This document shows positions 1-64,000 of a DNA stretch of 64,000 nt, piece after piece. The notes below the pieces were generated by a model. That model was not told the origin of the DNA, did not search any database, and saw nothing but the letters and a program-made list of their open reading frames with translations. Made by a program: the position numbers and the translations under genes. This stretch comes from Candidatus Saccharimonadota bacterium (lineage in GTDB: Bacteria > Patescibacteriota > Saccharimonadia > Saccharimonadales > Saccharimonadaceae): positions 129-64,128 of the forward strand of contig JAFRBR010000005.1 in assembly GCA_017404795.1 (NCBI GenBank). Reading direction: 5' to 3'. Every line of letters starts with the position of its first letter. Positions within the stretch are counted from its first letter, which is position 1.

Positions 1-1
1 C

Positions 2-295
2 AATACTTTACCAGCTAATTACGATAGTAGCTCCAGCCCATACTACAATGGTTCCACTGAAGCCGGCCCTGTAGACAAACTAATCAGAGCCTTTCCTAAC
101 AACTTCGTCTACTCCGGCAACTTCAATACGGCGTCGGCGTACAGTCGGGGTAGCAGCGGGTACTATCGGTCGTCTTCGGCGGACGCTAGCAACTATGCCT
201 ACTACCTGCATTTCACCTCCACGGGCGTCTACCCAGGGACCAGCAACAACGGTAAGTACTACGGTAGGACAGTCCGTTGCTTATTATCTAGCTAG
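2..295 (+). CDS. 3' end (partial) of a FISUMP / Fibrobacter succinogenes major paralogous domain protein with CLec-like C-terminus
   Basis: Open frame from base 2 to TAG 293-295 reads ...IRAFPNNFVYSGNF...YYRSSSA...AYYLHF...GKYYGRTVRCLLSS*, matching the FPNNF..SG / YWSS / G.SVRC FISUMP tail. Not in the ORF track because its start lies outside the window. Confidence 0.8.
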   Translation, partial: NTLPANYDSSSSPYYNGSTEAGPVDKLIRAFPNNFVYSGNFNTASAYSRGSSGYYRSSSADASNYAYYLHFTSTGVYPGTSNNGKYYGRTVRCLLSS

Positions 296-326
296 CTCCT
301 AGCCCCCACTGTAGTAATTTTTACAA

Positions 327-378
327 TGTCGCAAACTGTCGCAAAAATTGTCGCAAACTGTCGCAAGTGTGTTATAAT
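327..378 (+). promoter_or_regulatory. Four direct repeats TGTCGCAA (327, 337, 349, 359) abutting an extended -10 box (TG-T-TATAAT 370-378) of the fic gene; probable operator
   Basis: Seen directly; spacing 10/12/10 nt. ATG follows 6 nt after TATAAT. Confidence 0.7.
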
Positions 379-384
379 AAACAT

Positions 385-1440
385 ATGAAATATACGCCAA
401 GATATACTATCAATAACAAAATTCACGCCAATCTGCAAGAAATTGAAGACCTAAAAGACATCGTACGAGGGCATCAAATTCTGCCCGCAGCAGAGGCTTC
501 GATTCGTCTTCGGGCTACAGTAGACACCGTGCATAGCTCCACCTCTATCGAAGGCAACCCTCTTAATATCAATGAGGTACGAGCCGTAATCACCGAAGAC
601 AAAAAAATATCCAAAAAAGAATACGCCGAAATTGAGGTGCAAAACTATAAAAAGGCCATTGACTATATTTCGGAGCGCAAAAATGGAACTACTAAGCTTG
701 AGATATCTGACGTCCTAGAGCTTCATCGTATCATTACCAATAGGCTCCTAGATAAGACCCGTTGTGGCCATTTTCGTCACAACCCAGTTTATATTGAAGA
801 CCAGGATCATAACTTAATTTATGAAGCGGGTCCAGCAGATATGGTAGAAAATGACGTGCAGGCCTTGCTGGATTGGGTTAATGATAACCGCGCGATTATC
901 CCTGTGGCTATTATTGCCGGAGTGCTACATTACCAGCTAGTTACGATTCACCCCTTTACAGACGGCAATGGACGTACATCGCGCGCTCTTACTATGCTAT
1001 GGCTTTCGCTTAATAATTATGATTGCAACGGTACTTTATCTTTGGATCCCTATTATGCCTCAGACCGACGTACATATTACGAAATACTACAAAAAACGCA
1101 CGGAAAAAACTACTCAGAATCTATGGATACAGATTTGACCTCATGGCTAGAATACTTTACGAATGGATTTGTCGCTTCGTTACATGTATTGAATGCAGAA
1201 ATTCGTATTCTAGATACTATGCTACCCAAAACTGATAGTCTCAGTCGTGAAGATGAGGACATTTTGAGTTACGTGGCAAAATTTGGGGCGATTGAAATTT
1301 CAGAAGCGGAAGCAATCTTACCAGAGATGAACCGGCGTTCTATTCAGCGTAGACTCAAAAAACTAGTCGACAGCGGATACTTAGAACTCGTAGGCGCTAC
1401 TCACGACGCTAAATACATCATGCGGCGGCCTACTTCGTAG
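385..1440 (+). CDS. Fic family protein with C-terminal winged HTH
   Basis: Fic motif HPFTDGNGRTSR, N-terminal inhibitory-type SSTSIEGN motif, C-terminal HTH-like segment. Start moved from 367 to ATG 385 because the upstream codons are the promoter. Confidence 0.9.
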   Translation: MKYTPRYTINNKIHANLQEIEDLKDIVRGHQILPAAEASIRLRATVDTVHSSTSIEGNPLNINEVRAVITEDKKISKKEYAEIEVQNYKKAIDYISERKNGTTKLEISDVLELHRIITNRLLDKTRCGHFRHNPVYIEDQDHNLIYEAGPADMVENDVQALLDWVNDNRAIIPVAIIAGVLHYQLVTIHPFTDGNGRTSRALTMLWLSLNNYDCNGTLSLDPYYASDRRTYYEILQKTHGKNYSESMDTDLTSWLEYFTNGFVASLHVLNAEIRILDTMLPKTDSLSREDEDILSYVAKFGAIEISEAEAILPEMNRRSIQRRLKKLVDSGYLELVGATHDAKYIMRRPTS

Positions 1441-3865
1441 TCTTTTTGGCGGCAACCTTCTTCGTGGTTTTTTTAGCGCTCTTTCTTGTTGTCTTCTTAG
1501 CAGCGGTCTTCTTCCGCCCACCACGCGTACCTCGGCGGGTGGTTTTGGGCTTGTTTTCGAGCATCTCGCGCGCCTTAGCTTCAGTGATTTTCTTAGGGTC
1601 AGTTTCTTTAGGGATTTTGACGTTATTGCGCCGCCCTGGCCCCTTGACATACGGCCCGTAGGCGCCGTTAATAATCATAATCTCGCCCCAGTCGGCGATG
1701 ATCGAATCTACTTTTTTCTGGTATAACGGCAAAGCCTCCTCTAAACTCACAGTATAGGGGTCATGGTCCTTCATTGGAATATTATATTTGCCACCTTTAA
1801 GATACGGCCCAAATGGCCCACTGGCCGCCACCAGCTCCGCTCCATCTGGGGCCTTGCCGAGCACTCTAGGTAGAGCCGGCAACTCTAATTGTTTCAAAGC
1901 CTGCTCCAAAGTCACAGTTTTGACAGATTTCCGCTTTGGCAAAGGCGCAAACCGCGGCTTTTCTCCCGACTCCTTCTCGTTATCGCCGAGTTGGATAAAA
2001 CCGCCGTTCTTTCCGACCTTCGCGTATATTGGCTTGCCATCCTTAGGGTGATGACCGAGTAGCCGCGCATTATTGTACCTCTCTACTCCGTTAGCGACTA
2101 ACACCGTATCCCGAAACGGTCCGTAAAAATCCCGCAGCATCTTGACTCGCTCCAACTTAGCATCTGCAATCAAATCCAAGTCTTTCTCGATATTCGCTGT
2201 AAACTTATAATCCACAATATTCTTAAAATTATCGGTCAAAAACCCCGAGACCAGCTCTCCTATCGGCGTCGGGATCAACTTGCCCTTATTCGCGCCGTAT
2301 TTTTCCTTAACTATTTTGCGTTTTACGGAGGAAGCAACAGCCGGAGCGTGCCCTTCGGGCAGCAGCTCCCAAGCCGCTCTGGCCAAGTCCTCATGTCCCT
2401 TAGGACACATCGCGGCTGTTGCTCCCTCCACTTTCAGCTCAACCACTTCACGTTCTTCCCCTTCGCTCTCGCCCTTAACCACGTATCCCCGCGCCTGAAT
2501 TGCAGACATAATCGAGGCGTAGGTCGACGGTCGGCCAATACCTAGCTCCTCCAATTTCTTCACCAGCGACCCCTCGGTGTATCTAGCCGGTGGCTTAGCA
2601 AAACATTGCCTAGCCACTAATTCTAAGCAATCTACACTGTCGCCCTTTGCCAACTTGGGTAGTTCCGTATCCTTGCTCTTACCATAAACCTTCAAAAACC
2701 CATCGAATATCACCACCTCACCTTTTGCTATAAAAGCCGAAACCTGTTCCTCGGCTTTTATTGTAATGGTAGTTTTGGCGACTCTGGCATTGGCCATTTG
2801 GGTGGCCACAGTCCGCGCCCAGATTAATTGATACAGCCGTTTTTCGTAATTATTCTTCCCCGCCGTAGTTTTAAACACATCGGTTGGCCGGATAGCTTCA
2901 TGGGCCTCTTGGGCACTGGCCGATTTGGTCTTAAAATTGCGTGTTTTTAGATATTTTTCGCCAAATTCTCCCTTGATATAGCCAGAAATCGCCCCTAGTG
3001 CTTGCTTGGACAGGTTCAAAGAGTCAGTTCTGTGATAAGTAATCAACCCCGCCTGATACAGCCCCTGAGCTGCACTCATCGTGGTTCGTGCCGAAAACCC
3101 CAGTTTAGAGTTGGCCTCAATTTGCAGCGCCGCCGTAGTAAATGGCACCGGCGCTGACTTCGCCCCCTCCGCCTCTTCCACTTTTGCCACCACGAACCGC
3201 GCCTGCGCGAGCTCCTCTAGTAATTTCCTAGCAGATTCTTCATCTGTTAAATTACTTTTTTCTAAATTAGCACTAAACTCTGTATCTTTAACAAATCTAC
3301 CACTGATCTTGAAATCTGATTTACTTTCAAACTTCTCAATCTCTTTCTCCCGCTCCACAACGAGTCTTAGCGCCGGCGACTGCACCCGCCCTGCCGAAAT
3401 CGCCCCTGGCACCTTGCGTCGCACCATATCCGACAAATCGTACCCCACCAGCATATCTAGGGTCTGCCTAGCCTGCTGGCTGGAAACCATATCCATATCT
3501 ACCTTGCGCGGGCTCTTAATCGCTTCTTCTAAGGCCGGCTTGGTAATCTCGTGAAAAGTAATCCGCGCGGTGTTTTTGGGTAGCCCCAGCACCTCACACA
3601 GGTGCCAAGAAATCGACTCACCTTCGCGGTCTTCATCCGTCGCTAGCCAGACTTTGTCAGCGGCCTTCGCCGCCTTTTTTAACTCTGAAATAATCTTGGT
3701 ATGTTCTGGGTCTATTTCGTAGGTCACCTCAAAAGTCTCTTTATCTACCTTGGTATCCTTCCGAATATGCCCAATCGAGGCCAAGACCTTATAATCTGAC
3801 CCCAGGTATTTCTCAATCGTCTTCGCTTTTGCCGGGCTCTCCACTATTACCAAATTCTTTGCCAT
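1430..3865 (-). CDS. topA: DNA topoisomerase I with C-terminal Toprim_C repeats and Lys-rich tail; carries a 34-aa in-frame insertion
   Basis: NLVIVESPAKAKTI, ATDEDREGE, SAGRVQS, GLITYHRTDS, AHEAIRPT motifs; start at the ATG 7 nt after TATAAT. Confidence 0.97.
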   Translation of the reverse strand: MAKNLVIVESPAKAKTIEKYLGSDYKVLASIGHIRKDTKVDKETFEVTYEIDPEHTKIISELKKAAKAADKVWLATDEDREGESISWHLCEVLGLPKNTARITFHEITKPALEEAIKSPRKVDMDMVSSQQARQTLDMLVGYDLSDMVRRKVPGAISAGRVQSPALRLVVEREKEIEKFESKSDFKISGRFVKDTEFSANLEKSNLTDEESARKLLEELAQARFVVAKVEEAEGAKSAPVPFTTAALQIEANSKLGFSARTTMSAAQGLYQAGLITYHRTDSLNLSKQALGAISGYIKGEFGEKYLKTRNFKTKSASAQEAHEAIRPTDVFKTTAGKNNYEKRLYQLIWARTVATQMANARVAKTTITIKAEEQVSAFIAKGEVVIFDGFLKVYGKSKDTELPKLAKGDSVDCLELVARQCFAKPPARYTEGSLVKKLEELGIGRPSTYASIMSAIQARGYVVKGESEGEEREVVELKVEGATAAMCPKGHEDLARAAWELLPEGHAPAVASSVKRKIVKEKYGANKGKLIPTPIGELVSGFLTDNFKNIVDYKFTANIEKDLDLIADAKLERVKMLRDFYGPFRDTVLVANGVERYNNARLLGHHPKDGKPIYAKVGKNGGFIQLGDNEKESGEKPRFAPLPKRKSVKTVTLEQALKQLELPALPRVLGKAPDGAELVAASGPFGPYLKGGKYNIPMKDHDPYTVSLEEALPLYQKKVDSIIADWGEIMIINGAYGPYVKGPGRRNNVKIPKETDPKKITEAKAREMLENKPKTTRRGTRGGRKKTAAKKTTRKSAKKTTKKVAAKKTTK
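2327..2429. repeat. In-frame palindromic element in topA
   Basis: Arms GGAGGAAGCAACAGCCG / CGGCTGTTGCTCCCTCC with inner hairpins TGCCC-TTC-GGGCA and TGTCC-CTTA-GGACA; encodes EGATAAMCPK...APAVASS. Confidence 0.85.
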
Positions 3866-3884
3866 ATCACCCATTATATCACAA

Positions 3885-4206
3885 AAACCAAAATACCCCC
3901 ATTAGGTAAGGGTGGGCATCACCTAATAGGGGTATTTTGGCCCTCTAACGCTTCACTACTATACCGGGTGAACCCCGGAGCGTAACCCACCTCACACGAT
4001 ATTGGGGCCCGCCGGTTAGAGGGATTGCTAAGCCTTCGAAATGGTCCTTTCAAAGTGGAGGTAATACTTATAAGCAGTTAAACCATGAAGAAATTTAACG
4101 CCCGAAAGGGTTTCAAAAGCTCGCAATTTCTGTTATACTAGGAGTAGTATAACTGAAATTATAACTTATTTAGGTGCGGTGTGGAGCACTTTTTTGTGCC
4201 CCAACT
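3885..4206 (-). ncRNA. Candidate ~320-nt structured non-coding RNA of unknown class
   Basis: Bounded by a consensus promoter (4241-4213) and a terminator (3940-3888); no sizeable ORF; several long stems (CCCTCTAAC/GTTAGAGGG; 16-bp inverted repeat at 4125-4160). Confidence 0.45.
3888..3940 (-). terminator. Intrinsic terminator-like hairpin
   Basis: CCAAAATACCCC / GGGGTATTTTGG with inner ATTAGGT/ACCTAAT pairing; T-tract follows on the minus strand. Confidence 0.75.
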
Positions 4207-4212
4207 GAGTTA

Positions 4213-4241
4213 ATTATATCACAGGAGGAAAAATATGTCAA
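4213..4241 (-). promoter_or_regulatory. Consensus sigma70 promoter TTGACA-N17-TATAAT with TG extension
   Basis: TTGACA 4241-4236 and TATAAT 4218-4213 on the minus strand; overlaps the dprA start. Confidence 0.75.
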
Positions 4242-5215
4242 CACTTTTTTCACTTATTTTTACAAAAATCAATCAAATTTCACCCCAAGAGCACGATTTT
4301 ACAGAGGTGTTAAGCACTATTGCGCTTACGCCTAAAACATTGTATTTTCGTGGAAAATTACCCGAAAATGTGTCAAAAAATGGTCACAAAATCCGTCCTA
4401 AAACCGTAGCTATCGTGGGTTCTAGGCATAATACCCGCTATGGTCAGGAGGTAGCCCATAATCTAGCCTATAAACTGGCTCAGAAAGGTGTTATTGTCGT
4501 CTCTGGACTAGCCTACGGTATAGACAGCATCGGCCATCAGGGGTGCTTGGACGCTGGCGGTATCACCGTGGCCGTTCTCGGCAATCCTATAGACCGTATC
4601 CACCCCAGTAGCCACACACCTCTTGCTAAAGAAATTATCAAAAATGGCGGAGCCATCATCTCTGAATATCCACCCTCTACCTCGGATAGTACCTATTTCG
4701 CTCCAGGCGAATACCTATCCGACACCGGTCGTCGTCAAGTGAAGTACAAGACCTCTTTTCTCTATCGCAACCGCCTCATCTCTGGTCTCTCTGATATTGT
4801 CGTTGTGATCGAGGCCGCTGAGAAATCCGGCTCCCTCAATACCGCCTCCCACGCCCTAGAGCAAGGCAAAACCGTTTTTGCCGTCCCTGGCAATATCACC
4901 AACCCTTATTCTCAGGGGTGCAACAAACTCATTAAACAAGGCGCCCTCCCCTATACTTCCCCTGATGATGTTCTTCGGGAACTCTTCCCAGAAGATTACA
5001 CCAAAAAGCACCAAAAACTCCGTGAGCAGCAGTTATTTGGCGACACCGATGTCGAAACCATAATCCTCCAGGCCATTGCCAGAGGCTGTCGCTCCGGCGA
5101 AGAAATCATGGCCAAAACCCACCTTCCCCCAGAAGTCTTCAACCAGACTGTCACCCTCCTTGAAATTAAATCCCGCCTCCGTCCACTCGGAATGAATAAT
5201 TGGGGTCTAATCTAA
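4235..5215 (+). CDS. dprA: DNA-processing protein DprA
   Basis: VAIVGSR, VSGLAYGID, FLYRNRLISGLS, EAAEKSGSLNTA, VPGNI..PYSQGCNKLIKQGA motifs; AGGAGG SD upstream. Confidence 0.95.
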   Translation: MSTLFSLIFTKINQISPQEHDFTEVLSTIALTPKTLYFRGKLPENVSKNGHKIRPKTVAIVGSRHNTRYGQEVAHNLAYKLAQKGVIVVSGLAYGIDSIGHQGCLDAGGITVAVLGNPIDRIHPSSHTPLAKEIIKNGGAIISEYPPSTSDSTYFAPGEYLSDTGRRQVKYKTSFLYRNRLISGLSDIVVVIEAAEKSGSLNTASHALEQGKTVFAVPGNITNPYSQGCNKLIKQGALPYTSPDDVLRELFPEDYTKKHQKLREQQLFGDTDVETIILQAIARGCRSGEEIMAKTHLPPEVFNQTVTLLEIKSRLRPLGMNNWGLI

Positions 5216-5334
5216 TGACCCAGCTTCAAGCCCAAGACCCAACCCAGGCTCCGCACCCCGCTCTCAGGGCATGAAAAAGGTCGCTCTAATACCTAAAAGC
5301 GACCTTTATCTCATCTTAGCCTATAGACTAGGGG

Positions 5335-5907
5335 CTACCACTCAATCGGCGCCCCTCCACCGTTGGCCAGAATAATCTGGCGCGTCAGCCGGAACAAGAA
5401 GTTGATATCCGTAGTAGGGTGCCGTTCCATCATATACTCAAACAGCGCCCCCTTCCCCGAAATCCTCGTGCCGTCCACAAATCTCCGCCGGTTAATCACG
5501 AAGATGTTGTTCATCAGGGGTGGCTGGTCAAAATCCAGCTCCTCCATCTCGATCATCTGCTTTTCAAAACCAGTGGTCATGACCGTCTCGTTCAGGGGTA
5601 GACCCAACTCCTCTAGACAATCCTGGGCCTTTTTGGCCCAAATATTGTAAACGACGGGGCCAGCCAATTCCAAGCGAGCAGCTGCGTTCAAAGAGTTAGC
5701 GTACTCTTCCGAACCAATCAACTCCGCAAAGCCAGGCCTAGTTCGCCAGGTGTTGTGAGCTTCTTCCAACGCGCACCAGATGCCGTCCGCCACTAGGGGC
5801 AGAGACGACTGATTCTGGAGCACGGCCGTGTAATTCTCAAGTGCGTCAGTTACATACTTCCCCTCCATCGTTTTCCATAGTTTGGCAGGGATTACTGTTT
5901 TTGCCAT
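5335..5907 (-). CDS. Hypothetical protein (orphan)
   Basis: ORF with AGAAAGGAAG SD before ATG 5907 and an upstream TGATATAAT promoter; no recognised motif. Confidence 0.7.
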   Translation of the reverse strand: MAKTVIPAKLWKTMEGKYVTDALENYTAVLQNQSSLPLVADGIWCALEEAHNTWRTRPGFAELIGSEEYANSLNAAARLELAGPVVYNIWAKKAQDCLEELGLPLNETVMTTGFEKQMIEMEELDFDQPPLMNNIFVINRRRFVDGTRISGKGALFEYMMERHPTTDINFLFRLTRQIILANGGGAPIEW

Positions 5908-6023
5908 AGCCTTCCTTTCTCTAGAAATCCCCATCTATAGCACCACGGTATTTTCATAGTCTTCAGACTAACTATCTAAAAGAACGACTAGGGTAATTTC
6001 GGCCCCAGCCACCCTCTATTATA

Positions 6024-6548
6024 TCACATTTTTGTCCAAAAATCAACCCTGTCAGCCACCTCTCTTAGTATCTGAGGTAGTAACCCCTTTTCCTCAGGGG
6101 TGAATTTTGACAGCACAAAGTCCACATCTCCCACCTTAGCCCGCAATTCATCGTTAGCCGTCCCGATTCTCAATCTAGTAAATTCATCAGTGCCCAACTC
6201 CGCACTAATGGACTTTAGCCCATTATTTCCCCCAGCCGACCCCTTAGCACGGTAGCGAATTTTGCCAAATTCTAAGTTAAAATCATCACACACCACCAAA
6301 ATATCAGAGGTGTCTACCTTATAAAATCGCTGATATTCACGCACCGCCTGCCCGCTCAAATTATAAAAATCTTGCGGTTTAATAAACCAAACATCCCCAG
6401 AACGGCCAGCAATCGCCCCCAGGCGCGGTTTTGCCCCCCACTCCAGCCCCTTTAGCTTAAAATAAAAATCTAGCGCCAAAAACCCCGTATTATGCCGCGT
6501 CCAGTTGTATTTACTCTCTGGATTCCCCAGTCCAACTACTAATTTCAT
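6024..6548 (-). CDS. pth: Peptidyl-tRNA hydrolase
   Basis: MKLVVGLGNP..KY..TRHNTGF, DDFNLEFG, GGNNGLKSI, RLRIG motifs; leaderless start. Confidence 0.97.
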   Translation of the reverse strand: MKLVVGLGNPESKYNWTRHNTGFLALDFYFKLKGLEWGAKPRLGAIAGRSGDVWFIKPQDFYNLSGQAVREYQRFYKVDTSDILVVCDDFNLEFGKIRYRAKGSAGGNNGLKSISAELGTDEFTRLRIGTANDELRAKVGDVDFVLSKFTPEEKGLLPQILREVADRVDFWTKM

Positions 6549-6630
6549 GCCCCTATTATACAAAAAATCACCCAAAATTAAAAGAGAAACCCCCTGTCCT
6601 AAAACAGGGGGTTTAAGGAGGACGAATAGC

Positions 6631-8280
6631 CTAGTTTAAGGGGGGCTTAGTCTGCTCGTCCTTTTGCCGCTGGGCGACCATTTTCACCAAGGGGTGCCTC
6701 ACCACTTCATCTTCAATGAAATGGACTTGCGCCACCATCGGATTGTCAAACAGCTGCCTCGAGGCATAGACTAGGCCGTTGTTGTCTCGGTCCAGATAGG
6801 GGGCGTGAATCTGCTCGATGTCACCGGTCAGGATGATTTTACCTTCCATGCCGATTCGCTTAATCAGAGTATCCGCTTGGGCCGCGTTTTGGTCCTGGAA
6901 CTCGTCGTAGATAGCCAACTCATAGGCAAAATCTCGCCCACGGGCATGCTCAATCGGGACGCTCGAGAACCAGTTGTCCCAAATCATATCCACGCGGTCT
7001 TTCAGTTTAGCCTTGATTGAACGTCGAACCGTCTCGCCATTTTGACCATTGCAACAACCGTTGCCATTCTTACCGTTGCCATTGCCATTGCCGTTCTTTT
7101 TGGCGCTACCAGTTCCATACTTCTTTAGATTCGCCAGCTCTTTATTGAGCTTAGAGTCCTCATGCAGTAGGTAATTTCTCAGCGCATTTTTGAGCGGCTG
7201 GATATCCGGATCCATTTTTTCATCCAAATCTCCCGGCAGAGCTCCCAACTTGCTTCGGCTTTCGCACGGCACTGCCGTCACGCCGATAAAGCTCCCATCC
7301 TTGCAAGCCTCATAGCCAAAAATCGTGGCCATGTAAGTCTTGCCCGAGCCAGCCGGCCCAGTGCAAACAACCGCCGCAATATCGGGATCCATCAATGCTT
7401 CGGCGTAGATAGCTTGGCCATCGTTTTCGATACGAGTCGGAAAATCTCCCACATAGCGCAGGGGCAAGATGGCGTCTTCCTTAATGTCGTAGCGCCCGAT
7501 ATGCTCGAAATACGGGTTGTAGGTCGGATCAAACCCTACCGGTAAGTCCTCTAGCTCCGCTACATCCATCACGATGAATTCGTTAGCCACCAAATCTGGC
7601 TCGTTCGGCATCAGCTCTTTGAACCTATCGTGCGGCAAGTATTTGGCACTGTAGAACTCGTGAAACAGCTCCCTCGGCACCTCGATATCACGTCGGCCCG
7701 TATAGGGCTCGGGATACTTGTAGCCATAGCGCATGGTAGCAATCCCGCGTTCGCGCGCTCGGATAGCCAGACCGTTGTCGTTGGTCAGGAGCACCACATT
7801 GTCAAACGAGATATTTTGCACGCTACCCTTCAGTTCACAGCCATTAGTTGGACGGCCCTTTTTAGCTAAACTTGCTGTTAGCGCCGTCAAGATGATTTGT
7901 CCGTCCATGTCGTCGTCAGCCGGATGAAACGGCAGACATTTCCAAAAACTCTCATGCACTGGCAAAATCGAAATCAACTGATTGCTCTCTGGGATTTCAA
8001 TCGGTGCCTGCAAATTATAGACCTCACTCAGAGTATGAAGGCTGTCTTCAGACAAGCCCCTCAGTCGCCTCAGAATCATGCGTGCCGCCCTGCCGCGGTC
8101 AGACTTTTCCCCCTTAAAATTAGACAGCTCACGCACTACAACGGTCGGAATCACGAGGTGTGCCCCGCTCAAATCAATCGTCGGCTCATGCGGCTGCTTT
8201 CCGTCTGCCCCCGGGATGACACCAGGATAATCTACCAAGATATTGGTGTCAATGACGTAGGTAGGTCGATCTTCAGCCAT
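6631..8280 (-). CDS. PIN-domain + PhoH ATPase protein (PhoH2/YlaK type)
   Basis: N-terminal YVIDTNILVD PIN motif, LLTNDNGL, P-loop GPAGSGKT, RGRD, DEFQD, GDIEQI. Confidence 0.9.
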   Translation of the reverse strand: MAEDRPTYVIDTNILVDYPGVIPGADGKQPHEPTIDLSGAHLVIPTVVVRELSNFKGEKSDRGRAARMILRRLRGLSEDSLHTLSEVYNLQAPIEIPESNQLISILPVHESFWKCLPFHPADDDMDGQIILTALTASLAKKGRPTNGCELKGSVQNISFDNVVLLTNDNGLAIRARERGIATMRYGYKYPEPYTGRRDIEVPRELFHEFYSAKYLPHDRFKELMPNEPDLVANEFIVMDVAELEDLPVGFDPTYNPYFEHIGRYDIKEDAILPLRYVGDFPTRIENDGQAIYAEALMDPDIAAVVCTGPAGSGKTYMATIFGYEACKDGSFIGVTAVPCESRSKLGALPGDLDEKMDPDIQPLKNALRNYLLHEDSKLNKELANLKKYGTGSAKKNGNGNGNGKNGNGCCNGQNGETVRRSIKAKLKDRVDMIWDNWFSSVPIEHARGRDFAYELAIYDEFQDQNAAQADTLIKRIGMEGKIILTGDIEQIHAPYLDRDNNGLVYASRQLFDNPMVAQVHFIEDEVVRHPLVKMVAQRQKDEQTKPPLN

Positions 8281-8438
8281 TTTCGTTCCTCCTTTTTAAA
8301 GATCGTAAGGTTCCTAAGCTACGAAAAAGAGTAGTTTCACGCTTAGTAAACCACTCCCACTTATATCCAGTTTAGCACAAAAAATGGGCGATTAAAAGCC
8401 CCATTCACCCCTTATTATATCACACTTATGTTATTTTG

Positions 8439-9884
8439 TCAATCTTTACCCTTGTCGTTCCGAAAAGAAAACATTACCGGAGTGCCGACCAAGGGATATT
8501 TTTCACGCAATTTTCGCTCCAAAAACCGTTTCCACGACCAATGCAAAAGCCCCAAATCGTGTCCATGGACCACAAACCAAGGCGGGCAAACGTCCGTCTG
8601 CACCATGTATTTAGGTTTCGGGCGAGTGTTTTTGAGCCCAGCCGGCGGATGCGCGGCTACCGCTTCGCTTAAAATCTTGTTTAATTCCGATGTCTTTATC
8701 TCTGTATGGCGGCTTTCATCTATCTCTAGCGCCAACTCAAACAGCCGGGTTACATTTTTCCCTGTCTCAGCGCTAGTAATTAGCACTGGCGCATAAGGCA
8801 AAAAATCAAAATCTCTCTCTAACTCGTCCAAGATTTCATCAGTATCTTCCACCAAATCCGTCTTAGTCAAAACCAATACAACTCCCTTCCCCGCCTCTAC
8901 AATTTGCCCCGCTAGGGACTGGTCCAGCTTGGCGTGTGGTTCAGTACTGTCGACGAGTAGCGCACAGACATCAGATTCCTCAATTGCCGCCAGAGTGCGG
9001 ATAGCGCTAAACTTCTCTATCCCCACTTCTCGTTTGCCAGGCTTACGCAGCCCCGCCGTATCTAAAATCTCCAGCTCTCGTCCCTTGTACTTGACCTGCA
9101 CTCGGTTCACATCTCGAGTTGTCCCTTGTTTAGAGCTCACAATCGCCTGCTGTTTCTTCCCCAGCGAATTAAACAAGCTACTCTTCCCTACATTCGGCCG
9201 CCCAATTAGCGCTAATCTAAGAGGAAGTTTGGCGCGGGTGGTGGGAAATGCCTTTTTCACGGACGTTTCCCGATTTTCGAGCCCCGAGACGTATATTCCT
9301 GACGGCGCCGAGAAAGCTGCCCGAAGGGCAGACTTTCCCGGACGCCCAGTGTATGACGTCGAGGGCGAGAAAGTCGGTCCTGAAAAAGGCATTCCCACCA
9401 GGACCCGCGCCAACGCGCCTTTTAGATCACGAATGCCTTGGCCGGTCGTAGCCGAAGTATAGAAGATCCTTTCGGGGTCAACCCCCAGCGCCCGAAACTC
9501 TGTCACCGGCAACGATTCTTTCAAATCGCACTTATTCAGCACCAAAAACACCGGTTTGTTGGACCGCAACGCATCTTTGGCGATTTTAGCATCTTTATGG
9601 TCAAAATATTTAGTTGAATCTAGCGTCACCAAGATTATATCCGCTACCTCTATCGCATCTGCAATCTGCTCTTGAATCGAAGCCTCAAAATCATCCGTCG
9701 GATCCTTCAGCCCCGCCGTATCAATTAGGACAAACGCGTCGTCAATCGTTGCTACTACATTATCCCGAGTGGTCCCCTCTTCCCGCGCCACAATCGCGAT
9801 ATTTTTGCGGGCCATTCGGTTGAGTAGGCTGGATTTTCCGGCGTTAGTCTGTCCAATCAGTGCTACAATCGGCAGTTTACTCAT
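8439..9884 (-). CDS. der: Ribosome biogenesis GTPase Der (EngA), with a ~60-aa insertion in the GD1-GD2 linker
   Basis: Two GTPase domains (GQTNAGKS/DTAG/NKCD and GRPNVGKS/DTAG/TKTD) and a KH-like C-terminus; leaderless start. Confidence 0.96.
   Translation of the reverse strand: MSKLPIVALIGQTNAGKSSLLNRMARKNIAIVAREEGTTRDNVVATIDDAFVLIDTAGLKDPTDDFEASIQEQIADAIEVADIILVTLDSTKYFDHKDAKIAKDALRSNKPVFLVLNKCDLKESLPVTEFRALGVDPERIFYTSATTGQGIRDLKGALARVLVGMPFSGPTFSPSTSYTGRPGKSALRAAFSAPSGIYVSGLENRETSVKKAFPTTRAKLPLRLALIGRPNVGKSSLFNSLGKKQQAIVSSKQGTTRDVNRVQVKYKGRELEILDTAGLRKPGKREVGIEKFSAIRTLAAIEESDVCALLVDSTEPHAKLDQSLAGQIVEAGKGVVLVLTKTDLVEDTDEILDELERDFDFLPYAPVLITSAETGKNVTRLFELALEIDESRHTEIKTSELNKILSEAVAAHPPAGLKNTRPKPKYMVQTDVCPPWFVVHGHDLGLLHWSWKRFLERKLREKYPLVGTPVMFSFRNDKGKD
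9229..9413. repeat. In-frame palindromic element in der
   Basis: Arms TTGGCGCGGG..TGGTGGGAAATGCCTTTTTCA / TGAAAAAGGCATTCCCACCA..CCCGCGCCAA; inner CTGCCC-GAA-GGGCAG hairpin and CGAGCCCCG core. Confidence 0.88.
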
Positions 9885-9996
9885 ATCCAAATTATACCAT
9901 AAAACCATAAAAAATAAAGTATTGACACGGTTGCTATTCATATGATACAATAAAACTGCGGACCTAACCCCCCTTGGGTCCGCAATTTTGAGTTAA

Positions 9997-10073
9997 GGTC
10001 TCGTCGTCTAGCGGTCTAGGACTCCTGGTTCTCATCCAGGCAATCGCGGGTTCGAATCCCGCCGAGATCACCA
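9997..10073 (+). tRNA. tRNA-Glu(CTC)
   Basis: Acceptor GGTCTCG/CGAGATC, anticodon stem CCTGG-TTCTCAT-CCAGG, T-loop TTCGAAT, encoded CCA; upstream TTGACA-N18-TACAAT. Confidence 0.97.
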
Positions 10074-10106
10074 AGAAATAAAATAGACACTAAGGGTCTC
10101 ATTTTT

Positions 10107-11405
10107 TTAATAAACCACATTACCATAATTTGGCACTGCGGTAATAAAAGTCTGCCCGGGGGCTAATTTGATTTCCTCCCCGTTCGCATCAGTAAATTTA
10201 ATCTGATCCGCAGCACTAGATTTTTGCCAATTACCCTTTATTACGATACCGTTTTGAAAGATATACGCCTCGCCCGAGCCAATCGCCGTGATGTCCTCGT
10301 GATAATTATCTGAGGCTCGTGATTCTTGCACTATCATCGCTATTACCACCGATGGCGCAACTTGGGTCAAACTACAGACATCCTCGGGGTTTTTCTGGCC
10401 CAAATCCTCTGCTCCGCAATTGTAGACTTGATGAGGGCCCCCACTGGCATAGCTTCGTGCGTAAGTGTTGCTGTTCGAATCATAATTATAATTAACATTA
10501 AAATCTGCCCAGCCCCCCAAATTCAAAGCAACCGTGGGGACCTTTGTCTCCATTGCTGAGGTATCTTTCTCTGTAGCCTTAGTGATCTCCAATTTTTCTG
10601 CTACCGATTCATCCACTCTCTGCTGCTCAGACTCTGCTGGCGTCAATCTCGCAAAACCCTTCACATCTGAGCTGTTGTATCCCTGGTCAACCCCAAATTG
10701 CTTCAAACTAGCCGATGTGGTAAACAAATTGTTCCACAACCTACCCCCATAAGTCCCCCGGTACATATAAGTATAGTTTTCATCAAGATTTCGGTACCCG
10801 TTAGCTACTGCGCTCAGAGCATCGCCAGAACCACCAGCGTGAACAATTGTACAATCAAACGGCGTATCCCACTGTAAATAGTAAATCCTGAGCGACCGCA
10901 CCGGCCCAATAATTGCCGCAGTCGGATTTTGGTAAATCGCTGCAAAACGCGTAATCCCCGCCTCGGCAATGGCCTCAAATACCACCCCTGCATCAGTTAG
11001 CCCCGCTTGCGGTCTAGCTCCATCGGTGCCGTTTGGCATCTGGACGCAGTATGTAGGCGCGTTCAAAAGTTCCGCATTAGTCACAATCTCCCCGGTTAAG
11101 GCACTATAATCGGCCTTTTCGGATGTTTTAGACGGGATGGTCGGAAAATTCAAACTAGCCGGTTCGGTATTAAACCCCAGCAAAGCCACCAACAAACAAA
11201 TCAATCCTCCTGCAAAACTTACCCCACCGGCTATTTTCATCACCAGCCACTTTTTACCACCCGCGGACTGGACCGACCTTTCTTTTTTTACTAATATCCT
11301 TTCTTGTCCCTGTTCTTTCCCTAATTTTTTTTCTGGCTTTGTTTCACCAGTAAAAGCCGCTCTCAGTTCCTCGCTTGTCACAGTTGAATTATTTTGTTTG
11401 TCCAT
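10107..11405 (-). CDS. DUF3048 (YerB-like) membrane-anchored protein
   Basis: N-terminal TM, ARPQAGL..A.VVFEAIAEAGITRF, GPVRSLR, L.PGQTFI motifs. Confidence 0.85.
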   Translation of the reverse strand: MDKQNNSTVTSEELRAAFTGETKPEKKLGKEQGQERILVKKERSVQSAGGKKWLVMKIAGGVSFAGGLICLLVALLGFNTEPASLNFPTIPSKTSEKADYSALTGEIVTNAELLNAPTYCVQMPNGTDGARPQAGLTDAGVVFEAIAEAGITRFAAIYQNPTAAIIGPVRSLRIYYLQWDTPFDCTIVHAGGSGDALSAVANGYRNLDENYTYMYRGTYGGRLWNNLFTTSASLKQFGVDQGYNSSDVKGFARLTPAESEQQRVDESVAEKLEITKATEKDTSAMETKVPTVALNLGGWADFNVNYNYDSNSNTYARSYASGGPHQVYNCGAEDLGQKNPEDVCSLTQVAPSVVIAMIVQESRASDNYHEDITAIGSGEAYIFQNGIVIKGNWQKSSAADQIKFTDANGEEIKLAPGQTFITAVPNYGNVVY

Positions 11406-11632
11406 AGCTTACTCCACTTTTAAACTATTTCTCCTCTATTATAACCTAAACATAAGTTTATTACAAATTTTTCAGAAGTTTTCCACAACCTTTTTCAAAA
11501 AATTAGCATAATAGTTTACTTTTGTAATTTCTTATGTTAATATAAACCTATAAAGGTCACACACTGAAAATGAAATACAAAAATTTTCAAAAAAGTCGTA
11601 AATGTCTAAAGTTCTTATGTTATAATAAGACT

Positions 11633-12613
11633 ATGCTTAAGACAAAAACGAGGGTCAACATTGCTTTTGTGGCGGTCTTGTCAATTGCGGCAGGGGTCCA
11701 GGCTGGTAATTTTGTTGCTAATCAGGCTACTGCTGCTAATACAACCTTCGAAGTTAATGTCGTAGAGAACCTCACCGTCAGCGTAACCTCTCCCCAGACC
11801 GGGGCAGTTGGCAATATCAACACTTTCCTTCGTAACGACATTAACGTCAGCGTTATCTCTAATAATACCGCCGGCTTTACGGCCTCAATGTATTCCAAGG
11901 ATACCACTGATCTTACTAATACCGCCAAGAGTACGGCTACTATCCCTACTATTTCTTCCGGCACTACCTATACTTGTAGCACAGCTGCTTGTACAGAGTT
12001 TGGTACTAACGTTTGGGGGTATTCTACTAATGACGCCTCCCATACCGGCACCTACAGCCCGATGGTCAGCACTAGCAGCAGCCCCATTAACCTCATCACT
12101 GCCGCTTCTGGCACTACCTCTGCTAGTCAAGATGTCTATTTTGGCGCTAAAGCCGATGTGACCAAGGCTTCCGGTACCTACATTGGTACCGTGATTATTA
12201 GTGTAGTTGGCGGCGCCATCGAAAACGATAATACCGATCCCGATTACAACCCAGTTACACCAGTCAACCCAGCCGTAGACAACGATACTAACGGTACCAA
12301 TCCATCCTACGCCACCAATTATGGCAATAATGGCGACGAGGGCTGGACCACTTACACTACCACCTCTACTAGCGGTTCTGGTTCTTCCGCTACCAACACC
12401 ACTACTACTCAGGTCAGCGGTGGCGATACTCGCAACAGTTACTCCAACCCAGCTGGCGTCACCGAAAACACCGTTGCTAGCATCAACGACAATACCCCAG
12501 TCGCCACTGGTCTAGCCGTAGCCTCGACCGTCGCCGCTACTTCTGGCATGTTCTTCTTCATCCTAGCCAAGCGTCGAGGAGACGACGAAGACGAAGAAGA
12601 AGAGTCCGCCTAA
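11633..12613 (+). CDS. Secreted Thr/Ser-rich surface protein (WxL/pilin-like beta domain) with C-terminal TM and basic/acidic tail
   Basis: Signal peptide, SNNTAGF / WGY / ASGTY.GTV pattern, NPAG..TM..KRR tail; leaderless start. Confidence 0.65.
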   Translation: MLKTKTRVNIAFVAVLSIAAGVQAGNFVANQATAANTTFEVNVVENLTVSVTSPQTGAVGNINTFLRNDINVSVISNNTAGFTASMYSKDTTDLTNTAKSTATIPTISSGTTYTCSTAACTEFGTNVWGYSTNDASHTGTYSPMVSTSSSPINLITAASGTTSASQDVYFGAKADVTKASGTYIGTVIISVVGGAIENDNTDPDYNPVTPVNPAVDNDTNGTNPSYATNYGNNGDEGWTTYTTTSTSGSGSSATNTTTTQVSGGDTRNSYSNPAGVTENTVASINDNTPVATGLAVASTVAATSGMFFFILAKRRGDDEDEEEESA

Positions 12614-12640
12614 ATCCCCAGAGTATGGTATAATACAGAT

Positions 12641-14086
12641 ATGAAAATTGTTACTAGATTTGCCCCTAGTCCTACCGGCTATATCCATATTGGTAATGTC
12701 CGCTCGGCTATTTACCCCTATTTGTTAGCCCGTCAAGCCGGCGAGAATGGCATAATGATTCTACGGATTGAAGATACCGATCGTGCTCGCCATGTTGAAG
12801 GTGCCACCGAATTAATTGAAGACACTTTGGAGTGGTTAGGCCTTAATTGGGATGAGGGTCCCATTGTGGGTGGCCCACATCGGCCTTATTTCCAAAGCGA
12901 ACGCCAAGAAATTTATCACCGGTGGGCTCGTAAACTAATTGAATCCGGCCGCGCCTATGCCGATCCTACCCCGCCAGAGCAGATCGAAGCTTACCGCAAG
13001 GAATGTAGCGCCAAGAAAATCCCTTTTCTCTATCGTAATTTCCGCCCCAAGGACACTCCTGAATGGCAACCAGGTATACCTCTCAGGTTCAAGGCCGAGC
13101 CTAGGCCTTACACTTGGCATGATGAAGTCATGGGCGATCTTAGTGCCGGTCCCGAAATCCAAGATGACATTATTTTAATCAAAAGGGACGGCTACCCGAC
13201 TTACAACTTTGCCCATATTGTCGACGATGCCGAAATGGGGGTCACCCACGTTATGCGTGGTGCAGAATACCTTTCTAGTACCCCTAATTACTTGGCCCTC
13301 TACGACGCCCTAGGCCTTGAACGCCCTAAGCTTGTTTCCCTTCCTCATATTTTAGCTCCTCAGGGCAATAAGAAGCTCGGCAAGCGTGATGGCGCTAAAT
13401 CTGTCACCGAATACCGCGATGACGGCATTCTTTCCGAGGCTATGCTCAACTACTTGGCTTGTCTAGGCTGGAACGATGGCACCGAGCAAGAAATCTACAC
13501 CAAAGATGAGCTCATCCAGCGCTTTTCTCTAGACCATATTCAGAGCTCCGGTGCGCGCTACGATGAAACCAAACTACTCTGGTATAATGGCCAATGGCTC
13601 CGCCGGATTTACGACGAACAAGGCCCCGAGGCTCTTTATGCTCGCACTACTAGGTTTTGGCCCGAGTCTGCCAGTAGCTACGACGACGCATACAAACTCA
13701 AAGTCCTCAGCATCATCTATGACCGTTTAAAGACCCTTTCTGACCTTCGGGTTATGACCGATTATTTCTTTGCTGATCCTGTTATCGACCTCGACATGCT
13801 AACAAATAACAAATTCCTCAAAAAACTGTCCGAATCCACCATAGAAGAGCTACTAAAACAGACCATCCAAAAGCTTACAGACCTAAAAGATTGGCAAGCC
13901 GACAGCCTGCAACAGGCCCTAAACGAACTATTATTAGAAACCGGCCGCAAACCCGCTGAACTGTTTAGCCTCATCCGAATCGCCCTTAGTTTTGCCCCCT
14001 TTAGCCCCGCACTCAATCTCACCCTCGAGGTCTTAGGTCGGGACACCTCCCTCTCCCGACTAAACGCCGTAGCTAGAAGTATCTAG
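12641..14086 (+). CDS. gltX: Glutamate--tRNA ligase
   Basis: TRFAPSPTGYIHIGN, LRIEDTD, KRDGYPTYNFA, KLGKR motifs. Confidence 0.97.
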   Translation: MKIVTRFAPSPTGYIHIGNVRSAIYPYLLARQAGENGIMILRIEDTDRARHVEGATELIEDTLEWLGLNWDEGPIVGGPHRPYFQSERQEIYHRWARKLIESGRAYADPTPPEQIEAYRKECSAKKIPFLYRNFRPKDTPEWQPGIPLRFKAEPRPYTWHDEVMGDLSAGPEIQDDIILIKRDGYPTYNFAHIVDDAEMGVTHVMRGAEYLSSTPNYLALYDALGLERPKLVSLPHILAPQGNKKLGKRDGAKSVTEYRDDGILSEAMLNYLACLGWNDGTEQEIYTKDELIQRFSLDHIQSSGARYDETKLLWYNGQWLRRIYDEQGPEALYARTTRFWPESASSYDDAYKLKVLSIIYDRLKTLSDLRVMTDYFFADPVIDLDMLTNNKFLKKLSESTIEELLKQTIQKLTDLKDWQADSLQQALNELLLETGRKPAELFSLIRIALSFAPFSPALNLTLEVLGRDTSLSRLNAVARSI

Positions 14087-14967
14087 AGCGATACTGCAAT
14101 CGAACGAATCTGCTTATTGGTCAAAGTCCCAGCCGTGGTTGTAATTTTGTAAACCATCCCCCCATTAACCCAAGCTGCATCACTCTCGCTGATATAAATA
14201 GTCAGGCCCTGTTCACGCACAATAGTGTAATCTTCTCCGTAAGTGTCCTTAACGTAATTAGAAACAAGCGCATTAGTGTCCCAAGACGACTTTTCTTCGG
14301 ACAAAGTAAAGCTGTCACCTGTGTCACCATTAGTAAAGACCATGGTAATTTTGCCTTCTTCTGAGGTAATACTAGAAATACTGTAATCTCTAGGCACATA
14401 ATTAGGGTAAGCCGGGTCCATTCCTGTCTGCATCGCTGCCACCCGAAGCGAGATATCGGGCATGTTCAAATTTACAAAATAAACAATTGCAAATACTGCT
14501 GCCGCTGCACAAGCTGTAGCTAGCATAACCCGTCCAAATCCAAAATGCATCCGTCCACTCACTTTGTTAGCCTTTATTTTCTTAGTCTGAGCTTGCATCG
14601 TTGCTTTTTCCTCCACTTTGACCTTTTCCGCTGATGCCAAGGCTTTTTGGATGGCCTGGTCTTTTAGTTCTTTGGCGCTAACTTTAGACATTTCGGCTGG
14701 TGCCGCCACTTGCATTCGTTTTTGCATCCTAGTGCGGGCGGTTTCCTGCAAGGGGTGAGCCATAGCGGGAGCCATCATCTCTTCCTGCTGCATCGGCTGC
14801 TCTTGCTTTGGCATATTAAAATGCTGTACCTTGTCGCTACGTTTAATCTTTACCTTTACATCCGAGCTTTGCGCGGGGCGCTTAGTGTATTTACGACTCA
14901 GAGTAGTAGAAGCCTGCACCCGACGATGATTAGCTTGATTAACTCGCTGATTTTCAGTTGTCTGCAT
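14083..14967 (-). CDS. Membrane protein with C-terminal DUF4367-like domain
   Basis: Basic N-terminus, single TM, PNYVP.DY...AAWVNGG C-terminal domain; start chosen at the SD-preceded ATG. Confidence 0.6.
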   Translation of the reverse strand: MQTTENQRVNQANHRRVQASTTLSRKYTKRPAQSSDVKVKIKRSDKVQHFNMPKQEQPMQQEEMMAPAMAHPLQETARTRMQKRMQVAAPAEMSKVSAKELKDQAIQKALASAEKVKVEEKATMQAQTKKIKANKVSGRMHFGFGRVMLATACAAAAVFAIVYFVNLNMPDISLRVAAMQTGMDPAYPNYVPRDYSISSITSEEGKITMVFTNGDTGDSFTLSEEKSSWDTNALVSNYVKDTYGEDYTIVREQGLTIYISESDAAWVNGGMVYKITTTAGTLTNKQIRSIAVSL

Positions 14968-15084
14968 ATTACCTCGCTTATTCTTATATCTATCATACTC
15001 CACTTTTTATAAAAACACAAGGGTTATTTTTATTAATTATTATGTTATAATATAGTCAACTGGTAAATTCCGGTATTAATAGTT

Positions 15085-16482
15085 ATGGACAGCGAAAAAA
15101 TCAAAAAAAAGCAGAGCCTCAAAGTAATCATTTCGGAGGCTATTATGGTTTTGGCCGTAGTGATTATGGTGGCGGTTCTAGCGCTGATTGTTTCCGGTTA
15201 TTGGGTAAATTCAGATTTCAAAGTAGAACGTCAAGGCATGCTCCAGGTCGCCTCTATCCCTACCGGCGCCGACCTAGATATTGATGGTGAATCATCTTGG
15301 CTGCAACGTACCAATACTTCTAAAGTTTTACCTAGCGGTCAGCATACCGTCACTATCTCCAAAGAGGGCTACGACACTTGGTCCAAGCAGATCAATATCA
15401 CCGAAGGCTTGCTCTATCGCTTACAATATCCGCGGCTCTTTCTTATCGATCGCGAATCCACCAAAGTCCTCGATACCAGCAGCGCTACTTCGGCCAGTGT
15501 TTCCCCTGATCGCAACAAACTTCTACTTCTCAACAACACTACCGAATGGGAGCTAGTTAATTTGCGCAATGACAATCTAGAACCCAAAAAACTCAATATC
15601 GCCCCGTATTTTTCTAGTGTTAGTCTAGCCGAGGGCGCTTCAGTCGGGCTTTTTACTGGTAAAATCACAAATATTGACTGGGATCGTGGTAGTAGCCACG
15701 TTCTCGTAAGGGTAGAAACTCCAGATAGCACCGAATGGGTCCTTATCGACACCGAAAACCTCAAAAACAGCCTCAACCTTTCCAAAGAATTTGGCGCTAA
15801 CTTTACCTTAGTAGAGATTTTGGATAATTCCTCTAGCAATCTACTCGCCGTTCAAGACGGTCATCTTCGCAAGATTGACATTCCTGGCAAGGCCATCTCT
15901 GCTGTTCTCGCTGATCAGGTGGTAGATTTCGATCATTACGAAACCGAAATCGTTTTTTCAGCTACCAATTCCACCGGTGGATATACTATTAATCTTCTTC
16001 GGATTGGCGACGACGAAATCACCAAATTAGAATCTACCTCCACATTCGCCAAAGTAGTAATTTCCAAATTTTATGACGAAATGTATCTTACTGTCTTGCA
16101 AGGTAACACCGTTTCTCTCTATCAAAAAACCGACTTCACCCCAGTTTCGAGTTTTGAACTAAGCTTTAACCCCGAATACATAAAAGTCGGCCAAGGCGGC
16201 GAATTCATTACTATGTATACTGGTACCGAGATAGCTACTCTCGACATGGAAGCTTTGTCTGTTCGCGAATGGCGAGCCGAAGGCGACAGTTTTGGCTGGT
16301 TAGACAATGATATGATTTACACAATTACTGATGGCGAACTAATCGTTTATGATTTCGATGGTTTTAACCGCCGGACTCTAGCCCACAATGTTTCTAGCCA
16401 TTTTCCAGTCACCATTACCGATGACAAATGGCTTTATTATTTTAGTGACGGCAGTTTAATTCGGGAATTAGTTGCCCGTTAG
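15085..16482 (+). CDS. PEGA domain-containing protein with propeller-like C-terminus
   Basis: TM then GMLQVASIPTGADLDIDG...LPSGQHTVTISKEGYDTWSK PEGA signature. Confidence 0.85.
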   Translation: MDSEKIKKKQSLKVIISEAIMVLAVVIMVAVLALIVSGYWVNSDFKVERQGMLQVASIPTGADLDIDGESSWLQRTNTSKVLPSGQHTVTISKEGYDTWSKQINITEGLLYRLQYPRLFLIDRESTKVLDTSSATSASVSPDRNKLLLLNNTTEWELVNLRNDNLEPKKLNIAPYFSSVSLAEGASVGLFTGKITNIDWDRGSSHVLVRVETPDSTEWVLIDTENLKNSLNLSKEFGANFTLVEILDNSSSNLLAVQDGHLRKIDIPGKAISAVLADQVVDFDHYETEIVFSATNSTGGYTINLLRIGDDEITKLESTSTFAKVVISKFYDEMYLTVLQGNTVSLYQKTDFTPVSSFELSFNPEYIKVGQGGEFITMYTGTEIATLDMEALSVREWRAEGDSFGWLDNDMIYTITDGELIVYDFDGFNRRTLAHNVSSHFPVTITDDKWLYYFSDGSLIRELVAR

Positions 16483-17685
16483 CCAGTTCCAAATCCCTTC
16501 AAAGAAAGACGGCTCATTAGACGGCATTGATTCGGACGTGTTTTGGTCTACAGTGGGCAGACTCTCAGCCTTTTCGGCCCCTTCGTAATCTGGCGCAATT
16601 TGTTCCGCCGTCACCAGTAAACGGTATCTCGAAGTCCCTAATGGCGTGCAAGTCACCAGGGTGAGTAGTGGTTTATCTGTCTGCACCACTAGGGCCGCCA
16701 CATTGGTCGGCTCCACCACTTCTTTTTTGATTACTTGGTAAGTATAGCGCACCGAGTTGTAGTTGATATAAATCAAATCCCCGTCTTCTAGTCTCTCAAG
16801 TCCCGAGAAGATGTATTTGTACTGGTTTGAACTATACACATCCCCCGCTGAGTGGCCGGTAATCACCAAATTGCCGATTTCGCCCGGGTAGGCGCTAGCC
16901 CCCGCAACGCGGTAATGCGCCACACCATTATTCATTGCGCTCATTACCTCGCTAAGTGGAATTCCAAAATGTACTGGCACATCTACGTTTAGTTTGGGGA
17001 TAATTAACCGCGGGTCAGCCGAAACTTTCTGGGTGATCGTAGGGTCCACCGCTTCAATCTGCGAAGCTGGCGCATTGCCTGGTGACACATAGGCCATAAT
17101 CGGCGCAAAAATCAATCGGTTGTATTGCAAGAACAAAATCAATAATGCCACCGCTACTCCTGCTAGAATCGGGATTAAATGCCGGTGTCGGCGAGATTTT
17201 TTGGCGTTGTCAGTAGCTTTTTTGCGGATTTTACGGCGCAAATCGTCCCGGATACTCTCCTCACCTGCGGAGTTTGCGGACGCGCTAGCAAGCGTCCCGT
17301 TCCCTGTTTGAAGCGTCATGTCTGATTTTTTGCCCAATTTAGCGCTAGACTTTGTCAAAGATTTCAAAATCTCTTCTTCTTCGGCTTTTTCCCTAGCTTG
17401 TTTGAGTTTTTCCTTTTCTATATAGGTCCGAGCCGCCTTGGAATAGTATTCGCTGTAGTATTTCTGGTAGTAATCTTGCCAAGCCGAGTGGTATTTTTTC
17501 CAAGATTCGGAATTGATTTTGGGGCTGATAGGCTCGTCTTTCAAGTGACCATCATTGGTAACGGCCTCTTGGGCTGATTTTTTGGCATTCTCAGCATAGG
17601 CCGCCAGAACCTTCTTTCTGGCTAGCGCAGCTGCTGCTTGTCTCTGTAAGTCATTCGAAGACTGCCCACCGTTTGCTGAATCCAT
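16468..17685 (-). CDS. Sortase
   Basis: ITGHSAG, LTLVTCTPLGT, RLLV catalytic His/Cys/Arg motifs after a TM. The ORF-track N-terminus is spurious (antisense tRNA plus promoter). Confidence 0.93.
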   Translation of the reverse strand: MDSANGGQSSNDLQRQAAAALARKKVLAAYAENAKKSAQEAVTNDGHLKDEPISPKINSESWKKYHSAWQDYYQKYYSEYYSKAARTYIEKEKLKQAREKAEEEEILKSLTKSSAKLGKKSDMTLQTGNGTLASASANSAGEESIRDDLRRKIRKKATDNAKKSRRHRHLIPILAGVAVALLILFLQYNRLIFAPIMAYVSPGNAPASQIEAVDPTITQKVSADPRLIIPKLNVDVPVHFGIPLSEVMSAMNNGVAHYRVAGASAYPGEIGNLVITGHSAGDVYSSNQYKYIFSGLERLEDGDLIYINYNSVRYTYQVIKKEVVEPTNVAALVVQTDKPLLTLVTCTPLGTSRYRLLVTAEQIAPDYEGAEKAESLPTVDQNTSESMPSNEPSFFEGIWNWLTGN

Positions 17686-17780
17686 AGGCCAATTATAGCA
17701 TAAATCATTAAAATATGATATAATGCCTCTATGAACGTCTCTAGGAGCGGTTTCTACGAGCATCTTTAGGGGCATTCTAC

Positions 17781-17867
17781 GGGCGAGTGGCGGAACTGGT
17801 AGACGCGCTAGACTCAAAATCTTGTGGCCTTCGGGCCGTGAGGGTTCAAGTCCCTCCTCGCCCACCA
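17781..17867 (+). tRNA. tRNA-Leu(CAA)
   Basis: Acceptor GGGCGAG/CTCGCCC, anticodon loop CTCAAAA, long variable arm, encoded CCA. Confidence 0.97.
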
Positions 17868-18000
17868 GAAAAAATACAAAATCTTCAGATTCTGTATTTT
17901 TTCTGGTGCGACTTTACGATGTCGCTAGAACCTATTTTAGTATGAAAAATCAAAACTCCTTATCCTTTTTAGCCTCCACCCCCAATATATTATCTACCTA

Positions 18001-18122
18001 TTGACATTTAATACAAAGTATGCTATAATGAAGATATTAAGCAAAAGTTTTATTGCTTCGTAATATTATCAATCTGTTAGTTGTTTAGGCAACCGGGCTT
18101 AAAGCCCAGAAAGGAGTCAGCT
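18001..18122 (+). promoter_or_regulatory. Cassette A promoter and conserved leader
   Basis: TTGACA(18001)-N17-TATAAT(18024); TAAGCAAAAGTTTTATTGCTTCGTAA; hairpin GGGCT-TAA-AGCCC directly before AGAAAGGAG. Homologous to 32804-32946. Confidence 0.85.
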
Positions 18123-18671
18123 ATGCTGACCGTCACCCCTAGTGCACGCGTATCCAAACTCGAGCAGAAGGTTAAGGCCTTCGGAAAGCAAATTGCCACA
18201 GACGATCATCCTATGCCCGTCACCGTCAAGTCCTTCCCCTCGGTGTATTTCGAGGAGGATAGCTACGAAGGTCAAAACTACCCATTACTGAAGACCGAGT
18301 ACCGGACTTCGGACGGGGTTCATGGCTGTTCTGGCTTCACGCTGGACGAAATCCTCTGTCGTAATGCCGGAGACCTAACTGGGCGCACTTCCTGTGCATT
18401 CCTGAACGATCATTGCGCCATCCCCTATTGGCCTACCGTACACGAACTTCATGATCATATCATTGAAGTGGCGGAAAACTGGGAAAGCTGGGGACAAGGC
18501 GACTTCGGCGCGATGGTTTTCTCAGTCTTTATGGTAGAGGAACACACCGCCGACTGCTTGCGTGGCGTCTTGCGCAGATACCAGTATACCACCCACGAAG
18601 GACATCGGTTCCGTCATCATGAGACTGTTGATGAGGAGGTCATCATCCTCCTCCACCCCAACGACCGCTAG
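18123..18671 (+). CDS. Hypothetical protein (cassette A cargo), His/Cys-rich
   Basis: Strong SD before ATG 18123; no recognised family. Confidence 0.75.
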   Translation: MLTVTPSARVSKLEQKVKAFGKQIATDDHPMPVTVKSFPSVYFEEDSYEGQNYPLLKTEYRTSDGVHGCSGFTLDEILCRNAGDLTGRTSCAFLNDHCAIPYWPTVHELHDHIIEVAENWESWGQGDFGAMVFSVFMVEEHTADCLRGVLRRYQYTTHEGHRFRHHETVDEEVIILLHPNDR

Positions 18672-18690
18672 ATTAAAAAGGAGGCGCCAG

Positions 18691-18705
18691 ATGCCCTGGC
18701 CCTAA
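18691..18705 (+). CDS. Micro-ORF MPWP*
   Basis: AAAGGAGG (18677-18684), 6-nt spacer, ATG CCC TGG CCC TAA. Confidence 0.5.
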   Translation: MPWP

Positions 18706-18717
18706 AAGCAACTAAGC

Positions 18718-18814
18718 AGAAAAACACCCGAAGCTGGCGCCCCTGCGCCCCGCCTCGGTGGTACCCCGAGGTCGGCTTAGCGCTTCTTTGCGTCCCTACC
18801 CTCGGGGTTTTTCT
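18718..18814. repeat. 97-nt structured repeat, copy A
   Basis: Ends GAAAAACACCCGA / CTCGGGGTTTTTC, inner CCTCGG-tggtac-CCCGAGG; highly similar to 33235-33330. Confidence 0.9.
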
Positions 18815-18824
18815 TTCCCTACCC

Positions 18825-19229
18825 CTATCTATTATGATTCCAGTAAACAACCGCACCGACAAGGCTGGCAATCGTCATCATGCTACCAACCGCTACCAGC
18901 AAAATGTCGTTTTGATAGGAATTAATCGTAGCGGTGAAATTGATTTTGTCATAAAGGAACATCGTGTGGTCTCTTTGGCTGGTCGCCTCTTCGGTCCCGT
19001 TCAGCACGCACGGATAAGTATCCTGAATCACGGTTCCGTCGTTTTTTTCGTATAATTCTTCGTCAAAACAAAGCGCCGGAGCATCCGAAATCCCAATCAA
19101 ATTTTTCCTAAACTTAGCCAGCTCATTCACCCCGCAAAAAGTAATCACGCCAAACATTATCGCCATCAAAATCAGCAGCCCCGCGTTAATCTTGACTCTC
19201 GTGGAAGTTTTGTTGTTTTTTGTTGCCAT
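18825..19229 (-). CDS. Hypothetical membrane protein (2 TM)
   Basis: Two hydrophobic segments flanking a Cys-pair loop; AGGAG SD. Confidence 0.75.
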   Translation of the reverse strand: MATKNNKTSTRVKINAGLLILMAIMFGVITFCGVNELAKFRKNLIGISDAPALCFDEELYEKNDGTVIQDTYPCVLNGTEEATSQRDHTMFLYDKINFTATINSYQNDILLVAVGSMMTIASLVGAVVYWNHNR

Positions 19230-19303
19230 GTTCTCTCCTTTTGGGCTTTTGCCCGATTAATCCTTAGCTACATTATAGCATAAAGGTCAAGCTTACCTTC
19301 TCG

Positions 19304-21070
19304 CTATTTCTCTTCCAAAAAAGCTCCGCTCTGTCGTGACCAGAGCTTGGCATATTCCCCGCCGGCCTTTAATAGCTCCTGATGTGAACCTCGCTCCACA
19401 ATCAAACCGTTCTTCAGTACTATAATTTCATCTAATCCTGCGATTGTCGATAGCCGATGCGCTACCACAATGGAAGTCCGGTCTTTCATCAAATTTGCCA
19501 AAGCCCCCTGGATTAACCCTTCTGATTCCGAATCTAGCGCCGAGGTGGCCTCGTCTAGTACTAGTATCGGTGCATCTTTCAGAATCGCCCGGGCTATTGC
19601 CACCCGCTGTCTCTGACCACCAGACAATTTTACTCCTCGTTCGCCGACCAAGGTATCATAGCCATCCGGCAGCTCTTTAATAAATTCATCGGCATTAGCC
19701 AGCTTCGCTGCCTGCAGCACCTCCTCGCGCGTCGCATTTATCTTTCCATAAGAAATATTTTCGTAAATTGAACGATGAAACAGCGAAGATTCTTGAGGTA
19801 CATAAGCAATCGCTTCGCGCAAGCTTTTCTGGGTCACGTCGCGGATGTCTTTCCCGTCAATATAAATCGCCCCCTTCATTACATCATCAAACCTCAGTAG
19901 CAGTTTTGTTAATGTAGTTTTTCCTGACCCCGACACTCCAACCAGCCCAACACTCTTCCCGGCCGGCACATCTAGACTAAAATCATTGAACAGTGGTTCT
20001 TTTTGTTCGTTGTGTTTAAAGGTAATATGGGCAATTTCAATTTTAGCTTGAGCGATTTTCAAAGGCTGGTCAGTCTTATCGTCGACAATCAGCGGCAAAT
20101 CTAGTATCCCCACCATTTCTTTAGCGTTCCCTAGCGACCGATTGACGGATCTAAGGATGTGGTTAATCGTCCACACATTCGAAAGTAGCGAATTGGACAA
20201 AGAATACAAGAACACCATATTTGCAATAGTCAGCCCAAACCAATCATGGCTCATAATTATCAAAATTAGAAGTCCTGCAAAAGTCACCAGATTTATCGAA
20301 TTCATTGATAGATTCCGCCAAAACGACACTTTGGCCGCTCGGAAGGTCGCTTGTTTAGTCTGCTTAGTGGCCCCACTGAATCGAGTTTCTTCTAAATCTT
20401 CGCGAGCGTAGGACTTCACCGACATTTCGTTTGTAATCGCGTCCGCTAGTTGTCCAGTCTGCTTGTTCTCGGCATCCGCCAACGCTTCATCTACTTTACG
20501 CGTTTTATAATAAGTGGTTATTGCTACTACCATATATATTACTGTGTATATCGCCAAAATTCCCGCAAAAGGTGCACAAACTATCGCCGTTACTCCAATC
20601 GAATAAAACGCCGTCAATATCAATGGGTAAAGATCCCACACAAAATTAGATTTCAGGCTAATAAACGCCCCAGGCAATTTGTTGGCCGCGCTCGTCAGTG
20701 ACCCAGAGAATTTATCATTATGAAAAGTCATTGACTGGTTTATCACCGCCGTAAAAGCCAGTTTTGACAAATATTCTCCACCCAGCGCATCCAGCGACCA
20801 ATCTAGCCAGTCGATCGACCGAAGCACCACCAAATTATTTGCCGCCGCTGACAAAATAGTCAGTAGTAATATACTGGTATAATTCGCGATTTCAAAATCT
20901 CCGTCCGATAGCTTACCGATAATTTCCGAAGTACCATATGGCACCACCACATTTGATAAGAAAATCCAAACTGGAACTAATGCTAACAGCAAGATCGTCC
21001 TAATTTTGTGTTGCATTAGTGTCTGCCAAAAGTAATGCAGAGTCCGCTTGATATTTTTAGATTGTGCCAT
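19304..21070 (-). CDS. ABC transporter permease/ATP-binding protein (MdlB/MsbA-like)
   Basis: 6-TM domain, GVSGSGKT, LSGGQRQR, LVLDEATSALD. Confidence 0.95.
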   Translation of the reverse strand: MAQSKNIKRTLHYFWQTLMQHKIRTILLLALVPVWIFLSNVVVPYGTSEIIGKLSDGDFEIANYTSILLLTILSAAANNLVVLRSIDWLDWSLDALGGEYLSKLAFTAVINQSMTFHNDKFSGSLTSAANKLPGAFISLKSNFVWDLYPLILTAFYSIGVTAIVCAPFAGILAIYTVIYMVVAITTYYKTRKVDEALADAENKQTGQLADAITNEMSVKSYAREDLEETRFSGATKQTKQATFRAAKVSFWRNLSMNSINLVTFAGLLILIIMSHDWFGLTIANMVFLYSLSNSLLSNVWTINHILRSVNRSLGNAKEMVGILDLPLIVDDKTDQPLKIAQAKIEIAHITFKHNEQKEPLFNDFSLDVPAGKSVGLVGVSGSGKTTLTKLLLRFDDVMKGAIYIDGKDIRDVTQKSLREAIAYVPQESSLFHRSIYENISYGKINATREEVLQAAKLANADEFIKELPDGYDTLVGERGVKLSGGQRQRVAIARAILKDAPILVLDEATSALDSESEGLIQGALANLMKDRTSIVVAHRLSTIAGLDEIIVLKNGLIVERGSHQELLKAGGEYAKLWSRQSGAFLEEK

Positions 21071-21088
21071 GCTTATATTATGGCACGA

Positions 21089-22054
21089 TTATTTATCCCA
21101 GTCAAACCCTTCGCCGTAATGGCCCCACATAGCAGTTTTTTCGTAAATCGGCCGTCGCAAATCCAAAAACTTAATAATCCCCGCCGGTGTCAAATCGTAC
21201 CCCTCGATTTCTTCAGGTTTACTATCAATTAACACGGTCTTTTCCAGAGGTTCCGCGTAGCCAATGGCGTAGGCTAGCCGCACCAAGACTTCGTGCGCTT
21301 TGCGCTCCCGCAAATAATCCACCGCGATTTTGCGCGCCATGTAAGCGGCTGAGCGGTCTACCTTTGTCGCATCCTTACCAGAATAGCAGCCCCCGCCAAT
21401 CGCCACTCGTGGCCCGTAGTTGTCCACGATTAATTTGCGACCAGTCAGGCCGGTGTCGGCGTCAAATCCACCTTGGTTCCAATCGCCAGCAGGGTTGATA
21501 TGGAGCTCTAACTTGCCAGCCAGTTTTTTATTTTTGACAAATTCTTGTACCAATTTTGCTAGTTCGTCATGAGGCACATTTTGAAAACTTGCCACCACCG
21601 AATCCACAGAGCCATCCGGCGCCAAGGTTATTTGAGTCTTGCCATCATATGGGTGTTTATCAAAAATAAACTGATTCAGCCGCCGCGCCAAAATCACTTC
21701 CAGCGGCAACATCTCGTCGGTCTCGTCGCAGGCGTAGCCAATCATGATTCCTTGGTCGCCGGCGCCGCCCGTGTCTACGCCTTGGGCAATCTCTGGTGAC
21801 TGCTTGACGATTTTAGTGTGGACTTCTGCGTCATCACCAGCAATCCGTTTAACGATTGCCGGAATATCCATCTCGTCGGCCGTTGAAGTGACCTCGCCAG
21901 TCACAAATACCACTCCGTGCCCGCCACAAGTCTCTACCGCCACACGCGCCATCGGGTCGGTAGCTAAATACGCGTCCAAAATCGCATCGCTAATCTGGTC
22001 GCAAAGTTTATCTGGGTGTTTTGGAGAAACGCTCTCCGCCGTTCGATAGAACAT
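21089..22054 (-). CDS. metK: S-adenosylmethionine synthetase
   Basis: TAESVSPKHPDKLCDQISDA, GAGDQG, DGKTQ, GLTGRKLIVDNYG, SGKDATKVDRSAAY; true start MFYR at 22054. Confidence 0.97.
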   Translation of the reverse strand: MFYRTAESVSPKHPDKLCDQISDAILDAYLATDPMARVAVETCGGHGVVFVTGEVTSTADEMDIPAIVKRIAGDDAEVHTKIVKQSPEIAQGVDTGGAGDQGIMIGYACDETDEMLPLEVILARRLNQFIFDKHPYDGKTQITLAPDGSVDSVVASFQNVPHDELAKLVQEFVKNKKLAGKLELHINPAGDWNQGGFDADTGLTGRKLIVDNYGPRVAIGGGCYSGKDATKVDRSAAYMARKIAVDYLRERKAHEVLVRLAYAIGYAEPLEKTVLIDSKPEEIEGYDLTPAGIIKFLDLRRPIYEKTAMWGHYGEGFDWDK

Positions 22055-22143
22055 ATCTTTCCTTTCTTGGTCGGATTTACCACCTTGGTTTTCACTAGGT
22101 TGGCAGGGGGTCACCGGGCCGTTCCCTCACCCCTTCTTGATAT
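22053..22143 (-). ncRNA. SAM-I riboswitch aptamer upstream of metK
   Basis: AUAUCAAGA..GGGGUGAGGGAACGGCCCGGUGACCCC..GCCAACC..GGUGGUAAAUCC..AAAGAUAU aligns element by element with the SAM-I consensus (UUAUCAAGA, GAGGGAnnGGCCCGnUGA, GCAACC/GGUGC, AAUUCC, AAAGAU). Confidence 0.9.
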
Positions 22144-22160
22144 TAATATCCCCATTATAA

Positions 22161-22781
22161 CTATTTTTTGGATTTTTTACCAGCTTTTTTCCGAGTTGCC
22201 GACTTCCGCGCCACCGACCGAGCGGTCTTGTCTTCAATCCCCTGCGCACGGTTGTGCGCGCCATAAATCATACTCGTCACCCCCACAATCAGCATATACA
22301 CACCAAAGAAGCGCATGAAGGTCATCATCTCAAACCCACCCGCGTTCAAAATCACCAGGCCAATCACACAGCCAGCTGCCCCCGCCAAAATCCGGATAAA
22401 CCGATCGGTCGGGTCCACCGTCGACAAAAACCCATGAAAAATATCAATCACCCCAGACAGAATCGTGTAAACCGAAATAATCACCACTCCTAGTACCAAA
22501 TTGTTCTTAGCAAAGAAGAGTAGCGCCACCGCCGCTATTACATCAATCAACGCATCGATAATCGAATTAATCCAGCCGTGCTTCTTGGTCGACGCATAAA
22601 GCGCGCCCACCGCATCCACAATCCCCATCGACAGTAGAAAAACACTCGCCAGTGCAACAATATTGTCTACTTCCGTCATCCCGCTAAACAAAATCACACA
22701 ACCAAAGGCGATTGCTAGCCCCCCGCGGATTAAAAACATTAACCAATGTTTGTCAATATATTTTCGATTTATCTTTGCCAT
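22161..22781 (-). CDS. HdeD/DUF308 family membrane protein
   Basis: W.MFLIRGGLAIAFG start, ~6 TMs, basic tail. Confidence 0.75.
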   Translation of the reverse strand: MAKINRKYIDKHWLMFLIRGGLAIAFGCVILFSGMTEVDNIVALASVFLLSMGIVDAVGALYASTKKHGWINSIIDALIDVIAAVALLFFAKNNLVLGVVIISVYTILSGVIDIFHGFLSTVDPTDRFIRILAGAAGCVIGLVILNAGGFEMMTFMRFFGVYMLIVGVTSMIYGAHNRAQGIEDKTARSVARKSATRKKAGKKSKK

Positions 22782-22919
22782 AAAAATCCTTTATTACTTA
22801 TGCTCATTATAGCACAAATTTTATGTCATTTTCAAAAATTATGCTATAATCAAAGTGCAACGATTTTATAATTTACGTGTACCGAGATTTTAATATCGAT
22901 ACGCAATACGAATTTAAAG

Positions 22920-23054
22920 ATGGCACCACAAGGTGATCCGAATTCAGCGTCCAGAAAGAATATGGATTATAGATATTTTAGCGCCACTACTACGGGTGGA
23001 GGCAGCAATGATAGATTTAGAGGTCTTACAGCTCGTTGCATCGCTGATAATTAA
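22920..23054 (+). pseudogene. Remnant 3' end of a FISUMP/CLec-type gene
   Basis: Reads ...SASRKNMDYRYFSATTTGGGSNDRFRGLTARCIADN*, alignable to the tail at 1-295; an orphan TGCTATAAT promoter lies at 22842-22850. Confidence 0.5.
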
Positions 23055-23056
23055 CT

Positions 23057-24271
23057 CTACACCCGCCGAATCCTCTTCCGCGCCGATTCAATTAACTTAG
23101 TTTTTTGATAAATTAGTGGCTTCAAGATCAGATCATGCGCCGGAGTATAGCGGAGCTCTTCACAGCCGAACGAACGCTTGAATTCGGAAACCCCATAGAA
23201 CCGATGGGTCGTCTCCTCCGGCTCCACTATCCCCCACAGATTATAGCGGATGCAGCCTCGCTCCCTAGCCTCCTTCATCGCCGCCATGTGGAGTAGCGGC
23301 GCCGCCGAATACTTTGTCCCCAGCTCCGACGATACTCCGTAATGATAGCTCGCTTCCGGCCCATAAAAAATCATAAAATTCTGCGCCAAAACTTCCCCGT
23401 CCTTCTTCGCAGTGTAGATTAACACCTCTCCGCCCTCGCGGAAGGCTTCAAATTGCTTGCGCAGGAAATCACTCGAAAACGCCACATATTTTTGTCGCTC
23501 AGCGTGCAATTTTTCTAATCGGCAAAATTCGTCAATCGCCTGATCACTAGTCTCGGCCGCAATTTCGATTTCGTTCTTTTCGGCTTTGCGTAGTTTGCGT
23601 CGGAAACCTTGCGACGCTCCGGCCAGAATCTCTTCCTCCGACTTCCGCAAATCCAGTACTCCAGCAAACTCCACCGATAGATACATTGGTGCTCGCTTCA
23701 GGCCTAGCTCCCGCATTAGCGCCAAAGATTTATCTGATAGCTCCAGCTGCGGCCGTACTCGCACAAACACACAGCCAGTCTCTAAACCTTGCGCCTCGAT
23801 ATCGTCAAACACTGCCTTTACCGCCTTATCGTCCTCCCAGTCCATAATCGGCCCACCGGCAATCGCCAAGTATTTGCCCCGCTTAGCCGTTTCCACTACC
23901 CCAGCATACGCCGCCACAATTTTATTATCCTCATCTGTCAGTGCTCTTCGAACTATCTTTTTCCCTCGCGCCTTATGGAACTCGTAAAAATCCCACGACT
24001 GCAAGAAATTCGCCTCAGGATGCGAAGTAATAAACCGGTCCCAAGTAGAACGATTGTCGATATTAGTAAGGCAAAGTGTTTTATCGCAATCGAGGGGATT
24101 TCGGAGCGCGGCAGCGCGAGAGTTAGCGCGCGAGCCCCGTGGCGGACTGCCGGAGGAGTCGAGCGAAGAACGAACTAGTTCGTTCTTCCGAGATGACAAC
24201 TGGCAGACGACATCAGTCGACGGGCGCGAGCGACGCGACCCGAGATGCGATGAAACACTTTGCCTATTCAC
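23057..24271 (-). CDS. FemAB/FemX family peptidyltransferase with a 65-aa N-terminal in-frame insertion
   Basis: FLQSW.F, GGP..DW, FRRKLRKA, YHYG.S, YNLWG, FKRSFG motifs; GTG start overlaps the upstream TGA. Confidence 0.9.
   Translation of the reverse strand: MNRQSVSSHLGSRRSRPSTDVVCQLSSRKNELVRSSLDSSGSPPRGSRANSRAAALRNPLDCDKTLCLTNIDNRSTWDRFITSHPEANFLQSWDFYEFHKARGKKIVRRALTDEDNKIVAAYAGVVETAKRGKYLAIAGGPIMDWEDDKAVKAVFDDIEAQGLETGCVFVRVRPQLELSDKSLALMRELGLKRAPMYLSVEFAGVLDLRKSEEEILAGASQGFRRKLRKAEKNEIEIAAETSDQAIDEFCRLEKLHAERQKYVAFSSDFLRKQFEAFREGGEVLIYTAKKDGEVLAQNFMIFYGPEASYHYGVSSELGTKYSAAPLLHMAAMKEARERGCIRYNLWGIVEPEETTHRFYGVSEFKRSFGCEELRYTPAHDLILKPLIYQKTKLIESARKRIRRV
24070..24264. repeat. In-frame palindromic element (195 nt) in femAB
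   Basis: Arms GGCAAAGTGTTTTATCGCA / TGCGATGAAACACTTTGCC; cores GCGAGCCCCGT and GACGGGCGCGAGCG; inner perfect palindrome GAAGAACGAACTAGTTCGTTCTTC. Confidence 0.9.
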
Positions 24272-25284
24272 AATCGCCTCCGTTTCTTCCGGACCTTTTC
24301 TACTACTAAGTCTTTTAGGTATCCCACGCGCGAAATTACTAGGTCGTGGGCTGGTACGTATTCTACCACCGAGCCCCCAAACCCCGTCTTAAAGGTCGTC
24401 ACCCCAGCATAGCGGTGCCCCGGCTGCCCAGCCGGTGCAATCCCCCAGAGGTTAAATCGCTCATACCCCTCGGCCTTCAAATCCCGCATCGCCTGCCAGA
24501 GCAAAGCATACGCCCCAGGGAGTTTGCGATTCAAATCGGTCGAGGCCGCCTCGTAATAATCTCCTTCGCGCCCATCCTTTATTATCAGGCCATAAGCCAC
24601 AGGTTCTCCCTCGGCTGTTCGCGCCACATAAATCGCAAAATTGTCCCCAAAAGCTTCCCTTTCTGCCAGCAATACCTCTAGTGACGGCGGCACAAACCCC
24701 TGTCGCCGCGCCGTCTCCATCTGTACCTGGTGGAATTCGCGCAAAATCTCCTCCGAATCATCCCGCTCTACCGTAATCCCCAGTTTACCCGCTCGGCGCA
24801 CCTCGTAGCGAGTCTGTCGTCGCATTCCAGCCAGTAATTCTTCCTCGGATAAACTGAGATCTATCATCACTGTGTGCTCGGCCGCTAGGTGCATCGGTGA
24901 TTTTTTCAGCCCCATTCGTTCCAAAACCTCCAAATTCTCGCGGTTAGCCAGAAGTTGTGGCCTCAGTCGCACAAACACACATTTTTCCTTCTCCGCCACC
25001 TCAGTAATCCGGCTCATCACTTCTTTCACTAGCCCTTTATCACCCCAGTCAATCAGTGGCCCACAAGGAATCTCCAGATAGCGTCCTCGCTTGGCATTGC
25101 GCACTACCATTATCGCCCACCCCTTACCGCCAAAATCTTCACTCACCACCTTGGCCCCCATCAGCTCATTCATCCGCCCATAAGCCGGCGACTGCAAGAA
25201 GTTCGCCTCAGGGAATTCCTCAATTGCCTCTCGCCACCCCGCCTCTGTGATCGTGAATTTGGCTGCCTTATTGTTATTTTTCAC
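24268..25284 (-). CDS. FemAB/FemX family peptidyltransferase
   Basis: FLQSP.Y, CGP..DW, MRRQTRYEVRRA, FNLWG, FKTGFGG motifs. Confidence 0.92.
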   Translation of the reverse strand: MKNNNKAAKFTITEAGWREAIEEFPEANFLQSPAYGRMNELMGAKVVSEDFGGKGWAIMVVRNAKRGRYLEIPCGPLIDWGDKGLVKEVMSRITEVAEKEKCVFVRLRPQLLANRENLEVLERMGLKKSPMHLAAEHTVMIDLSLSEEELLAGMRRQTRYEVRRAGKLGITVERDDSEEILREFHQVQMETARRQGFVPPSLEVLLAEREAFGDNFAIYVARTAEGEPVAYGLIIKDGREGDYYEAASTDLNRKLPGAYALLWQAMRDLKAEGYERFNLWGIAPAGQPGHRYAGVTTFKTGFGGSVVEYVPAHDLVISRVGYLKDLVVEKVRKKRRRL

Positions 25285-26491
25285 GTCCCCCCCTAGTATC
25301 TCTTAACAAATATTTCTCAATAATCTTTAGCGCTGGCGCTAAATCCGCCTTGCTGTAATATGTCGGCAAATTGATGATATGCTTCGCCACAAACACCGAA
25401 TTCGGGCAATTCTCCTCTGGGAAGTGGACTTTTTTGTAATATCTCTCGGGTGACACCGGCCGTTCATACCAGAATCCACCAAAATAATACCCTGCCTTCT
25501 GTAATTCTCGCAAAACTTCACCCCTATTCTGCACCAAACAGAACTTCCTCAGAGGCGCCTCACCAGATTTTTTAAACTTTTTAAACTGTTTCAAAGCTAG
25601 CCGGGCCTCAAATTTGCTGATTTTGCGCTCCAAGTCTAATCTGTTGTCTGCTGATTTTTCTACCCAGTGAATCTTGACTAACCCTCGCATCAAAGCGCCC
25701 CCAAGATGTACAGAGGCTAGCCCCCGACAAACCGTCCCAAAAAATGGATAAAATCTCGCCCTCAAGTGGTCTGACAATTTCGGAAGTTTGCTAGGCGCTT
25801 TAATCTCGCGTTTACAGGGGTGGCGTAGTACCACCGCTCCACCAGACACCGTGTCTATTGCTTTGTCCTTACCAAACGAAAACACCGCCGCCGCTCCCAC
25901 CGTCCCCGCCTCGCGTCCATCGGCGTATTTCACCCCTGCCGAATGTGCTAAATCCTCGATTATAGTCAACTCGTGCTTCCTGGCAAAGGCCTCAACTTGC
26001 TTGACATCCACCGGATTCCCTAAACTGTTTTGGATAATAATTCCAGCAATTTTCCGGGCGGGTCCTGCCGGCTCTTTTCCTCCCCAAAAATTTTTACTTC
26101 GTAAAACATTTTTGGGGTTCCCCCCAGAGCCGTCACCCGCCCGTGTGACCTGCAGTAAACTCAAGTCAAAATTCAAATCCTCTCTAGAAACATCCGTCCA
26201 AATAGGAGTAAGCCCCGCGGATTTCACCGCCTCATATACCGCATAACAGGTAAACCCATTCACGATCACCGCGTCCCCAGGCTCAAAATATGCCATCAAG
26301 GCCAAACAGAGGGCCGAGCGTCCATTTTTACACAAAACCACCCTAGTATCCTCTGTCGATTCACCCCCGTACCGTCCCCGCAAATACTTTTTTAGCGCTC
26401 GACAATCACTTTTCCGCCCCATGGCAAAAGTATGTCGCCATACTTCCCCTGTAGAATATCCCGCAGCCATCCCTAGAAAATACCGCTTCAC
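25274..26491 (-). CDS. DegT/DnrJ/EryC1/StrS-like PLP-dependent aminotransferase with a 30-aa insertion
   Basis: NGRSAL, FTC.AV, IIEDLAHSAG, FSFGKDK..D.VSGG, INLPTY. Confidence 0.88.
   Translation of the reverse strand: MKRYFLGMAAGYSTGEVWRHTFAMGRKSDCRALKKYLRGRYGGESTEDTRVVLCKNGRSALCLALMAYFEPGDAVIVNGFTCYAVYEAVKSAGLTPIWTDVSREDLNFDLSLLQVTRAGDGSGGNPKNVLRSKNFWGGKEPAGPARKIAGIIIQNSLGNPVDVKQVEAFARKHELTIIEDLAHSAGVKYADGREAGTVGAAAVFSFGKDKAIDTVSGGAVVLRHPCKREIKAPSKLPKLSDHLRARFYPFFGTVCRGLASVHLGGALMRGLVKIHWVEKSADNRLDLERKISKFEARLALKQFKKFKKSGEAPLRKFCLVQNRGEVLRELQKAGYYFGGFWYERPVSPERYYKKVHFPEENCPNSVFVAKHIINLPTYYSKADLAPALKIIEKYLLRDTRGGREK
26055..26143. repeat. In-frame long hairpin in the aminotransferase gene
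   Basis: CGGGCGGGT/ACCCGCCCG, CGGCTCT/AGAGCCG, CCCCAAAAAT/ATTTTTGGGG, TTTTAC-TTC-GTAAAA nested stems. Confidence 0.8.
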
Positions 26492-27252
26492 TAGATTACT
26501 CCCTCCTTTTTTGGCGCAGGTTTCTTGAAAGTAGCTTTTGTATTCTTATCATTTTCGTTCTTGGCTTCGGGCTCCTTTTTCATCCTCTCTATCAATATAC
26601 CAATAGCTCGGGCCAGCCCCTCTGGATCCGAAATATATGGCGCATGGGTCCAATTAGCATAGAACTTCAGTTCTGCATTGGGTAATTTCTCATACATCTC
26701 TGTAGCCTGCCGAGGTGGCGTGGTAGTGTCCTTCTTGCCCCAGAGGATAAAGGTCCTTGTTTCTACCTTGGTAAGGTCTAATTCTTTATCTGATTCCAGC
26801 ATATTAGCCAAAGTTTTCTTCATATTCTCTGGCGCCTTGGAATAATCTGTAGACCCCGTCACACGGTGGAAACCCTTGTCTACTAGAGGTATTTTTTTCA
26901 GTGGCTGTCCAATTTTGGCTAGTTTTTCCACTATTTTCTTGCGCATTGACGGCTCATACACCCCCGCCGAATCCAGCAAAATCAAATATTTCAGCTTCCC
27001 TGATTTCTGAGCACAGAGGTTCAGCAAAATCCGGCCCCCGTTACTATGCCCTAGTGCCACCGCTCCGTCAGGGATTTCTCTGTCAGCCCACTTCATATAG
27101 TCATAGATTGTCCACTCCTTCTTTGACTCCTCTGTTAGCCCCGGCACATGCAGCATTTTGACGCTAATCCCCTTGTCGCGCAACAGTGAAATCGTTTCCT
27201 TCCACGGCTCCACCGTGTAAGTCCACCCATGAATTATGTACAAATCCGCCAC
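26491..27252 (-). CDS. Alpha/beta hydrolase
   Basis: IHGW, GHSNGG nucleophile elbow, LWGKKD, WTHAP. Confidence 0.92.
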   Translation of the reverse strand: MADLYIIHGWTYTVEPWKETISLLRDKGISVKMLHVPGLTEESKKEWTIYDYMKWADREIPDGAVALGHSNGGRILLNLCAQKSGKLKYLILLDSAGVYEPSMRKKIVEKLAKIGQPLKKIPLVDKGFHRVTGSTDYSKAPENMKKTLANMLESDKELDLTKVETRTFILWGKKDTTTPPRQATEMYEKLPNAELKFYANWTHAPYISDPEGLARAIGILIERMKKEPEAKNENDKNTKATFKKPAPKKEGVI

Positions 27253-27268
27253 TAAAAACCTCCTTTCA

Positions 27269-28537
27269 TCAATCTAACCCCCAACTTTTACGTCTAGCTA
27301 CCGCGGCCTTTTCTCGCCGGCATAATTTGTCCGCATCAGAGGGGTCGGCTAGTAGCTTCTCGACCACCCATTCTAGATATTGGCTCCCCTTAAAAATCAA
27401 AGTCTCCGTTCCTCTAACATTCTTCTTGATATATTCCAAGGCTTTCCTGGGGTCAGTCGTTGCCACCGCCGAAATACCCAGTTTCTTTAGTTCCGGTGCC
27501 GTGTACTCCTTAGTCCGCCGCCCTACTAGCACTACTTTGTCCGGTTTTACTCTGGCAATCAAATCCGCCAACCGCCGATGCTCCTCCTCCGCTAGCGACC
27601 CCTGATCGACAATATCCCCAATCACCAGCCACTTTTTCTCTGCGTGCATCCTTTTCGCCATATCTAGGGTCGAAGCCATGCTAATCATGTGCGCATTGTA
27701 GCTACAATCCACAATATCTATCCCCTTATACCCCTTAAAATGCGAACTTCGCCCCGGCGCCACTTCCATCCCGGTGAAATCAGGATTAAACTTTAGTTTC
27801 AGATATTTCATCAAATCCTGCAACACGAACAGATTGAACGCCACGTCCTTTGGCTCTGGTCGGTCAAAATGAAAAGTCGTATCCCCATAGGTAAAATCAG
27901 TCGAATCAGGGTAAACTACGTATTTTTTCATCTCCGTCTTCTTGATTGGAATCACTTGAGCCTTGACTCCCTTGGTCGCCTCTACCATCAACCTAGAATC
28001 TGCATCGATATACACTCGCTTGCTCGTATTGGCTGGCAAATTAGCAAATTCTGCTGTAATCGCCTCTGATAAATCTTTGAATTTACCTTCTTCCACCACT
28101 CTTTCAAACTGCACCGCATGGGATAAACCTATCGATACCCAAATCGTCACCTCTGGGCGCAGCCACTCTGCCAGGAATTCCGCCTCGTGCGGGCGTTCAC
28201 CGTCAATCTCTACCACGTAGTACCTCTGTTTATGGCGTTTAATCAGCCCCTTAATCGGCGCCATGATAAACAGATAAATCCAGCGCAGTTTAGACCCAGT
28301 CACCCCCTTTAGCCCTAGCAAATCAAACGAAATTCCAAAAGCACTATTAGCATTATGTGAATAATGCGCCTTATCCCCCATTTCAAACTCGATCATGTTC
28401 AGCATCGTAGTCTTACCAGCCGAGCCCGTCACCGCTACTGTTCGCGGATTCCACCTCTTATACACTCGATTCGCAAAATGCCGAAAATACTTCGCCGCAA
28501 CAAAGTAAAACCGTTTCTTGTAACTAGAAACACTCAT
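27269..28537 (-). CDS. murF: MurF-like Mur ligase (lacks the usual N-terminal domain)
   Basis: VAVTGSAGKTT, DCSYNA, VIGDIVDQG, FKGSQ correspond to MurF motifs. Confidence 0.75.
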   Translation of the reverse strand: MSVSSYKKRFYFVAAKYFRHFANRVYKRWNPRTVAVTGSAGKTTMLNMIEFEMGDKAHYSHNANSAFGISFDLLGLKGVTGSKLRWIYLFIMAPIKGLIKRHKQRYYVVEIDGERPHEAEFLAEWLRPEVTIWVSIGLSHAVQFERVVEEGKFKDLSEAITAEFANLPANTSKRVYIDADSRLMVEATKGVKAQVIPIKKTEMKKYVVYPDSTDFTYGDTTFHFDRPEPKDVAFNLFVLQDLMKYLKLKFNPDFTGMEVAPGRSSHFKGYKGIDIVDCSYNAHMISMASTLDMAKRMHAEKKWLVIGDIVDQGSLAEEEHRRLADLIARVKPDKVVLVGRRTKEYTAPELKKLGISAVATTDPRKALEYIKKNVRGTETLIFKGSQYLEWVVEKLLADPSDADKLCRREKAAVARRKSWGLD

Positions 28538-28585
28538 ACTCTCTATTATACCTTATTTATGCGTAAATTCTTAGAAAAAATCCGC

Positions 28586-28774
28586 CAGATTGGTATTTTC
28601 TCCGAGTGAAGCGCGTCTATTGGACGAGCGAAATTCCGAAAAAGGTGAGATGTGTAGTTGTCGTAATTTGCCAATTAAAATCGCACAGATTGCCTTTTGA
28701 GGAATTGAAGCGCGTCTATTGGACGAGCGAAATTCCGAAAAAGGTGAGATGTGCGATTTTAATGGCAAATTTAC
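28586..28774. repeat. Tandem intergenic palindromic elements downstream of rpsJ
   Basis: Identical 48-mer at 28607-28654 and 28706-28753; 25-nt inverted arms at 28663-28687 / 28750-28774. Confidence 0.9.
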
Positions 28775-29100
28775 ATGCGGATTTCGGCGTCTACGCCAGC
28801 CGGGAGGGATAGGTTTTGCAAGCTCTCGATCGTCTTCGGTGTAGCATTAGAGATATCAATCAGCCGTTTATGGACTTTCATTTCAAACGCTTCCCCGCCA
28901 GTCTTATAGACGTGAGGTGACTTAACCACGGTAAAAGTAGACCGCTTGGTCGGCAGAGGAATCGGCCCCGAAACGCTTGCCCCAGTCCGAATTGCCGTGT
29001 CCACAATCTGTCGAGCACTCTGGTCAATTACTCGGTGATCGTAAGCCTTCAGCCGAATCCGAATGGTCAGCCCAGTATCTTTTTCTTTTTTATCTGCCAT
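28771..29100 (-). CDS. rpsJ: 30S ribosomal protein S10
   Basis: [33 protein letters not shown]. Confidence 0.98.
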
Positions 29101-29311
29101 AATTTGTTGTCCTTTCTGCTCTATAACCTCAGGTTCGCCCCTAGACAGGCCGCCGGTGAGTAGTTAGAGCTAGATAATTAATTTACTTGTAGCCCCATTA
29201 TACCACACTCTGCCAAAAATGCAAATCAAGCCCCCAAGTTGACAAAAACGCTCCCCAGTGGTATAATTGAGTCAACTATTGGGCAGTCTATAATTGAGGA
29301 AGGAGATTACT

Positions 29312-29833
29312 ATGCCCACGCACGTTACAGATGCAAGTACGTCCAAGTATCCAGTAGAGCAATTAAAGCCCTATTATAAGGCTTTGCTTTACATGGCTGA
29401 GTTGCCAAAGTATTGGGTTGCGTACGACTACCGGCTCGAAGAGTTTTTTGACAAGGGCCACCCGATCATTTCCAGTCAACCACAAGAATTCAAGGATTTT
29501 TGCGAGGCCTATGAGATGGTCTGTCGGGCCTCTGCCAGGCTTGACATTGAGCAGGGACTCAACTACCGCATGTTGCGCGCTCTCGCTCGCAATCTGTACT
29601 ACGGTGGAGCTCGTCGGAGTTTTTACATTAGATATTTGGAGGGGCAAATCGACCAACTCTCCAAAATCTCCGAGCCCGTAACTATTGTCGGAATCGAAGA
29701 AAGGTACCAATACTACATTTATCGGAAGGAGCGTAATCACAAAGGTCTTGGTATTGGCCCCAACTTTGAGACTTGGAAACAAGAGGGCGGCTGCCCCGTC
29801 ACTTTCTACAGCATCATGTCTTACCGAAAGTAG
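29312..29833 (+). CDS. Hypothetical protein (Tyr-rich orphan)
   Basis: Own TTGACA-N17-TATAAT promoter and AGGAG SD; no recognised motif. Confidence 0.7.
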   Translation: MPTHVTDASTSKYPVEQLKPYYKALLYMAELPKYWVAYDYRLEEFFDKGHPIISSQPQEFKDFCEAYEMVCRASARLDIEQGLNYRMLRALARNLYYGGARRSFYIRYLEGQIDQLSKISEPVTIVGIEERYQYYIYRKERNHKGLGIGPNFETWKQEGGCPVTFYSIMSYRK

Positions 29834-29876
29834 ACTCAAGTCCAACCAGTATTAAAAGCGTCTTAACTTGCATCAA

Positions 29877-29903
29877 AAAGCCACCCTCATGTAGGGTGGC
29901 TTT
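29877..29903. terminator. Bidirectional terminator between the orphan gene and tuf
   Basis: AAAGCCACCCT / AGGGTGGCTTT. Confidence 0.85.
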
Positions 29904-29915
29904 CTCAGGCTCAAA

Positions 29916-31100
29916 TTATTTGATAACCTTGGTGATGACACCAGAACCAACGGTCTTACCGCCTTCGCGGATCGCGAAGCGGTCGTTGTCGTTCATCGCG
30001 ACTGGCTGGAGCAATTTGACCTTGAAGGTCACTTGGTCACCAGGCATCACGATTTCCTTGTCGGCTGGTAGCTCTACCTCACCCGTCACATCAGTGGTAC
30101 GGAAGTAGAACTGAGGCTTATAGCCCTTGGAGAACGGAGTGTGGCGGCCGCCTTCTTCCTTCTTCAAGATGTAAACCTCTGCCTCAAACTCGGTATGCGG
30201 AGTAATCGTGCCTGGCTTGGCAATCACCTGACCACGCTCGATTTGGTCGCGTTCAATACCACGGAGCAAGAGACCTGCGTTATCGCCAGCTTGGCCCTGA
30301 TCCAAAGTCTTGTGGAAGGCCTCAATACCGGTCACTACGGACTTTTGAGTGTCTTTCAGACCAACAATCTCAACTTCGTCGTTTAGCTTGATCACACCCT
30401 GCTCGATACGACCAGTAGCCACGGTCCCACGGCCTTTAATTGAGAACACGTCCTCAATTGGCATTAGGAACGGCTTGTCAAGATCGTGCTCAGGTACTTC
30501 AAAGTATTCATCCATCGCCTTGACGAGCTCCATCACTGCGTCTTCGTTTTCTTTGTCACCCTCAAGAGCCTTAGTAGCGGAACCCTTGATGATTGGCGCA
30601 TTGTCGCCATCAAAGCCGTACTTGTTCAAAAGCTCACGGACGTCCATTTCTACTAGTTCTACTAGTTCAGGATCAGCGAGGTCCATTTTGTTCAAAAATA
30701 CGATGATTTTTGGTACGTTTACCTGGTGAGCCAAAAGTACGTGCTCACGAGTTTGTGGCAACGGGCCATCATTAGCAGCTACCACGAGGATAGCGCCATC
30801 TACCTGGGCAGCACCGGTAATCATGTTTTTGATGTAGTCGGCGTGGCCTGGCATGTCAACGTGCGCATAGTGGCGCTTGTCGGACTCATACTCCTGGTGT
30901 GAAGTCGCGATAGTAATACCGCGGGCCTTTTCCTCAGGCGCGTTATCAATTTGATCATAAGCGACAGGCTTGTTAACATCCGAAGGTAGGCGATCAGCCA
31001 ACACCTTGGTGATAGCAGCCGTCAAAGTGGTTTTTCCATGGTCTACGTGACCCATGGTGCCAACATTGATATGTGGCTTGGAACGGTCAAAATTTGCCAT
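29916..31100 (-). CDS. tuf: Elongation factor Tu
   Basis: [34 protein letters not shown]. Confidence 0.99.
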
Positions 31101-31444
31101 TCTTTCTCCTTTTTATTAATTACGGTTGGAGCGCTAATAAAAACCAGCTCCAAGACTCTACCCTCTTATTTTAGACTATTTTTGGCAAATTGTAAAGAGG
31201 CTATTTTGTTATTTTAAAAAAACTTCATTCTGACTAAAAAATCCTCGGTTACTTAGAACCGGGGACGGGTCCGCTAAATCCCTCAATTGAGACCAAATAT
31301 TACACATATCTTGACAAAATAAACCTTTTGTGCTAAAATTAGAAGACAAATTGGCAAGGGGCAATTTAAGCACATTAATATTGGATTCTAGGTAGAAAGG
31401 CATATTAGTCTAGGCAAAGAACAGAGAGATAAGGTGGTAATGAA

Positions 31445-32095
31445 ATGAGCAATGTAATTGAATTTAAGGTGGTGAGCAGTCGGCAGAAAACGCACAATAA
31501 TCGTAATGTTGTCAAGACTATTCAGATTCCGCGCAAAGAGGTAATGGTCTGCGCAAGTCCAATTCAAGTAGAACGAGTTGGCTGGAATATGATTTCAATC
31601 GGCTTTTGGCTGGATTGTTTCGAGCCGAATCTCGTTGACCTTGCTATGAGGCAAGTTTGCCATGCACAGTATGAGCTCTACAAGGTTGGACGCGATAATC
31701 CAAGCTACGAGCCCATGCGGTCGACGTTCATCGTGCGAGTAGTTGGGGATTATTCCCTTTCTGAGACGGACGAAATCCTTACTCAGATTGCGGCCCTGTC
31801 GGCCAAAGAGGCCTATTTGAAAGAAATCAGCATGCGAGGCAGCAAGGTGGATGTGTCCGAACTTGCAACCCCCTACGCGGCCGATCCTTTTAACGGTTCG
31901 ATCGTCAATCGCAAAACTGTGGCTATTTTGCGAAGAGCCGGTATTCAAAACGCTTACGAAGTGGCAAAAAACACTCGCGAGACGATCTGCCAGCTTCCTG
32001 GTATAACCACGAAGGAGGTATACAAGCTCGAAAAAAGCTTAGCTGCAAGAGGAATCTATCTCAACGCAGCCGCGGTGCCAAGTTGGAGCGAATGA
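31445..32095 (+). CDS. Hypothetical protein with C-terminal RNA polymerase alpha-CTD-like (HhH) domain
   Basis: C-terminal ..AILRRAGIQNAYEVAK..ETICQLPGITTKEV..LEKSLAARGIYL resembles alpha-CTD. Confidence 0.65.
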   Translation: MSNVIEFKVVSSRQKTHNNRNVVKTIQIPRKEVMVCASPIQVERVGWNMISIGFWLDCFEPNLVDLAMRQVCHAQYELYKVGRDNPSYEPMRSTFIVRVVGDYSLSETDEILTQIAALSAKEAYLKEISMRGSKVDVSELATPYAADPFNGSIVNRKTVAILRRAGIQNAYEVAKNTRETICQLPGITTKEVYKLEKSLAARGIYLNAAAVPSWSE

Positions 32096-32113
32096 CCTCA
32101 CCCAGAATCACAA

Positions 32114-32140
32114 AAAGGCCGTCCCGCAGGGACGGCCTTT
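32114..32140. terminator. Bidirectional terminator
   Basis: AAAGGCCGTCCC-GCA-GGGACGGCCTTT. Confidence 0.85.
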
Positions 32141-32152
32141 AATTATGCAAAA

Positions 32153-32695
32153 TTATTCGCCGGGGGTTGCGTCAACGGATCCGGTCTCAGTGCTGGTCTC
32201 AATAGATGTGCCTTTTTCTTGCTCATTAGCATCAGCCTGAGTGGTCGCTGGCTGAGTTTCAAGCCTTTCTGTGCCACGGAGAGCGGTTTCGCCCGCTTTT
32301 TTGTTGCGATTAACTTCACTCTTTTGGCGTAACATCTGTGCCATGTTTTCAAATACGTCAGCCAATTCGCGATCGATGTAACTGGCCTGCTCGTACGTAT
32401 CAAAGCCAGATTCCATAAAATTAGGGTCATGTCGACGATCTACGGCTTCATCAACATTATTAAAATGCCCACGCTCCTCATCGAGTTCATCTAGAAAAGC
32501 ATTTACTTCTTGGGTTTCTGGGCTATTATTAACAGGGGTAATTTCCGCACGTACCTCTGGTTTTTGAGGCTCTTCGCGGCGAAATCCGTCTGCCTCGATA
32601 CCAGCATATTCTTGGTCTAGCGCACTGTCGCTCATCCTCTTCGCGTTGGGGTTTGTCAAGGCTTCATCGACATTGTTCAATCCTTCTCTATTCAT
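32153..32695 (-). CDS. Acidic hypothetical protein
   Basis: GGAG SD before ATG 32695; E/D-rich, internal NNVDEA duplication. Confidence 0.7.
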   Translation of the reverse strand: MNREGLNNVDEALTNPNAKRMSDSALDQEYAGIEADGFRREEPQKPEVRAEITPVNNSPETQEVNAFLDELDEERGHFNNVDEAVDRRHDPNFMESGFDTYEQASYIDRELADVFENMAQMLRQKSEVNRNKKAGETALRGTERLETQPATTQADANEQEKGTSIETSTETGSVDATPGE

Positions 32696-32803
32696 AAGTA
32701 TTATCTCCATTAAATTGTTATTGCCCTTATTATAACACATTTTCTATAATGAGAACCATTAACTCAATGGACTTGTAAAAAGAAAGATTTTATATAAAAC
32801 CCA

Positions 32804-32946
32804 TTGACAAAAATAACTATGTGTGCTATAATATAAACAATAAGCAAGAGTTTTACTGCTTAGTAAATTAAGAACCAATTTAGTTGTGAGTTGTGAGTTG
32901 TGTTTCATTCCGGGTTGGACCAGGAGGTCCAGAAAGGAGGCCATCT
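32804..32946 (+). promoter_or_regulatory. Cassette B promoter and conserved leader
   Basis: TTGACA(32804)-N17-TATAAT(32827); TAAGCAAGAGTTTTACTGCTTAGTAA; hairpin GGACC-AGGA-GGTCC directly before AGAAAGGAGG. Confidence 0.85.
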
Positions 32947-33087
32947 ATGGCCACGCAGAAGAAGGACGTCTTCGAGACTTCGTATAAGAACCGTCAGGAA
33001 ATGCAGCGCGATGTGCTGCGGCTCGCCGCCGACAAGGGCTGGCGAACGATTCAGGCGAAGGGTGAACAGATGATCATCCGCCGCTAG
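32947..33087 (+). CDS. 46-aa small protein (cassette B cargo)
   Basis: AGAAAGGAGG SD then ATG: MATQKKDVFETSYKNRQEMQRDVLRLAADKGWRTIQAKGEQMIIRR. Confidence 0.7.
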   Translation: MATQKKDVFETSYKNRQEMQRDVLRLAADKGWRTIQAKGEQMIIRR

Positions 33088-33123
33088 CCCGCCCCTGCAG
33101 ACGGACCATGAAAGGAGTGGCCA

Positions 33124-33141
33124 ATGAAGACTTGGCCTTGA
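33124..33141 (+). CDS. Micro-ORF MKTWP*
   Basis: AAAGGAG (33111-33117), 6-nt spacer, ATG AAG ACT TGG CCT TGA. Confidence 0.45.
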   Translation: MKTWP

Positions 33142-33179
33142 CGCTGCAAAAATCGTAAATGAAAGGAGGTGCCCAAACT

Positions 33180-33194
33180 ATGTTTTGGCCTTAG
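33180..33194 (+). CDS. Micro-ORF MFWP*
   Basis: AAAGGAGGT (33162-33170), 9-nt spacer, ATG TTT TGG CCT TAG. Confidence 0.5.
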   Translation: MFWP

Positions 33195-33234
33195 CTCACG
33201 CGGGTAACGCCCGCGCCCCATACAACTGAATATT

Positions 33235-33330
33235 GGAAAAACACCCGAGGTCGGCGCCCTGCGCCCCGCCTCGGCGGTACCCCGAGGTCGGCTTGCGCAC
33301 TCTAGCGCCCCTTACCCTCGGGGTTTTTCT
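33235..33330. repeat. 97-nt structured repeat, copy B
   Basis: Homologous to 18718-18814, with the stems preserved. Confidence 0.9.
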
Positions 33331-33417
33331 TACCTCAAAAAACAAAAGAAACCCCCCGGTCGATTGACCGGGGGTGCTTGAGCCACCCAAGAGAGTCCAT
33401 AAAGGCTCAAAGAGGTT

Positions 33418-33717
33418 TTACCAAGGGGTACCGTCATGCTTCAGCATCGGGATTTCCTCGTACTTCCCAGAGGTGGTGTTGTGCTTATTGCGGAAGTTGC
33501 CTTTCGCAAAGTACCACCCCTCTGGGTAATAGAGAGTTTCCGGGTCGGCATCGGTGATAATTATCCCCGCTGCGGGCAGCGACATTTGGTTAAACGGATG
33601 ATATCGCATGTACTCAACTTCCATCGGGTTGAGTGCAGCAAACAGGTTGGCCGCCAAGCTAGCAGCCAGGTCAGCCGTTTTCACCGTAAGTTGGTTAGAT
33701 TTGGATTTCTTACCCAT
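33418..33717 (-). CDS. Hypothetical protein
   Basis: GAGGT SD; 99 aa; no recognised motif. Confidence 0.6.
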   Translation of the reverse strand: MGKKSKSNQLTVKTADLAASLAANLFAALNPMEVEYMRYHPFNQMSLPAAGIIITDADPETLYYPEGWYFAKGNFRNKHNTTSGKYEEIPMLKHDGTPW

Positions 33718-33756
33718 AATTCTTACCTCTTTCTCTAGGTGCGGTTTGGGTTTAGC

Positions 33757-34389
33757 TTAGGCCTCATCGGTAGAGCTAATGCCTTCCATCGGAGTAGACG
33801 AACCGTCCGCCCGGTGAATCGTTTTCTTTCCGGAAACGACATCGGTTTCCAGATAAGAGAAGCCGAGTCCCTCTAGCGGGTCATCTTTTTCTTCCCATAA
33901 ATTTCCAGAGGTCATTAACTCAATTAAGTCCTCTAAGCTGGATTTTTCTAGTTTTTGTCGCCAAGGACGTAGACCGGAGTCGCGCACTAACACCTGATCA
34001 GGTTGTGACACGGTACGTGGCATCGAGTCCTTAAGATGTCCAAAAGCATACGAAGAAGGCAGTCCCTCCTTCGATAGCAGTATTTGGGTACACCGAAACG
34101 GCTCATCTTGTCCAGATTTTATTTCGTAGTTTTCGATTCGAATCGCCCAACCATTGCAGTCGGCGATAATACCATTTCCTTCTTGCTGAAAGACTACCAC
34201 TGCTCCGCAGGCTACCATGAAATCTTCCAATCGGTAGCCGCCATAGCCATATTCGTCATTCAGGGTACCGTAACCAGCGTAATCTACAGAACGCGCCTGA
34301 TCGGCCGTAGTAGATTTGTCCATACAGCCAATCATGAAGAACATCATCATCGACAGTACGAACAAACCAACAATTTTTGCTACTTGCAT
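33757..34389 (-). CDS. Putative lipoprotein
   Basis: Hydrophobic N-terminus ending MIG-C (lipobox-like); AGGAG SD. Confidence 0.6.
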   Translation of the reverse strand: MQVAKIVGLFVLSMMMFFMIGCMDKSTTADQARSVDYAGYGTLNDEYGYGGYRLEDFMVACGAVVVFQQEGNGIIADCNGWAIRIENYEIKSGQDEPFRCTQILLSKEGLPSSYAFGHLKDSMPRTVSQPDQVLVRDSGLRPWRQKLEKSSLEDLIELMTSGNLWEEKDDPLEGLGFSYLETDVVSGKKTIHRADGSSTPMEGISSTDEA

Positions 34390-34565
34390 TATTTCTCCTT
34401 CCCTAGTAGCAACCTGTCCAATCTATATCCAGTTGGTTTTGGCCAACAAAATCCAAATAAATCCCCCATTCCTTTCTCTTAAAGAACACCCCCTATATAC
34501 CCTAATTATATCACACTTATGCCAAAAAGTCAAACAAAACGTAATGGTTCAGGACCATTGCAACA

Positions 34566-34594
34566 AAATAGCCGGTCTTTAAGACCGGCTATTT
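34566..34594 (-). terminator. fusA terminator
   Basis: AAATAGCCGGTCTT / AAGACCGGCTATTT. Confidence 0.85.
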
Positions 34595-34608
34595 ATGCCC
34601 CCAAAGAA

Positions 34609-36705
34609 TTATTTAGAATTTCGCTTCTCGATAATCTCCTGAGCTACATTGGGCGGTACTTCTTCGTAGGAGAAGAGCTCCATCGAGGAAGCCGCCCGAC
34701 CCTGCGTCATGCCGCGGAGGTCGCCAGTATAGCCAAATAGATTCGCCAGCGGGCAAAACGCTTTAATTAGTTTAGCACCGCCGTTCAAATCCTCCATTTC
34801 GTCAATTCGGCCTCGACGCGAGTTGATATCACCAATCACGTCACCCATAAACTCCTCAGGGGTGGTAATTTCGAGCTTCATCACTGGCTCGAGGAGCACC
34901 GGATTAGCTTTTTTAATACCCTCACGCGTCGCTAGAGCACCTGCCAAGGTAAAGGCTAGTTCCGAAGAGTCTACATCGTGATAACTACCATCATATAGAG
35001 TAGCCTTAACGTCTACCACTGGATAGCCGGCAATCACGCCACCAGCGAGAGTGTCTTCGATACCTTTCTGTACCGGTTTGCGGTATTCTTGCGGCACCAC
35101 ACCACCCTTAATTTGGTCAATAAACTCAAAGCCCTTCCCTGCTTCGTTGGGTTCAAATTTAATCCATACGTCGCCATACTGACCGCGGCCACCAGATTGC
35201 TTGACGTGTTTACCCTGAGCCTCGGCTGTGCCGCGGATAGTTTCACGATAAGCCACTTGTGGCGCACCAGTGTTGGCTTCTACGTTGTGTTCTCGTTTCA
35301 AACGGTCAATGATAATTTCTAGGTGGAGTTCCCCCATCCCGGAGATAATGGTTTGTCCGGTTTCTTCATCGGTGTGGACTCGGAAGGTCGGGTCTTCCTC
35401 GGCCATCTTAGAGAGGCCAAGAGCCATTTTTTCTTGGTCGGCCTTAGTTTTGGGCTCTACCGCAATTGACACCGGTGGGTCTGGAAATTCGATTGACTCT
35501 AGGAGAATCGGAGCATTGGGGGCGCACAGAGTTGTACCAGTAGTACAATTCTTTAACCCCACCACCGCCGCGATATCGCCAGCGCCAATTTCGTTGATGT
35601 CCTTACGGTCGTTAGCGTGCATTCGCACCAAGCGCCCAATCCGTTCCTTGTCGCCAGTCGAAACGTTTAATACCGTATCACCAGATTTTAATTTACCAGC
35701 ATACACGCGGATAAAAATCAACTTACCCACAAACGGGTCGGTTGCAATCTTAAAGGCGAGAGCCGTCAGAGGCTCAGAATTATCCGCCTTGCGAACCACC
35801 TGATCGCCAGTCTTTGGATCAGTTCCTACAGTTTGTCCTTGATCACGGTCTAGAGGCGACGGCAAATAATCCGTCATCAAATCTAGCAATTTCTCTACGA
35901 TTACCCCGCGACCATCCCCGCCAGTCACCAGGAAGAAATCACCATCCAAAACTCTCTTGCGCAGGGCAGATTTTAACTCATCTACAGTAATGGCTTCTTC
36001 ACCCTCGTTAAAGAACTTTTCCATCAAAGCTTCATCGGCTTGGACGGCTTCCTCAACCAACATTGAACGAGCATTTTTGGCCTTTTCTACCATATCTTCA
36101 GGGATTTCGCCCACTGTCAACTCATGGTCAGCGTAATCTTTGTAGGTGTAAGCCTTCATGTCAAGGAGGTCTACCACCCCACAAACATCCTTTTCAAACC
36201 CAATCGGCAAGTGAATTGCCACCGCGTTTTTAGATAAACGCTTGTGAATTGAATCTAGAGATTTATAAAAATCGCCACCAATTTGGTTAATCTTATTCAC
36301 AAAACAAATCCGCGGCACGCCGTATTTAGTTGCTTGGCGCCACACGGTTTCAGACTGGGCTTCCACCCCCATTTTACCGTCAAACACTACCACGGCGCCG
36401 TCTAGCACGCGAAGACTCCGTTCCACCTCTGCAGTAAAGTCAATATGCCCCGGGGTATCAATAATATTAATCTGGTGGTTTTTCCAATACACCGTCACCG
36501 CTGCCGAAGTAATCGTAATTCCCCGCTCCTTCTCCTGCTCCATCCAGTCGGTATCAGCACCACCGGTGCCACCCTTCACGAGGTCAATTTTGTGTTTTAG
36601 CCCCGTACGATACAAAATCGCCTCCGAAGCCGTAGTCTTGCCTGCGTCAATATGGGCAATAATCCCAATATTCCGCAAATTGTGCAAATCTTTAATGTCA
36701 GCCAT
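34609..36705 (-). CDS. fusA: Elongation factor G
   Basis: AHIDAGKTT, ERGITITSAA, DTPGHIDF, GMGELHL, QSGGRGQYG, DGSYHDVDSS. Confidence 0.99.
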   Translation of the reverse strand: MADIKDLHNLRNIGIIAHIDAGKTTASEAILYRTGLKHKIDLVKGGTGGADTDWMEQEKERGITITSAAVTVYWKNHQINIIDTPGHIDFTAEVERSLRVLDGAVVVFDGKMGVEAQSETVWRQATKYGVPRICFVNKINQIGGDFYKSLDSIHKRLSKNAVAIHLPIGFEKDVCGVVDLLDMKAYTYKDYADHELTVGEIPEDMVEKAKNARSMLVEEAVQADEALMEKFFNEGEEAITVDELKSALRKRVLDGDFFLVTGGDGRGVIVEKLLDLMTDYLPSPLDRDQGQTVGTDPKTGDQVVRKADNSEPLTALAFKIATDPFVGKLIFIRVYAGKLKSGDTVLNVSTGDKERIGRLVRMHANDRKDINEIGAGDIAAVVGLKNCTTGTTLCAPNAPILLESIEFPDPPVSIAVEPKTKADQEKMALGLSKMAEEDPTFRVHTDEETGQTIISGMGELHLEIIIDRLKREHNVEANTGAPQVAYRETIRGTAEAQGKHVKQSGGRGQYGDVWIKFEPNEAGKGFEFIDQIKGGVVPQEYRKPVQKGIEDTLAGGVIAGYPVVDVKATLYDGSYHDVDSSELAFTLAGALATREGIKKANPVLLEPVMKLEITTPEEFMGDVIGDINSRRGRIDEMEDLNGGAKLIKAFCPLANLFGYTGDLRGMTQGRAASSMELFSYEEVPPNVAQEIIEKRNSK

Positions 36706-36791
36706 ATGCTCCTTTATTTAATATTTTGCTCTCTTGAGTCCACACTCAAAAAGAATGTTCATCTGCATTAATTATAGCATAAAAATTCAAG

Positions 36792-38306
36792 TTATGACAA
36801 CTTTTCCCGCAAAATTTCTTGCACGGCGCTAGGGTTGGCTTTGCCTTTGGATTCTTTCATCACTTGTCCGACCAAAAAGCCAATCACTTTTTCTTCTCCA
36901 GCCTTAAAATCTGCCTGGGCTTTTTGAGTTTCCGGCTTGGCCAGTACTGCATCTACGATTTTTTCCAAGGCTCCGAGGTCGTTTTCCTGAATCACGCCCA
37001 GCTCCTTTGCAATCTGCCGTGCTCCATGTCCCTTCATCTGCGGACCAAATAATCTCAAGAAGACTTCCTTCGTCGCCGTAGAGGATAACTCCTTTTTCTC
37101 ATTCATCTCCGCCAACTCATTCAAATCCTTCGCGCTTGGCAAGTCGTTCAAATATTCTGCCGACTTCTCCTCCGCTAATAACACAGAGGTAAATAAGTTG
37201 GCAATTAAGACCAATCGAGAACACACTTTCCGGGACCTTTCGGAGGTTACGACCGAGAATGAGCGCGCCTCGCCCGTGACGACGGGCCGAGGCGACGCGT
37301 GTCCCGGAAAGTCGTGTTCCGATTGGTCCATTTCGTTTAGTTTGTTCATTAGCTCGGGGTAATCAAGCAATATTTCCAAAATATCGGCCTTAATTGTATC
37401 TTTAAACTTGACCCGGTAATCAGAAGGCATCAATGGTAATTTAGCTGATTCAGTTTTAATAAACTCAGCCGATAGATTAATCGGCGGCAGGTCTGGTTCT
37501 GGCATATAGCGATAATCTTTAGCCTCTTCCTTTGAGCGTTGTCCAGTAGTCTTGCCATCCGCATCACTCCACCCCCGTGTTTCCTGCACCACTTTTTTGC
37601 CAGACTCCAAAACTCGCGTTTGCCGCTTAATTTCATACTCTACTGCTCTTTCCACACTTCTAAACGAATTCAAATTCTTCACTTCCGCCCGCGTGCCCAA
37701 CTCAGACGAGCCCTCCGGTGCTAGCGAAATATTCACGTCAAACCGCATGTTGCCGTTGTAGAGATCCCCATAAGTCACTCCCGCAAATCGCATCAAGCGC
37801 CACAATTCTTTACAGTAATCGTGCGCGTCCTTGGCCGAATGAATATCCGGCATCGAGACAATTTCGATTAGCGGCGTATCTACCCGATTCAAGTCCACCA
37901 AAGAATAATCCGAGAAATGAGTCAATTTCCCCGCGTCGCCCTCTAGATGCGCGTGTTCGATCCGAATCTTTGTGCCCGACGGCAATTCCACATACCCCTC
38001 GCCAATAATCGGCGCATAGAATTGGGTAATCTGGTAGCCCTTCGGTGAATCCGGATAAAAATAATGTTTGCGGTCAAACCTGCTAAAAGCGTTAATTTTG
38101 CAATTCATCGCTCGCCCCGCCCGAATTGCATACCGAATCGCCTCGCCGTTTAAGCGCGGCAACATCCCCGGCAGAGCATAATCCACCGGCGACACACACG
38201 AATTTGGCTCTTTACCCCGCGCGTCATTATCTACCTCCGAAAACAATTTGGTCTTCGTACATAGTTGTACATGACACTCAATCCCAATCGTCGGCACATA
38301 TTTCAT
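36792..38306 (-). CDS. gatB: Asp-tRNA(Asn)/Glu-tRNA(Gln) amidotransferase subunit B with a 40-aa insertion
   Basis: IGIECHVQL.TKTKLF, DRKHYFYPD, HLEGDAGK, YRYMPEPDLP, GQVMK..KGKANP. Confidence 0.97.
   Translation of the reverse strand: MKYVPTIGIECHVQLCTKTKLFSEVDNDARGKEPNSCVSPVDYALPGMLPRLNGEAIRYAIRAGRAMNCKINAFSRFDRKHYFYPDSPKGYQITQFYAPIIGEGYVELPSGTKIRIEHAHLEGDAGKLTHFSDYSLVDLNRVDTPLIEIVSMPDIHSAKDAHDYCKELWRLMRFAGVTYGDLYNGNMRFDVNISLAPEGSSELGTRAEVKNLNSFRSVERAVEYEIKRQTRVLESGKKVVQETRGWSDADGKTTGQRSKEEAKDYRYMPEPDLPPINLSAEFIKTESAKLPLMPSDYRVKFKDTIKADILEILLDYPELMNKLNEMDQSEHDFPGHASPRPVVTGEARSFSVVTSERSRKVCSRLVLIANLFTSVLLAEEKSAEYLNDLPSAKDLNELAEMNEKKELSSTATKEVFLRLFGPQMKGHGARQIAKELGVIQENDLGALEKIVDAVLAKPETQKAQADFKAGEEKVIGFLVGQVMKESKGKANPSAVQEILREKLS
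37209..37328. repeat. In-frame palindromic element (120 nt) in gatB
   Basis: Arms GACCAATCG..AACAC.ACTTTCCGGGAC / GTCCCGGAAAGTCGTGTTCCGATTGGTC; core CCCGTGACGACGGG. Confidence 0.9.
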
Positions 38307-38364
38307 AATTTGCTCCTTCCGCGCTTCACCGTTAAATAGGCTCGTATGGCTTTGTTTTTTAGTC

Positions 38365-38784
38365 TCATATTGCTCCTAAATCTTTTAAGGCTTGTTTATA
38401 AACCGCCAATGCATTCGACGCCTGCTTATAACTAATCTCAAAACCCGACTCATGCGCAATGGCATTACGCAGTTTATGTACTCGCCACACCGCATTCAAA
38501 TGTTCAAATTTGTCCCCGCGTCGCTTCAGTCTATCACCCATAGTTTTGCCCGGCACGCCCATTTCTACCATTGCTTTGTCCAATAATTTGTCTGCCTCAA
38601 TAATCACCACTGTCCAAGTCGCCGGACTGTCTTGGTTTAGTTTATTTTCAATAGCTAAAAATCTAGTCTGATATAACTCCTTATTAAAAGTATATCCGCG
38701 CTTACCTGTCAGCAAAATCGCCACAAAGATAAACACTGCCACAATCAAAACAGCGATAATAAAAGTCACCACTCCGCCATCCAT
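38365..38784 (-). CDS. Single-TM hypothetical protein between gatA and gatB
   Basis: N-terminal TM, EADKLLD..M...G..GKTMGDRLK, HKLRNAIAHE. Confidence 0.8.
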   Translation of the reverse strand: MDGGVVTFIIAVLIVAVFIFVAILLTGKRGYTFNKELYQTRFLAIENKLNQDSPATWTVVIIEADKLLDKAMVEMGVPGKTMGDRLKRRGDKFEHLNAVWRVHKLRNAIAHESGFEISYKQASNALAVYKQALKDLGAI

Positions 38785-38805
38785 CACATTTCACCCCTGT
38801 TAAAC

Positions 38806-38834
38806 TTGACATTTGTAGTCATCTGTGATATAAT
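38806..38834 (+). promoter_or_regulatory. Consensus sigma70 promoter pointing antisense into the 3' end of gatA
   Basis: TTGACA 38806-38811, 17-nt spacer, TG-A-TATAAT 38826-38834. Confidence 0.6.
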
Positions 38835-38841
38835 GGTAGTA

Positions 38842-40320
38842 TTAGTCATCTTCTTGTAACTCCTTGCTAAACTCTATTAAGCTCTTGTCGCTTCGTCGTG
38901 GCCCCACTAATTGTAAACCAATTGGTAGGCCAGTTTTGGTTTTACCCGCTGGAATCGTCAGTCCTGGTACCCCCGCCAAATTCAAGGGCACGCTCATCAC
39001 ATCCTCTAGATACATCGCCACCGGATCGTTTACCTTTTCACCCAGTTTAAAAGCCGGGTTTGGTGCCACAGGTGTCAAAATATAATCACACTGTTTAAAC
39101 GCCTTTTCGTATTCCTTAACAATCAAAGTCCGAGCTTTGGCCGCTTTCAGGAAATAAGCATCATAGAACCCGCTTGACAGCACAAAATTCCCAATCATAA
39201 TCCGTCGCTTGTTTTCGGGCATAAAACCCTCGTCCCGCGTATTGGAATAAAGCGCGTCCAAATCTTCCGAATTTTCTGACCGAAATCCATATCGCACCCC
39301 GTCGTAGCGCGACAGATTCGAAGCCACCTCCGCCGGCACAATAATATAATATGCTGCCAGGGCATATTTTAATGCCGGCATTTCGAGCTCCACGATTTCA
39401 TGACCTTTAGACTTCAGTAGTTCGCATTTATGTTTCAATGCGTTCCGAATTTCCTTATCTACGCTATCATTATCAAATTCCTTAATAATTCCTATTCGAA
39501 CGCAAGAATCAGACGCTTCGTTCGCCTCCTCGCTCGCGCCCGTCGTCACGGGGCTCGCTTCGTCGATTGCTCCCGTTGTCGCAAACGCTCTCGAATCGTC
39601 CGATTCTGCGTTCGAACTTACGTTATAGTAATCATCAAGAGTAGTCAGATCCTTCGGATCACGACCGCTCGCAACTGACATTAGTAAATCCATATCCTCT
39701 GGTGTCTTAGTAAAGAAGCCAATGCAATCAGTGGAGGAAGCCATCGCCACCACGCCATATCGCGAAACACATCCATAAGTAGGCTTCAGGCCATATACGC
39801 CGTTAAACGAAGCCGGTTGCCGAATCGAACCACCCGTATCAGTGCCAGTCGCAAACTCGACAATATCTAGCGCCACCGCCACCGCCGAGCCGCCAGACGA
39901 CCCTCCAGCCACTCGCTCGCGGTCATAGGCATTCAAAGTCGGTCCAAAATACGAATTTTCCGTCGATGACCCGTGAGCAAAAGCATCAAGATTGGTCCGC
40001 CCAATCATAATTGCTCCCTCATCTTCCAATTTTTTCACCGCCGTAGCCGTAATCGGCGCCGTAAACCCTTGTAAAATATGAGCCGAAGCAGTCGTCTCGC
40101 CCTCTGGCGAAAGAAAATTGTCCTTCAAAGCATACGGCACACCCGCCAGGCGTCCAACCTTTTCACCGCGGGCAATCCGGGCATCAATCTCTCGTGCTCG
40201 CTTCAAGGCTCCCTCCTCATTTAAATACGTAAAAATGTTATAATCTGCAAAATGTTTCGCCTTTGCCAGGGCGTCCTTCACTAATCTCTCGGCGGTGACT
40301 TTCTTGTTAGCTATTTTCAT
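38842..40320 (-). CDS. gatA: Amidotransferase subunit A with a ~41-aa insertion
   Basis: ALKDNF, GGSSGGSA, GTDTGGSIRQPAS amidase signature. Confidence 0.97.
   Translation of the reverse strand: MKIANKKVTAERLVKDALAKAKHFADYNIFTYLNEEGALKRAREIDARIARGEKVGRLAGVPYALKDNFLSPEGETTASAHILQGFTAPITATAVKKLEDEGAIMIGRTNLDAFAHGSSTENSYFGPTLNAYDRERVAGGSSGGSAVAVALDIVEFATGTDTGGSIRQPASFNGVYGLKPTYGCVSRYGVVAMASSTDCIGFFTKTPEDMDLLMSVASGRDPKDLTTLDDYYNVSSNAESDDSRAFATTGAIDEASPVTTGASEEANEASDSCVRIGIIKEFDNDSVDKEIRNALKHKCELLKSKGHEIVELEMPALKYALAAYYIIVPAEVASNLSRYDGVRYGFRSENSEDLDALYSNTRDEGFMPENKRRIMIGNFVLSSGFYDAYFLKAAKARTLIVKEYEKAFKQCDYILTPVAPNPAFKLGEKVNDPVAMYLEDVMSVPLNLAGVPGLTIPAGKTKTGLPIGLQLVGPRRSDKSLIEFSKELQEDD
39495..39616. 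repeat. In-frame palindromic element in gatA
   Basis: Arms TTCGAACGCAAGAATCAGACG / CGTCCGATTCTGCGTTCGAA; core CGCTCGCGCCCGTCGTCACGGGGCTCGCT. Confidence 0.9.
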
Positions 40321-40604
40321 AATACTTTTGGCACCTTTATTTGATTATCTTTGGCCTCTACCGTCAAGGCCAGCAAAGCCTCTCTATCGGCCTCTTGCGG
40401 CAAAATCTCATCTTCGCGCCAGACATTTTCCATCTCAAATACTTGGTAAGTTGGCTCCACGTCTGCAGTGTCTAACTCATCCAGCTGCGATATATACTCA
40501 ATAATACTCTGCAGATCCTTTTGCAAAGACTCGGCCTCCCCTTCCGAAACTGCAAAATTCGACAAATCAGCCAAATGCAAAATATCCTCGCGTTTTATAT
40601 CCAT
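40317..40604 (-). CDS. gatC: Amidotransferase subunit C
   Basis: HLA.LS, I.EYISQL.ELDT..VEPT, WRED, KVPKVL. Confidence 0.95.
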   Translation of the reverse strand: MDIKREDILHLADLSNFAVSEGEAESLQKDLQSIIEYISQLDELDTADVEPTYQVFEMENVWREDEILPQEADREALLALTVEAKDNQIKVPKVL

Positions 40605-40621
40605 AAAACCATTATACCAGA

Positions 40622-42262
40622 TTATTTGGCGTTACGGAACAGAATTTTCTTAATATAATTAAACACTGGTTTGGCTTCTTTTAAGTCTAGGAAATAACTC
40701 GCAATCAAATAAGCCGCCAAAGATACTCCCGCAATCAATAGGAACTTCGGAATCGTAATTACTAACGATGTATCCGTCACCATCAGCGGCACAAACTTCG
40801 TCATTGAAAATGCCACACAACCAGTAATAACCCCCGCAAATGCCATTCGCCCCGCCGCCTTCCAAAAAGCCTTATTTAGAAGCTCACCATGCGCTCTTTT
40901 TTGCAAAATCGAAAGCAAAATTACAATTTCTACTACTGCGCCAATTGACTGCGCCGCACCCAGCCCGTCCACACCCCAACTTAGCGAATAAAACCATACC
41001 GACAACCCAATCGTCAGCCCAATCGCTAGAATTGACACGTAAAACGGTGTCTTGGTGTCCTGAAAAGCGTAAAACCCCCGCGAAGCAATATGAAAAACGC
41101 TCCGGGCAAAAATCGCAATACAGAGCACTCCGAGCACCGAAGCAATCGTCCCGTTACTATCGTTATTACCGATGTTTGAGATAAAGCTCGTCACGTAACC
41201 TCGGGCAAAAAACGCAATCACAGTTACCGGCAAAGCAATCCAGACAATTGTCCTTAAAGCCTGGCGAAAAGTTTCATAGAATTCTTTTTTATCTCCTGCC
41301 CCTAATTCTTCAGTTAGTTTCGGGAAGAACGCCGTGGAAATCGCCACCCCAATTAAATTCACCGGCATCTGGTGCAAAGTCGAGGCTTGGTTAAACGACC
41401 GCACCGCTCCCGCCCCCATCCGAGATGACAGATTGGTATTTACGATTCCGTTTACATAATCCATCCCTTGGTCTAAAGATCGCGCCGGCAATAATCGTAA
41501 AATCGACCGGAATCCTTGATTTTTCCATTTAATCTTGAAATTGTAATCCATTCCTAGACCAAATAATCCAATCAATGACACAATTAATTGCATCACCGCC
41601 CCCAGAATCACGCCGACCGCCACCCCCATAATCCCTCCACCAAACACTTCCACGCCAAACAAATTAATACCGTCAGTAAAGCAAGTGATACCAATGATAA
41701 TTCCAATATTATAAATCACTGGCGCTAGTGAATAAAAGATAAACCGCCCCACAGCTTGCTGAATTGAAGTCAGTACCGTCGCAATCGAAAACAAGAACGG
41801 GTTAATCGCAATTACGCGTGTCATATTTATCGCCAGCACCATTCCAGATTCATCTAACCCCGGCGACACCACATAACGAATTAACGGATCCGCAAAAATC
41901 ATAATTAGTACTGACGCAATCAAAGTCAAAATCGCCATCAGATTCAAAAGAGATGACGACAATTCCCAGGCGGATTTTTTGTTCCCCTTCGCCAACCTTT
42001 CATTAAACACTGGTATAAACGACACCGACAGGGCGCCACTAGTCAAAATAAAAAACATAAAGTCCGGCACCGTAAAGGCCGCCGTATAAGCATCAATCCC
42101 CGTTGGGTAGGTTCCTAGATAATACGAGTTTAGTAGCCGGTCTCGAAACAGCCCCAGCAAAGCCGAAATCAAAGTCGATGAAGCCAATACAATTGCTGCC
42201 GATTTAACCGACATTTTGGCCTGCGCTAACGCCACCACCGACTTAAATTTAAACTTTCTCAT
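40622..42262 (-). CDS. murJ: Lipid II flippase MurJ
   Basis: SALLGLFRDRL, DAY.AAF.VPD, GALSVSFIP, ~14 TMs. Confidence 0.93.
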   Translation of the reverse strand: MRKFKFKSVVALAQAKMSVKSAAIVLASSTLISALLGLFRDRLLNSYYLGTYPTGIDAYTAAFTVPDFMFFILTSGALSVSFIPVFNERLAKGNKKSAWELSSSLLNLMAILTLIASVLIMIFADPLIRYVVSPGLDESGMVLAINMTRVIAINPFLFSIATVLTSIQQAVGRFIFYSLAPVIYNIGIIIGITCFTDGINLFGVEVFGGGIMGVAVGVILGAVMQLIVSLIGLFGLGMDYNFKIKWKNQGFRSILRLLPARSLDQGMDYVNGIVNTNLSSRMGAGAVRSFNQASTLHQMPVNLIGVAISTAFFPKLTEELGAGDKKEFYETFRQALRTIVWIALPVTVIAFFARGYVTSFISNIGNNDSNGTIASVLGVLCIAIFARSVFHIASRGFYAFQDTKTPFYVSILAIGLTIGLSVWFYSLSWGVDGLGAAQSIGAVVEIVILLSILQKRAHGELLNKAFWKAAGRMAFAGVITGCVAFSMTKFVPLMVTDTSLVITIPKFLLIAGVSLAAYLIASYFLDLKEAKPVFNYIKKILFRNAK

Positions 42263-42322
42263 ATATATTATAATACCATATAAAAAACTTTATGTTTTTG
42301 AAATTTGATGTATAATGTATAT

Positions 42323-45043
42323 ATGGCTAAAAAGAAATTGGAGAGGATTTTGCCGTCCAAGTCTAATTCTAAGACCAAAAAACGCAAAAAATCCTCTAAA
42401 ACTGCGAAAAAGAACATGAACCTTTATTCTAGTTTGGCGTATAATTATCGCGCCAAAAAAGAAGCCAATTCTCGTCGTCAAGCCGAGGATATGGCCAAAC
42501 TCCCTAAAGAGCCCGTTAAACGTTTTTTTGCACGACTACACCCCAAGAGAGCCTTCAAATGGTGGTTTTCTTGGCGGGGGCAAAAGGCTATCCTCAAGTT
42601 TTTTGCAGCTTGTATTCTAATTTTCATCATCTTCCTTGGCGGCTTGTTCCTCTACTACAAGAAAGATTTAGACGAAATCCGCCTCGACGAAATGTCTATC
42701 TCCGAAACAGTCAATACCTACCTTGATCGCAACGGTGAATTACTTTGGAAAGACACTGGTAACGATGATTATCGTTTAGTAATTGACGCCGAAGATATAC
42801 CAGAAACCATGTACCAAGCCACTGTTGCTATCGAGGATCGCAATTTCTATAACCACTCCGGTGTAGATTTTGGGGCCATGATTCGGGCCGCTTTCTCCAC
42901 CCTGTCCGGTCAGGGCGTTCAGGGTGGCTCTACCCTTACTCAACAGCTGATTAAACAAGTTTATTTCTCTGATGAAGCTCAAAGTGCCGACCGTGGTGGT
43001 CTTACCCGTAAGGTCAAAGAGCTAATTTTGGCTGTAGAGCTCGAAAAGATGTATTCCAAAGACCAAATTCTTACAATGTATCTCAATCAGTCGCCTTATG
43101 GTGGTCGACGTAACGGCGTAGAATCGGCTGCCCAGACTTATTTTGGCAAACACGCCAAAGAATTGACCTTAGCCGAATCAGCTCTCCTCGCCTCTATCCC
43201 CAACAATCCCGGCGTTTTTAACCCCTACAATGAATATGGTCACGAACAACTGATTTGGCGTCAGCACTATACTCTAGACGCCATGGTCGAAATGGGCTAT
43301 ATCACGGAGGAGCAAGCCGAAGAAGCTAAGGCCGTAGACATTTTAGCCACTATTAAGCCCGAATCTAGCCAATACGCTGACATGTTGGCTCCGCATTTCG
43401 TTCTAGAAGTCAAAAAACAGCTAGAAGACAAATACGGTATTTCTACTATGCGAGCTGGTGGTTGGACTATTAAGACCACTCTTGATCTTCGTGCTCAAAA
43501 AATCGCCGAAGACGCCATCGCTGTTGGCTCTCAACACATGTACAAAAACAACAGTGACGACCTCGCCCTAGTATCGGTCGATGTCGAGACTTCTCAGGTT
43601 GTGGCTATGGTGGGCTCAATTGATTTCTTCAACGCCGAATATGGCGAAATGAATGCCACCACTGATTCCCTCATCGAACCGGGTTCTTCGATTAAGCCGA
43701 TTTTGGACTATTCCCCGCTCTTTATGCAACGTGAAGGCGTCAATTACGGTCCGGGCAGCGTCTTGAAAGACGAAAACATCAACAGCCTTTATTGTGCTGG
43801 CTATTCTGGTAGCTGTTCACTAACCAATGCTACCGGTACTTTCTATGGCAATGTCACCATTCGCTTTTCACTAGGCCACTCTCTTAATATCGCCGCCGTT
43901 AAGGCTCTTTACATCAATGGTATTGACAATTCTCTTGAAATCGCACATCAACTTGGCGACAAGACCTACTGTGAAGGCCAAGAAGGTTACGGTCTCTCCA
44001 TTGCTATTGGTTCTGGTTGTAATGTTCGGATGGTCGAGCATGCCAACGCTTATGCTTCACTAGCTCGTGGCGGTTCTTATAAAGACCTTGCCTATGTCCT
44101 AGAAATGAAAAATTCTTCCGGCGAAGTCATCGAATCGTGGACCGATCCAGAGGCTACCCCAGTGGTCGACCCCCAAGTTGCTTATATGATTGCTGATATT
44201 CTGAGCGATCCTAGTGCCCGCTGGTTTAATAACGAGGGGTTCGTGGTTCCAGGTGTTTGGACTGCTACCAAGACTGGTACTACCACTACCACTAATTCTG
44301 CCGTTACCAAAGACTCCTTGATCGAAAGTTTTTCTACCGCTGTTTCTACATTCGTCTGGAACGGTAATCACGACGGCGCCGGTCTTAGCTCCAACTCTAA
44401 TGATATCGTGCGTCATACCGTAGGCTATTATATGGAGCACGTCCACAAAGAAGTTTACCAGCCCGATGGTCGTTGGAACCCTGGTGACCAACCCGTTCGG
44501 CCCGCTGGCATTCAGACTCTCACCGTCAACGGCCGCACTGATATTTGGCCTAGCTGGTATAATTCAAAGAACTCTGGCGTTACCACTGAGAAACTCACTT
44601 TCAACCGCTACAACCATCTACTGGCTGCTGCTTGTACCCCAGAAGATCAAAAAATCGAAGTCGATGTCACCAAGACTATTGATCCAATGACCGGCAACGC
44701 CGTTTATAGTGTTCCCGAGCCATATAACCGCGACCAAAACGATACTTGTGATTATCAACCACCTCGGGTTTCTCTTTCGGTTAGTGGTTGCAAACTTAGC
44801 GCCAACATTAGCCGAGGGACATCCGACCTCGCTGGTGCTACGCTCTACATCAATGGCGTAGAAAAAGGCGGTGTTTCCCTTGGTGGTGGTGTCATCTACG
44901 CTCTCGATGGCACCGAAACTTCAGCTCGTCTTACCGTTTCCGATGCTGCTGGCTACACTTCTACTGGCGAAATCACCCTCACCCCAGACAGTTCATGTAA
45001 AAAGAGCTCTTCTGGTAGCACCAATGTCGACAGCAACTCTTAA
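42323..45043 (+). CDS. Class A penicillin-binding protein (transglycosylase-transpeptidase)
   Basis: EDRNFYNHSG, GGSTLTQQLIK, RKVKE, YLNQSPYG; SSIK, SLN, KTG motifs; leaderless start. Confidence 0.95.
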   Translation: MAKKKLERILPSKSNSKTKKRKKSSKTAKKNMNLYSSLAYNYRAKKEANSRRQAEDMAKLPKEPVKRFFARLHPKRAFKWWFSWRGQKAILKFFAACILIFIIFLGGLFLYYKKDLDEIRLDEMSISETVNTYLDRNGELLWKDTGNDDYRLVIDAEDIPETMYQATVAIEDRNFYNHSGVDFGAMIRAAFSTLSGQGVQGGSTLTQQLIKQVYFSDEAQSADRGGLTRKVKELILAVELEKMYSKDQILTMYLNQSPYGGRRNGVESAAQTYFGKHAKELTLAESALLASIPNNPGVFNPYNEYGHEQLIWRQHYTLDAMVEMGYITEEQAEEAKAVDILATIKPESSQYADMLAPHFVLEVKKQLEDKYGISTMRAGGWTIKTTLDLRAQKIAEDAIAVGSQHMYKNNSDDLALVSVDVETSQVVAMVGSIDFFNAEYGEMNATTDSLIEPGSSIKPILDYSPLFMQREGVNYGPGSVLKDENINSLYCAGYSGSCSLTNATGTFYGNVTIRFSLGHSLNIAAVKALYINGIDNSLEIAHQLGDKTYCEGQEGYGLSIAIGSGCNVRMVEHANAYASLARGGSYKDLAYVLEMKNSSGEVIESWTDPEATPVVDPQVAYMIADILSDPSARWFNNEGFVVPGVWTATKTGTTTTTNSAVTKDSLIESFSTAVSTFVWNGNHDGAGLSSNSNDIVRHTVGYYMEHVHKEVYQPDGRWNPGDQPVRPAGIQTLTVNGRTDIWPSWYNSKNSGVTTEKLTFNRYNHLLAAACTPEDQKIEVDVTKTIDPMTGNAVYSVPEPYNRDQNDTCDYQPPRVSLSVSGCKLSANISRGTSDLAGATLYINGVEKGGVSLGGGVIYALDGTETSARLTVSDAAGYTSTGEITLTPDSSCKKSSSGSTNVDSNS

Positions 45044-45049
45044 ACTAAG

Positions 45050-45748
45050 CTAATTATTACGTCGTGGTTTAGTCACGATTCTCGCAAAAATAATTTTGCC
45101 GGCCGGCGTTTCGTGGAAACGGACAAATTCCACAGTTAAGGTCTTGCCAATTTTGCTGGCTGCTTTATCTACTACTACCATTGTCCCATCAGTCAAATGC
45201 CCCACACCTTGTCCACGGTTAGAACCTTTTTCGGTAATTTTGACTTCCATTTTTTCACCCGGCAAAAACTCTGTGCGTACCGCTAGGGCCAGCTCATTAA
45301 CATTTAAAGCCTCGATTTTTTCTGCTTCTGCTACCTTGATCAAATTATAATCAATTGTTAGTATTGCCCCTTTGTTCTCTTTGGCAAATTTTAACAATTG
45401 TTCATCCACCATTATTCTCCCCTCCCCATCATCATAAATTTCGGTGTTTACATTGATGACTCGCTCTAGCTCTGCTACTGCTTCTAGCCCCGCCCGAGCT
45501 TTAATGCGCCTCTCCGAATCCTTGCCATCGGCCAAGAGTTGCAATTCTCTCAACACGCTTTTTAACACCACAATATCCCCATCCATAAACCCTGACCGTG
45601 CCACGTTCAAAATCCGCCCGTCAATCAGTGCTGAGGTATCGATATATATTTTCCGTCTGCTTGTGCGGAGTGGCTTTAGTCGCTTCACAGTCAGAAACGA
45701 TGTCTCCGCCAAAATCACCAGCACAATTATTAAAATCAATATTTCCAT
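45050..45748 (-). CDS. PIN/TRAM domain protein (YacL-like)
   Basis: IYIDTSALIDGRI, ELQLLAD, QGVGHL.DGTMVVV. Confidence 0.9.
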   Translation of the reverse strand: MEILILIIVLVILAETSFLTVKRLKPLRTSRRKIYIDTSALIDGRILNVARSGFMDGDIVVLKSVLRELQLLADGKDSERRIKARAGLEAVAELERVINVNTEIYDDGEGRIMVDEQLLKFAKENKGAILTIDYNLIKVAEAEKIEALNVNELALAVRTEFLPGEKMEVKITEKGSNRGQGVGHLTDGTMVVVDKAASKIGKTLTVEFVRFHETPAGKIIFARIVTKPRRNN

Positions 45749-45780
45749 AGAACTTATTATATCATAGAGCCGGCTCACTC

Positions 45781-46953
45781 TTAAACTATCAAATCTGCAC
45801 CATACTTGGTGGCGTGTAAATGATTTTGGGCCAAAAATGCCTCATATTTAGTAACCAAATCATCTCTACCTACAACTCTTGCAATATCCATTGCTAGGTC
45901 ATAACGCGAAGCCGCATTCCGCCTCAACATCTCAAATGGTGTAGTAGTAGAGCCTTCTTCATTAAACCCATGTACTCTCAGCCGTCCTCTCGCCGTATAA
46001 TTCTCCAAAATATTTTCCAGAGTTTCGGGATAACCGTGGAAATTTGCTAAAATCGGTTTATTTTCGGTAAATAACTCTGCAAATTGTTCTTTAGTCAATT
46101 TGTGCTGAGTAGTGCCAATTGCCCGATAGCTCAGTGCATTAATCCCCACAAATCGCATTTTGATTTCTGGGATATCCTCGCGAATAATCTTCATCGCCTC
46201 CAAAGTTTCGTGTGTTACGATATCTCCTGCCGCCGTCAGCACAAAATCCGGCTTTTCATCTGAAATAAACTCATAAATGCTGGCCCCGTTGTTGTCGTAT
46301 TGATATTTTGCGTGGTGCGAATCAATATAACGCGGCCGGGGATTTTTATCAAATGTTGTCAAATTTACAACATCCTTTGAATTTAGCATGAAATTAAAGG
46401 CTTCTTCAGCCGCTACATCATCTACCGGAAAGATACAATTAGCCAGATTTGACGGCACCGACAGCAAAGTAGAAATCAGCGCTGGCGATTGATGCGTAAA
46501 TCCATTGTGGTCTTGCCGCCAACAAGTAGAAGTAGCCAGCAAATTCACCGCCGGCAAAGGTTGACGCCAAGTCACCTGTTTGGCCTGCTTGATAAATTTC
46601 ATCTGTTGCAACAGCTGTGCAGTAATAATGGGCAGAAACGCTTCGTAGCTCCCCAGCATCGCTTGTTCCCCGTTCATCAAATGACCAGTCATCACAGAAA
46701 ACAGTACATTTTCTGACAACATTTCGACAATTCTCCCCCCTGCCACTTCCGGCAAATCCCAAGACGCTTGCTCCAAATCTCCCCAGGCGCGTTTTTCGAC
46801 CGTAAAAATCCGGTCAAACTTATTTGAAGTCGTCTCATCTGGTGAAAAGAAGTAAAAGTGCGGGTTCTTTTCAAACTGTTCAGTCAGTAACTCTCCGATT
46901 TTCTCTGCTGGCGAATATAGCTCTGCACCCGGATTATCTACTCGCTCAATCAT
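45781..46953 (-). CDS. xfp: Phosphoketolase, C-terminal part (split gene)
   Basis: FSPDETTSNK, EMLSE, SYEAF, QDHNGFTHQ, GF.EEGSTTTPF. Confidence 0.88.
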   Translation of the reverse strand: MIERVDNPGAELYSPAEKIGELLTEQFEKNPHFYFFSPDETTSNKFDRIFTVEKRAWGDLEQASWDLPEVAGGRIVEMLSENVLFSVMTGHLMNGEQAMLGSYEAFLPIITAQLLQQMKFIKQAKQVTWRQPLPAVNLLATSTCWRQDHNGFTHQSPALISTLLSVPSNLANCIFPVDDVAAEEAFNFMLNSKDVVNLTTFDKNPRPRYIDSHHAKYQYDNNGASIYEFISDEKPDFVLTAAGDIVTHETLEAMKIIREDIPEIKMRFVGINALSYRAIGTTQHKLTKEQFAELFTENKPILANFHGYPETLENILENYTARGRLRVHGFNEEGSTTTPFEMLRRNAASRYDLAMDIARVVGRDDLVTKYEAFLAQNHLHATKYGADLIV

Positions 46954-47890
46954 TTGCTTCTCCCGCTGTTATTATTTCGGCTAACAACTCTGCCGGTTCA
47001 TAGCTTTGTAGCCATCTCTCGAGTTGTTTCAATTCTTCTGGGTCGGTCTTGGGGTTTTTGAGTGGAATCTGATGAGCCTCTTGGTGACGGTTGGGTCCGC
47101 CTTCACCCTTTTCGGTCCGCATGATGATAAACGGTGCTTCTACTTCTTTTGCTAGCGCGTGTTGAAAATCTTCAGTCTTGTCACCCTCAATCGCTATCGG
47201 CGTGTAACCAAATCCGCGGATTAGCTCCATTAGTTCCCGCTCAGATTTACGGGCATAGATAGACGGTGCCGAAATCTTATAACCATTCAAATGCAAAATC
47301 GGCAGTATCCGTCCGTTATTCTCGCTCGCCAGTAAATCTCGCAAATTCAACGAGTCTAAGGCTGTAGCGGTTTCTAATTCTCCATCTCCAATCAGTACGG
47401 CGGTAGTTTTTTCTGGGTGGCCTAGGCTCAGTCCGTAGGCATTGGCTAGCGCATAACCGAGTTCACCGCCCTCAGTGATAATTCCTGGTGTTAATGGACT
47501 AGCGTGACTCGGAAACCCGTCCGGCCAAGAAAACTGCTTACAAAGATAAGCCAGTCCCTTGGCATCACGCGTTGCTTTTGTATCTACTTTGGCTAGCTCC
47601 CCGTCCAGCCAGAGGTTTGCATTGAGTGCCGGAAATCCGTGTCCTGGCCCCAAAATAAAGCTAAAATTCGGGTCATCACCAAAATGCGCCTTGAGATTGG
47701 CATAGGCCACATTAATTCCGTGGCAAGTCCCCCAGTGCCCGAGTAGTCTCGGCTTGATATCGTCAAAGGCTAGTTCTCTTTCCATTAAAAAATTATCTTG
47801 CAAGAAAAGCTGCGCCACCACCAAATAATCGCACAATCGTATCCGTCGGCGGATTTTTTCTAATGCTTCAAAACTACTCTGCCCACTCAT
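46946..47890 (-). CDS. xfp: Phosphoketolase, N-terminal TPP-binding part (split gene)
   Basis: LLGHWGT, GPGHG, EGGELGY, GDGELET, LHLNGYKI, HQIP. Confidence 0.88.
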   Translation of the reverse strand: MSGQSSFEALEKIRRRIRLCDYLVVAQLFLQDNFLMERELAFDDIKPRLLGHWGTCHGINVAYANLKAHFGDDPNFSFILGPGHGFPALNANLWLDGELAKVDTKATRDAKGLAYLCKQFSWPDGFPSHASPLTPGIITEGGELGYALANAYGLSLGHPEKTTAVLIGDGELETATALDSLNLRDLLASENNGRILPILHLNGYKISAPSIYARKSERELMELIRGFGYTPIAIEGDKTEDFQHALAKEVEAPFIIMRTEKGEGGPNRHQEAHQIPLKNPKTDPEELKQLERWLQSYEPAELLAEIITAGEAND

Positions 47891-47900
47891 TCTATCACCA

Positions 47901-49997
47901 TTATATCATAATCGCTTTGATTTTTTCAATTTCGTCTCGGAGTAAAGCCGCTCGCTCAAACTCTAGATTCGCTGCAGCCAGTTGCATCTCGGAAGACAGT
48001 TGTTTCACTAGCGCCGGCAACTCATCCTTGGGTATTTTCTTAATGTCTAGTTTATCCACCTTTTCTTTCTCTGGAATAATCGCGCGAAGGCCCTTTGATA
48101 CTTCCTTTTTGATCGAATGCGGCGTAATTCCGTGTTTTTCATTGTATTCTTTCTGAATCTCGCGCCGGCGGTTGGTCTCACTAATCGCCCTTTCCATACT
48201 TTCGGTGATATAATCAGCATACATAATCACTTTGCCTTCTTCATGTCGCGCCGCCCGGCCAATCGTCTGAATCAATGCCGACTCTGAGCGTAAAAACCCT
48301 TCCTTGTCCGCGTCCAATATTGCGACTAATGATACTTCTGGTAAATCCAGTCCTTCACGCAGCAGATTAATCCCTACTAGCACATCATATACCCCTTCAC
48401 GCAAGTCACGCAGAATATCGCCCCGCTCCAAAGTATCAATATCCGAGTGAATATACGCTGTTTTTACTCCCCGCTCTTTCAAGTGATCTGAGAGGTCTTC
48501 CGCCATCCGTTTGGTCAGGGTGGTGATCAAAGTCCGCTGTCCCTTAGCGATGCGTCGGTCAATTTCCTCCATCAAATCATCAATCTGTCCTTCCGAGGGC
48601 CTTACTTCTATTTCGGGGTCCAGTAGCCCCGTTGGGCGAATCACTTGCTCCGCTGGCTCAGGCGAATGTTCTAGCTCGTATTCCCCTGGTGTAGCCGATA
48701 CATAAATCGCTTGGTTGATATGCCCTTGAAACTCACCGTAAGTTAATGGCCGGTTATCTAGCGCGCTCGGCAGCCGGAACCCGTATTCCACGAGATTCAA
48801 CTTCCGCGCGTGGTCGCCATTATACATTCCCCGTACCTGCGGCAGGGTCATATGCGATTCATCTACAATCAGCAGCCAGTCCCTCGGGAAGAAATCTAGC
48901 AGAGTCGCCGGTGGCTGCCCTGGGGCTCTCCCGTCTAAGTGCCTTGAATAATTCTCAATCCCCTTTACGAACCCCGTTTCTTTTAACATTTCTAGATCAT
49001 ATTTTGTGCGCTGGCTTAATCTTTGTGCCTCTAGATATTTTTGGTGCTTTTCGAAATATTTTAACCGCTCTTCGAACTCCGCTCGTATCGTCACGAGAGC
49101 CCTCTCCAGTTGCGACTGCGGTGTGGCATAATGCGTGTTCGGGAATAAATGCACATGGTCCGGATTCTCCCGCACTTCAAAAGTCAACGGGTCCACAATC
49201 TTCACCTCTTCCAGCGTATCAAATCCAAACTCAAACCGATACGCATATTCCCCATTAGCCGGATATAAATCAATCGTATCCCCCATCACCCGAAAATTCC
49301 CTCGTTCAAACGCCAGATCATTCCGATGATACTGCATATTGACGAGGTGTCGGATAAACTCTAATTGCGATAGGCTAGCAACAGATCGGTCTTTTTCGGA
49401 AACGCTTCGCTCGCGCCCGTCGTTACGGGGCTCGCTCGCTCTAATTGCTCCCGTCGTTGCTCTAACCTCCTCAAAAGACCGATCTGCTGCTACCCCCCAG
49501 CCTTCTACACTTTTCCATAACGGTAACGACATCTCGGTATAATTCTCCGGCGAGCCAATACCATAGATACAAGAAACGCTCGCAACTACGATCACATCCC
49601 GCCTCGTGAGTAGCGCCTCGGTCGCTCCATGCCGAAGCCGATCAATTTCATCATTAATCGCCGAGTCCTTCTCGATATAAGTATCGGTCGAGGCAATATA
49701 GGCTTCTGGCTGGTAATAGTCGAAATAACTCACAAAATAATGCACTTCGTTGTCCGGAAAAAACTCTCGAAATTCCGAATATAATTGTGCCGCCAAGGTC
49801 TTATTGTGCGCCAAAATCAAAGTCGGACGCTGAGTCTGCTCAATGATATTAGCCATGGTAAAAGTCTTACCCGACCCAGTTACCCCTAGTAAGGTCTGTT
49901 CGTGGACACCACGATTAATGCCGTCCACCAACTGCTTGATTGCGGCCGGTTGATCGCCCATCGGGGAATATTTTGACACTAACTTAAATTTAGCCAT
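47901..49997 (-). CDS. uvrB: Excinuclease ABC subunit B with a ~40-aa insertion
   Basis: [34 protein letters not shown]. Confidence 0.98.
49376..49492. repeat. In-frame palindromic element (117 nt) in uvrB
   Basis: Arms TAGCAACAGATCGGTCTTTT / AAAAGACCGATCTGCTGCTA; core CGCTCGCGCCCGTCGTTACGGGGCTCGCT. Confidence 0.9.
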
Positions 49998-50038
49998 ATC
50001 TATTATTATAACACGCCAGATTATTATATAATATAGTT

Positions 50039-50290
50039 ATGAAATACCAAGTCACAGTTAAACCTGGTTCATCACAAGAAAAAATCATCGAGGTCGCACC
50101 TGCAACCGATACTTCTGCTGGCGAACTTACAGTCTATCTTCGGGCCAAGCCCCACGATGGCGAGGCCAATACTGCTCTTATTAAGTTACTTTCCAAGCAT
50201 TTCAAAATTGCTAAAACCAATATTCAGATTACTCGCGGCGCCCATTCTCGCGTCAAGATTGTCGAATTTCTCTACCTTGACTCAGGCTAA
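50039..50290 (+). CDS. DUF167 (YggU/UPF0235) family protein
   Basis: VTVKPGS, RAKPHDGEAN.ALIKLLS.HF, I.I.RG..SR.K. Confidence 0.9.
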   Translation: MKYQVTVKPGSSQEKIIEVAPATDTSAGELTVYLRAKPHDGEANTALIKLLSKHFKIAKTNIQITRGAHSRVKIVEFLYLDSG

Positions 50291-51030
50291 CTATGACAGT
50301 GAAACTGGGGTGTTGTCTGCCGCTCTATCTAGCGTAACTGCTTTGACTGACCAACGTGACGGTGAAACCTATGCGGTAGCTCGTCTGGCTGACGGTAATT
50401 GTTGGATGATAGAGAATCTACGTCTTGATGCCGAAGACACCCTTGGCGACACCAACAAGGTTTTAGCCCAACACTAATCGTGATGGTATTAATTCGACCG
50501 GCATAAATCTTATCGTCAGTCGCAACGCTAATAATGATTATGCTCAATGGTATAGCTATGGTAATTATTACACTTGGGCTGCTGCTATAGCTAGTATAAT
50601 CCCATATGATGGTGCTAATACTCAAACAGACGGCTATACATCCGAAACCGCAGGCACCTCTCTTTGTCCCGCTGGTTGGCAACTACCTTATGGTAGAAAT
50701 ACGGGTAATGGCGCCACCACTAAAGGCTTCTCCTACCTTGATATTCAAATGGGCGGTACCGGCACGTCTATCAACGCATCCACCCCCGGCATAGAATATC
50801 GTTCCAATATGTGGCGTAGCTTCCCAAACAATTTTATCCAATCCGGATTTTTCACTGCAACATCGGCGCGAAGCCGGGGTGTTACTGGGATTTATTGGTC
50901 GTCAACAGCGAGCGGCTATAATTATTCATATTCTTTTTATATTGACAGCTTAAATGTTTCCCCAGGTACGAGCAATGGCATGGTCCCGAGGTCGGGCAGC
51001 ACTTCTATCCGCTGCCTCACCAGTCCTTAA
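50271..51030 (+). pseudogene. 5'-truncated, internally deleted FISUMP gene
   Basis: Frame A: LTDQRDGETYAVARLADGNCWMIENLRLD, stop at 50477; frame B from 50467: YGNYYTWAAA, CPAGWQLP, FPNNF, YWSST, SIRC. No start codon or promoter of its own. Confidence 0.85.
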
Positions 51031-51046
51031 TTCCAAGCCTCCTAGT

Positions 51047-52489
51047 CTACCCCCGCTTCATCGTTGGGAATGGCACCGCCTCACGGCCGGACACGCCTTC
51101 GAGTAGCCAGAAATTCCGCTCTGAATTCCCCCAGCCACAAGCTGGCGGCATTCCATATTCTAGCATCTCCACAAAATCCATATCCATCATCTGGGCTTCT
51201 TCGTCGCCCGCATCACGCGCCGCCTGCTGCTCTTCAAACCTAGCCAATTGGTCCAGTGGATCATTTAGCTCCGAGAATCCATTTCCCATCTCCGTCCCCG
51301 CAATAATCGGGTGGAAACGCTCAGTCACCAGAGGATTGTCGCTAGACTTCTTCGCCAGTGGCGACAAAGAAAGTGGCTCCTCCACCACCCAATACGGCCC
51401 AGCTGAAGTCTTGCGAATCAGCTTCCAGACATGGTCAATTAGGTGCGGCGTAGTCATATCAAAGTTAGACTCCACTCCATTCTCCTTCAAAATTTGAATT
51501 AGTTGCTCTCTATCTGGGTTAAACACATCTACCCCAAACTTCTCGCGCAACAAATCTGCATACTTGTATCTCGGCCATTCACAGTCGAGATCAATCTTAA
51601 ACCCACCCACCTCGAACTGCAGAGTCCCCCAAGTTTCCCGGCAGACATATTTAATCATTTCTTCGTAAAACTTCATTCCATCTTCGTAATCCTCGTACGC
51701 GGCATAGGCCTCAAAGGCAATATGCTCCGGCAAATGCTCATCATCTACCCCCTCATTTCTAAATCTCGGTCCAATATCATAGACTTTTTCAAACCCACCA
51801 CCCAGTAACCGCTTTAGCGGCAACTCGTGCGAAATCCTTAAATAAAAATCTTCATCTAGCGCGTTCATGTGGGTCATAAATGGCTGCGCATCTGCTCCAC
51901 CAGTAGTGTGCTCTAGCACCGGTATATTTACCTCTACAAACCCGTGCTGATTCATAAAATCTCGCGTGGCCTGCCAGAACCGTGACCGTCGCACCAACCG
52001 CTCGCGTACCTCTGGATTGACATTCATATCCACATAGCGCCGGCGGTAGCGCTCTTCTTTATTGGTGAACTTCTCCGGCAGAGGCCTGAGAGACTTAGTC
52101 AGAAGCCGCACATAATCACAAAACACCGAAATCTCACCCGTCTGAGTCTTATCTACCGTCCCCCGAGCTTCGATAAAATCGCCCGTATCCAGTAACTTGA
52201 CTTGCTTAACGCCAAACAACCCTTCGCGCTCTTCTCCAGTATCGCGCATGAAAATCTGCACTTCACCACTCAAATCCCGCAACTTCAAAAACACTAACTT
52301 CCCAAACGACCGAATCGCTACAATCCGCCCGGCCACACAGACTTCTTGCCCCTTAAGCTCATCAAAATGCTTTACCACTCTAGAAATAAGTGTGTCGCGC
52401 CCCGTCTTAGCTGGGTAGGGGTCAATCCCGCGGCCCCGAATTTCTTCTAATTTGCGTAATCTCTCATTTCTATAATCATCAAGTATCAT
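51047..52489 (-). CDS. lysS: Lysine--tRNA ligase (class II)
   Basis: RYRRRYVD, FRNEG, YGMPPACG.G. Confidence 0.97.
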   Translation of the reverse strand: MILDDYRNERLRKLEEIRGRGIDPYPAKTGRDTLISRVVKHFDELKGQEVCVAGRIVAIRSFGKLVFLKLRDLSGEVQIFMRDTGEEREGLFGVKQVKLLDTGDFIEARGTVDKTQTGEISVFCDYVRLLTKSLRPLPEKFTNKEERYRRRYVDMNVNPEVRERLVRRSRFWQATRDFMNQHGFVEVNIPVLEHTTGGADAQPFMTHMNALDEDFYLRISHELPLKRLLGGGFEKVYDIGPRFRNEGVDDEHLPEHIAFEAYAAYEDYEDGMKFYEEMIKYVCRETWGTLQFEVGGFKIDLDCEWPRYKYADLLREKFGVDVFNPDREQLIQILKENGVESNFDMTTPHLIDHVWKLIRKTSAGPYWVVEEPLSLSPLAKKSSDNPLVTERFHPIIAGTEMGNGFSELNDPLDQLARFEEQQAARDAGDEEAQMMDMDFVEMLEYGMPPACGWGNSERNFWLLEGVSGREAVPFPTMKRG

Positions 52490-52506
52490 ACTTCTATTAT
52501 ATCAGA

Positions 52507-52953
52507 TTATTTTACTTCAACAATTCGTACTTTTTTACCATTAAATTCAAACTCATCCCCAGCTTTATGCCCCATCAGGGCCTTACCAATCGGCGCTTCA
52601 TTAGAAATCTTGCCCTCCAAAGGGTTGGCCTCAGTCGGACCTACCAAGGTATATTCCATTTTGCGCCCGCTTAGGGTCAAGGAAACGCATGCCCCTAGCG
52701 CCACCTTATCCTTCTTGCCACCCCGGATCACCTTGGCATTTTTCAAAATCTCTTGAATCTCCAAAATCCGGCTCTCGGCCACCTTCTGCTCGTTGCGCGC
52801 CGAAGAATACTCCTCATTTTCGCTCAAATCACCAAAAGACCGCGCCGTAGCGATTCTCTCGGCAATCGCCGGACGCTCTTTAATCAAATCAGCTAATTCC
52901 TGCTCCAATTCCTTCTTGCCGGCCGCTGTCAGACTAATAGTTTTTTTGATCAT
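52507..52953 (-). CDS. greA: Transcription elongation factor GreA
   Basis: GDLSENEEY, IS.EAPIGKAL.G. Confidence 0.96.
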   Translation of the reverse strand: MIKKTISLTAAGKKELEQELADLIKERPAIAERIATARSFGDLSENEEYSSARNEQKVAESRILEIQEILKNAKVIRGGKKDKVALGACVSLTLSGRKMEYTLVGPTEANPLEGKISNEAPIGKALMGHKAGDEFEFNGKKVRIVEVK

Positions 52954-53016
52954 AATTAACTCCCACTATTGATACATATAGAGTTTATCTAAAAACTGCC
53001 CAAATGTCAACACTAA

Positions 53017-54240
53017 TTATTTGAATAATTCAGCCAATTTTACCAGCGAAGTCTGGCCAGTTAAGCGCCCAGTTACTTCTGCCGAATCCGACTCCAAAGT
53101 CTTATCCGAAATTACCACTCGGTACGGTATCCCCATTAGTTCGCTATCGGCAAATTTCTCCCCCACTCTAGCATCGCGGTCATCAAACAAAATCTCTTCC
53201 TCGCGCCCCCTATATACCTCCTCAGCTCGCGCTAAGCCCTTCTCGCCAATCCCCACTAGATAATACTTAAACGGCGCCACTGTTTCTGGCCAAATTAGCC
53301 CCTTGTCATCGGCATATTTCTCGGCGATTACCCCCATCAGTCGTGATACGCCGATTCCATAGCACCCCATGTAAACGGTCTGAGTGGCATTATCCTCATC
53401 CGTAAATTTTAACCCCAGAGGCTCAGAATATTTGAACATTAATTTGAAAATATTCCCTACCTCAGCGCCAGTCGTCTCGGCGAAACCACTCTTATCAGCC
53501 CCAAACTCCGCCAGCACCTCATCATTAAACACCTCTTTATTTAATACTAATGAATAATCGTCATTGTAATAAATCGTGTCCTCCCCCACCGGCAAAATCG
53601 TCTGATATTCGTGCGAAAACTTGGAAAAAATCCCGCCACTGGCAAAAGTCTCATAGGTGCAATCGCCTAGCCCCACGCGCTCAAAAATTCGCTCATAAGC
53701 CCCCTCTACTTCTGCATAAAACCGGTCCAAATCCTCCTCCGAAGTATGAAAACTATATAGATCCTTCATCAAAAATTCGCGTCCGCGCAGAATCCCCGAT
53801 TTGGCCCGAAGCTCATTTCTAAACTTATTCTGAAACTGATACACCGCAAACGGTAAATCTTTGTAGCTTGATACGTATTTTTTGACCATGTTGACCATCG
53901 GCTCTTCGTGCGTAGGTGCCAGCCCTAGCACGCCTCCGGCCGACAATTCAGTTTTGAACCAAATATCTACTTCTTGGTCAGAAAATCGCCCGGTCCTTTC
54001 CCAAAGTTCTGGGTTCTGCAAGGCGGACATCAACACTTCTTCCGAGCCGATTTTGTTTAGCTCTTCGCGGATGATGTTTTTGATGTTTTCTAATACTCTC
54101 AGCCCCAGCGGCAGAAAGTCATATACTCCCGCCATCTCTTTATGAATATAGCCCGCCCTAGTGAGCAATGCCCCATTAACGGCAGTCTCGTCCTTTGGTG
54201 CCTCGCGCAAAGTCTTGATAAAAGTCTGTGATAATCTCAT
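53017..54240 (-). CDS. proS: Proline--tRNA ligase (short, no editing domain)
   Basis: L.PTHEE, KFRNELR...G..RGREF.MKD.YSF, MGCYGIGVSR. Confidence 0.95.
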   Translation of the reverse strand: MRLSQTFIKTLREAPKDETAVNGALLTRAGYIHKEMAGVYDFLPLGLRVLENIKNIIREELNKIGSEEVLMSALQNPELWERTGRFSDQEVDIWFKTELSAGGVLGLAPTHEEPMVNMVKKYVSSYKDLPFAVYQFQNKFRNELRAKSGILRGREFLMKDLYSFHTSEEDLDRFYAEVEGAYERIFERVGLGDCTYETFASGGIFSKFSHEYQTILPVGEDTIYYNDDYSLVLNKEVFNDEVLAEFGADKSGFAETTGAEVGNIFKLMFKYSEPLGLKFTDEDNATQTVYMGCYGIGVSRLMGVIAEKYADDKGLIWPETVAPFKYYLVGIGEKGLARAEEVYRGREEEILFDDRDARVGEKFADSELMGIPYRVVISDKTLESDSAEVTGRLTGQTSLVKLAELFK

Positions 54241-54307
54241 ATTTTATATTATATCACACCTCGACCATTATCGCGCCCCAGCTACATCGACACCCCCAGC
54301 CACATTA

Positions 54308-55189
54308 TCACACCCCAGCCACATATAAGAGATAAAACGCCACTCCGTTTTTGAGCATATGTACCAACATTCCGGCGTAAATCGTGCCAGTAATTTCGCG
54401 CAAAGCACATAGCACCACCGACACCGCAAACACATTTACTCCCACATTCCACTGCATATGAATCACTCCGAATAGCAGCGATACCAAGAAAATCGCCAAA
54501 ATCATCCCGGCAACATTTGACATCCGCTCCGATAACTTGCGGCGGATTTTGCCATATAGCCACCCCCGAAAAATGATTTCTTCGGCAATCGGCGCAATCA
54601 CCACTAGTGCCAAGAACGCCACTATCCGGTCCACCCCTCCGTTTAGCACATTGTATCCCACATCTTGAGCCTGCTCCACGTCAAACCACGGGAACAGCAT
54701 CCCAAATAACCCCACCAGTAAGGCCGCCAATATCAATTGGACCACAAACCCTACCGGCGCCAGGCCAATATCAGTCCATGTCGGCCAACCCCTTAGCCCT
54801 AGCAAATCTCGCATAGATGAAGATGTGTTTGCCCCCTGATCCTTAGTCGCATTTTTATTTTTTGCTGGCACTCGTCGTGGCACCAGAATCACTAGTACCA
54901 TCGCCAGAATATAAGACAGCGCCGAATAGACTGTGGTCACCACTGGCGTTTGAAAAGTTTCGGCCCCCACTATCCATAAAATCAAATACCCCACCACCAC
55001 CTGTGAAGCAACCACCGACACCGCCACCCAAGCCAACATCATCAAAATGCTTAAAGCCACTCTCCACCCCTGTTTTTGCGGAGTTTCGGTACGCGCTTGC
55101 TTGACGCCGGCCCTACTCTCTACCGACCCCTTATCCGACCCCGTATCCAACCCCTTGACTGAGCCCCTGACCGACCCCTTATCCACCAT
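54308..55189 (-). CDS. CPBP/CAAX-family intramembrane metalloprotease
   Basis: EEIIFRG, FGVIH, HMLKN motifs; start overlaps the rseP stop. Confidence 0.9.
   Translation of the reverse strand: MVDKGSVRGSVKGLDTGSDKGSVESRAGVKQARTETPQKQGWRVALSILMMLAWVAVSVVASQVVVGYLILWIVGAETFQTPVVTTVYSALSYILAMVLVILVPRRVPAKNKNATKDQGANTSSSMRDLLGLRGWPTWTDIGLAPVGFVVQLILAALLVGLFGMLFPWFDVEQAQDVGYNVLNGGVDRIVAFLALVVIAPIAEEIIFRGWLYGKIRRKLSERMSNVAGMILAIFLVSLLFGVIHMQWNVGVNVFAVSVVLCALREITGTIYAGMLVHMLKNGVAFYLLYVAGV
55123..55182. repeat. 5 x 12-nt tandem repeat in the CPBP gene N-terminus
   Basis: Units resembling CCGACCCCTTAT encode DKGS/VRGS/VKGL/DTGS/DKGS. Confidence 0.8.
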
Positions 55190-56453
55190 TCGCAATCCTC
55201 ACAATATCTAGGATTGTCACAATAAAGATTAGGGCCAGCAGTATCATCATCGCGCGTGAGACTATTTTTTCTTCCGTCTCTTTGGTTAACTCCTTTTTGC
55301 GGACCTTATAAATCGCAATCAGTAGCCACCGCCCACCATCAAGAGCCGGAATCGGCAGTACATTCATACAGGCCAGCGACACCGAAATTAGTGCCGTCAA
55401 AAACGCCAAATTCGACGGCCCCGCTGCCGTAAAGGCCGGGAATAATTGCCCCACTATCCCTACCGGACCCGCCACCGAATCGCCCACCGAGGAAATCGCC
55501 TCTTGGCCGCTTTCGCGCACGCTGTCATCAAAACTAAATTGTTGCGCTACTCCAGATACCAAATTTCCTAGCAATATCCCCACGCCCTTAAAAGTCTCAC
55601 CAGTTAGTTGCGCCGTTAATCCTACACCCACCACTGGCGCCGACCAAGTAGAATAAGACAAAGATTGCGTAGAAGACATTGTCACCCCCAGCAAGTATTC
55701 TGAATCCGATGGGTTTAAGGTCACATTGGTATTGAATCTGACTTTATCCTCGCCCTCCTCCAGGCACGGGCAGGGCTCTTGGTAACAATCCGGCTGATTT
55801 ACACACACTGTCTCCATCCGCGCCACGGTATAAGCCACTTCCTCACCCGCATGGGCTTGGTTGATTTCGTTAATCTCACTAGTGTATTTGACCTCGGTGC
55901 CATCGATCGCAATAATGTAATCATCTACCATCAACCCAGCACGAGAAGCCGGTGAATCTTCTGCCACATTGGTAATCTGCACCGGTGTAAAATCCGTCCG
56001 CGTATCCGACTCTACTGTAAACTGCCCCTGCAAAAATTCTGGCATCCCAGTCCAGGCCAAAATCGTAAAAATGATGATCGCCGTTAGCCAGTTCATCGCT
56101 ACTCCAGCAAACAAAATCTTAGTCTTGGCCCAGAAGCTAGCGGCGCCAAAAGTCCCCTTACGGGTGTCAGCGGCCGATTCCCCATCCATCTGACAGAAGC
56201 CCCCAATCGGCAGCCAGTTCAGACTAAAAACCAACCCCTCTTGCGGCTTTTTCCAATCTTTACGCGGTAACCGTTTCCATTTCTTGGTTTTGGGGTCTTT
56301 GACCCAAGCGATCGCTCGCGGCGGGAAACAAATCCCAAATTCTAATACTCTTACGCCATTGCGACGCGCTGCAATAAAATGCCCAAATTCGTGCAAAGTC
56401 ACCAGTGTCATTAGCACCAACAACCCTACAATCACACCTAAAAATATATCCAT
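55179..56453 (-). CDS. rseP: RIP metalloprotease RseP with PDZ domain
   Basis: HEFGH, LPIGGF, NVLPIPALDGG. Confidence 0.95.
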   Translation of the reverse strand: MDIFLGVIVGLLVLMTLVTLHEFGHFIAARRNGVRVLEFGICFPPRAIAWVKDPKTKKWKRLPRKDWKKPQEGLVFSLNWLPIGGFCQMDGESAADTRKGTFGAASFWAKTKILFAGVAMNWLTAIIIFTILAWTGMPEFLQGQFTVESDTRTDFTPVQITNVAEDSPASRAGLMVDDYIIAIDGTEVKYTSEINEINQAHAGEEVAYTVARMETVCVNQPDCYQEPCPCLEEGEDKVRFNTNVTLNPSDSEYLLGVTMSSTQSLSYSTWSAPVVGVGLTAQLTGETFKGVGILLGNLVSGVAQQFSFDDSVRESGQEAISSVGDSVAGPVGIVGQLFPAFTAAGPSNLAFLTALISVSLACMNVLPIPALDGGRWLLIAIYKVRKKELTKETEEKIVSRAMMILLALIFIVTILDIVRIANGG

Positions 56454-56468
56454 AAACTTATTATACCA

Positions 56469-57137
56469 CTATTTGCCAAATCTGCGGTTACGTTTTTCAT
56501 ACTCAGCCAAAATCAACTTCATATCTGCGGGCTCCATCTCTGGAAAATATTTCTCTACGAACATCAGCTCCGAGTAGGCCCCTCGCCAGAGCATAAAACC
56601 AGAAATCCGCTGCTCTCCGCTTGTCCGGACAATCATGTCTACGTCGGGCACCTCCGGATGATACAAGTGCTTACGGATAGCTTCGGGCGTAATCTCTCCC
56701 TCGCTGGCCGCGATCGTCGCTGCATCCGCAATTTCCTGTTCCCCACCGTAATTAAAGCAAAAACAAACTGTAATTCCAGTGCAATCCGCGGTCAATTTTT
56801 CAGCTTTTTCAATCGTGCTAATTAGTTTTGGTGAAACTCTATCTCGAGACCCTAGCACCAACAGGCGCCCGTTTTTGTCGGCCAGCTTCTTAGCAAACTT
56901 CATCACATACACGTCCACCAATTTCATCAAATACGACACTTCCGTCTCACTCCGCCCCCAGTTCTCGGTGCTAAAAATATAAAAAGTGATATATTTAATC
57001 CCCTCATCCGCAGCGGCATTAACTAGGTCTTCGATTTTATACATCCCCTTCTTGTGCCCCTCGATTGTTGGCAAACCTTGTTCCCTAGCCCACCGCCGAT
57101 TGCCATCAGGGATAATTCCTAAATGCGTTAAACCCAT
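56469..57137 (-). CDS. uppS: Undecaprenyl diphosphate synthase
   Basis: IPDGNRRWA, FSTENWGRS, RTSGEQRISGF. Confidence 0.97.
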   Translation of the reverse strand: MGLTHLGIIPDGNRRWAREQGLPTIEGHKKGMYKIEDLVNAAADEGIKYITFYIFSTENWGRSETEVSYLMKLVDVYVMKFAKKLADKNGRLLVLGSRDRVSPKLISTIEKAEKLTADCTGITVCFCFNYGGEQEIADAATIAASEGEITPEAIRKHLYHPEVPDVDMIVRTSGEQRISGFMLWRGAYSELMFVEKYFPEMEPADMKLILAEYEKRNRRFGK

Positions 57138-57139
57138 AA

Positions 57140-57691
57140 TTACAACTTCATAATTTCCGCTGATTTGTCTTTAAACTCAGCTTCGACCTTGTCGCTGAAT
57201 TCCTTAGTCAGTTCGTCAATTTCTTTTTCGGCCCGCTTCTTGGCGTCTTCGCCTAGTTCGGTGGCACCCTTCACGTCTTTACGAGCATCCTCCCGCACAT
57301 TGCGCAGAGCCACCTTAGCTTCCTCTACCTTAGCGGAAGCATTTTTGACGATTTCTTTGCGTCGCTCCTCGGTCAAAGCCGGAATCGGTACTCGTATTAC
57401 TCGTCCATCGTCCGCTGGATTAAGCCCCAGAGATTGGTCCGCTCGAATCGCTGAGCTAATCGCCTCAATATTCGCCGGGTCAAAAGGCGTAATCACCAAC
57501 AAAGTCGCATCTGCCGCTACAATATTAGACACCTGATTCAAAGGCATCATTTGTCCATAAACTTCAACTTTGACACCAGAAAGCATATCTGGATGAGCCC
57601 GCCCCGTACGTACCTTCTTCATTTCACTCTTAAACCGCTCCACTACTTTTTCCATTTTTTGGCGGTATTCTGATGAATCAAACATATTCAC
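57140..57691 (-). CDS. frr: Ribosome recycling factor
   Basis: RTGRAHP, P.LTEERRKE, RNVREDA. Confidence 0.97.
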   Translation of the reverse strand: MNMFDSSEYRQKMEKVVERFKSEMKKVRTGRAHPDMLSGVKVEVYGQMMPLNQVSNIVAADATLLVITPFDPANIEAISSAIRADQSLGLNPADDGRVIRVPIPALTEERRKEIVKNASAKVEEAKVALRNVREDARKDVKGATELGEDAKKRAEKEIDELTKEFSDKVEAEFKDKSAEIMKL

Positions 57692-57754
57692 TCCTTGTTT
57701 ATTAACCCTATTATACCAAAAATCCGGCGTTATTTAAGCCGGATTTTGGTCAGA

Positions 57755-58099
57755 TTATTTTTCGATTTTATTGGTTTCTTTGGCCAGTTTCTTTTCGGCT
57801 TCTTTGGCGGCCTTCTTGGCTTTGTTCTCTAGAGCTTCTCGCATCTTCTTGGCCTTCTCGGCTCGAGCCTTAAAGCGGTCTACGCGACCTTCAGTATCGA
57901 TAATTTTTTCCTCGCCAGTAAAGAAAGGGTGACTCTTAGAAGAAATCTGAATCTTCACTAGCGGGTATTCTTTGCCGTCTTCCCATTTGATGGTCTCTTC
58001 GCTCTTAGCGGTGGACTTGGTCAAAAACGCAAAGCCAGCCGCCTCATCAGAGAACACGACATACCTGTAATCTTTTGGATGTAACTCTTTTTTACTCAT
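57755..58099 (-). CDS. rpmE: 50S ribosomal protein L31 type B (Zn-independent) with C-terminal charged extension
   Basis: HP.DYR.VVF.D, YPL....ISS.SHPFFTG, GRVDRF; no Cys. Confidence 0.93.
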   Translation of the reverse strand: MSKKELHPKDYRYVVFSDEAAGFAFLTKSTAKSEETIKWEDGKEYPLVKIQISSKSHPFFTGEEKIIDTEGRVDRFKARAEKAKKMREALENKAKKAAKEAEKKLAKETNKIEK

Positions 58100-58189
58100 A
58101 TCTCCCTCCATTATATCAGATAAAATAAAAAAAGTAAAGCAGTTGGGGCAGACTAAGGCCTGCCCCAAGAGATAAAGAACTCCCACCAG

Positions 58190-58834
58190 TTAGAGGATGG
58201 TATCAATGTCGGTGACGATTTCGTCGATGAAGCCACGCTCCAGAGCGTCTTCTGGCAACATATAGAGCTCTACGCGCTTCAAAGCGTCGTAGTCGATACC
58301 TTTCATCTTGCTGTGCTTCAAAATATGTTTCTTGATTACGTCATTCTCAAACTTCTTCTCGAAGTCGACTCGGTCTTGGACCTTATTCGTCGTGCCACCA
58401 GCAATCGAAAAGCCATCATGGAGCAAGAAAGTCGTATTTGGCAGTGAAAGACGCTTTTTACCTGTAATGCCGATTAAAAACGACATTGAGCTCCACTCGC
58501 CCACATTAATAGTATAAATTGGGGTCTTGCTTAGCTCCATCATTGAAATCAGCGCAAATCCTTCCGTCATATTACCGCCAGGCGAATTAATATAAAGATA
58601 AACTGGTTCACGCTCTTCTGGCTCGATGTCTTTATCCATCCGATTACAATCAAGAATATCATCGATTAGTTGCGAGACGATAGAAGAGTTTAAAAAACCT
58701 ACTTCGTCTTCGTCTACTGACGTAATTTCTCCATAAAGATATAGCCTCCTCATTGTTCGTGCATTGATGCGTTCAATTTCTTCTATGGTGCTGTTAATAC
58801 TTATCGTCGCCGGCAAGTCATTCGTTGAAGCCAT
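58190..58834 (-). CDS. ClpP-like protease subunit (divergent)
   Basis: LYINSPGG, G..SSM (Ser), LLHD (His), EDALERGFIDEI. Confidence 0.85.
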   Translation of the reverse strand: MASTNDLPATISINSTIEEIERINARTMRRLYLYGEITSVDEDEVGFLNSSIVSQLIDDILDCNRMDKDIEPEEREPVYLYINSPGGNMTEGFALISMMELSKTPIYTINVGEWSSMSFLIGITGKKRLSLPNTTFLLHDGFSIAGGTTNKVQDRVDFEKKFENDVIKKHILKHSKMKGIDYDALKRVELYMLPEDALERGFIDEIVTDIDTIL

Positions 58835-59023
58835 AAACTACCTCCTTTTTAAGTTACGACCCACCTTCATAAACACCAATTCTACCTCAAAATCTTGCTT
58901 TTTTCAAGCATATGTGATATAATGGAAACATATATTAATTTAACGAAACAGCTTTTGGGAGGTTTCCTGTTTGTGCGGAGCACAATTCAATTTCCCAGAG
59001 GCAAAGAGAAAGGAAATCATATA

Positions 59024-59716
59024 ATGACAGTAGCTGTCGATATGAAAGCACTGCTAGAATCTGGTGCTCATTTTGGTCACAAGACCAGCCGCTGGCACCC
59101 CAAAATGGCCCCTTATATTCATAGCAAACGGGGCGAATCCCACATTATCAACCTAGAGAAGACGGTCGAGGCTTTGGAGCAGGCCCTTCCCAAAATCACC
59201 GAAATCACCAAATCCGGCAAGAAGATTCTCTTTGTCGGCACCAAGAAACAGATGAAGGACATCGTTAAAGAGGCCGCCGAATCGGTCGAGATGCCCTATG
59301 TTACCGTGCGTTGGATTGGTGGAGCTCTGACCAATGTCGATACCGTTAATCGCCAGATTAAGAAACTAAAAGATTTGGAACGCCGTATGAGTTCTGGCGA
59401 GCTCGAGAACCGCTATTCCAAGTTGGAAGTCCAGAGATTCCAAGAAGAAATCGATATGCTAAACGAGCGTTACGGCGGCATCAAGGATATGACCGAACAG
59501 CCAGCCGCGATTTTTGTAGTGGATGCCAACGAGGAAAAGAATGCCATCAAAGAAGCCAACATTCTCAAAATTCCGGTTTTTGCGATGGTGGATACCAATG
59601 TTGACCCCAGCCCAATTGACTACGTCATCCCTGCAAACGATGACTCTATCAAGGCAACCAAACTAATTCTCGACTACGTCGTCGAGGCAATTAAACAAGG
59701 CAAAAATAGGAGGTAA
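59024..59716 (+). CDS. rpsB: 30S ribosomal protein S2
   Basis: LLESGAHFGH.T.RW.PKM, RW.GG.LTN, PANDDS. Confidence 0.98.
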   Translation: MTVAVDMKALLESGAHFGHKTSRWHPKMAPYIHSKRGESHIINLEKTVEALEQALPKITEITKSGKKILFVGTKKQMKDIVKEAAESVEMPYVTVRWIGGALTNVDTVNRQIKKLKDLERRMSSGELENRYSKLEVQRFQEEIDMLNERYGGIKDMTEQPAAIFVVDANEEKNAIKEANILKIPVFAMVDTNVDPSPIDYVIPANDDSIKATKLILDYVVEAIKQGKNRR

Positions 59717-59718
59717 AA

Positions 59719-60318
59719 ATGGCCAAAAATAACGAAATCACAATCGAACAAATCAAAAAATTAAAAGAACTCTCCGGCGTCGGTCTGACTGATGCCAAGA
59801 AGGCTTTAGTCGAAGCCAAGGGCGATTTTGATAAGGCCTTAGAGGCTATGCGCAAAAAAGGTCTCACCAAAGCCGAAAAACGCGGCGAACGCGAGACTCG
59901 CGAAGGCCTGATCGACGCCTATATTCACGATGGCCGTCTTGGTGCTATCGTCGAGGTCAACTGCGAAACTAGTTTCGTAGCCAAGACCGATGAATTCAAG
60001 ACCCTGGCCCACCAAATTGCTATGCAAGTAGCTTCTATGAACCCACTTTATGTGTCAGAAGATGATATCCCCGAGGCTGACCGCAAGGCCAAGATGAAAG
60101 AGCTAGAAGCCAATTTCAAAGGCCCAGACAATATGAAGGAAAAGATCCTCGAAGGCCAGATAAAGAAGGCTTTCTCCGACAAAGTCCTGATGAACCAGCC
60201 CTACATCTTGGATGACACCAAGACCGTCGAGCAGTTCATTAAGGAGGCCATTGCCAAAACAGGTGAGAATATTACCGTCCGTCAGTTCAAGCGTATCGAA
60301 CTCGGCGTCACGGAGTAA
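59719..60318 (+). CDS. tsf: Elongation factor Ts (short form)
   Basis: IKKL.E.SG.G..D.KKAL, EVNCETSFVA. Confidence 0.97.
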   Translation: MAKNNEITIEQIKKLKELSGVGLTDAKKALVEAKGDFDKALEAMRKKGLTKAEKRGERETREGLIDAYIHDGRLGAIVEVNCETSFVAKTDEFKTLAHQIAMQVASMNPLYVSEDDIPEADRKAKMKELEANFKGPDNMKEKILEGQIKKAFSDKVLMNQPYILDDTKTVEQFIKEAIAKTGENITVRQFKRIELGVTE

Positions 60319-60323
60319 TAATC

Positions 60324-60358
60324 AAAAACGAGTTGGAATTCACTTCCAACTCGTTTTT
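60324..60358 (+). terminator. rpsB-tsf terminator
   Basis: AAAAACGAGTTGGAA / TTCCAACTCGTTTTT. Confidence 0.85.
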
Positions 60359-60430
60359 CTTGCTAAGAAATCGGGCACCCTCGCAGTATATCGGTGCCCG
60401 ATTTTACAGAGTATGAATTTTAATTACTAA

Positions 60431-61369
60431 TTATTTTCGTCGATTCGCCTTCTTGGCGCGTGGTGTCTTTTTATCGTTTCGCATAATGAACACAACCCCA
60501 GCTACTGCTACCACCCCAAAGATAATCAGCCCAGTCACTAGATAATCCGTTTGCGAAATATTGCTGTCCTTAAACATCCCACCGGTATTCGCCGTATTTG
60601 GCACTGGTATCACTCGCCCCTGTTCCACATAGTCTACATACGTAGTATAAGATTTATAAAGTAGCCCATTTTCATCGTAAGCCGTCACCGTAATCTTATA
60701 ATTTCCACTTTCAAGTCCACTAAAATCGATCTGAGCTGTGTCCGCCGGGTAATTCACCGTGATGCTTTTTACGACTTCATCTCCATCATACACATTTATC
60801 ACTATTGTATCAATAATACTGGCATCACTTTGGTCATAACTTAGATCCACATTTACTGTGTCTGTGCCCTCTTCCTGTGCCGCATCACCAATTACTGGAT
60901 AATAAGAAAAAGTGGCATAATCCGTATCTGTTAGACTACCAGAAACAGCGGTCACAATTAATTTGTATTCACCATATCCATAATCGTAGTCGCTTTCCCC
61001 AAGTCGATAATCAGCCAAATTCAAAGTGCCCGTAAAAGTCCCATCTTGTTGTCCCGCATCAATGTCCGCAATTGGGTAAGTATATTTGTTGCCATCCTTA
61101 TTCGTGTATTCCAATACGGCCGTCACCGTGCTCGCGCTATGGTATTTAAATATTATTTCCTTTTCAGGGGTAACGAAAATCGGATCCCCTAATGGTTCGA
61201 CGATTGTGGCATCCACATCCGTTCCGACCACTGTCACAGTGATAGTGTCGACCACGGTTGATGTAGCCAGGGCTTCTGGGTTACTTGGCAAAGCCAGCGC
61301 CACCGCTGTAGTCGCCACTACAACGCCCAGCCCAAAGAGCCCAAATAACTTTTTTTGTGTTTTTTTCAT
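60431..61369 (-). CDS. Secreted Ig-like surface protein with VPNT(A/G)-type sorting signal
   Basis: Signal peptide; C-terminal VPNTANTGG..TM..RNDKK..RRK. Confidence 0.65.
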   Translation of the reverse strand: MKKTQKKLFGLFGLGVVVATTAVALALPSNPEALATSTVVDTITVTVVGTDVDATIVEPLGDPIFVTPEKEIIFKYHSASTVTAVLEYTNKDGNKYTYPIADIDAGQQDGTFTGTLNLADYRLGESDYDYGYGEYKLIVTAVSGSLTDTDYATFSYYPVIGDAAQEEGTDTVNVDLSYDQSDASIIDTIVINVYDGDEVVKSITVNYPADTAQIDFSGLESGNYKITVTAYDENGLLYKSYTTYVDYVEQGRVIPVPNTANTGGMFKDSNISQTDYLVTGLIIFGVVAVAGVVFIMRNDKKTPRAKKANRRK

Positions 61370-61440
61370 ACTCTACACTCTCTTTGTTTTTTATTTTATA
61401 TTTGTATGTTGGTTTTGTAAAGTTTTCCACAAGTAGGACG

Positions 61441-62463
61441 CTAAATTGCGAGCCTCGAGCGGCGTTCTTTACGCTTCCTGACCCCTATTATAACGGAAAC
61501 CACGATAATTGTCAAGATGATTATGGTAATAATAATCGCAATTGGGTTAATTACAAAAATCACTTTTTCGATTGTTTCGGTATTCTCACCGGCTACCACC
61601 GTCCAAGTCACCCTATAAAGCCCAAAATCTGGCGTTTCGGCCCACTCGTCCTGCACTACTCGCTCCGATTCAGGGATGATTGATACCGCGTTAGTGTTGT
61701 TCGCCGTTTCGTAGCTACTAAACCCGATAATCGGCTCCACCTTTAGAGTGCCCTTAGCAAAGAAATCAACATTACCAGTATTTTTAACTTTGGCTATTCC
61801 GTAAAAATTATTATTGCTGCCACTTGCTTCGTCTGACTTTAGTCCCTGACCGATCTCTAAATCGCGAATTTCAGACTCAATTTTGGATTCTCCTTCTGTC
61901 GAACGGCCATACAGAATCATCCCAGCACTCGCTTCGGTCCTAATCCCGCCAGATTCCTCACCACTTGAAACCGTCTGTGCAAAAATCACCGCATATTGCC
62001 CGCCAGCCGGAATACTCGCCGGCGTCTTGATTTGGTACTCCACGGTCAAACTTTCCCCTGCCGGAATAGTAAAACCCGGTTGAGTCACGTAATTACCGCT
62101 CTTATCTTTAATCTTAATCCAGCGCGAAATTTGAGTAAAATTATTCTCGTTGCTAAAACCTAGCTGGTACGAATCTTCTTCTTCGGAGTAAACATAAGAA
62201 TACGGCGCCGCATAAACTTCTATTTTCATTTCTTCGGCTCCGTTGTTAGTTACGCTAAAGTTCCCATCATAAACCGAGTTAGACGCAATCTCTAGTGTCC
62301 GGCTTACCGGCGTCAAAGTCATGCTAGTCTTAGGAGCCTCTACGTTTTCGGTATTTTCGACCTGGTTATCGCCTTCTTCTGCATGGGCATTAATTGCTAT
62401 TAAGCCCATCCCTAGCACGGCTACTAGGCTCGCCAGCACTGAGTTCACAATAAATCTCTTCAT
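61441..62463 (-). CDS. DUF916/DUF3324-like (WxL-interacting type) surface protein
   Basis: Signal peptide, P..IPAGGQYAVI, NTGNVDF, G.Y.V, C-terminal TM with basic tail. Confidence 0.6.
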   Translation of the reverse strand: MKRFIVNSVLASLVAVLGMGLIAINAHAEEGDNQVENTENVEAPKTSMTLTPVSRTLEIASNSVYDGNFSVTNNGAEEMKIEVYAAPYSYVYSEEEDSYQLGFSNENNFTQISRWIKIKDKSGNYVTQPGFTIPAGESLTVEYQIKTPASIPAGGQYAVIFAQTVSSGEESGGIRTEASAGMILYGRSTEGESKIESEIRDLEIGQGLKSDEASGSNNNFYGIAKVKNTGNVDFFAKGTLKVEPIIGFSSYETANNTNAVSIIPESERVVQDEWAETPDFGLYRVTWTVVAGENTETIEKVIFVINPIAIIITIIILTIIVVSVIIGVRKRKERRSRLAI

Positions 62464-62516
62464 TTACCTCCTTTACTTTTGTCCATTATATCATACCTAA
62501 CTCAAAATAAAAACCT

Positions 62517-64000
62517 TCAAATTGCCCTAAATGTGGTATAATTATAACTGTCCCAAGCGCGCGTGGTGGAATTGGTAGACACGCTACCTTGAGGTGGTAG
62601 TGGCCGTGAATTAGGCTGTGCTGGTTCAAGTCCAGTCGCGCGCACCAGTTCCAGACTTTTTTCAGAGTTTTTGCCTGTAGGGCAATTTTTTATTGCCGAG
62701 CGCAGCGCGGAGTAAAGGCGAAAATAGGCTCGCGGTGCGGGGGTCGCGAGCCCATTTTCGCCCGCCCTTTTATCATTATGGTAGTCTTTTAGTGTGGGGG
62801 TTTGGTTTATTAAATACAGGTTCAACCCAAACAAATCTATTGCGAGTTGCTTTTTAGCACATAAGTCGTTAGATTTTGCGATTTTACAGATAGAACCGAG
62901 CGAATCTAGCCATTTTCGCATAGGTTCAACCCAACTTTTTTGGCTGGTTTCAAAATTATTTAAAAACTCTGCAAGTGATTTCTTCTCACCGAGCAGTTCC
63001 GCTTTTTTATCCAGGAAGGTTTCACGGTCTATATCTTGCTCTAAATAACTATCAAATAAGATTTTCTGTTTAGTAGAGATGTTACGGAGTTTCTGCTCGG
63101 CGTCAGCTCGCGTTTTGTTATAATTGGCGCGCTCGGCTTCCGCATCTTGCTCTAACTTGTTAAGCAGAAAATCATAAATCGCTTGCGGAGGCGCAAATTC
63201 TAATAAGAATTCGCTTAATCTACTATCGAGCAATTCTTCGCGGAGTGGCTTTTCTCTACATTTGACAGTTTTACTCTTACGAGAGCATCTATAATAGATA
63301 TAATTATGACGATTGCCATTTTTCTGGATCTTAGTTTTATTTTCGGCAGTAATCATCATGCCACACGAACAATGGAACAACCCGCATAGGTCGTGTTTAA
63401 TCTTTTTTCTTTTATATTGGTGACCACGCTCCGCTAGAACTCTTTGGACTCTGTCGTAAAGAGATTTCTCTATAATTGGTTGATGGTTGCCTTCGTGCAG
63501 TTCGCCGTCATAGCGAAATAGTCCATAATAAAAGGGGTTGGACAGTATAGATTTTACTCTATCAACGTGATATGGCTTACCACTACGCGTTGCGGCTCCT
63601 TTTTCTTTTAATAGGAGAGAAATCTCTCGGAGTGTATAATGCCCGCTAGAGTAAGTTTCGTATATCTGTCTAATAACGCCCGCAAACTGTGGGTCTGGCA
63701 CTATCGTCTTTGTGCGATAATCATTCAAATAGCCGATTGGTGCCGGTCCAGGAAACTCGCCACGCCGAACTTTCTCTCGCAGTCCTCGCTTTGTATTCTC
63801 GGACAAACTATCCACGTAATACTTGCTTTGCCCGAAGGCCATATTTAGCATAAACTTGCCCTGTGGCGTGGGCTCAAACCAAAAGGTTGGAAAAACTAAT
63901 TTCGTAATAGCACCCGTATCTACTAAATAGACAATCTCACCGCCGTCCACCGAATTGCGCGCTAACCTATCTGGATGCCAAGCCAAAATGCCAGTCGCCT
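62517..64000 (-). mobile_element. Large serine recombinase (5' end outside the window) reading through tRNA-Leu; probable edge of an integrated element
   Basis: WHPDRLARN, SENTKRG, APIGYLN recombinase domain, HQPII, Zn ribbon C.CG...YY.C, coiled coil. Confidence 0.85.
62557..62647 (+). tRNA. tRNA-Leu(GAG)
   Basis: Acceptor GCGCGCG/CGCGCGC, anticodon stem CTACC-TTGAGGT-GGTAG, long variable arm, encoded CCA. Confidence 0.96.

Follow-up and report, generated by a model that had tools for sequence, protein, structure and literature searches.

The mRNA of B. subtilis hbs contains a 14-bp helix between its 5′ and 3′ UTRs and is protected by an initiating ribosome (Braun, Durand & Condon 2017, PMC5737220). 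A STAB-SD, as found in the 5′ stabiliser of cry3A, blocks RNase J1; it is an untranslated element near the 5′ end that lacks a start codon (Agaisse & Lereclus 1996, reviewed in PMC4113751). Minigenes such as lambda bar, the axe-txe minigene (PMC8708949) and the LEE1 leader minigene (PMC3262186) consist of a strong Shine-Dalgarno sequence (SD) and an ORF of 2–6 codons within a larger transcript; they lie upstream of or inside operons and affect the neighbouring gene via peptidyl-tRNA drop-off or occlusion of its start. Arrest at a stop codon is established for TnaC, PepNL and MsrDL (PMC11890864), peptides of 6–24 residues encoded upstream of the regulated gene, whose conservation is not explained by RNA pairing.

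The window, i.e. the whole analysed stretch of 64,000 nt from a Candidatus Saccharibacteria genome, harbors two paralogous transcription units, A (18001–18816) and B (32804–33332), which have promoter, leader and 3′ element in common. They belong to a previously undescribed family of self-contained cassettes in gut Saccharibacteria, and the micro-ORFs in the mRNA tails of this family are real, conserved modules. Each unit is composed of a perfect sigma-70 promoter, a 5′ hairpin, a covarying 5′UTR/3′UTR helix, a start codon within a hairpin, an unrelated cargo ORF, zero to two micro-ORF modules and a twin-hairpin bidirectional terminator:

18001–18029, plus strand: unit A promoter, TTGACA and TATAAT at 17 nt spacing, TG preceding the -10 (12/12 consensus; conserved in orthologues)
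18039–18058, plus strand: unit A 5′-terminal hairpin AAGCAA/UUGCUU, a few nt past the predicted transcription start
18073–18085, plus strand: unit A long-range helix, 5′ strand UCUGUUAGUUGUU, complementary to 18707–18720 and covarying across units
18110–18130, plus strand: main SD of unit A, AAAGGAG, with start-codon hairpin GUCAGC-UAU-GCUGAC (predicted pairing)
18123–18671, plus strand: unit A cargo ORF, 182 aa (seven homologues, 51–99% identity)
18677–18705, plus strand: micro-ORF module A, with SD AAAGGAGG (18677–18684), extended hairpin (18682–18703) and MPWP* (18691–18705)
18707–18720, plus strand: unit A long-range helix, 3′ strand AGCAACUAA(G)CAGA
18720–18816, plus strand: unit A 3′ element, read as a bidirectional terminator (covariance-model match 111 bits)
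32804–32832, plus strand: unit B promoter, TTGACA and TATAAT at 17 nt spacing, TG preceding the -10 (12/12 consensus)
32841–32862, plus strand: unit B 5′-terminal hairpin (predicted folds)
32875–32887, plus strand: unit B long-range helix, 5′ strand CCAAUUUAGUUGU (predicted folds, covariation)
32933–32952, plus strand: main SD of unit B and its start hairpin GGCCA-UCUA-UGGCC (UGGCC read as A-UG GCC, Met-Ala)
32947–33087, plus strand: unit B cargo ORF, 46 aa, basic
33111–33141, plus strand: micro-ORF module B1, with SD AAAGGAG (33111–33117), hairpin GGCCAA/UUGGCC (33119–33137) and MKTWP* (33124–33141)
33162–33194, plus strand: micro-ORF module B2, with SD AAAGGAGG (33162–33169), extended hairpin (33167–33192) and MFWP* (33180–33194)
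33199–33215, plus strand: unit B additional G+C hairpin CGCGGG-UAACG-CCCGCG between B2 and the long-range helix (pair probability about 1.0)
33222–33236, plus strand: unit B long-range helix, 3′ strand ACAACUGAAUAUUGG (predicted folds, covariation)
33237–33332, plus strand: unit B 3′ element, a bidirectional terminator paralogous to 18720–18816 (covariance-model match 115 bits)

The cassettes are modular. Relatives have this chassis with different cargos, among them a third one (unit C), and in further sequencing runs the cargo/chassis junctions vary between contigs (33097, 33106, 33146). No RNA run contained the locus. The cargo genes are small, unrelated and located in variable islands, one cassette being inserted between fusA and tuf; the next gene after each unit is always convergent, so that no co-oriented gene follows. 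Conservation of the UTR parts exceeds that of the CDS (88% vs 73%). Within the window the AAGCAA/UUGCUU motif of the leader hairpin is confined to units A and B, and it is predicted for all orthologues. For the unit A cargo protein no match was obtained in Pfam, NCBIfam, PHROG, PADLOC or PDB-fold searches. In the Rfam search the window yielded just a SAM riboswitch and three tRNAs; neither unit matched a family at the gathering score or gave a credible hit with E values as high as 10.

In units A, B and C the 5′UTR/3′UTR helix comprises 13 bp plus a bulge, comparable to the approximately 14 bp of the hbs-type helix. It is predicted in 11 of 11 mini-units, unit A included, as well as by RNAalifold. 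In an alignment fitted by taking out the bulged bases, 96% of the cells are paired as compared to 21–49% when slid, four pairs display compensatory changes and the covariation amounts to 0.426 vs 0.188 (0/500 shuffles). The thermodynamic probability of the helix is unexceptional when taken alone, as it is equalled by 8 of 57 random segments. The adjoining 3′ element of unit A contains four CCGAGG/CCUCGG segments, which may adopt nested or tandem folds, with an A-run on the left and a U-run on the right. In unit A a single nucleotide separates the micro-ORF stop from the 3′ strand of the long-range helix that follows it, an anatomy which fits the earlier suggestion of a ribosome that protects or gates the downstream structure.

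The three micro-ORFs read ATG CCC TGG CCC TAA (module A), ATG AAG ACT TGG CCT TGA (B1) and ATG TTT TGG CCT TAG (B2). Their sequences and positions agree with the preliminary description, while the spacing of 6–9 nt given there needs slight correction, the SD-to-ATG distances being 6, 6 and 10 nt. With 4–5 sense codons, canonical SD and canonical spacing they resemble minigenes. On the plus strand of the window exactly these three ORFs of up to 8 codons follow the pattern AGGAG-N4-11-ATG, and all of them end in Trp-Pro. In 500 dinucleotide-preserving shuffles of the window 0.002 such W-P micro-ORFs are expected and a single shuffle contained any; the three modules are, though, paralogous copies inside two paralogous units and do not represent three independent events. 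SD sequence and spacing of the modules are like those of the real genes in the window. Hairpins of the chassis kind are found at chassis starts only, and none at the start codons of the ordinary genes in the window.

All 18 module variants retain AUG, frame and stop, and 17 of them also Trp-Pro, in a context where the cargo protein is 51–73% identical. This bears out the supposition that the micro-ORFs are under constraint, and loss of frame or ATG was not encountered in any of these homologues. Within this framework codon 2 varies (P, H, T; F, I), as do the third positions of Thr and Pro; the stops interchange among TAA, TAG and TGA, and indels occur outside the ORFs only. Orthologues of module A read MHWP*, MTWP* or MPWP* (with CCU) and terminate with TAA or TAG. 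Module B1 shows ACU to ACG, UGA to UAA and, in one run (X12), UGG to UAG, and it is missing from L001, while B2 shows CCU to CCC, UAG to UAA and F to I. The AUG itself is invariant though the surrounding loop bases vary (AUGCC, AUGCA, AUGAC, AUGCU). The units of L013, L014 and an X11 contig contain no module, L013 having a GGCCCUAA remnant immediately 3′ of the cargo stop; judged by these sequences, the modules are dispensable. Paralogues within one genome share substitutions, e.g. CCCUGCG in both window units, which suggests gene conversion, and this would inflate the apparent conservation.

The hairpins noted previously around the start codons are present, but they are longer than described and that of B2 contains one C·U mismatch. 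In the extended stem, positions 2–3 of the Pro codon and the first stop base, C(C/U)U, pair with AGG of the SD, with predicted energies of -12.2, -8.8 and -6.9 kcal/mol for modules A, B1 and B2, respectively. The AGG-N-GCCA stretch in the SD region of the same module is an exact complement of UGG-CCY-U, and only C or U is found at the third base of the Pro codon, matching the requirement for G-C/G·U pairing. UGGCC also occurs at the main starts of units B and C, where the frame is a different one and AUG GCC encodes Met-Ala. Since UGGCCYU pairs with AGG-N-GCCA and UGGCC is Met-Ala at main starts, Trp-Pro is probably a by-product of RNA pairing. The preliminary description had taken the synonymous variation as a sign of selection on the translation of W-P-stop; this is not borne out, and the W-to-stop variant as well as the orthologues without any module speak against it too.

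The likeness to hbs comprises a small, presumably strongly expressed monocistronic mRNA, a structured leader, a 5′/3′ UTR helix of about 14 bp and very strong SDs, at which ribosomes might by analogy protect against RNase J1/RNase Y. In hbs, however, the protective ribosome is located at the main start and the 3′ UTR is devoid of additional SD-led mini-ORFs, whereas the present chassis is common to unrelated cargos. The modules share with a STAB-SD a GAAAGGAGG-type SD at which no real gene starts and which might retain a 30S subunit on the transcript. All modules contain AAAGGAG(G), complementary to the 16S 3′ end as assumed from the SDs of the real genes, the 16S gene lying outside the window. 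The module SD differs from a STAB-SD in lying within the 3′ UTR, in being partly base-paired and in having, in every variant, an AUG 6–10 nt downstream, with 3–4 codons and a stop after it; as a STAB-SD is found at 5′ ends and without start codon, this likeness is an analogy only. With minigenes the modules have in common a strong SD and a very short ORF inside a larger transcript, but they are positioned after the cargo ORF and before helix and terminator.

By analogy, and with somewhat less than even confidence, we read the modules as STAB-SD-like decoy initiation sites with a minimal ORF, which would retain a ribosome on the 3′ UTR of a closed-loop mRNA of the hbs type. The transcript would be closed by the leader/3′ UTR helix of 13 bp or more, with a 5′-terminal hairpin, hairpin-embedded starts and a twin-hairpin terminator as further elements. 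The module, consisting of a strong SD and a hairpin that pairs the 3′ half of the SD and encloses the AUG, with the stop right after the hairpin, marks the start of the 3′ chassis of these autonomous expression cassettes. A ribosome, possibly fresh from the cargo ORF 20–25 nt upstream, may be loaded at a decoy site, kept on the otherwise naked spacer beside the closing helix and let go after 4–5 codons before it runs into helix and terminator. In this way the 3′ UTR would be protected and mRNA stability tied to translation, as in B. subtilis hbs; loading, protection and coupling are what we infer from the anatomy. Trp-Pro would then be the hairpin arm UGGCC(Y)U read in that frame, and slow termination at Pro-stop a bonus rather than the selected feature. 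An argument against decoy initiation is that three SD bases are engaged in the hairpin (-7 to -12 kcal/mol), which may make initiation weak.

This pairing is central to a further explanation, realistic though rather improbable, according to which the modules are untranslated SD-sequestering hairpins, duplicated from the cassette's own initiation-region hairpin, with AUG and stop tolerated or inherited; their role would be structural, or an RNA-binding protein would use them as operators or decoys at the junction of the long-range helix. The extended stem involves three SD bases and all of UGGCCYU, the modules resemble units B and C at their main starts (AAAGGAG-GGCC..UGGCC), A-type CCCUA(R) can also pair with UAGG of the leader, where A or G as third stop base pairs with U, and both the copy number of 0 to 2 and the suggested gene conversion are in line with it. 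A perfect SD at canonical spacing is, however, hard to explain without ribosomes, the AUG is invariant in otherwise variable loops, and in B1 and B2 the last two stop bases are unpaired and yet always make a stop, with switches from UGA to UAA and UAG to UAA. Furthermore, the main start of unit A uses another stem (UCAGC/GCUGA), so that one protein would not recognise all sites. Genuine translation with arrest, as put forward in the preliminary description, appears unlikely: fMet-X-Trp-Pro-tRNA would resist hydrolysis by release factors and stall the ribosome at the stop, holding the inner half of the helix open in unit A and abutting the 33199–33215 hairpin in unit B, and thereby gate the structure or stability of the mRNA, perhaps depending on a ligand or on release-factor activity. 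C-terminal Pro slows termination (PMC11890864 and its references 67–70), and the modules share with TnaC, PepNL and MsrDL a short ORF whose last residue could hamper the release factor, with Pro-tRNA in the P site as in TnaC. Screens in E. coli reportedly selected WPP-type motifs as stallers. Moreover, W-P-stop persists in 17/18 variants while codon 2 and stop identity vary, the stem core GCCA/UGGC shows no covariation at all, unlike the leader hairpin in these units, and the stop of unit A ends 1 nt short of the helix strand. Yet pairing to AGG-N-GCCA fully explains UGGCCYU, including C or U as third Pro base, the same pentamer serves as Met-Ala at main starts, Trp is replaced by a stop in X12 and some units lack the module. 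Four to five residues are very short for intrinsic arrest, a terminating ribosome would fall short of the helix in L013 and unit B, and the modules follow the cargo ORF with no co-oriented gene downstream to regulate.

Quite unlikely is a variant in which the mini-ORFs of the closed-loop chassis take over ribosomes that are just done with the cargo ORF, bring them to the helix junction and, because of Trp-Pro-stop, release them slowly beside the main start. That the modules are functionless leftover initiation regions from cassette recombination or cargo deletion is very unlikely; the differing cargo/chassis junctions, the remnant directly after the cargo stop in L013 and the 0–2 modules per unit would agree with such scars, but no stretch of unit A is better conserved than the module (88% vs 73% for the CDS), which is retained in at least three cargo contexts. 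Peptide products, CsrA-type or ribosome sponges, attenuator leader peptides and minus-strand terminators are, even taken jointly, most unlikely. The strong SD would suit some of them, but the peptides have a free codon 2 and no export or processing context, and GGA is located beside or inside the stem, never in the loop, with 1–2 copies per RNA, unlike the many loop GGA motifs of CsrA/Rsm sponges; the analysis yielded no evidence for the sponges and peptide products proposed earlier. The four mutually complementary segments of the 3′ element are attenuator-like, yet a leader-peptide attenuator was rejected, as either conformer has a terminator stem ahead of the U-run and a convergent gene comes next in every case. 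A terminator scan flags the hairpin plus CCUCCUUUU on the minus strand, but there GCCUCC intervenes between stem and U-run, or the run comprises just 3 U.

To our knowledge, next to nothing has been described of post-transcriptional control in Saccharibacteria and other CPR bacteria, most of which are uncultured. As an expression chassis the cassettes are compact and reusable, and the small cargo genes on them are unrelated. Should the mini-ORFs load ribosomes, the protection logic of STAB-SD and of the initiating ribosome in hbs would extend to 3′ UTRs, and the modules would be a natural, portable stabiliser design. If ribosomes are instead handed on and released slowly, this would amount to ribosome relay and recycling or to translation-gated helix opening, with fMet-X-Trp-Pro among the shortest intrinsic termination-arrest peptides known; stalling at termination would likewise make the mini-ORF product a minimal arrest peptide. 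Either way, the family provides a defined set of sequences for experimentally separating coding from pairing constraint.

The three micro-ORFs ending Trp-Pro-stop (W-P) have exactly the sequences claimed for them in the preliminary description. Two stand-alone transcription units, A and B, carry them in their 3′ UTRs; the units are paralogous throughout except for the encoded protein. This protein will be denoted as the cargo, and the shared promoter, leader, start hairpin, 3′ UTR and 3′ element as the chassis.

Features of unit A (18001-18816, + strand) and unit B (32804-33332, + strand)
Unit A, promoter: TTGACA-17-TATAAT, 12/12, with TG before the -10
18039-18058, +: 5′ hairpin of unit A, the conserved leader next
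18073-18085, +: UCUGUUAGUUGUU, leader strand of the long-range helix
18110-18130, +: SD and start codon within a hairpin
18123-18671, +: cargo ORF of 182 aa, followed by one micro-ORF
18677-18705, +: module A, AAAGGAGG-CGCCAG-ATG CCC TGG CCC TAA (MPWP*, 18691-18705)
18707-18720, +: AGCAACUAA(G)CAGA, 3′ UTR strand of the helix
Between micro-ORF and 3′ element, +: motif GCAACUAAGCAGA
18720-18816, +: 3′ element, ~95 nt, G+C-rich, U-run at its end
Unit B, promoter: same type as in unit A; leader homologous to that of unit A
32875-32887, +: CCAAUUUAGUUGU, leader strand of the long-range helix
32947-33087, +: cargo ORF of 46 aa, followed by two micro-ORFs
33111-33141, +: module B1, AAAGGAG-TGGCCA-ATG AAG ACT TGG CCT TGA (MKTWP*, 33124-33141)
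33162-33194, +: module B2, AAAGGAGG-TGCCCAAACT-ATG TTT TGG CCT TAG (MFWP*, 33180-33194)
33199-33215, +: extra hairpin
Between extra hairpin and 3′ element, +: motif ACAACUGAAUAUUGG
33222-33236, +: ACAACUGAA(UA)UUGG, 3′ UTR strand of the helix
33237-33332, +: 3′ element

Scanning for AGGAG-N4-11-ATG ORFs of at most 8 codons yields exactly three on the + strand of the window, all of them ending in W-P, and four unrelated ones on the - strand. In the shuffled control that had been suggested, 500 dinucleotide-preserving shuffles of the window, the mean number of W-P-ending micro-ORFs is 0.002; the pattern is far above chance, the three being paralogous copies and not independent events.

The core of the 3′ element is identical at 37 of 38 positions between units B and A. 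Both copies (18720-18816 and 33237-33332) carry substitutions (CCCUGCG) missing from the orthologues in other genomes, which suggests gene conversion between the units within one genome. No Rfam family was found for either unit, at gathering scores or with E up to 10. The 182-aa cargo has no match in Pfam, NCBIfam, PHROGs or PADLOC; its AlphaFold model is mediocre (pLDDT 60) and retrieved nothing with E ≤0.001 in Foldseek.

EF-Tu and EF-G of the window belong to 90%-identity clusters labelled Candidatus Saccharibacteria at NCBI, and the window derives from a genome of that group. The lineage was reachable only via ENA and Logan assemblies, which hold all seven homologues of the 182-aa protein (51-99% identity); the locus occurs in runs of gut, bovine, sheep and compost metagenomes. 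A profile search with these seven proteins gave no additional homologues, and the corresponding search with the unit B cargo one homologue only. The contigs of the 182-aa homologues carry the entire unit A, micro-ORF included. Identity within unit A is 88% for the micro-ORF module, 86% for the remaining 3′ UTR, 82% for the leader and 73% for the CDS, so that in these alignments the untranslated parts are conserved above the coding part. Among the relatives' contigs (L numbers) and related runs (X numbers), the unit A micro-ORF reads MHWP* in L001, L003, L004 and L023 and MTWP* in L006, with TAA or TAG as stop, and in one run MPWP* with CCU. B2 is MFWP* with CCC and TAA in L001 or CCC and TAG in L016, and MIWP* in X5, X11 and X13-X15; in B1, ACU becomes ACG in L017 and UGA becomes UAA in X5 and X14.

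Searched with a covariance model of the 3′ element, the window has no additional copies; in relatives the model revealed a third unit, C (L016:136-750), with the promoter, leader and 3′ end of units A and B, a cargo of 112 aa that is unrelated, and an MHWP* module of the A type. Furthermore, in loose contig ends from other runs a B-type 3′ UTR is fused to at least three additional cargo ends, at 33097, 33106 and 33146. The chassis is thus reusable and its cargo exchangeable. An exact-pattern scan for the 3′ element gave none and then two chance matches (a Caulobacterales and an Acidimicrobiales MAG) in GTDB genomes, three unrelated G+C-rich matches in JGI metagenomes and none in IMG/VR. None of the RNA runs checked contains the unit A or B loci. 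The module itself can be missing: in L013, L014 and one X11 contig, (G/A)G(G/A)CCCUAACCC stands between the cargo stop and the helix strand, L001 has B2 without B1, and in a low-coverage X10 contig the B1 SD is apparently lost. The units without a module argue against its being essential.

Chassis units are located in variable islands. One such island, which in some strains also has Bro-N and HNH-repeat genes, separates fusA from tuf. In the window (31100-34609), ~3.5 kb of hypothetical genes, unit B among them, interrupt the str operon between these two genes; in other strains the island additionally contains unit C, an HNH-repeat gene and a Bro-N/HTH gene, and it has the appearance of a hypervariable hotspot for insertions. 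Relatives (L024:11917-12725, also L003:4253-5095 and L004:1675-2067) have, some 1.2 kb downstream of unit A, a consensus promoter followed by ~770 nt of G+C-rich DNA without a called gene, with a terminator at its end and a tRNA adjacent; it is 79-86% conserved between contigs, has no Rfam family and is a candidate large ncRNA. Further observations concern the remainder of the window. A SAM riboswitch (22050-22146, - strand, 61 bits) lies just upstream of, and overlaps, the listed 5′ end of the ORF at 21089-22114 (- strand), whose counterpart in a 99%-identical relative is S-adenosylmethionine synthetase. A perfect 48-nt direct repeat (28607-28654 and 28706-28753, 99 nt start to start) is intergenic upstream of rpsJ, and a G+C-rich 30-nt repeat, TCGCTCGCGCCCGTCGT(C/T)ACGGGGCTCGCT, occurs at 39530-39559 and 49407-49436 (97% identical, ~9.9 kb apart). 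The recurrent motif AATTATAGCATAAA (9878-9917, 17679-17718, 19259-19284, 22793-22818, 36770-36797) corresponds, as reverse complement, to an extended -10 (TGCTATAAT); the sites thus probably represent minus-strand gene promoters that share a very uniform consensus.

In both units a conserved leader motif is complementary to a conserved motif just 5′ of the 3′ element. The outer four pairs of this helix vary by unit type yet remain complementary (UCUG:CAGA in A and C, CCAA:UUGG in B); L006 has UUGU:ACAG, a one-base register shift with two G.U pairs, and in L016 a U.G pair is replaced by C-G. On the + strand every mismatch is a G.U, which favors a helix formed by the sense RNA over inverted repeats in the DNA. 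In an alignment with bulged bases removed, 96% of the cells pair, vs 21-49% with the partner slid by 1-3 columns, four of the 13 pairs are changed on both sides, and the covariation score of 0.426 (0.188 in shuffles) is reached by 0 of 500 shuffles. The helix is found in the MFE structure of 11/11 mini-units and in the RNAalifold consensus folds of the A and B types. Its probability of ~0.99 in full-transcript folds (781 and 494 nt) is not special, as 8 of 57 random window segments also reach at least 8 end-to-end pairs at P >0.9, and the claim thus rests on the comparative evidence. RNAduplex of leader against 3′ UTR was uninformative relative to shuffles, whose energies are inflated by long loops. 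Two further pairings were rejected: an extension of the unit A helix into Pro-stop (leader UAGGC with GCCCUA) is not kept in L003 or L004, and an anti-SD CCUCCUCC at the end of cargo A, pairing with the micro-ORF SD, is not kept in L006.

The 3′ element contains four mutually complementary segments, CCCGAGG, CCUCGG, CCCCGAGG and CCUCGGGG, and folds nested or in tandem, in both cases with a stem before the U-run. An A-run borders its left side, the next gene is convergent in every case, and the covariance model scores weakly on the minus strand too. The element is read as a twin-hairpin bidirectional terminator and not as an attenuator.

The hairpins around the ATG reported previously are present; folding of each module shows the stem to be longer than described, since the AGG of GGAGG pairs across a one-base bulge with C(C/U)U, i.e. 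with the second and third bases of the Pro codon and the first of the stop. A-type stems come out at -12 kcal/mol and B2 stems at -6 to -11 kcal/mol; the extension in B1 adds only G.U and A-U. UGG-CCY-U thus finds its full complement in AGG-N-GCCA, within the SD region of the same module, and the synonymous variation does not discriminate between selection on translation of W-P-stop, as had been proposed, and selection on pairing. Three more points lead towards pairing. The third Pro base is C or U only, never A or G, exactly as pairing to G would demand. UGGCC also forms the 3′ arm of the main-ORF start hairpins in units B and C, where the frame is AUG GCC (Met-Ala), and in one run B1 UGG has become UAG (MKT*), breaking the Trp codon and a stem pair together. 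Most simply, W-P would be a by-product of the stem, and the proposed selection on its translation finds no support in the present evidence.

A hairpin or operator that is never translated would share this pairing. Homologues that keep the hairpin and lose frame or ATG, envisaged as the sign against translation, were not encountered: AUG is invariant in every variant, including the A-type loop with two variable bases (AUGCC, AUGCA, AUGAC, AUGCU), and indels occur beside and never inside the micro-ORFs (in the 5′ arm a deletion, at 33172 or 33174; in L006, CUAG inserted behind the stop). In B1 and B2 the last two stop bases are unpaired, yet a stop is always present, with at least five stop-to-stop switches (UGA to UAA, UAG to UAA, UAA to or from UAG). 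SD and spacing are those of real genes in the genome, whose spacers are A-rich and unstructured, a point in which the five starts in the units differ. AUG invariance, stop switches, outside-only indels and the gene-like SD therefore provide moderate evidence that ribosomes initiate at these sites, which we consider probable.

As the best, if tentative, reading by analogy, the modules may be decoy initiation sites with a minimal ORF, where a ribosome is held beside the helix and released after 4-5 codons. The ribosome that the module loads would probably have just terminated 20-25 nt upstream; it would be kept on the spacer adjoining the long-range helix and let go before it unwinds helix and terminator. 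With the stop codon in the A site, the ribosome would reach the inner half of 18707-18720 in unit A, in keeping with the earlier idea of a parked ribosome gating downstream structure; in unit B it would border on the hairpin at 33199-33215, and in L013, 11 nt separate the cargo stop from the helix strand. Because the geometry differs, a general role in opening the helix is unsupported. An untranslated hairpin or operator, and with lower probability an arrest peptide, are live alternatives of lesser likelihood. The modules are not members of the arrest-peptide class as defined, lacking a downstream regulated gene, and conservation of the peptide is confounded by pairing. They do have the structure that defines a minigene. 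Scar, sponge, peptide-product, attenuator and antisense-terminator readings are unlikely; the minus-strand terminator and the attenuator were rejected on their anatomy, like the CsrA-type sponge and peptide product put forward earlier.

The closest precedent for the chassis is B. subtilis hbs, where a 14-bp helix joins the 5′ and 3′ UTRs and RNase J1 and RNase Y are blocked by the ribosome initiating at a strong SD (PMC5737220). In STAB-SD an SD alone is able to stabilise downstream RNA (PMC4113751); the modules are not members of that class, as they have a start codon and lie in the 3′ UTR. A description of the chassis is absent from the literature searched on Saccharibacteria transcriptomes and noncoding RNA. 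The initial observation was correct and led to a real RNA architecture without earlier description, a transcript in which nearly every base looks to be either translated or part of a hairpin, of the long-range helix or of an SD, and whose chassis would work most like hbs plus STAB-SD.

What the first reader, a model, noticed from the sequence alone, without database searches (positions are those of the whole stretch)
22053..22143. Compact SAM-I riboswitch whose P1 helix includes the metK start codon
Seen: P1 5' AUAUC pairs with GAUAU, which contains the AU of AUG; the SD (AAAGGA) lies in a minimal P4 (CC-AAGAAA-GG); P3 shows GCC/GGU instead of GGC/GCC. There is no terminator, so control is inferred to be translational. 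Established: SAM-I usually acts by termination in Firmicutes. A metabolite-sensing switch in a highly reduced CPR genome is notable.
Basis: partly seen in the sequence, partly recalled or inferred. Interest (0 to 1): 0.6.

Follow-up and report, generated by a model that had tools for sequence, protein, structure and literature searches.

The report
Compact SAM riboswitch overlapping metK start
A genuine SAM-sensing RNA switch sits directly on the ribosome-binding site and start codon of the SAM synthetase gene of a tiny Saccharibacteria genome, a compact but already foreseen way of shutting off translation when SAM is plentiful.

Summary
Window 22146..22050 (- strand) matches Rfam SAM-I (RF00162) over the full model at 61.3 bits (cut-off 44.4). 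P1 is AUAUC (22143-22139) paired with GAUAU (22057-22053). The A and U of the metK AUG (22054-22052) lie in P1. The SD (GGA, 22062-22060) lies in the 3' strand of a 2-bp P4. There is no room for a terminator. The host is a 692-kb Saccharibacteria genome close to Ca. Nanosyncoccus. The aptamer is not rare there: 75 of 151 family genomes and 31 of 151 phylum genomes have one, nearly always before metK, with strong covariation. Most relatives carry a terminator-like hairpin that also buries the SD. The platform-free "direct" form occurs in 11-12 of 76 family hits, in 10 of 11 closest named relatives, and in at least 3 lineages. The best explanation is direct translational repression of metK by SAM. 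This is inferred, not shown. Barrick and Breaker (2007) already predicted direct attenuation for SAM-I, with the RBS in the P1 3' side. Here the register is shifted: SD in P4, AUG in P1. I rate it a new variant of a known kind, of moderate interest.

The parts
22154..22159 (-). -10-like TATAAT box, directly after the stop codon (22163-22161) of the upstream DUF308 gene. The predicted transcription start is near 22147, 3-4 nt before P1.
   Evidence: Sequence. The same TAG + TATAAT arrangement, 6-8 nt before the aptamer, occurs in close relatives L080-L084 and L087. The two-hexamer promoter scan did not call it. The transcription start is not mapped.
22050..22146 (-). SAM-I aptamer (RF00162), full-length match.
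   Evidence: 61.3 bits against a gathering score of 44.4, E 8.9e-12, model positions 1-108 of 108.
22139..22143 (-). P1 5' strand, AUAUC.
   Evidence: alignment. In one search the P1 columns are 98.2% paired across 57 family sequences.
22105..22134 (-). P2/P2b arm with the kink-turn. AGGGG 22134-22130 pairs with CCCCU 22109-22105, and GGG 22126-22124 pairs with CCC 22118-22116. The loop bases CGG 22121-22119 are the 5' strand of the pseudoknot.
   Evidence: alignment. In one search all 5 P2 pairs and 2 of 3 P2b pairs show changes on both sides.
22079..22104 (-). P3 hairpin, with base pairs G-U, C-G, C-G, A-U and bulged A22100.
   Evidence: alignment. In one search the pairs at cols 51-83 and 52-82 are invariant, and col 50-84 is CG in 3 of 57 sequences, including this one.
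22072..22074 (-). J3/4 CCG, the 3' strand of the pseudoknot with CGG 22121-22119.
   Evidence: In one search all 4 pseudoknot pairs covary. The family U-A pair is C-G here.
22061..22070 (-). Minimal P4: CC (22070-22069), loop AAGAAA, GG (22062-22061). A closing pair U22075-A22058 is also called by the Rfam model.
   Evidence: alignment. The close relatives keep the CC/GG stem with loops of 5-7 nt.
22060..22065 (-). Shine-Dalgarno AAAGGA. The core GGA at 22062-22060 is 5 nt before the AUG.
   Evidence: Sequence. GAAAGGAAAGAU(A/G)U is conserved in the direct-type loci.
22053..22057 (-). P1 3' strand, GAUAU. It contains the A and U of the start codon.
21089..22054 (-). metK (S-adenosylmethionine synthetase, 321 aa). 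The start codon is AUG 22054-22052.
   Evidence: ORF; Pfam N, M and C domains; query residues 5-321 align to residues 6-369 of 1fug_A.

Best explanation
The element is a functional SAM-I riboswitch in which the aptamer also serves as the expression platform. The mRNA leader is about 93 nt, from a start near 22147 to the AUG at 22054, and is essentially only the aptamer. When SAM is bound, the four-way junction closes. P4 pairs the two G's of the SD. J4/1 and P1 hold the spacer and the A and U of the AUG in a helix. The 30S subunit then cannot engage, and MetK synthesis falls. This is negative feedback on SAM synthesis. When SAM is scarce, the 5-bp AU-rich P1 and the 2-bp P4 are not held shut, and the SD and AUG become available.

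Shown here: SAM-I identity, the helices and their covariation, the overlap with the SD and AUG, the absence of a terminator, and recurrence of the design in relatives.

Inferred: SAM binding, the ligand-dependent change in accessibility, and the transcription start.

Evolution (inferred): the design derives from the dual terminator/SD-sequestering platform of most relatives. In that platform the P4 3' strand already mimics an SD, because it pairs with the same anti-SD arm.
For: - **Identity.** RF00162 matches at 61.3 bits against a 44.4 cut-off, over the full model.
- **Structure.** In the 57-sequence family alignment, 95.1% of cells are paired. With slid partners the figure is 30-42%. 26 of 32 pairs show double changes, and 0 of 500 shuffles reach the observed values. 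All 4 pseudoknot pairs covary.
- **Context.** Of the 76 family hits, 70 are followed within about 120 nt by the MetK N-terminal motif. One further hit (L074) precedes a MetK with a variant motif.
- **Start codon.** MFYRTAESV aligns from residue 2-5 to solved MetK structures, so no downstream start is possible.
- **Recurrence.** The same architecture occurs in 11 of 76 family hits, plus L041, which is cut by its contig end. It also occurs in L077, L078 and L080-L087, that is 10 of the 11 closest named relatives, and in L101 and L104. All have a G-rich P4 3' strand 5-8 nt before an AUG that lies in or abuts P1.
- **Independent lineages.** The direct label needs 4 changes on the MetK tree, at least 3 of them forced. 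A single clade is rejected, p-AU 0.0103.
- **No terminator.** None was found.
- **Poised P1.** The nearest-neighbour model gives P1 pair probabilities of 0.21-0.25, and an ensemble gain of only -0.33 kcal/mol from P1.
- **SD mimicry in relatives.** In dual-type relatives the aptamer tail pairs with the terminator 5' arm. The median z is -2.46, and 32 of 47 loci fall below -1.64.
- **Precedent.** Direct attenuation by SAM-I was predicted in PMC2258182 (passages read).
Against: - No experiment or transcript mapping supports switching.
- P4 is only 2 bp. Enforcing the Rfam nested structure costs +10.5 kcal/mol in the nearest-neighbour model, which ignores tertiary contacts, the pseudoknot and the ligand.
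- The same model leaves the SD G's mostly paired even without P1 (unpaired probability 0.03). It gives an opening cost of about 6.2 kcal/mol for the SD-AUG region in the ligand-free ensemble. An accessible ON state is therefore not demonstrated.
- One contig from an RNA library (X1 record 7, 22115-22274, 1 mismatch) spans the upstream gene's end, the predicted -10 box and the aptamer's 5' part. Read-through transcripts, or DNA in the library, cannot be excluded.
- 2 of the 4 sampled genomes of the same genus have no SAM hit. L079 and L088-L092 have no aptamer. The switch is therefore dispensable.
Confidence: 0.75

Rival explanations
1. The aptamer is functional, but the main output is at the RNA level. 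SAM-induced folding, or the resulting loss of translation, exposes the early metK mRNA to Rho-dependent termination or RNase decay. Blocking initiation as such would then not be the main effect.
For: Most relatives combine transcriptional and translational control in one hairpin: 49 of 76 hits are the dual type. The downstream ABC transporter gene starts 18 nt after metK, so polarity could matter. The review PMC10907184 (passages read) notes that riboswitches can also act through Rho or RNases.
Against: No terminator or rut-like feature was identified. The SD and AUG are physically inside aptamer helices, which makes initiation the first step affected. Any RNA-level effect would follow from that step. 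I did not check whether Rho is present in this genome.
Confidence: 0.13
2. The aptamer is a structural relic or a constitutive leader structure. It no longer switches, and metK is expressed at a fixed, possibly dampened, level.
For: P4 is reduced to 2 bp and P1 to 5 AU-rich pairs. The nearest-neighbour model disfavours the nested aptamer fold by 10.5 kcal/mol. Relatives without any aptamer exist.
Against: All 15 columns that are invariant in the 57-sequence family alignment are by definition kept here. Compensatory changes occur within the close clade itself: P2 reads GGGGU/ACCCC, GGAAC/CUUCC or GAAAC/CUUUC, and the pseudoknot reads CGG/CCG or CUGG/CCAG. The design is maintained in 24 loci across at least 3 lineages. 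A decaying relic would not covary.
Confidence: 0.07
3. The start codon is misassigned. MetK starts elsewhere, so P1 does not overlap the initiation site.
For: A longer ORF from GTG 22114 (341 aa) exists in the same frame.
Against: GTG 22114 lies inside P2 of the aptamer and has no SD. The 20 extra residues have no counterpart in relatives or in solved MetK structures, which align from query residue 2-5. A downstream start would delete the conserved RTAESVSPKHPDK motif. In 9 close relatives the sequence GAU-AUG-UUC-UAU is conserved.
Confidence: 0.02

Closest known systems
SAM-I (S-box) riboswitch, Rfam RF00162, classical Firmicutes form with a terminator/antiterminator platform
   Same: It has the same aptamer: a four-way junction P1-P4, a kink-turn in P2, a pseudoknot between the P2 loop and J3/4, and a conserved core. 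It passes the Rfam cut-off and shows covariation. It sits upstream of a SAM/methionine gene and should have OFF logic.
   Different: It has no expression platform at all. P4 is cut down to 2 bp, and P1 is 5 bp. The SD and AUG are aptamer nucleotides.
'Direct translation attenuation' class of SAM-I riboswitches predicted by Barrick and Breaker 2007 (PMC2258182; passages read)
   Same: The start codon lies within 15 nt of the aptamer end, the RBS is buried in the conserved core, and no further platform is present.
   Different: That paper places the RBS in the 3' side of P1 and finds the class mostly in Actinobacteria and Cyanobacteria. Here the register is about 8 nt further in: the RBS is in the P4 3' strand and J4/1, and the AUG itself is in the P1 3' strand. 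The host is a Saccharibacteria (CPR) genome. I could not see the paper's figures or supplements, which may list such cases.
'Dual transcription and translation attenuation' platforms (same paper), as found in most Saccharibacteria relatives
   Same: These relatives have the same aptamer, the same gene and the same SD-like AGGAAAG in the P4 3' strand. They are the likely ancestors of the direct form.
   Different: The relatives carry an 11-13-bp hairpin whose 3' arm holds the real SD, followed by U5-6 and the AUG. The window's locus lacks this 50-60-nt module.
Direct-occlusion SAM riboswitches: SAM-II/V, SAM-III (S_MK box, on metK of Lactobacillales) and SAM/SAH (review PMC10907184; passages read)
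   Same: The RBS is part of the ligand-binding fold and control is translational. SAM-III also controls metK; that detail is recalled, not taken from a call.
   Different: These are unrelated folds (H-type pseudoknots or a three-way junction). The review's list of direct-occlusion classes does not include SAM-I.
Xanthomonas campestris SAM-I (PMC7270179; abstract and passages read)
   Same: It is an experimentally shown SAM-I that acts mainly on translation and sequesters both the SD and the AUG.
   Different: It uses a separate platform (P5-P7) with anti-SD and anti-AUG strands, and it also binds uncharged initiator tRNA. Here the sequestration is done by aptamer helices.

Membership tests
SAM-I riboswitch (RF00162) | Covariance-model score above the curated gathering score, over the full model | tested here: met
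   61.3 bits against 44.4, model positions 1-108 of 108, E 8.9e-12. It is the best family within clan CL00012.
SAM-I riboswitch (RF00162) | Four-way junction of P1, P2, P3 and P4, with P4 lying between P3 and the P1 3' strand, supported by covariation | tested here: met
   7 helices, 95.1% of cells paired, and 26 of 32 pairs with changes on both sides. P4 in this locus is only 2 bp plus the closing U-A pair.
SAM-I riboswitch (RF00162) | Pseudoknot between the P2 loop and J3/4 | tested here: met
   All 4 pairs covary in the family. Here CGG 22121-22119 pairs with CCG 22074-22072. The family U-A pair is replaced by C-G.
SAM-I riboswitch (RF00162) | Kink-turn in P2 and a conserved junction core (J1/2 AAGA, the P3 A-U pair with bulged A, J3/4) | tested here: met
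   The locus keeps all 15 columns that are invariant across the 57 family sequences, and it aligns without breaks in these regions. Which nucleotides contact SAM is recalled from the published structure, not tested here.
SAM-I riboswitch (RF00162) | Location in the 5' leader of a SAM or methionine metabolism gene | tested here: met
   The locus is immediately upstream of, and overlaps, metK.
SAM-I riboswitch (RF00162) | Selective SAM binding | not testable with these tools
   This needs in-line probing, ITC or equilibrium dialysis.
Direct translation attenuation (direct occlusion) riboswitch | Start codon within 15 nt of the aptamer's 3' end (criterion of PMC2258182) | tested here: met
   The AUG at 22054-22052 lies inside the Rfam match, which ends at 22050.
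Direct translation attenuation (direct occlusion) riboswitch | RBS embedded in the conserved aptamer | tested here: met
   GGA 22062-22060 forms the P4 3' strand and J4/1. The published description for SAM-I places the RBS in the P1 3' side.
Direct translation attenuation (direct occlusion) riboswitch | No intrinsic terminator or separate sequestering hairpin | tested here: met
   No sequence lies between the aptamer and the AUG, and no terminator-like site was found in the 5' part of metK.
Direct translation attenuation (direct occlusion) riboswitch | Ligand-dependent change in ribosome access | not testable with these tools
   Nearest-neighbour modelling was uninformative. This needs toeprinting or reporter assays.

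The most novel reading that the evidence does not exclude
Saccharibacteria have repeatedly, in at least 3 lineages, collapsed a dual terminator/SD-sequestering platform into an all-in-one SAM-I riboswitch of about 95 nt. The whole 5' UTR is then the aptamer. The P4 3' strand, which in the ancestor mimics an SD because it pairs with the anti-SD arm, has become the real SD. The start codon is part of P1, directly next to the P1 pairs that contact SAM's sulfonium in the published structure (recalled). This would be the first described SAM-I in which both initiation signals are aptamer helices. It may be the only riboswitch these genomes keep, and it could serve as a native translational control module for genetics in Patescibacteria.
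Probability: 0.45. Interest if true: 0.5.

Novelty: new variant of a known kind. Interest (0 to 1): 0.36.

Why it matters
Very little is known about gene regulation in CPR/Patescibacteria. This work gives three things.

First, it shows that a SAM-I switch on metK is one of the few recognisable metabolite sensors in these roughly 0.7-Mb genomes. In this genome, no TPP, FMN, fluoride, preQ1 or purine riboswitch was found.

Second, it offers a natural series, from dual platform to no platform, that shows how an expression platform can be absorbed into an aptamer.

Third, it points to a short native translational switch. A 2024 perspective on Patescibacteria names riboswitches as promising candidates for inducible expression in these bacteria (PMC11665869; passage read).

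For riboswitch biology the gain is incremental, because direct attenuation by SAM-I was predicted in 2007.

Tried and rejected
- **Thermodynamic test of ON/OFF accessibility.** The nearest-neighbour model cannot represent the pseudoknot, tertiary contacts or the ligand. It penalises the 2-bp P4 by 10.5 kcal/mol for the enforced aptamer fold. The opening energy of the SD-AUG region, about 6.2 kcal/mol, changed little with assumed ligand bonuses of -6 to -10. I drew no conclusion from it.
- **Upstream competitor hairpin.** GAUAU at 22150-22146 could pair with the P1 5' strand (MFE). It is not conserved in relatives and probably lies upstream of the transcription start. Rejected.
- **Conserved leader peptide starting at the P1-embedded AUG in platform-type relatives.** 34 of 64 non-direct loci have such an ATG, but the ORFs run from 1 to 358 codons with no pattern. 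Rejected as a uORF. I keep it only as a sign that the site was pre-adapted.
- **RNAalifold consensus.** It mispaired the pseudoknot strand UCC with the SD GGA instead of forming P4. I replaced it with the Rfam-derived structure for counting.
- **Metatranscriptome contigs.** There were 3 runs from 1 study, available only as contigs, with a best word share of 0.28. Contigs from relatives (90-99% identity) bridge the aptamer's 3' half and metK: X1 record 6 covers 21965-22092 and X3 record 14 covers 21693-22087. These data cannot show starts, strand or expression level, and DNA carry-over is possible.
- **Earlier findings of this scan.** Nothing was returned.
- **Literature on SAM-I in Saccharibacteria/CPR.** The searches found no paper describing one. 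sought a SAM-I with the SD in P4 or the AUG in P1 and found none beyond the papers cited. The figures and supplements of PMC2258182 may list such cases.

Full report
**Observation**

On the minus strand the window reads ...UAG-UUAUAAU-GGGGAUA-UUAAUAUCAAGAAGGGG...CCGACCAAGAAAGGAAAGAUAUGUUCUAUCGAACGGCGGAGAGC. A scan of the whole window against Rfam 15 at gathering thresholds gave four matches: three tRNAs and one SAM riboswitch. The riboswitch is RF00162 at 22146..22050 (-), with 61.3 bits against a cut-off of 44.4, E 8.9e-12, and model positions 1-108 of 108.

- P1 is AUAUC 22143-22139 paired with GAUAU 22057-22053.
- P4 is CC 22070-22069 paired with GG 22062-22061, around the loop AAGAAA.
- The base of P3 reads G-U, C-G, C-G where the consensus has g-c, G-C, C-G.

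The long ORF on this strand contains MFYRTAESVSPKHPDK starting at ATG 22054-22052. It carries the three S-adenosylmethionine synthetase Pfam domains. It aligns from residue 2-5 to residues 3-40 of solved MetK chains, for example query 5-321 to 1fug_A 6-369. ATG 22054 is therefore the start. Its A and U are the two outermost P1 partners. The SD core GGA (22062-22060, 5 nt upstream of the AUG) is the P4 3' strand plus the first base of J4/1.

No terminator-like site lies between the aptamer and metK or in the 5' part of metK. The two sites in 20800-22900 are upstream, and their number equals the shuffle expectation.

**Organism and frequency**

The assembly has 691,946 bases in 27 contigs, is 94% complete, and has one SAM hit. 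The nearest MetK genes, at 80-87% identity, are on contigs labelled Candidatus Saccharibacteria or Ca. Nanosyncoccus, from animal-gut metagenomes (taxonomy). The CPR assignment is therefore right.

The switch is not unusual there. In an even sample of the same family, 75 of 151 genomes (58 of the 114 high-quality ones) have an RF00162 match at E <= 0.001, and 64 pass the cut-off. In an even sample of the phylum, 31 of 151 have a match and 21 pass the cut-off.

Of the 76 family hits (one genome has two):

- 70 are followed within about 120 nt by the MetK N-terminal motif.
- L074 precedes a MetK with a variant motif.
- L035 precedes a Cys/Met PLP enzyme, L046 a PAPS-reductase-domain protein, and L060 a weak 2OG-Fe(II) oxygenase match.
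- L032 and L041 are cut by contig ends.

In this genome, five other common riboswitch families (TPP, fluoride, FMN, preQ1, purine) gave no match. The assembly is 94% complete.

**Structure support**

I aligned 57 of the 76 family hits. Left out were 3 with long insertions, 3 whose 5' ends are cut off in the Rfam match, and 13 of the lowest-scoring hits. I counted the Rfam-derived structure on this alignment, including the pseudoknot.

- 95.1% of cells form standard pairs, against 30-42% when the 3' partners are slid by 1-3 columns.
- 26 of 32 pairs have changes on both sides.
- 0 of 500 shuffles reach any of the five measures.
- All four pseudoknot pairs covary. In this locus the family's U-A pair is C-G.

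Relatedness inflates such numbers, but the slid control keeps relatedness. The locus retains all 15 invariant columns.

**Architectures in relatives**

Most relatives carry a 50-60-nt module after the aptamer. It has the form CUCCUUUCU...AGAAAGGAG-U5-6-AUG, an 11-13-bp hairpin whose 3' arm is the SD, with a U-run that abuts the start codon. By a simple rule, the 76 hits fall into four groups:

| Class | Hits |
|---|---|
| Dual (hairpin plus U-run at the start codon) | 49 |
| Other platforms, including classical terminators such as L014, L018, L025, L036 | 10 |
| Direct (start codon inside or within 2 nt of the Rfam match) | 11 |
| Unclassified | 6 |

L041, one of the unclassified hits, looks direct but is cut by the contig end.

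A model built from the 57 sequences found aptamers upstream of 52 of the 80 best MetK homologues from named genomes. Of the 11 closest (MetK at least 80% identical), 10 are direct, with the same CC-(A)(A)AGAAA-GG P4 and GAUAUG. One, L079, has no aptamer. L101, L104 and L093 are also direct.

In all 24 direct loci the P4 3' strand is a G-run (GG to GGGG) followed by A-rich spacer. The AUG lies inside P1 or within 2 nt of its end. The non-Saccharibacteria Patescibacteria and the other phyla in that set all have at least 40 nt between the aptamer and MetK. The platform-bearing state is therefore probably ancestral.

On a MetK tree of 65 rows the direct label needs 4 changes, at least 3 of them forced by well-supported branches. 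The window's gene sits in a supported clade of 8 with 7 direct members. Holding all 11 direct rows together costs 67 log-likelihood units, p-AU 0.0103. This is a gene tree, not a species tree.

**How the relatives switch, and what that implies**

In 47 dual-type loci, the 18 nt that end 2 nt before the aptamer's 3' end (P4 loop 3' part, P4 3' strand, J4/1 and the start of the P1 3' strand) form a duplex with the terminator's 5' arm. The median energy is -12 kcal/mol and the median z against shuffles is -2.46, with 32 of 47 loci below -1.64. Loop-specific complementarity differs from locus to locus.

The P4 3' strand (UCAGGAAAG) therefore competes with the true SD (AGAAAGGAG) for the same anti-SD arm, which makes it an SD mimic. 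In 34 of 64 non-direct loci an ATG follows it within the last 8 nt of the aptamer. The ORFs from these ATGs have no consistent length, 1 to 358 codons, so they are not a conserved leader peptide. Deleting the platform would turn this mimic plus ATG into the real initiation site. I infer that this is the origin of the direct form.

**Mechanism proposed**

SAM binding closes the junction. P4, J4/1 and P1 then hold the SD, the spacer and the AUG in stacked helices, which blocks 30S binding and lowers MetK synthesis. Low SAM releases them.

The 5-bp P1, with four A-U pairs, is marginal in the nearest-neighbour model: pair probability 0.21-0.25 and an ensemble contribution of -0.33 kcal/mol. That fits a ligand-dependent helix.

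The same model cannot describe the bound state, and it does not show a clearly open SD in the free state. I treat the energetics as uninformative. The transcription start is inferred from a TATAAT box (22159-22154) that directly follows the upstream gene's stop codon. The same arrangement occurs in L080-L084 and L087. One RNA-library contig spans this region, so read-through, or DNA in the library, remains possible.

**Comparison with what is known**

Barrick and Breaker 2007 (PMC2258182; passages read) defined 'direct translation attenuation' as a start codon within 15 nt of the aptamer end. They also defined 'dual' platforms. They stated that for SAM-I the RBS is incorporated in the 3' side of P1, mostly in Actinobacteria and Cyanobacteria. 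The present design falls within that class but is shifted inward: the SD is in P4 and the AUG is in P1.

A 2024 review (PMC10907184; passages read) lists SAM-II/V, SAM-III, SAM/SAH and preQ1 classes as direct-occlusion switches, but not SAM-I.

The experimentally studied translational SAM-I of Xanthomonas uses a separate platform (PMC7270179).

My searches found no paper describing SAM-I riboswitches in Saccharibacteria or Patescibacteria. The library is limited to open-access papers, and supplements were closed.

**Verdict**

This is a real SAM-I riboswitch of a compact, platform-free architecture that recurs in Saccharibacteria. I rate it a new variant of a known kind. Interest is moderate (0.36), mainly for the evolutionary series and for its possible use as a native control element in Patescibacteria.

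Noticed in passing
L079:380-403, L088-L092 (upstream of the MetK match): Relatives without the aptamer have a -10-like box (TACAAT, TATACT or TATAAT) ending 6-8 nt before the metK ATG, with no SD. This looks like a leaderless metK mRNA.
   Followed up: no
16 nt upstream of the aptamer in L002-L076 (e.g. L012, L016, L023): 63 of 75 family loci carry an AACAA-like motif (typically GUUAACAA) between the -10-like box and P1. Its role is unknown. The window's own locus lacks it, because its -10 box is only 10 nt from P1.
   Followed up: partly
L002-L076, dual-type loci (aptamer 3' tail and the following 50-60 nt): The antiterminator partner of the terminator's 5' arm is mainly the P4 loop/3' strand and J4/1, rather than the P1 3' strand as in the classical S-box. 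The median duplex z is -2.46, and 32 of 47 loci fall below -1.64.
   Followed up: partly
L035:377-1543, L046:600-1250 (-), L060:637-1251 (-): In three family genomes the SAM-I aptamer precedes a gene other than metK: a Cys/Met-metabolism PLP enzyme, a PAPS-reductase-domain protein, and a protein with a sub-threshold 2OG-Fe(II) oxygenase match. One genome (G083) has two SAM-I copies.
   Followed up: partly
window 21089-22054 (-): MetK is short, 321 aa against 377-430 aa for solved homologues. The alignment shows several internal gaps, and the N-terminal Pfam domain is matched only to profile position 70 of 99. Relatives are similarly short, 311-346 aa.
   Followed up: no
window 19304-21070 (-) and 22161-22781 (-): metK is flanked upstream by a DUF308 membrane protein, whose stop codon abuts the -10 box. 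Downstream, 18 nt after the metK stop, lies a fused ABC transporter (membrane plus ATPase domains), which may be co-transcribed.
   Followed up: no
window 22115-22274: A 162-nt contig from an animal-gut metatranscriptome library (X1 record 7, 1 mismatch) spans the end of the DUF308 gene, the predicted -10 box and the 5' part of the aptamer. It could reflect read-through transcription or DNA in the library.
   Followed up: no
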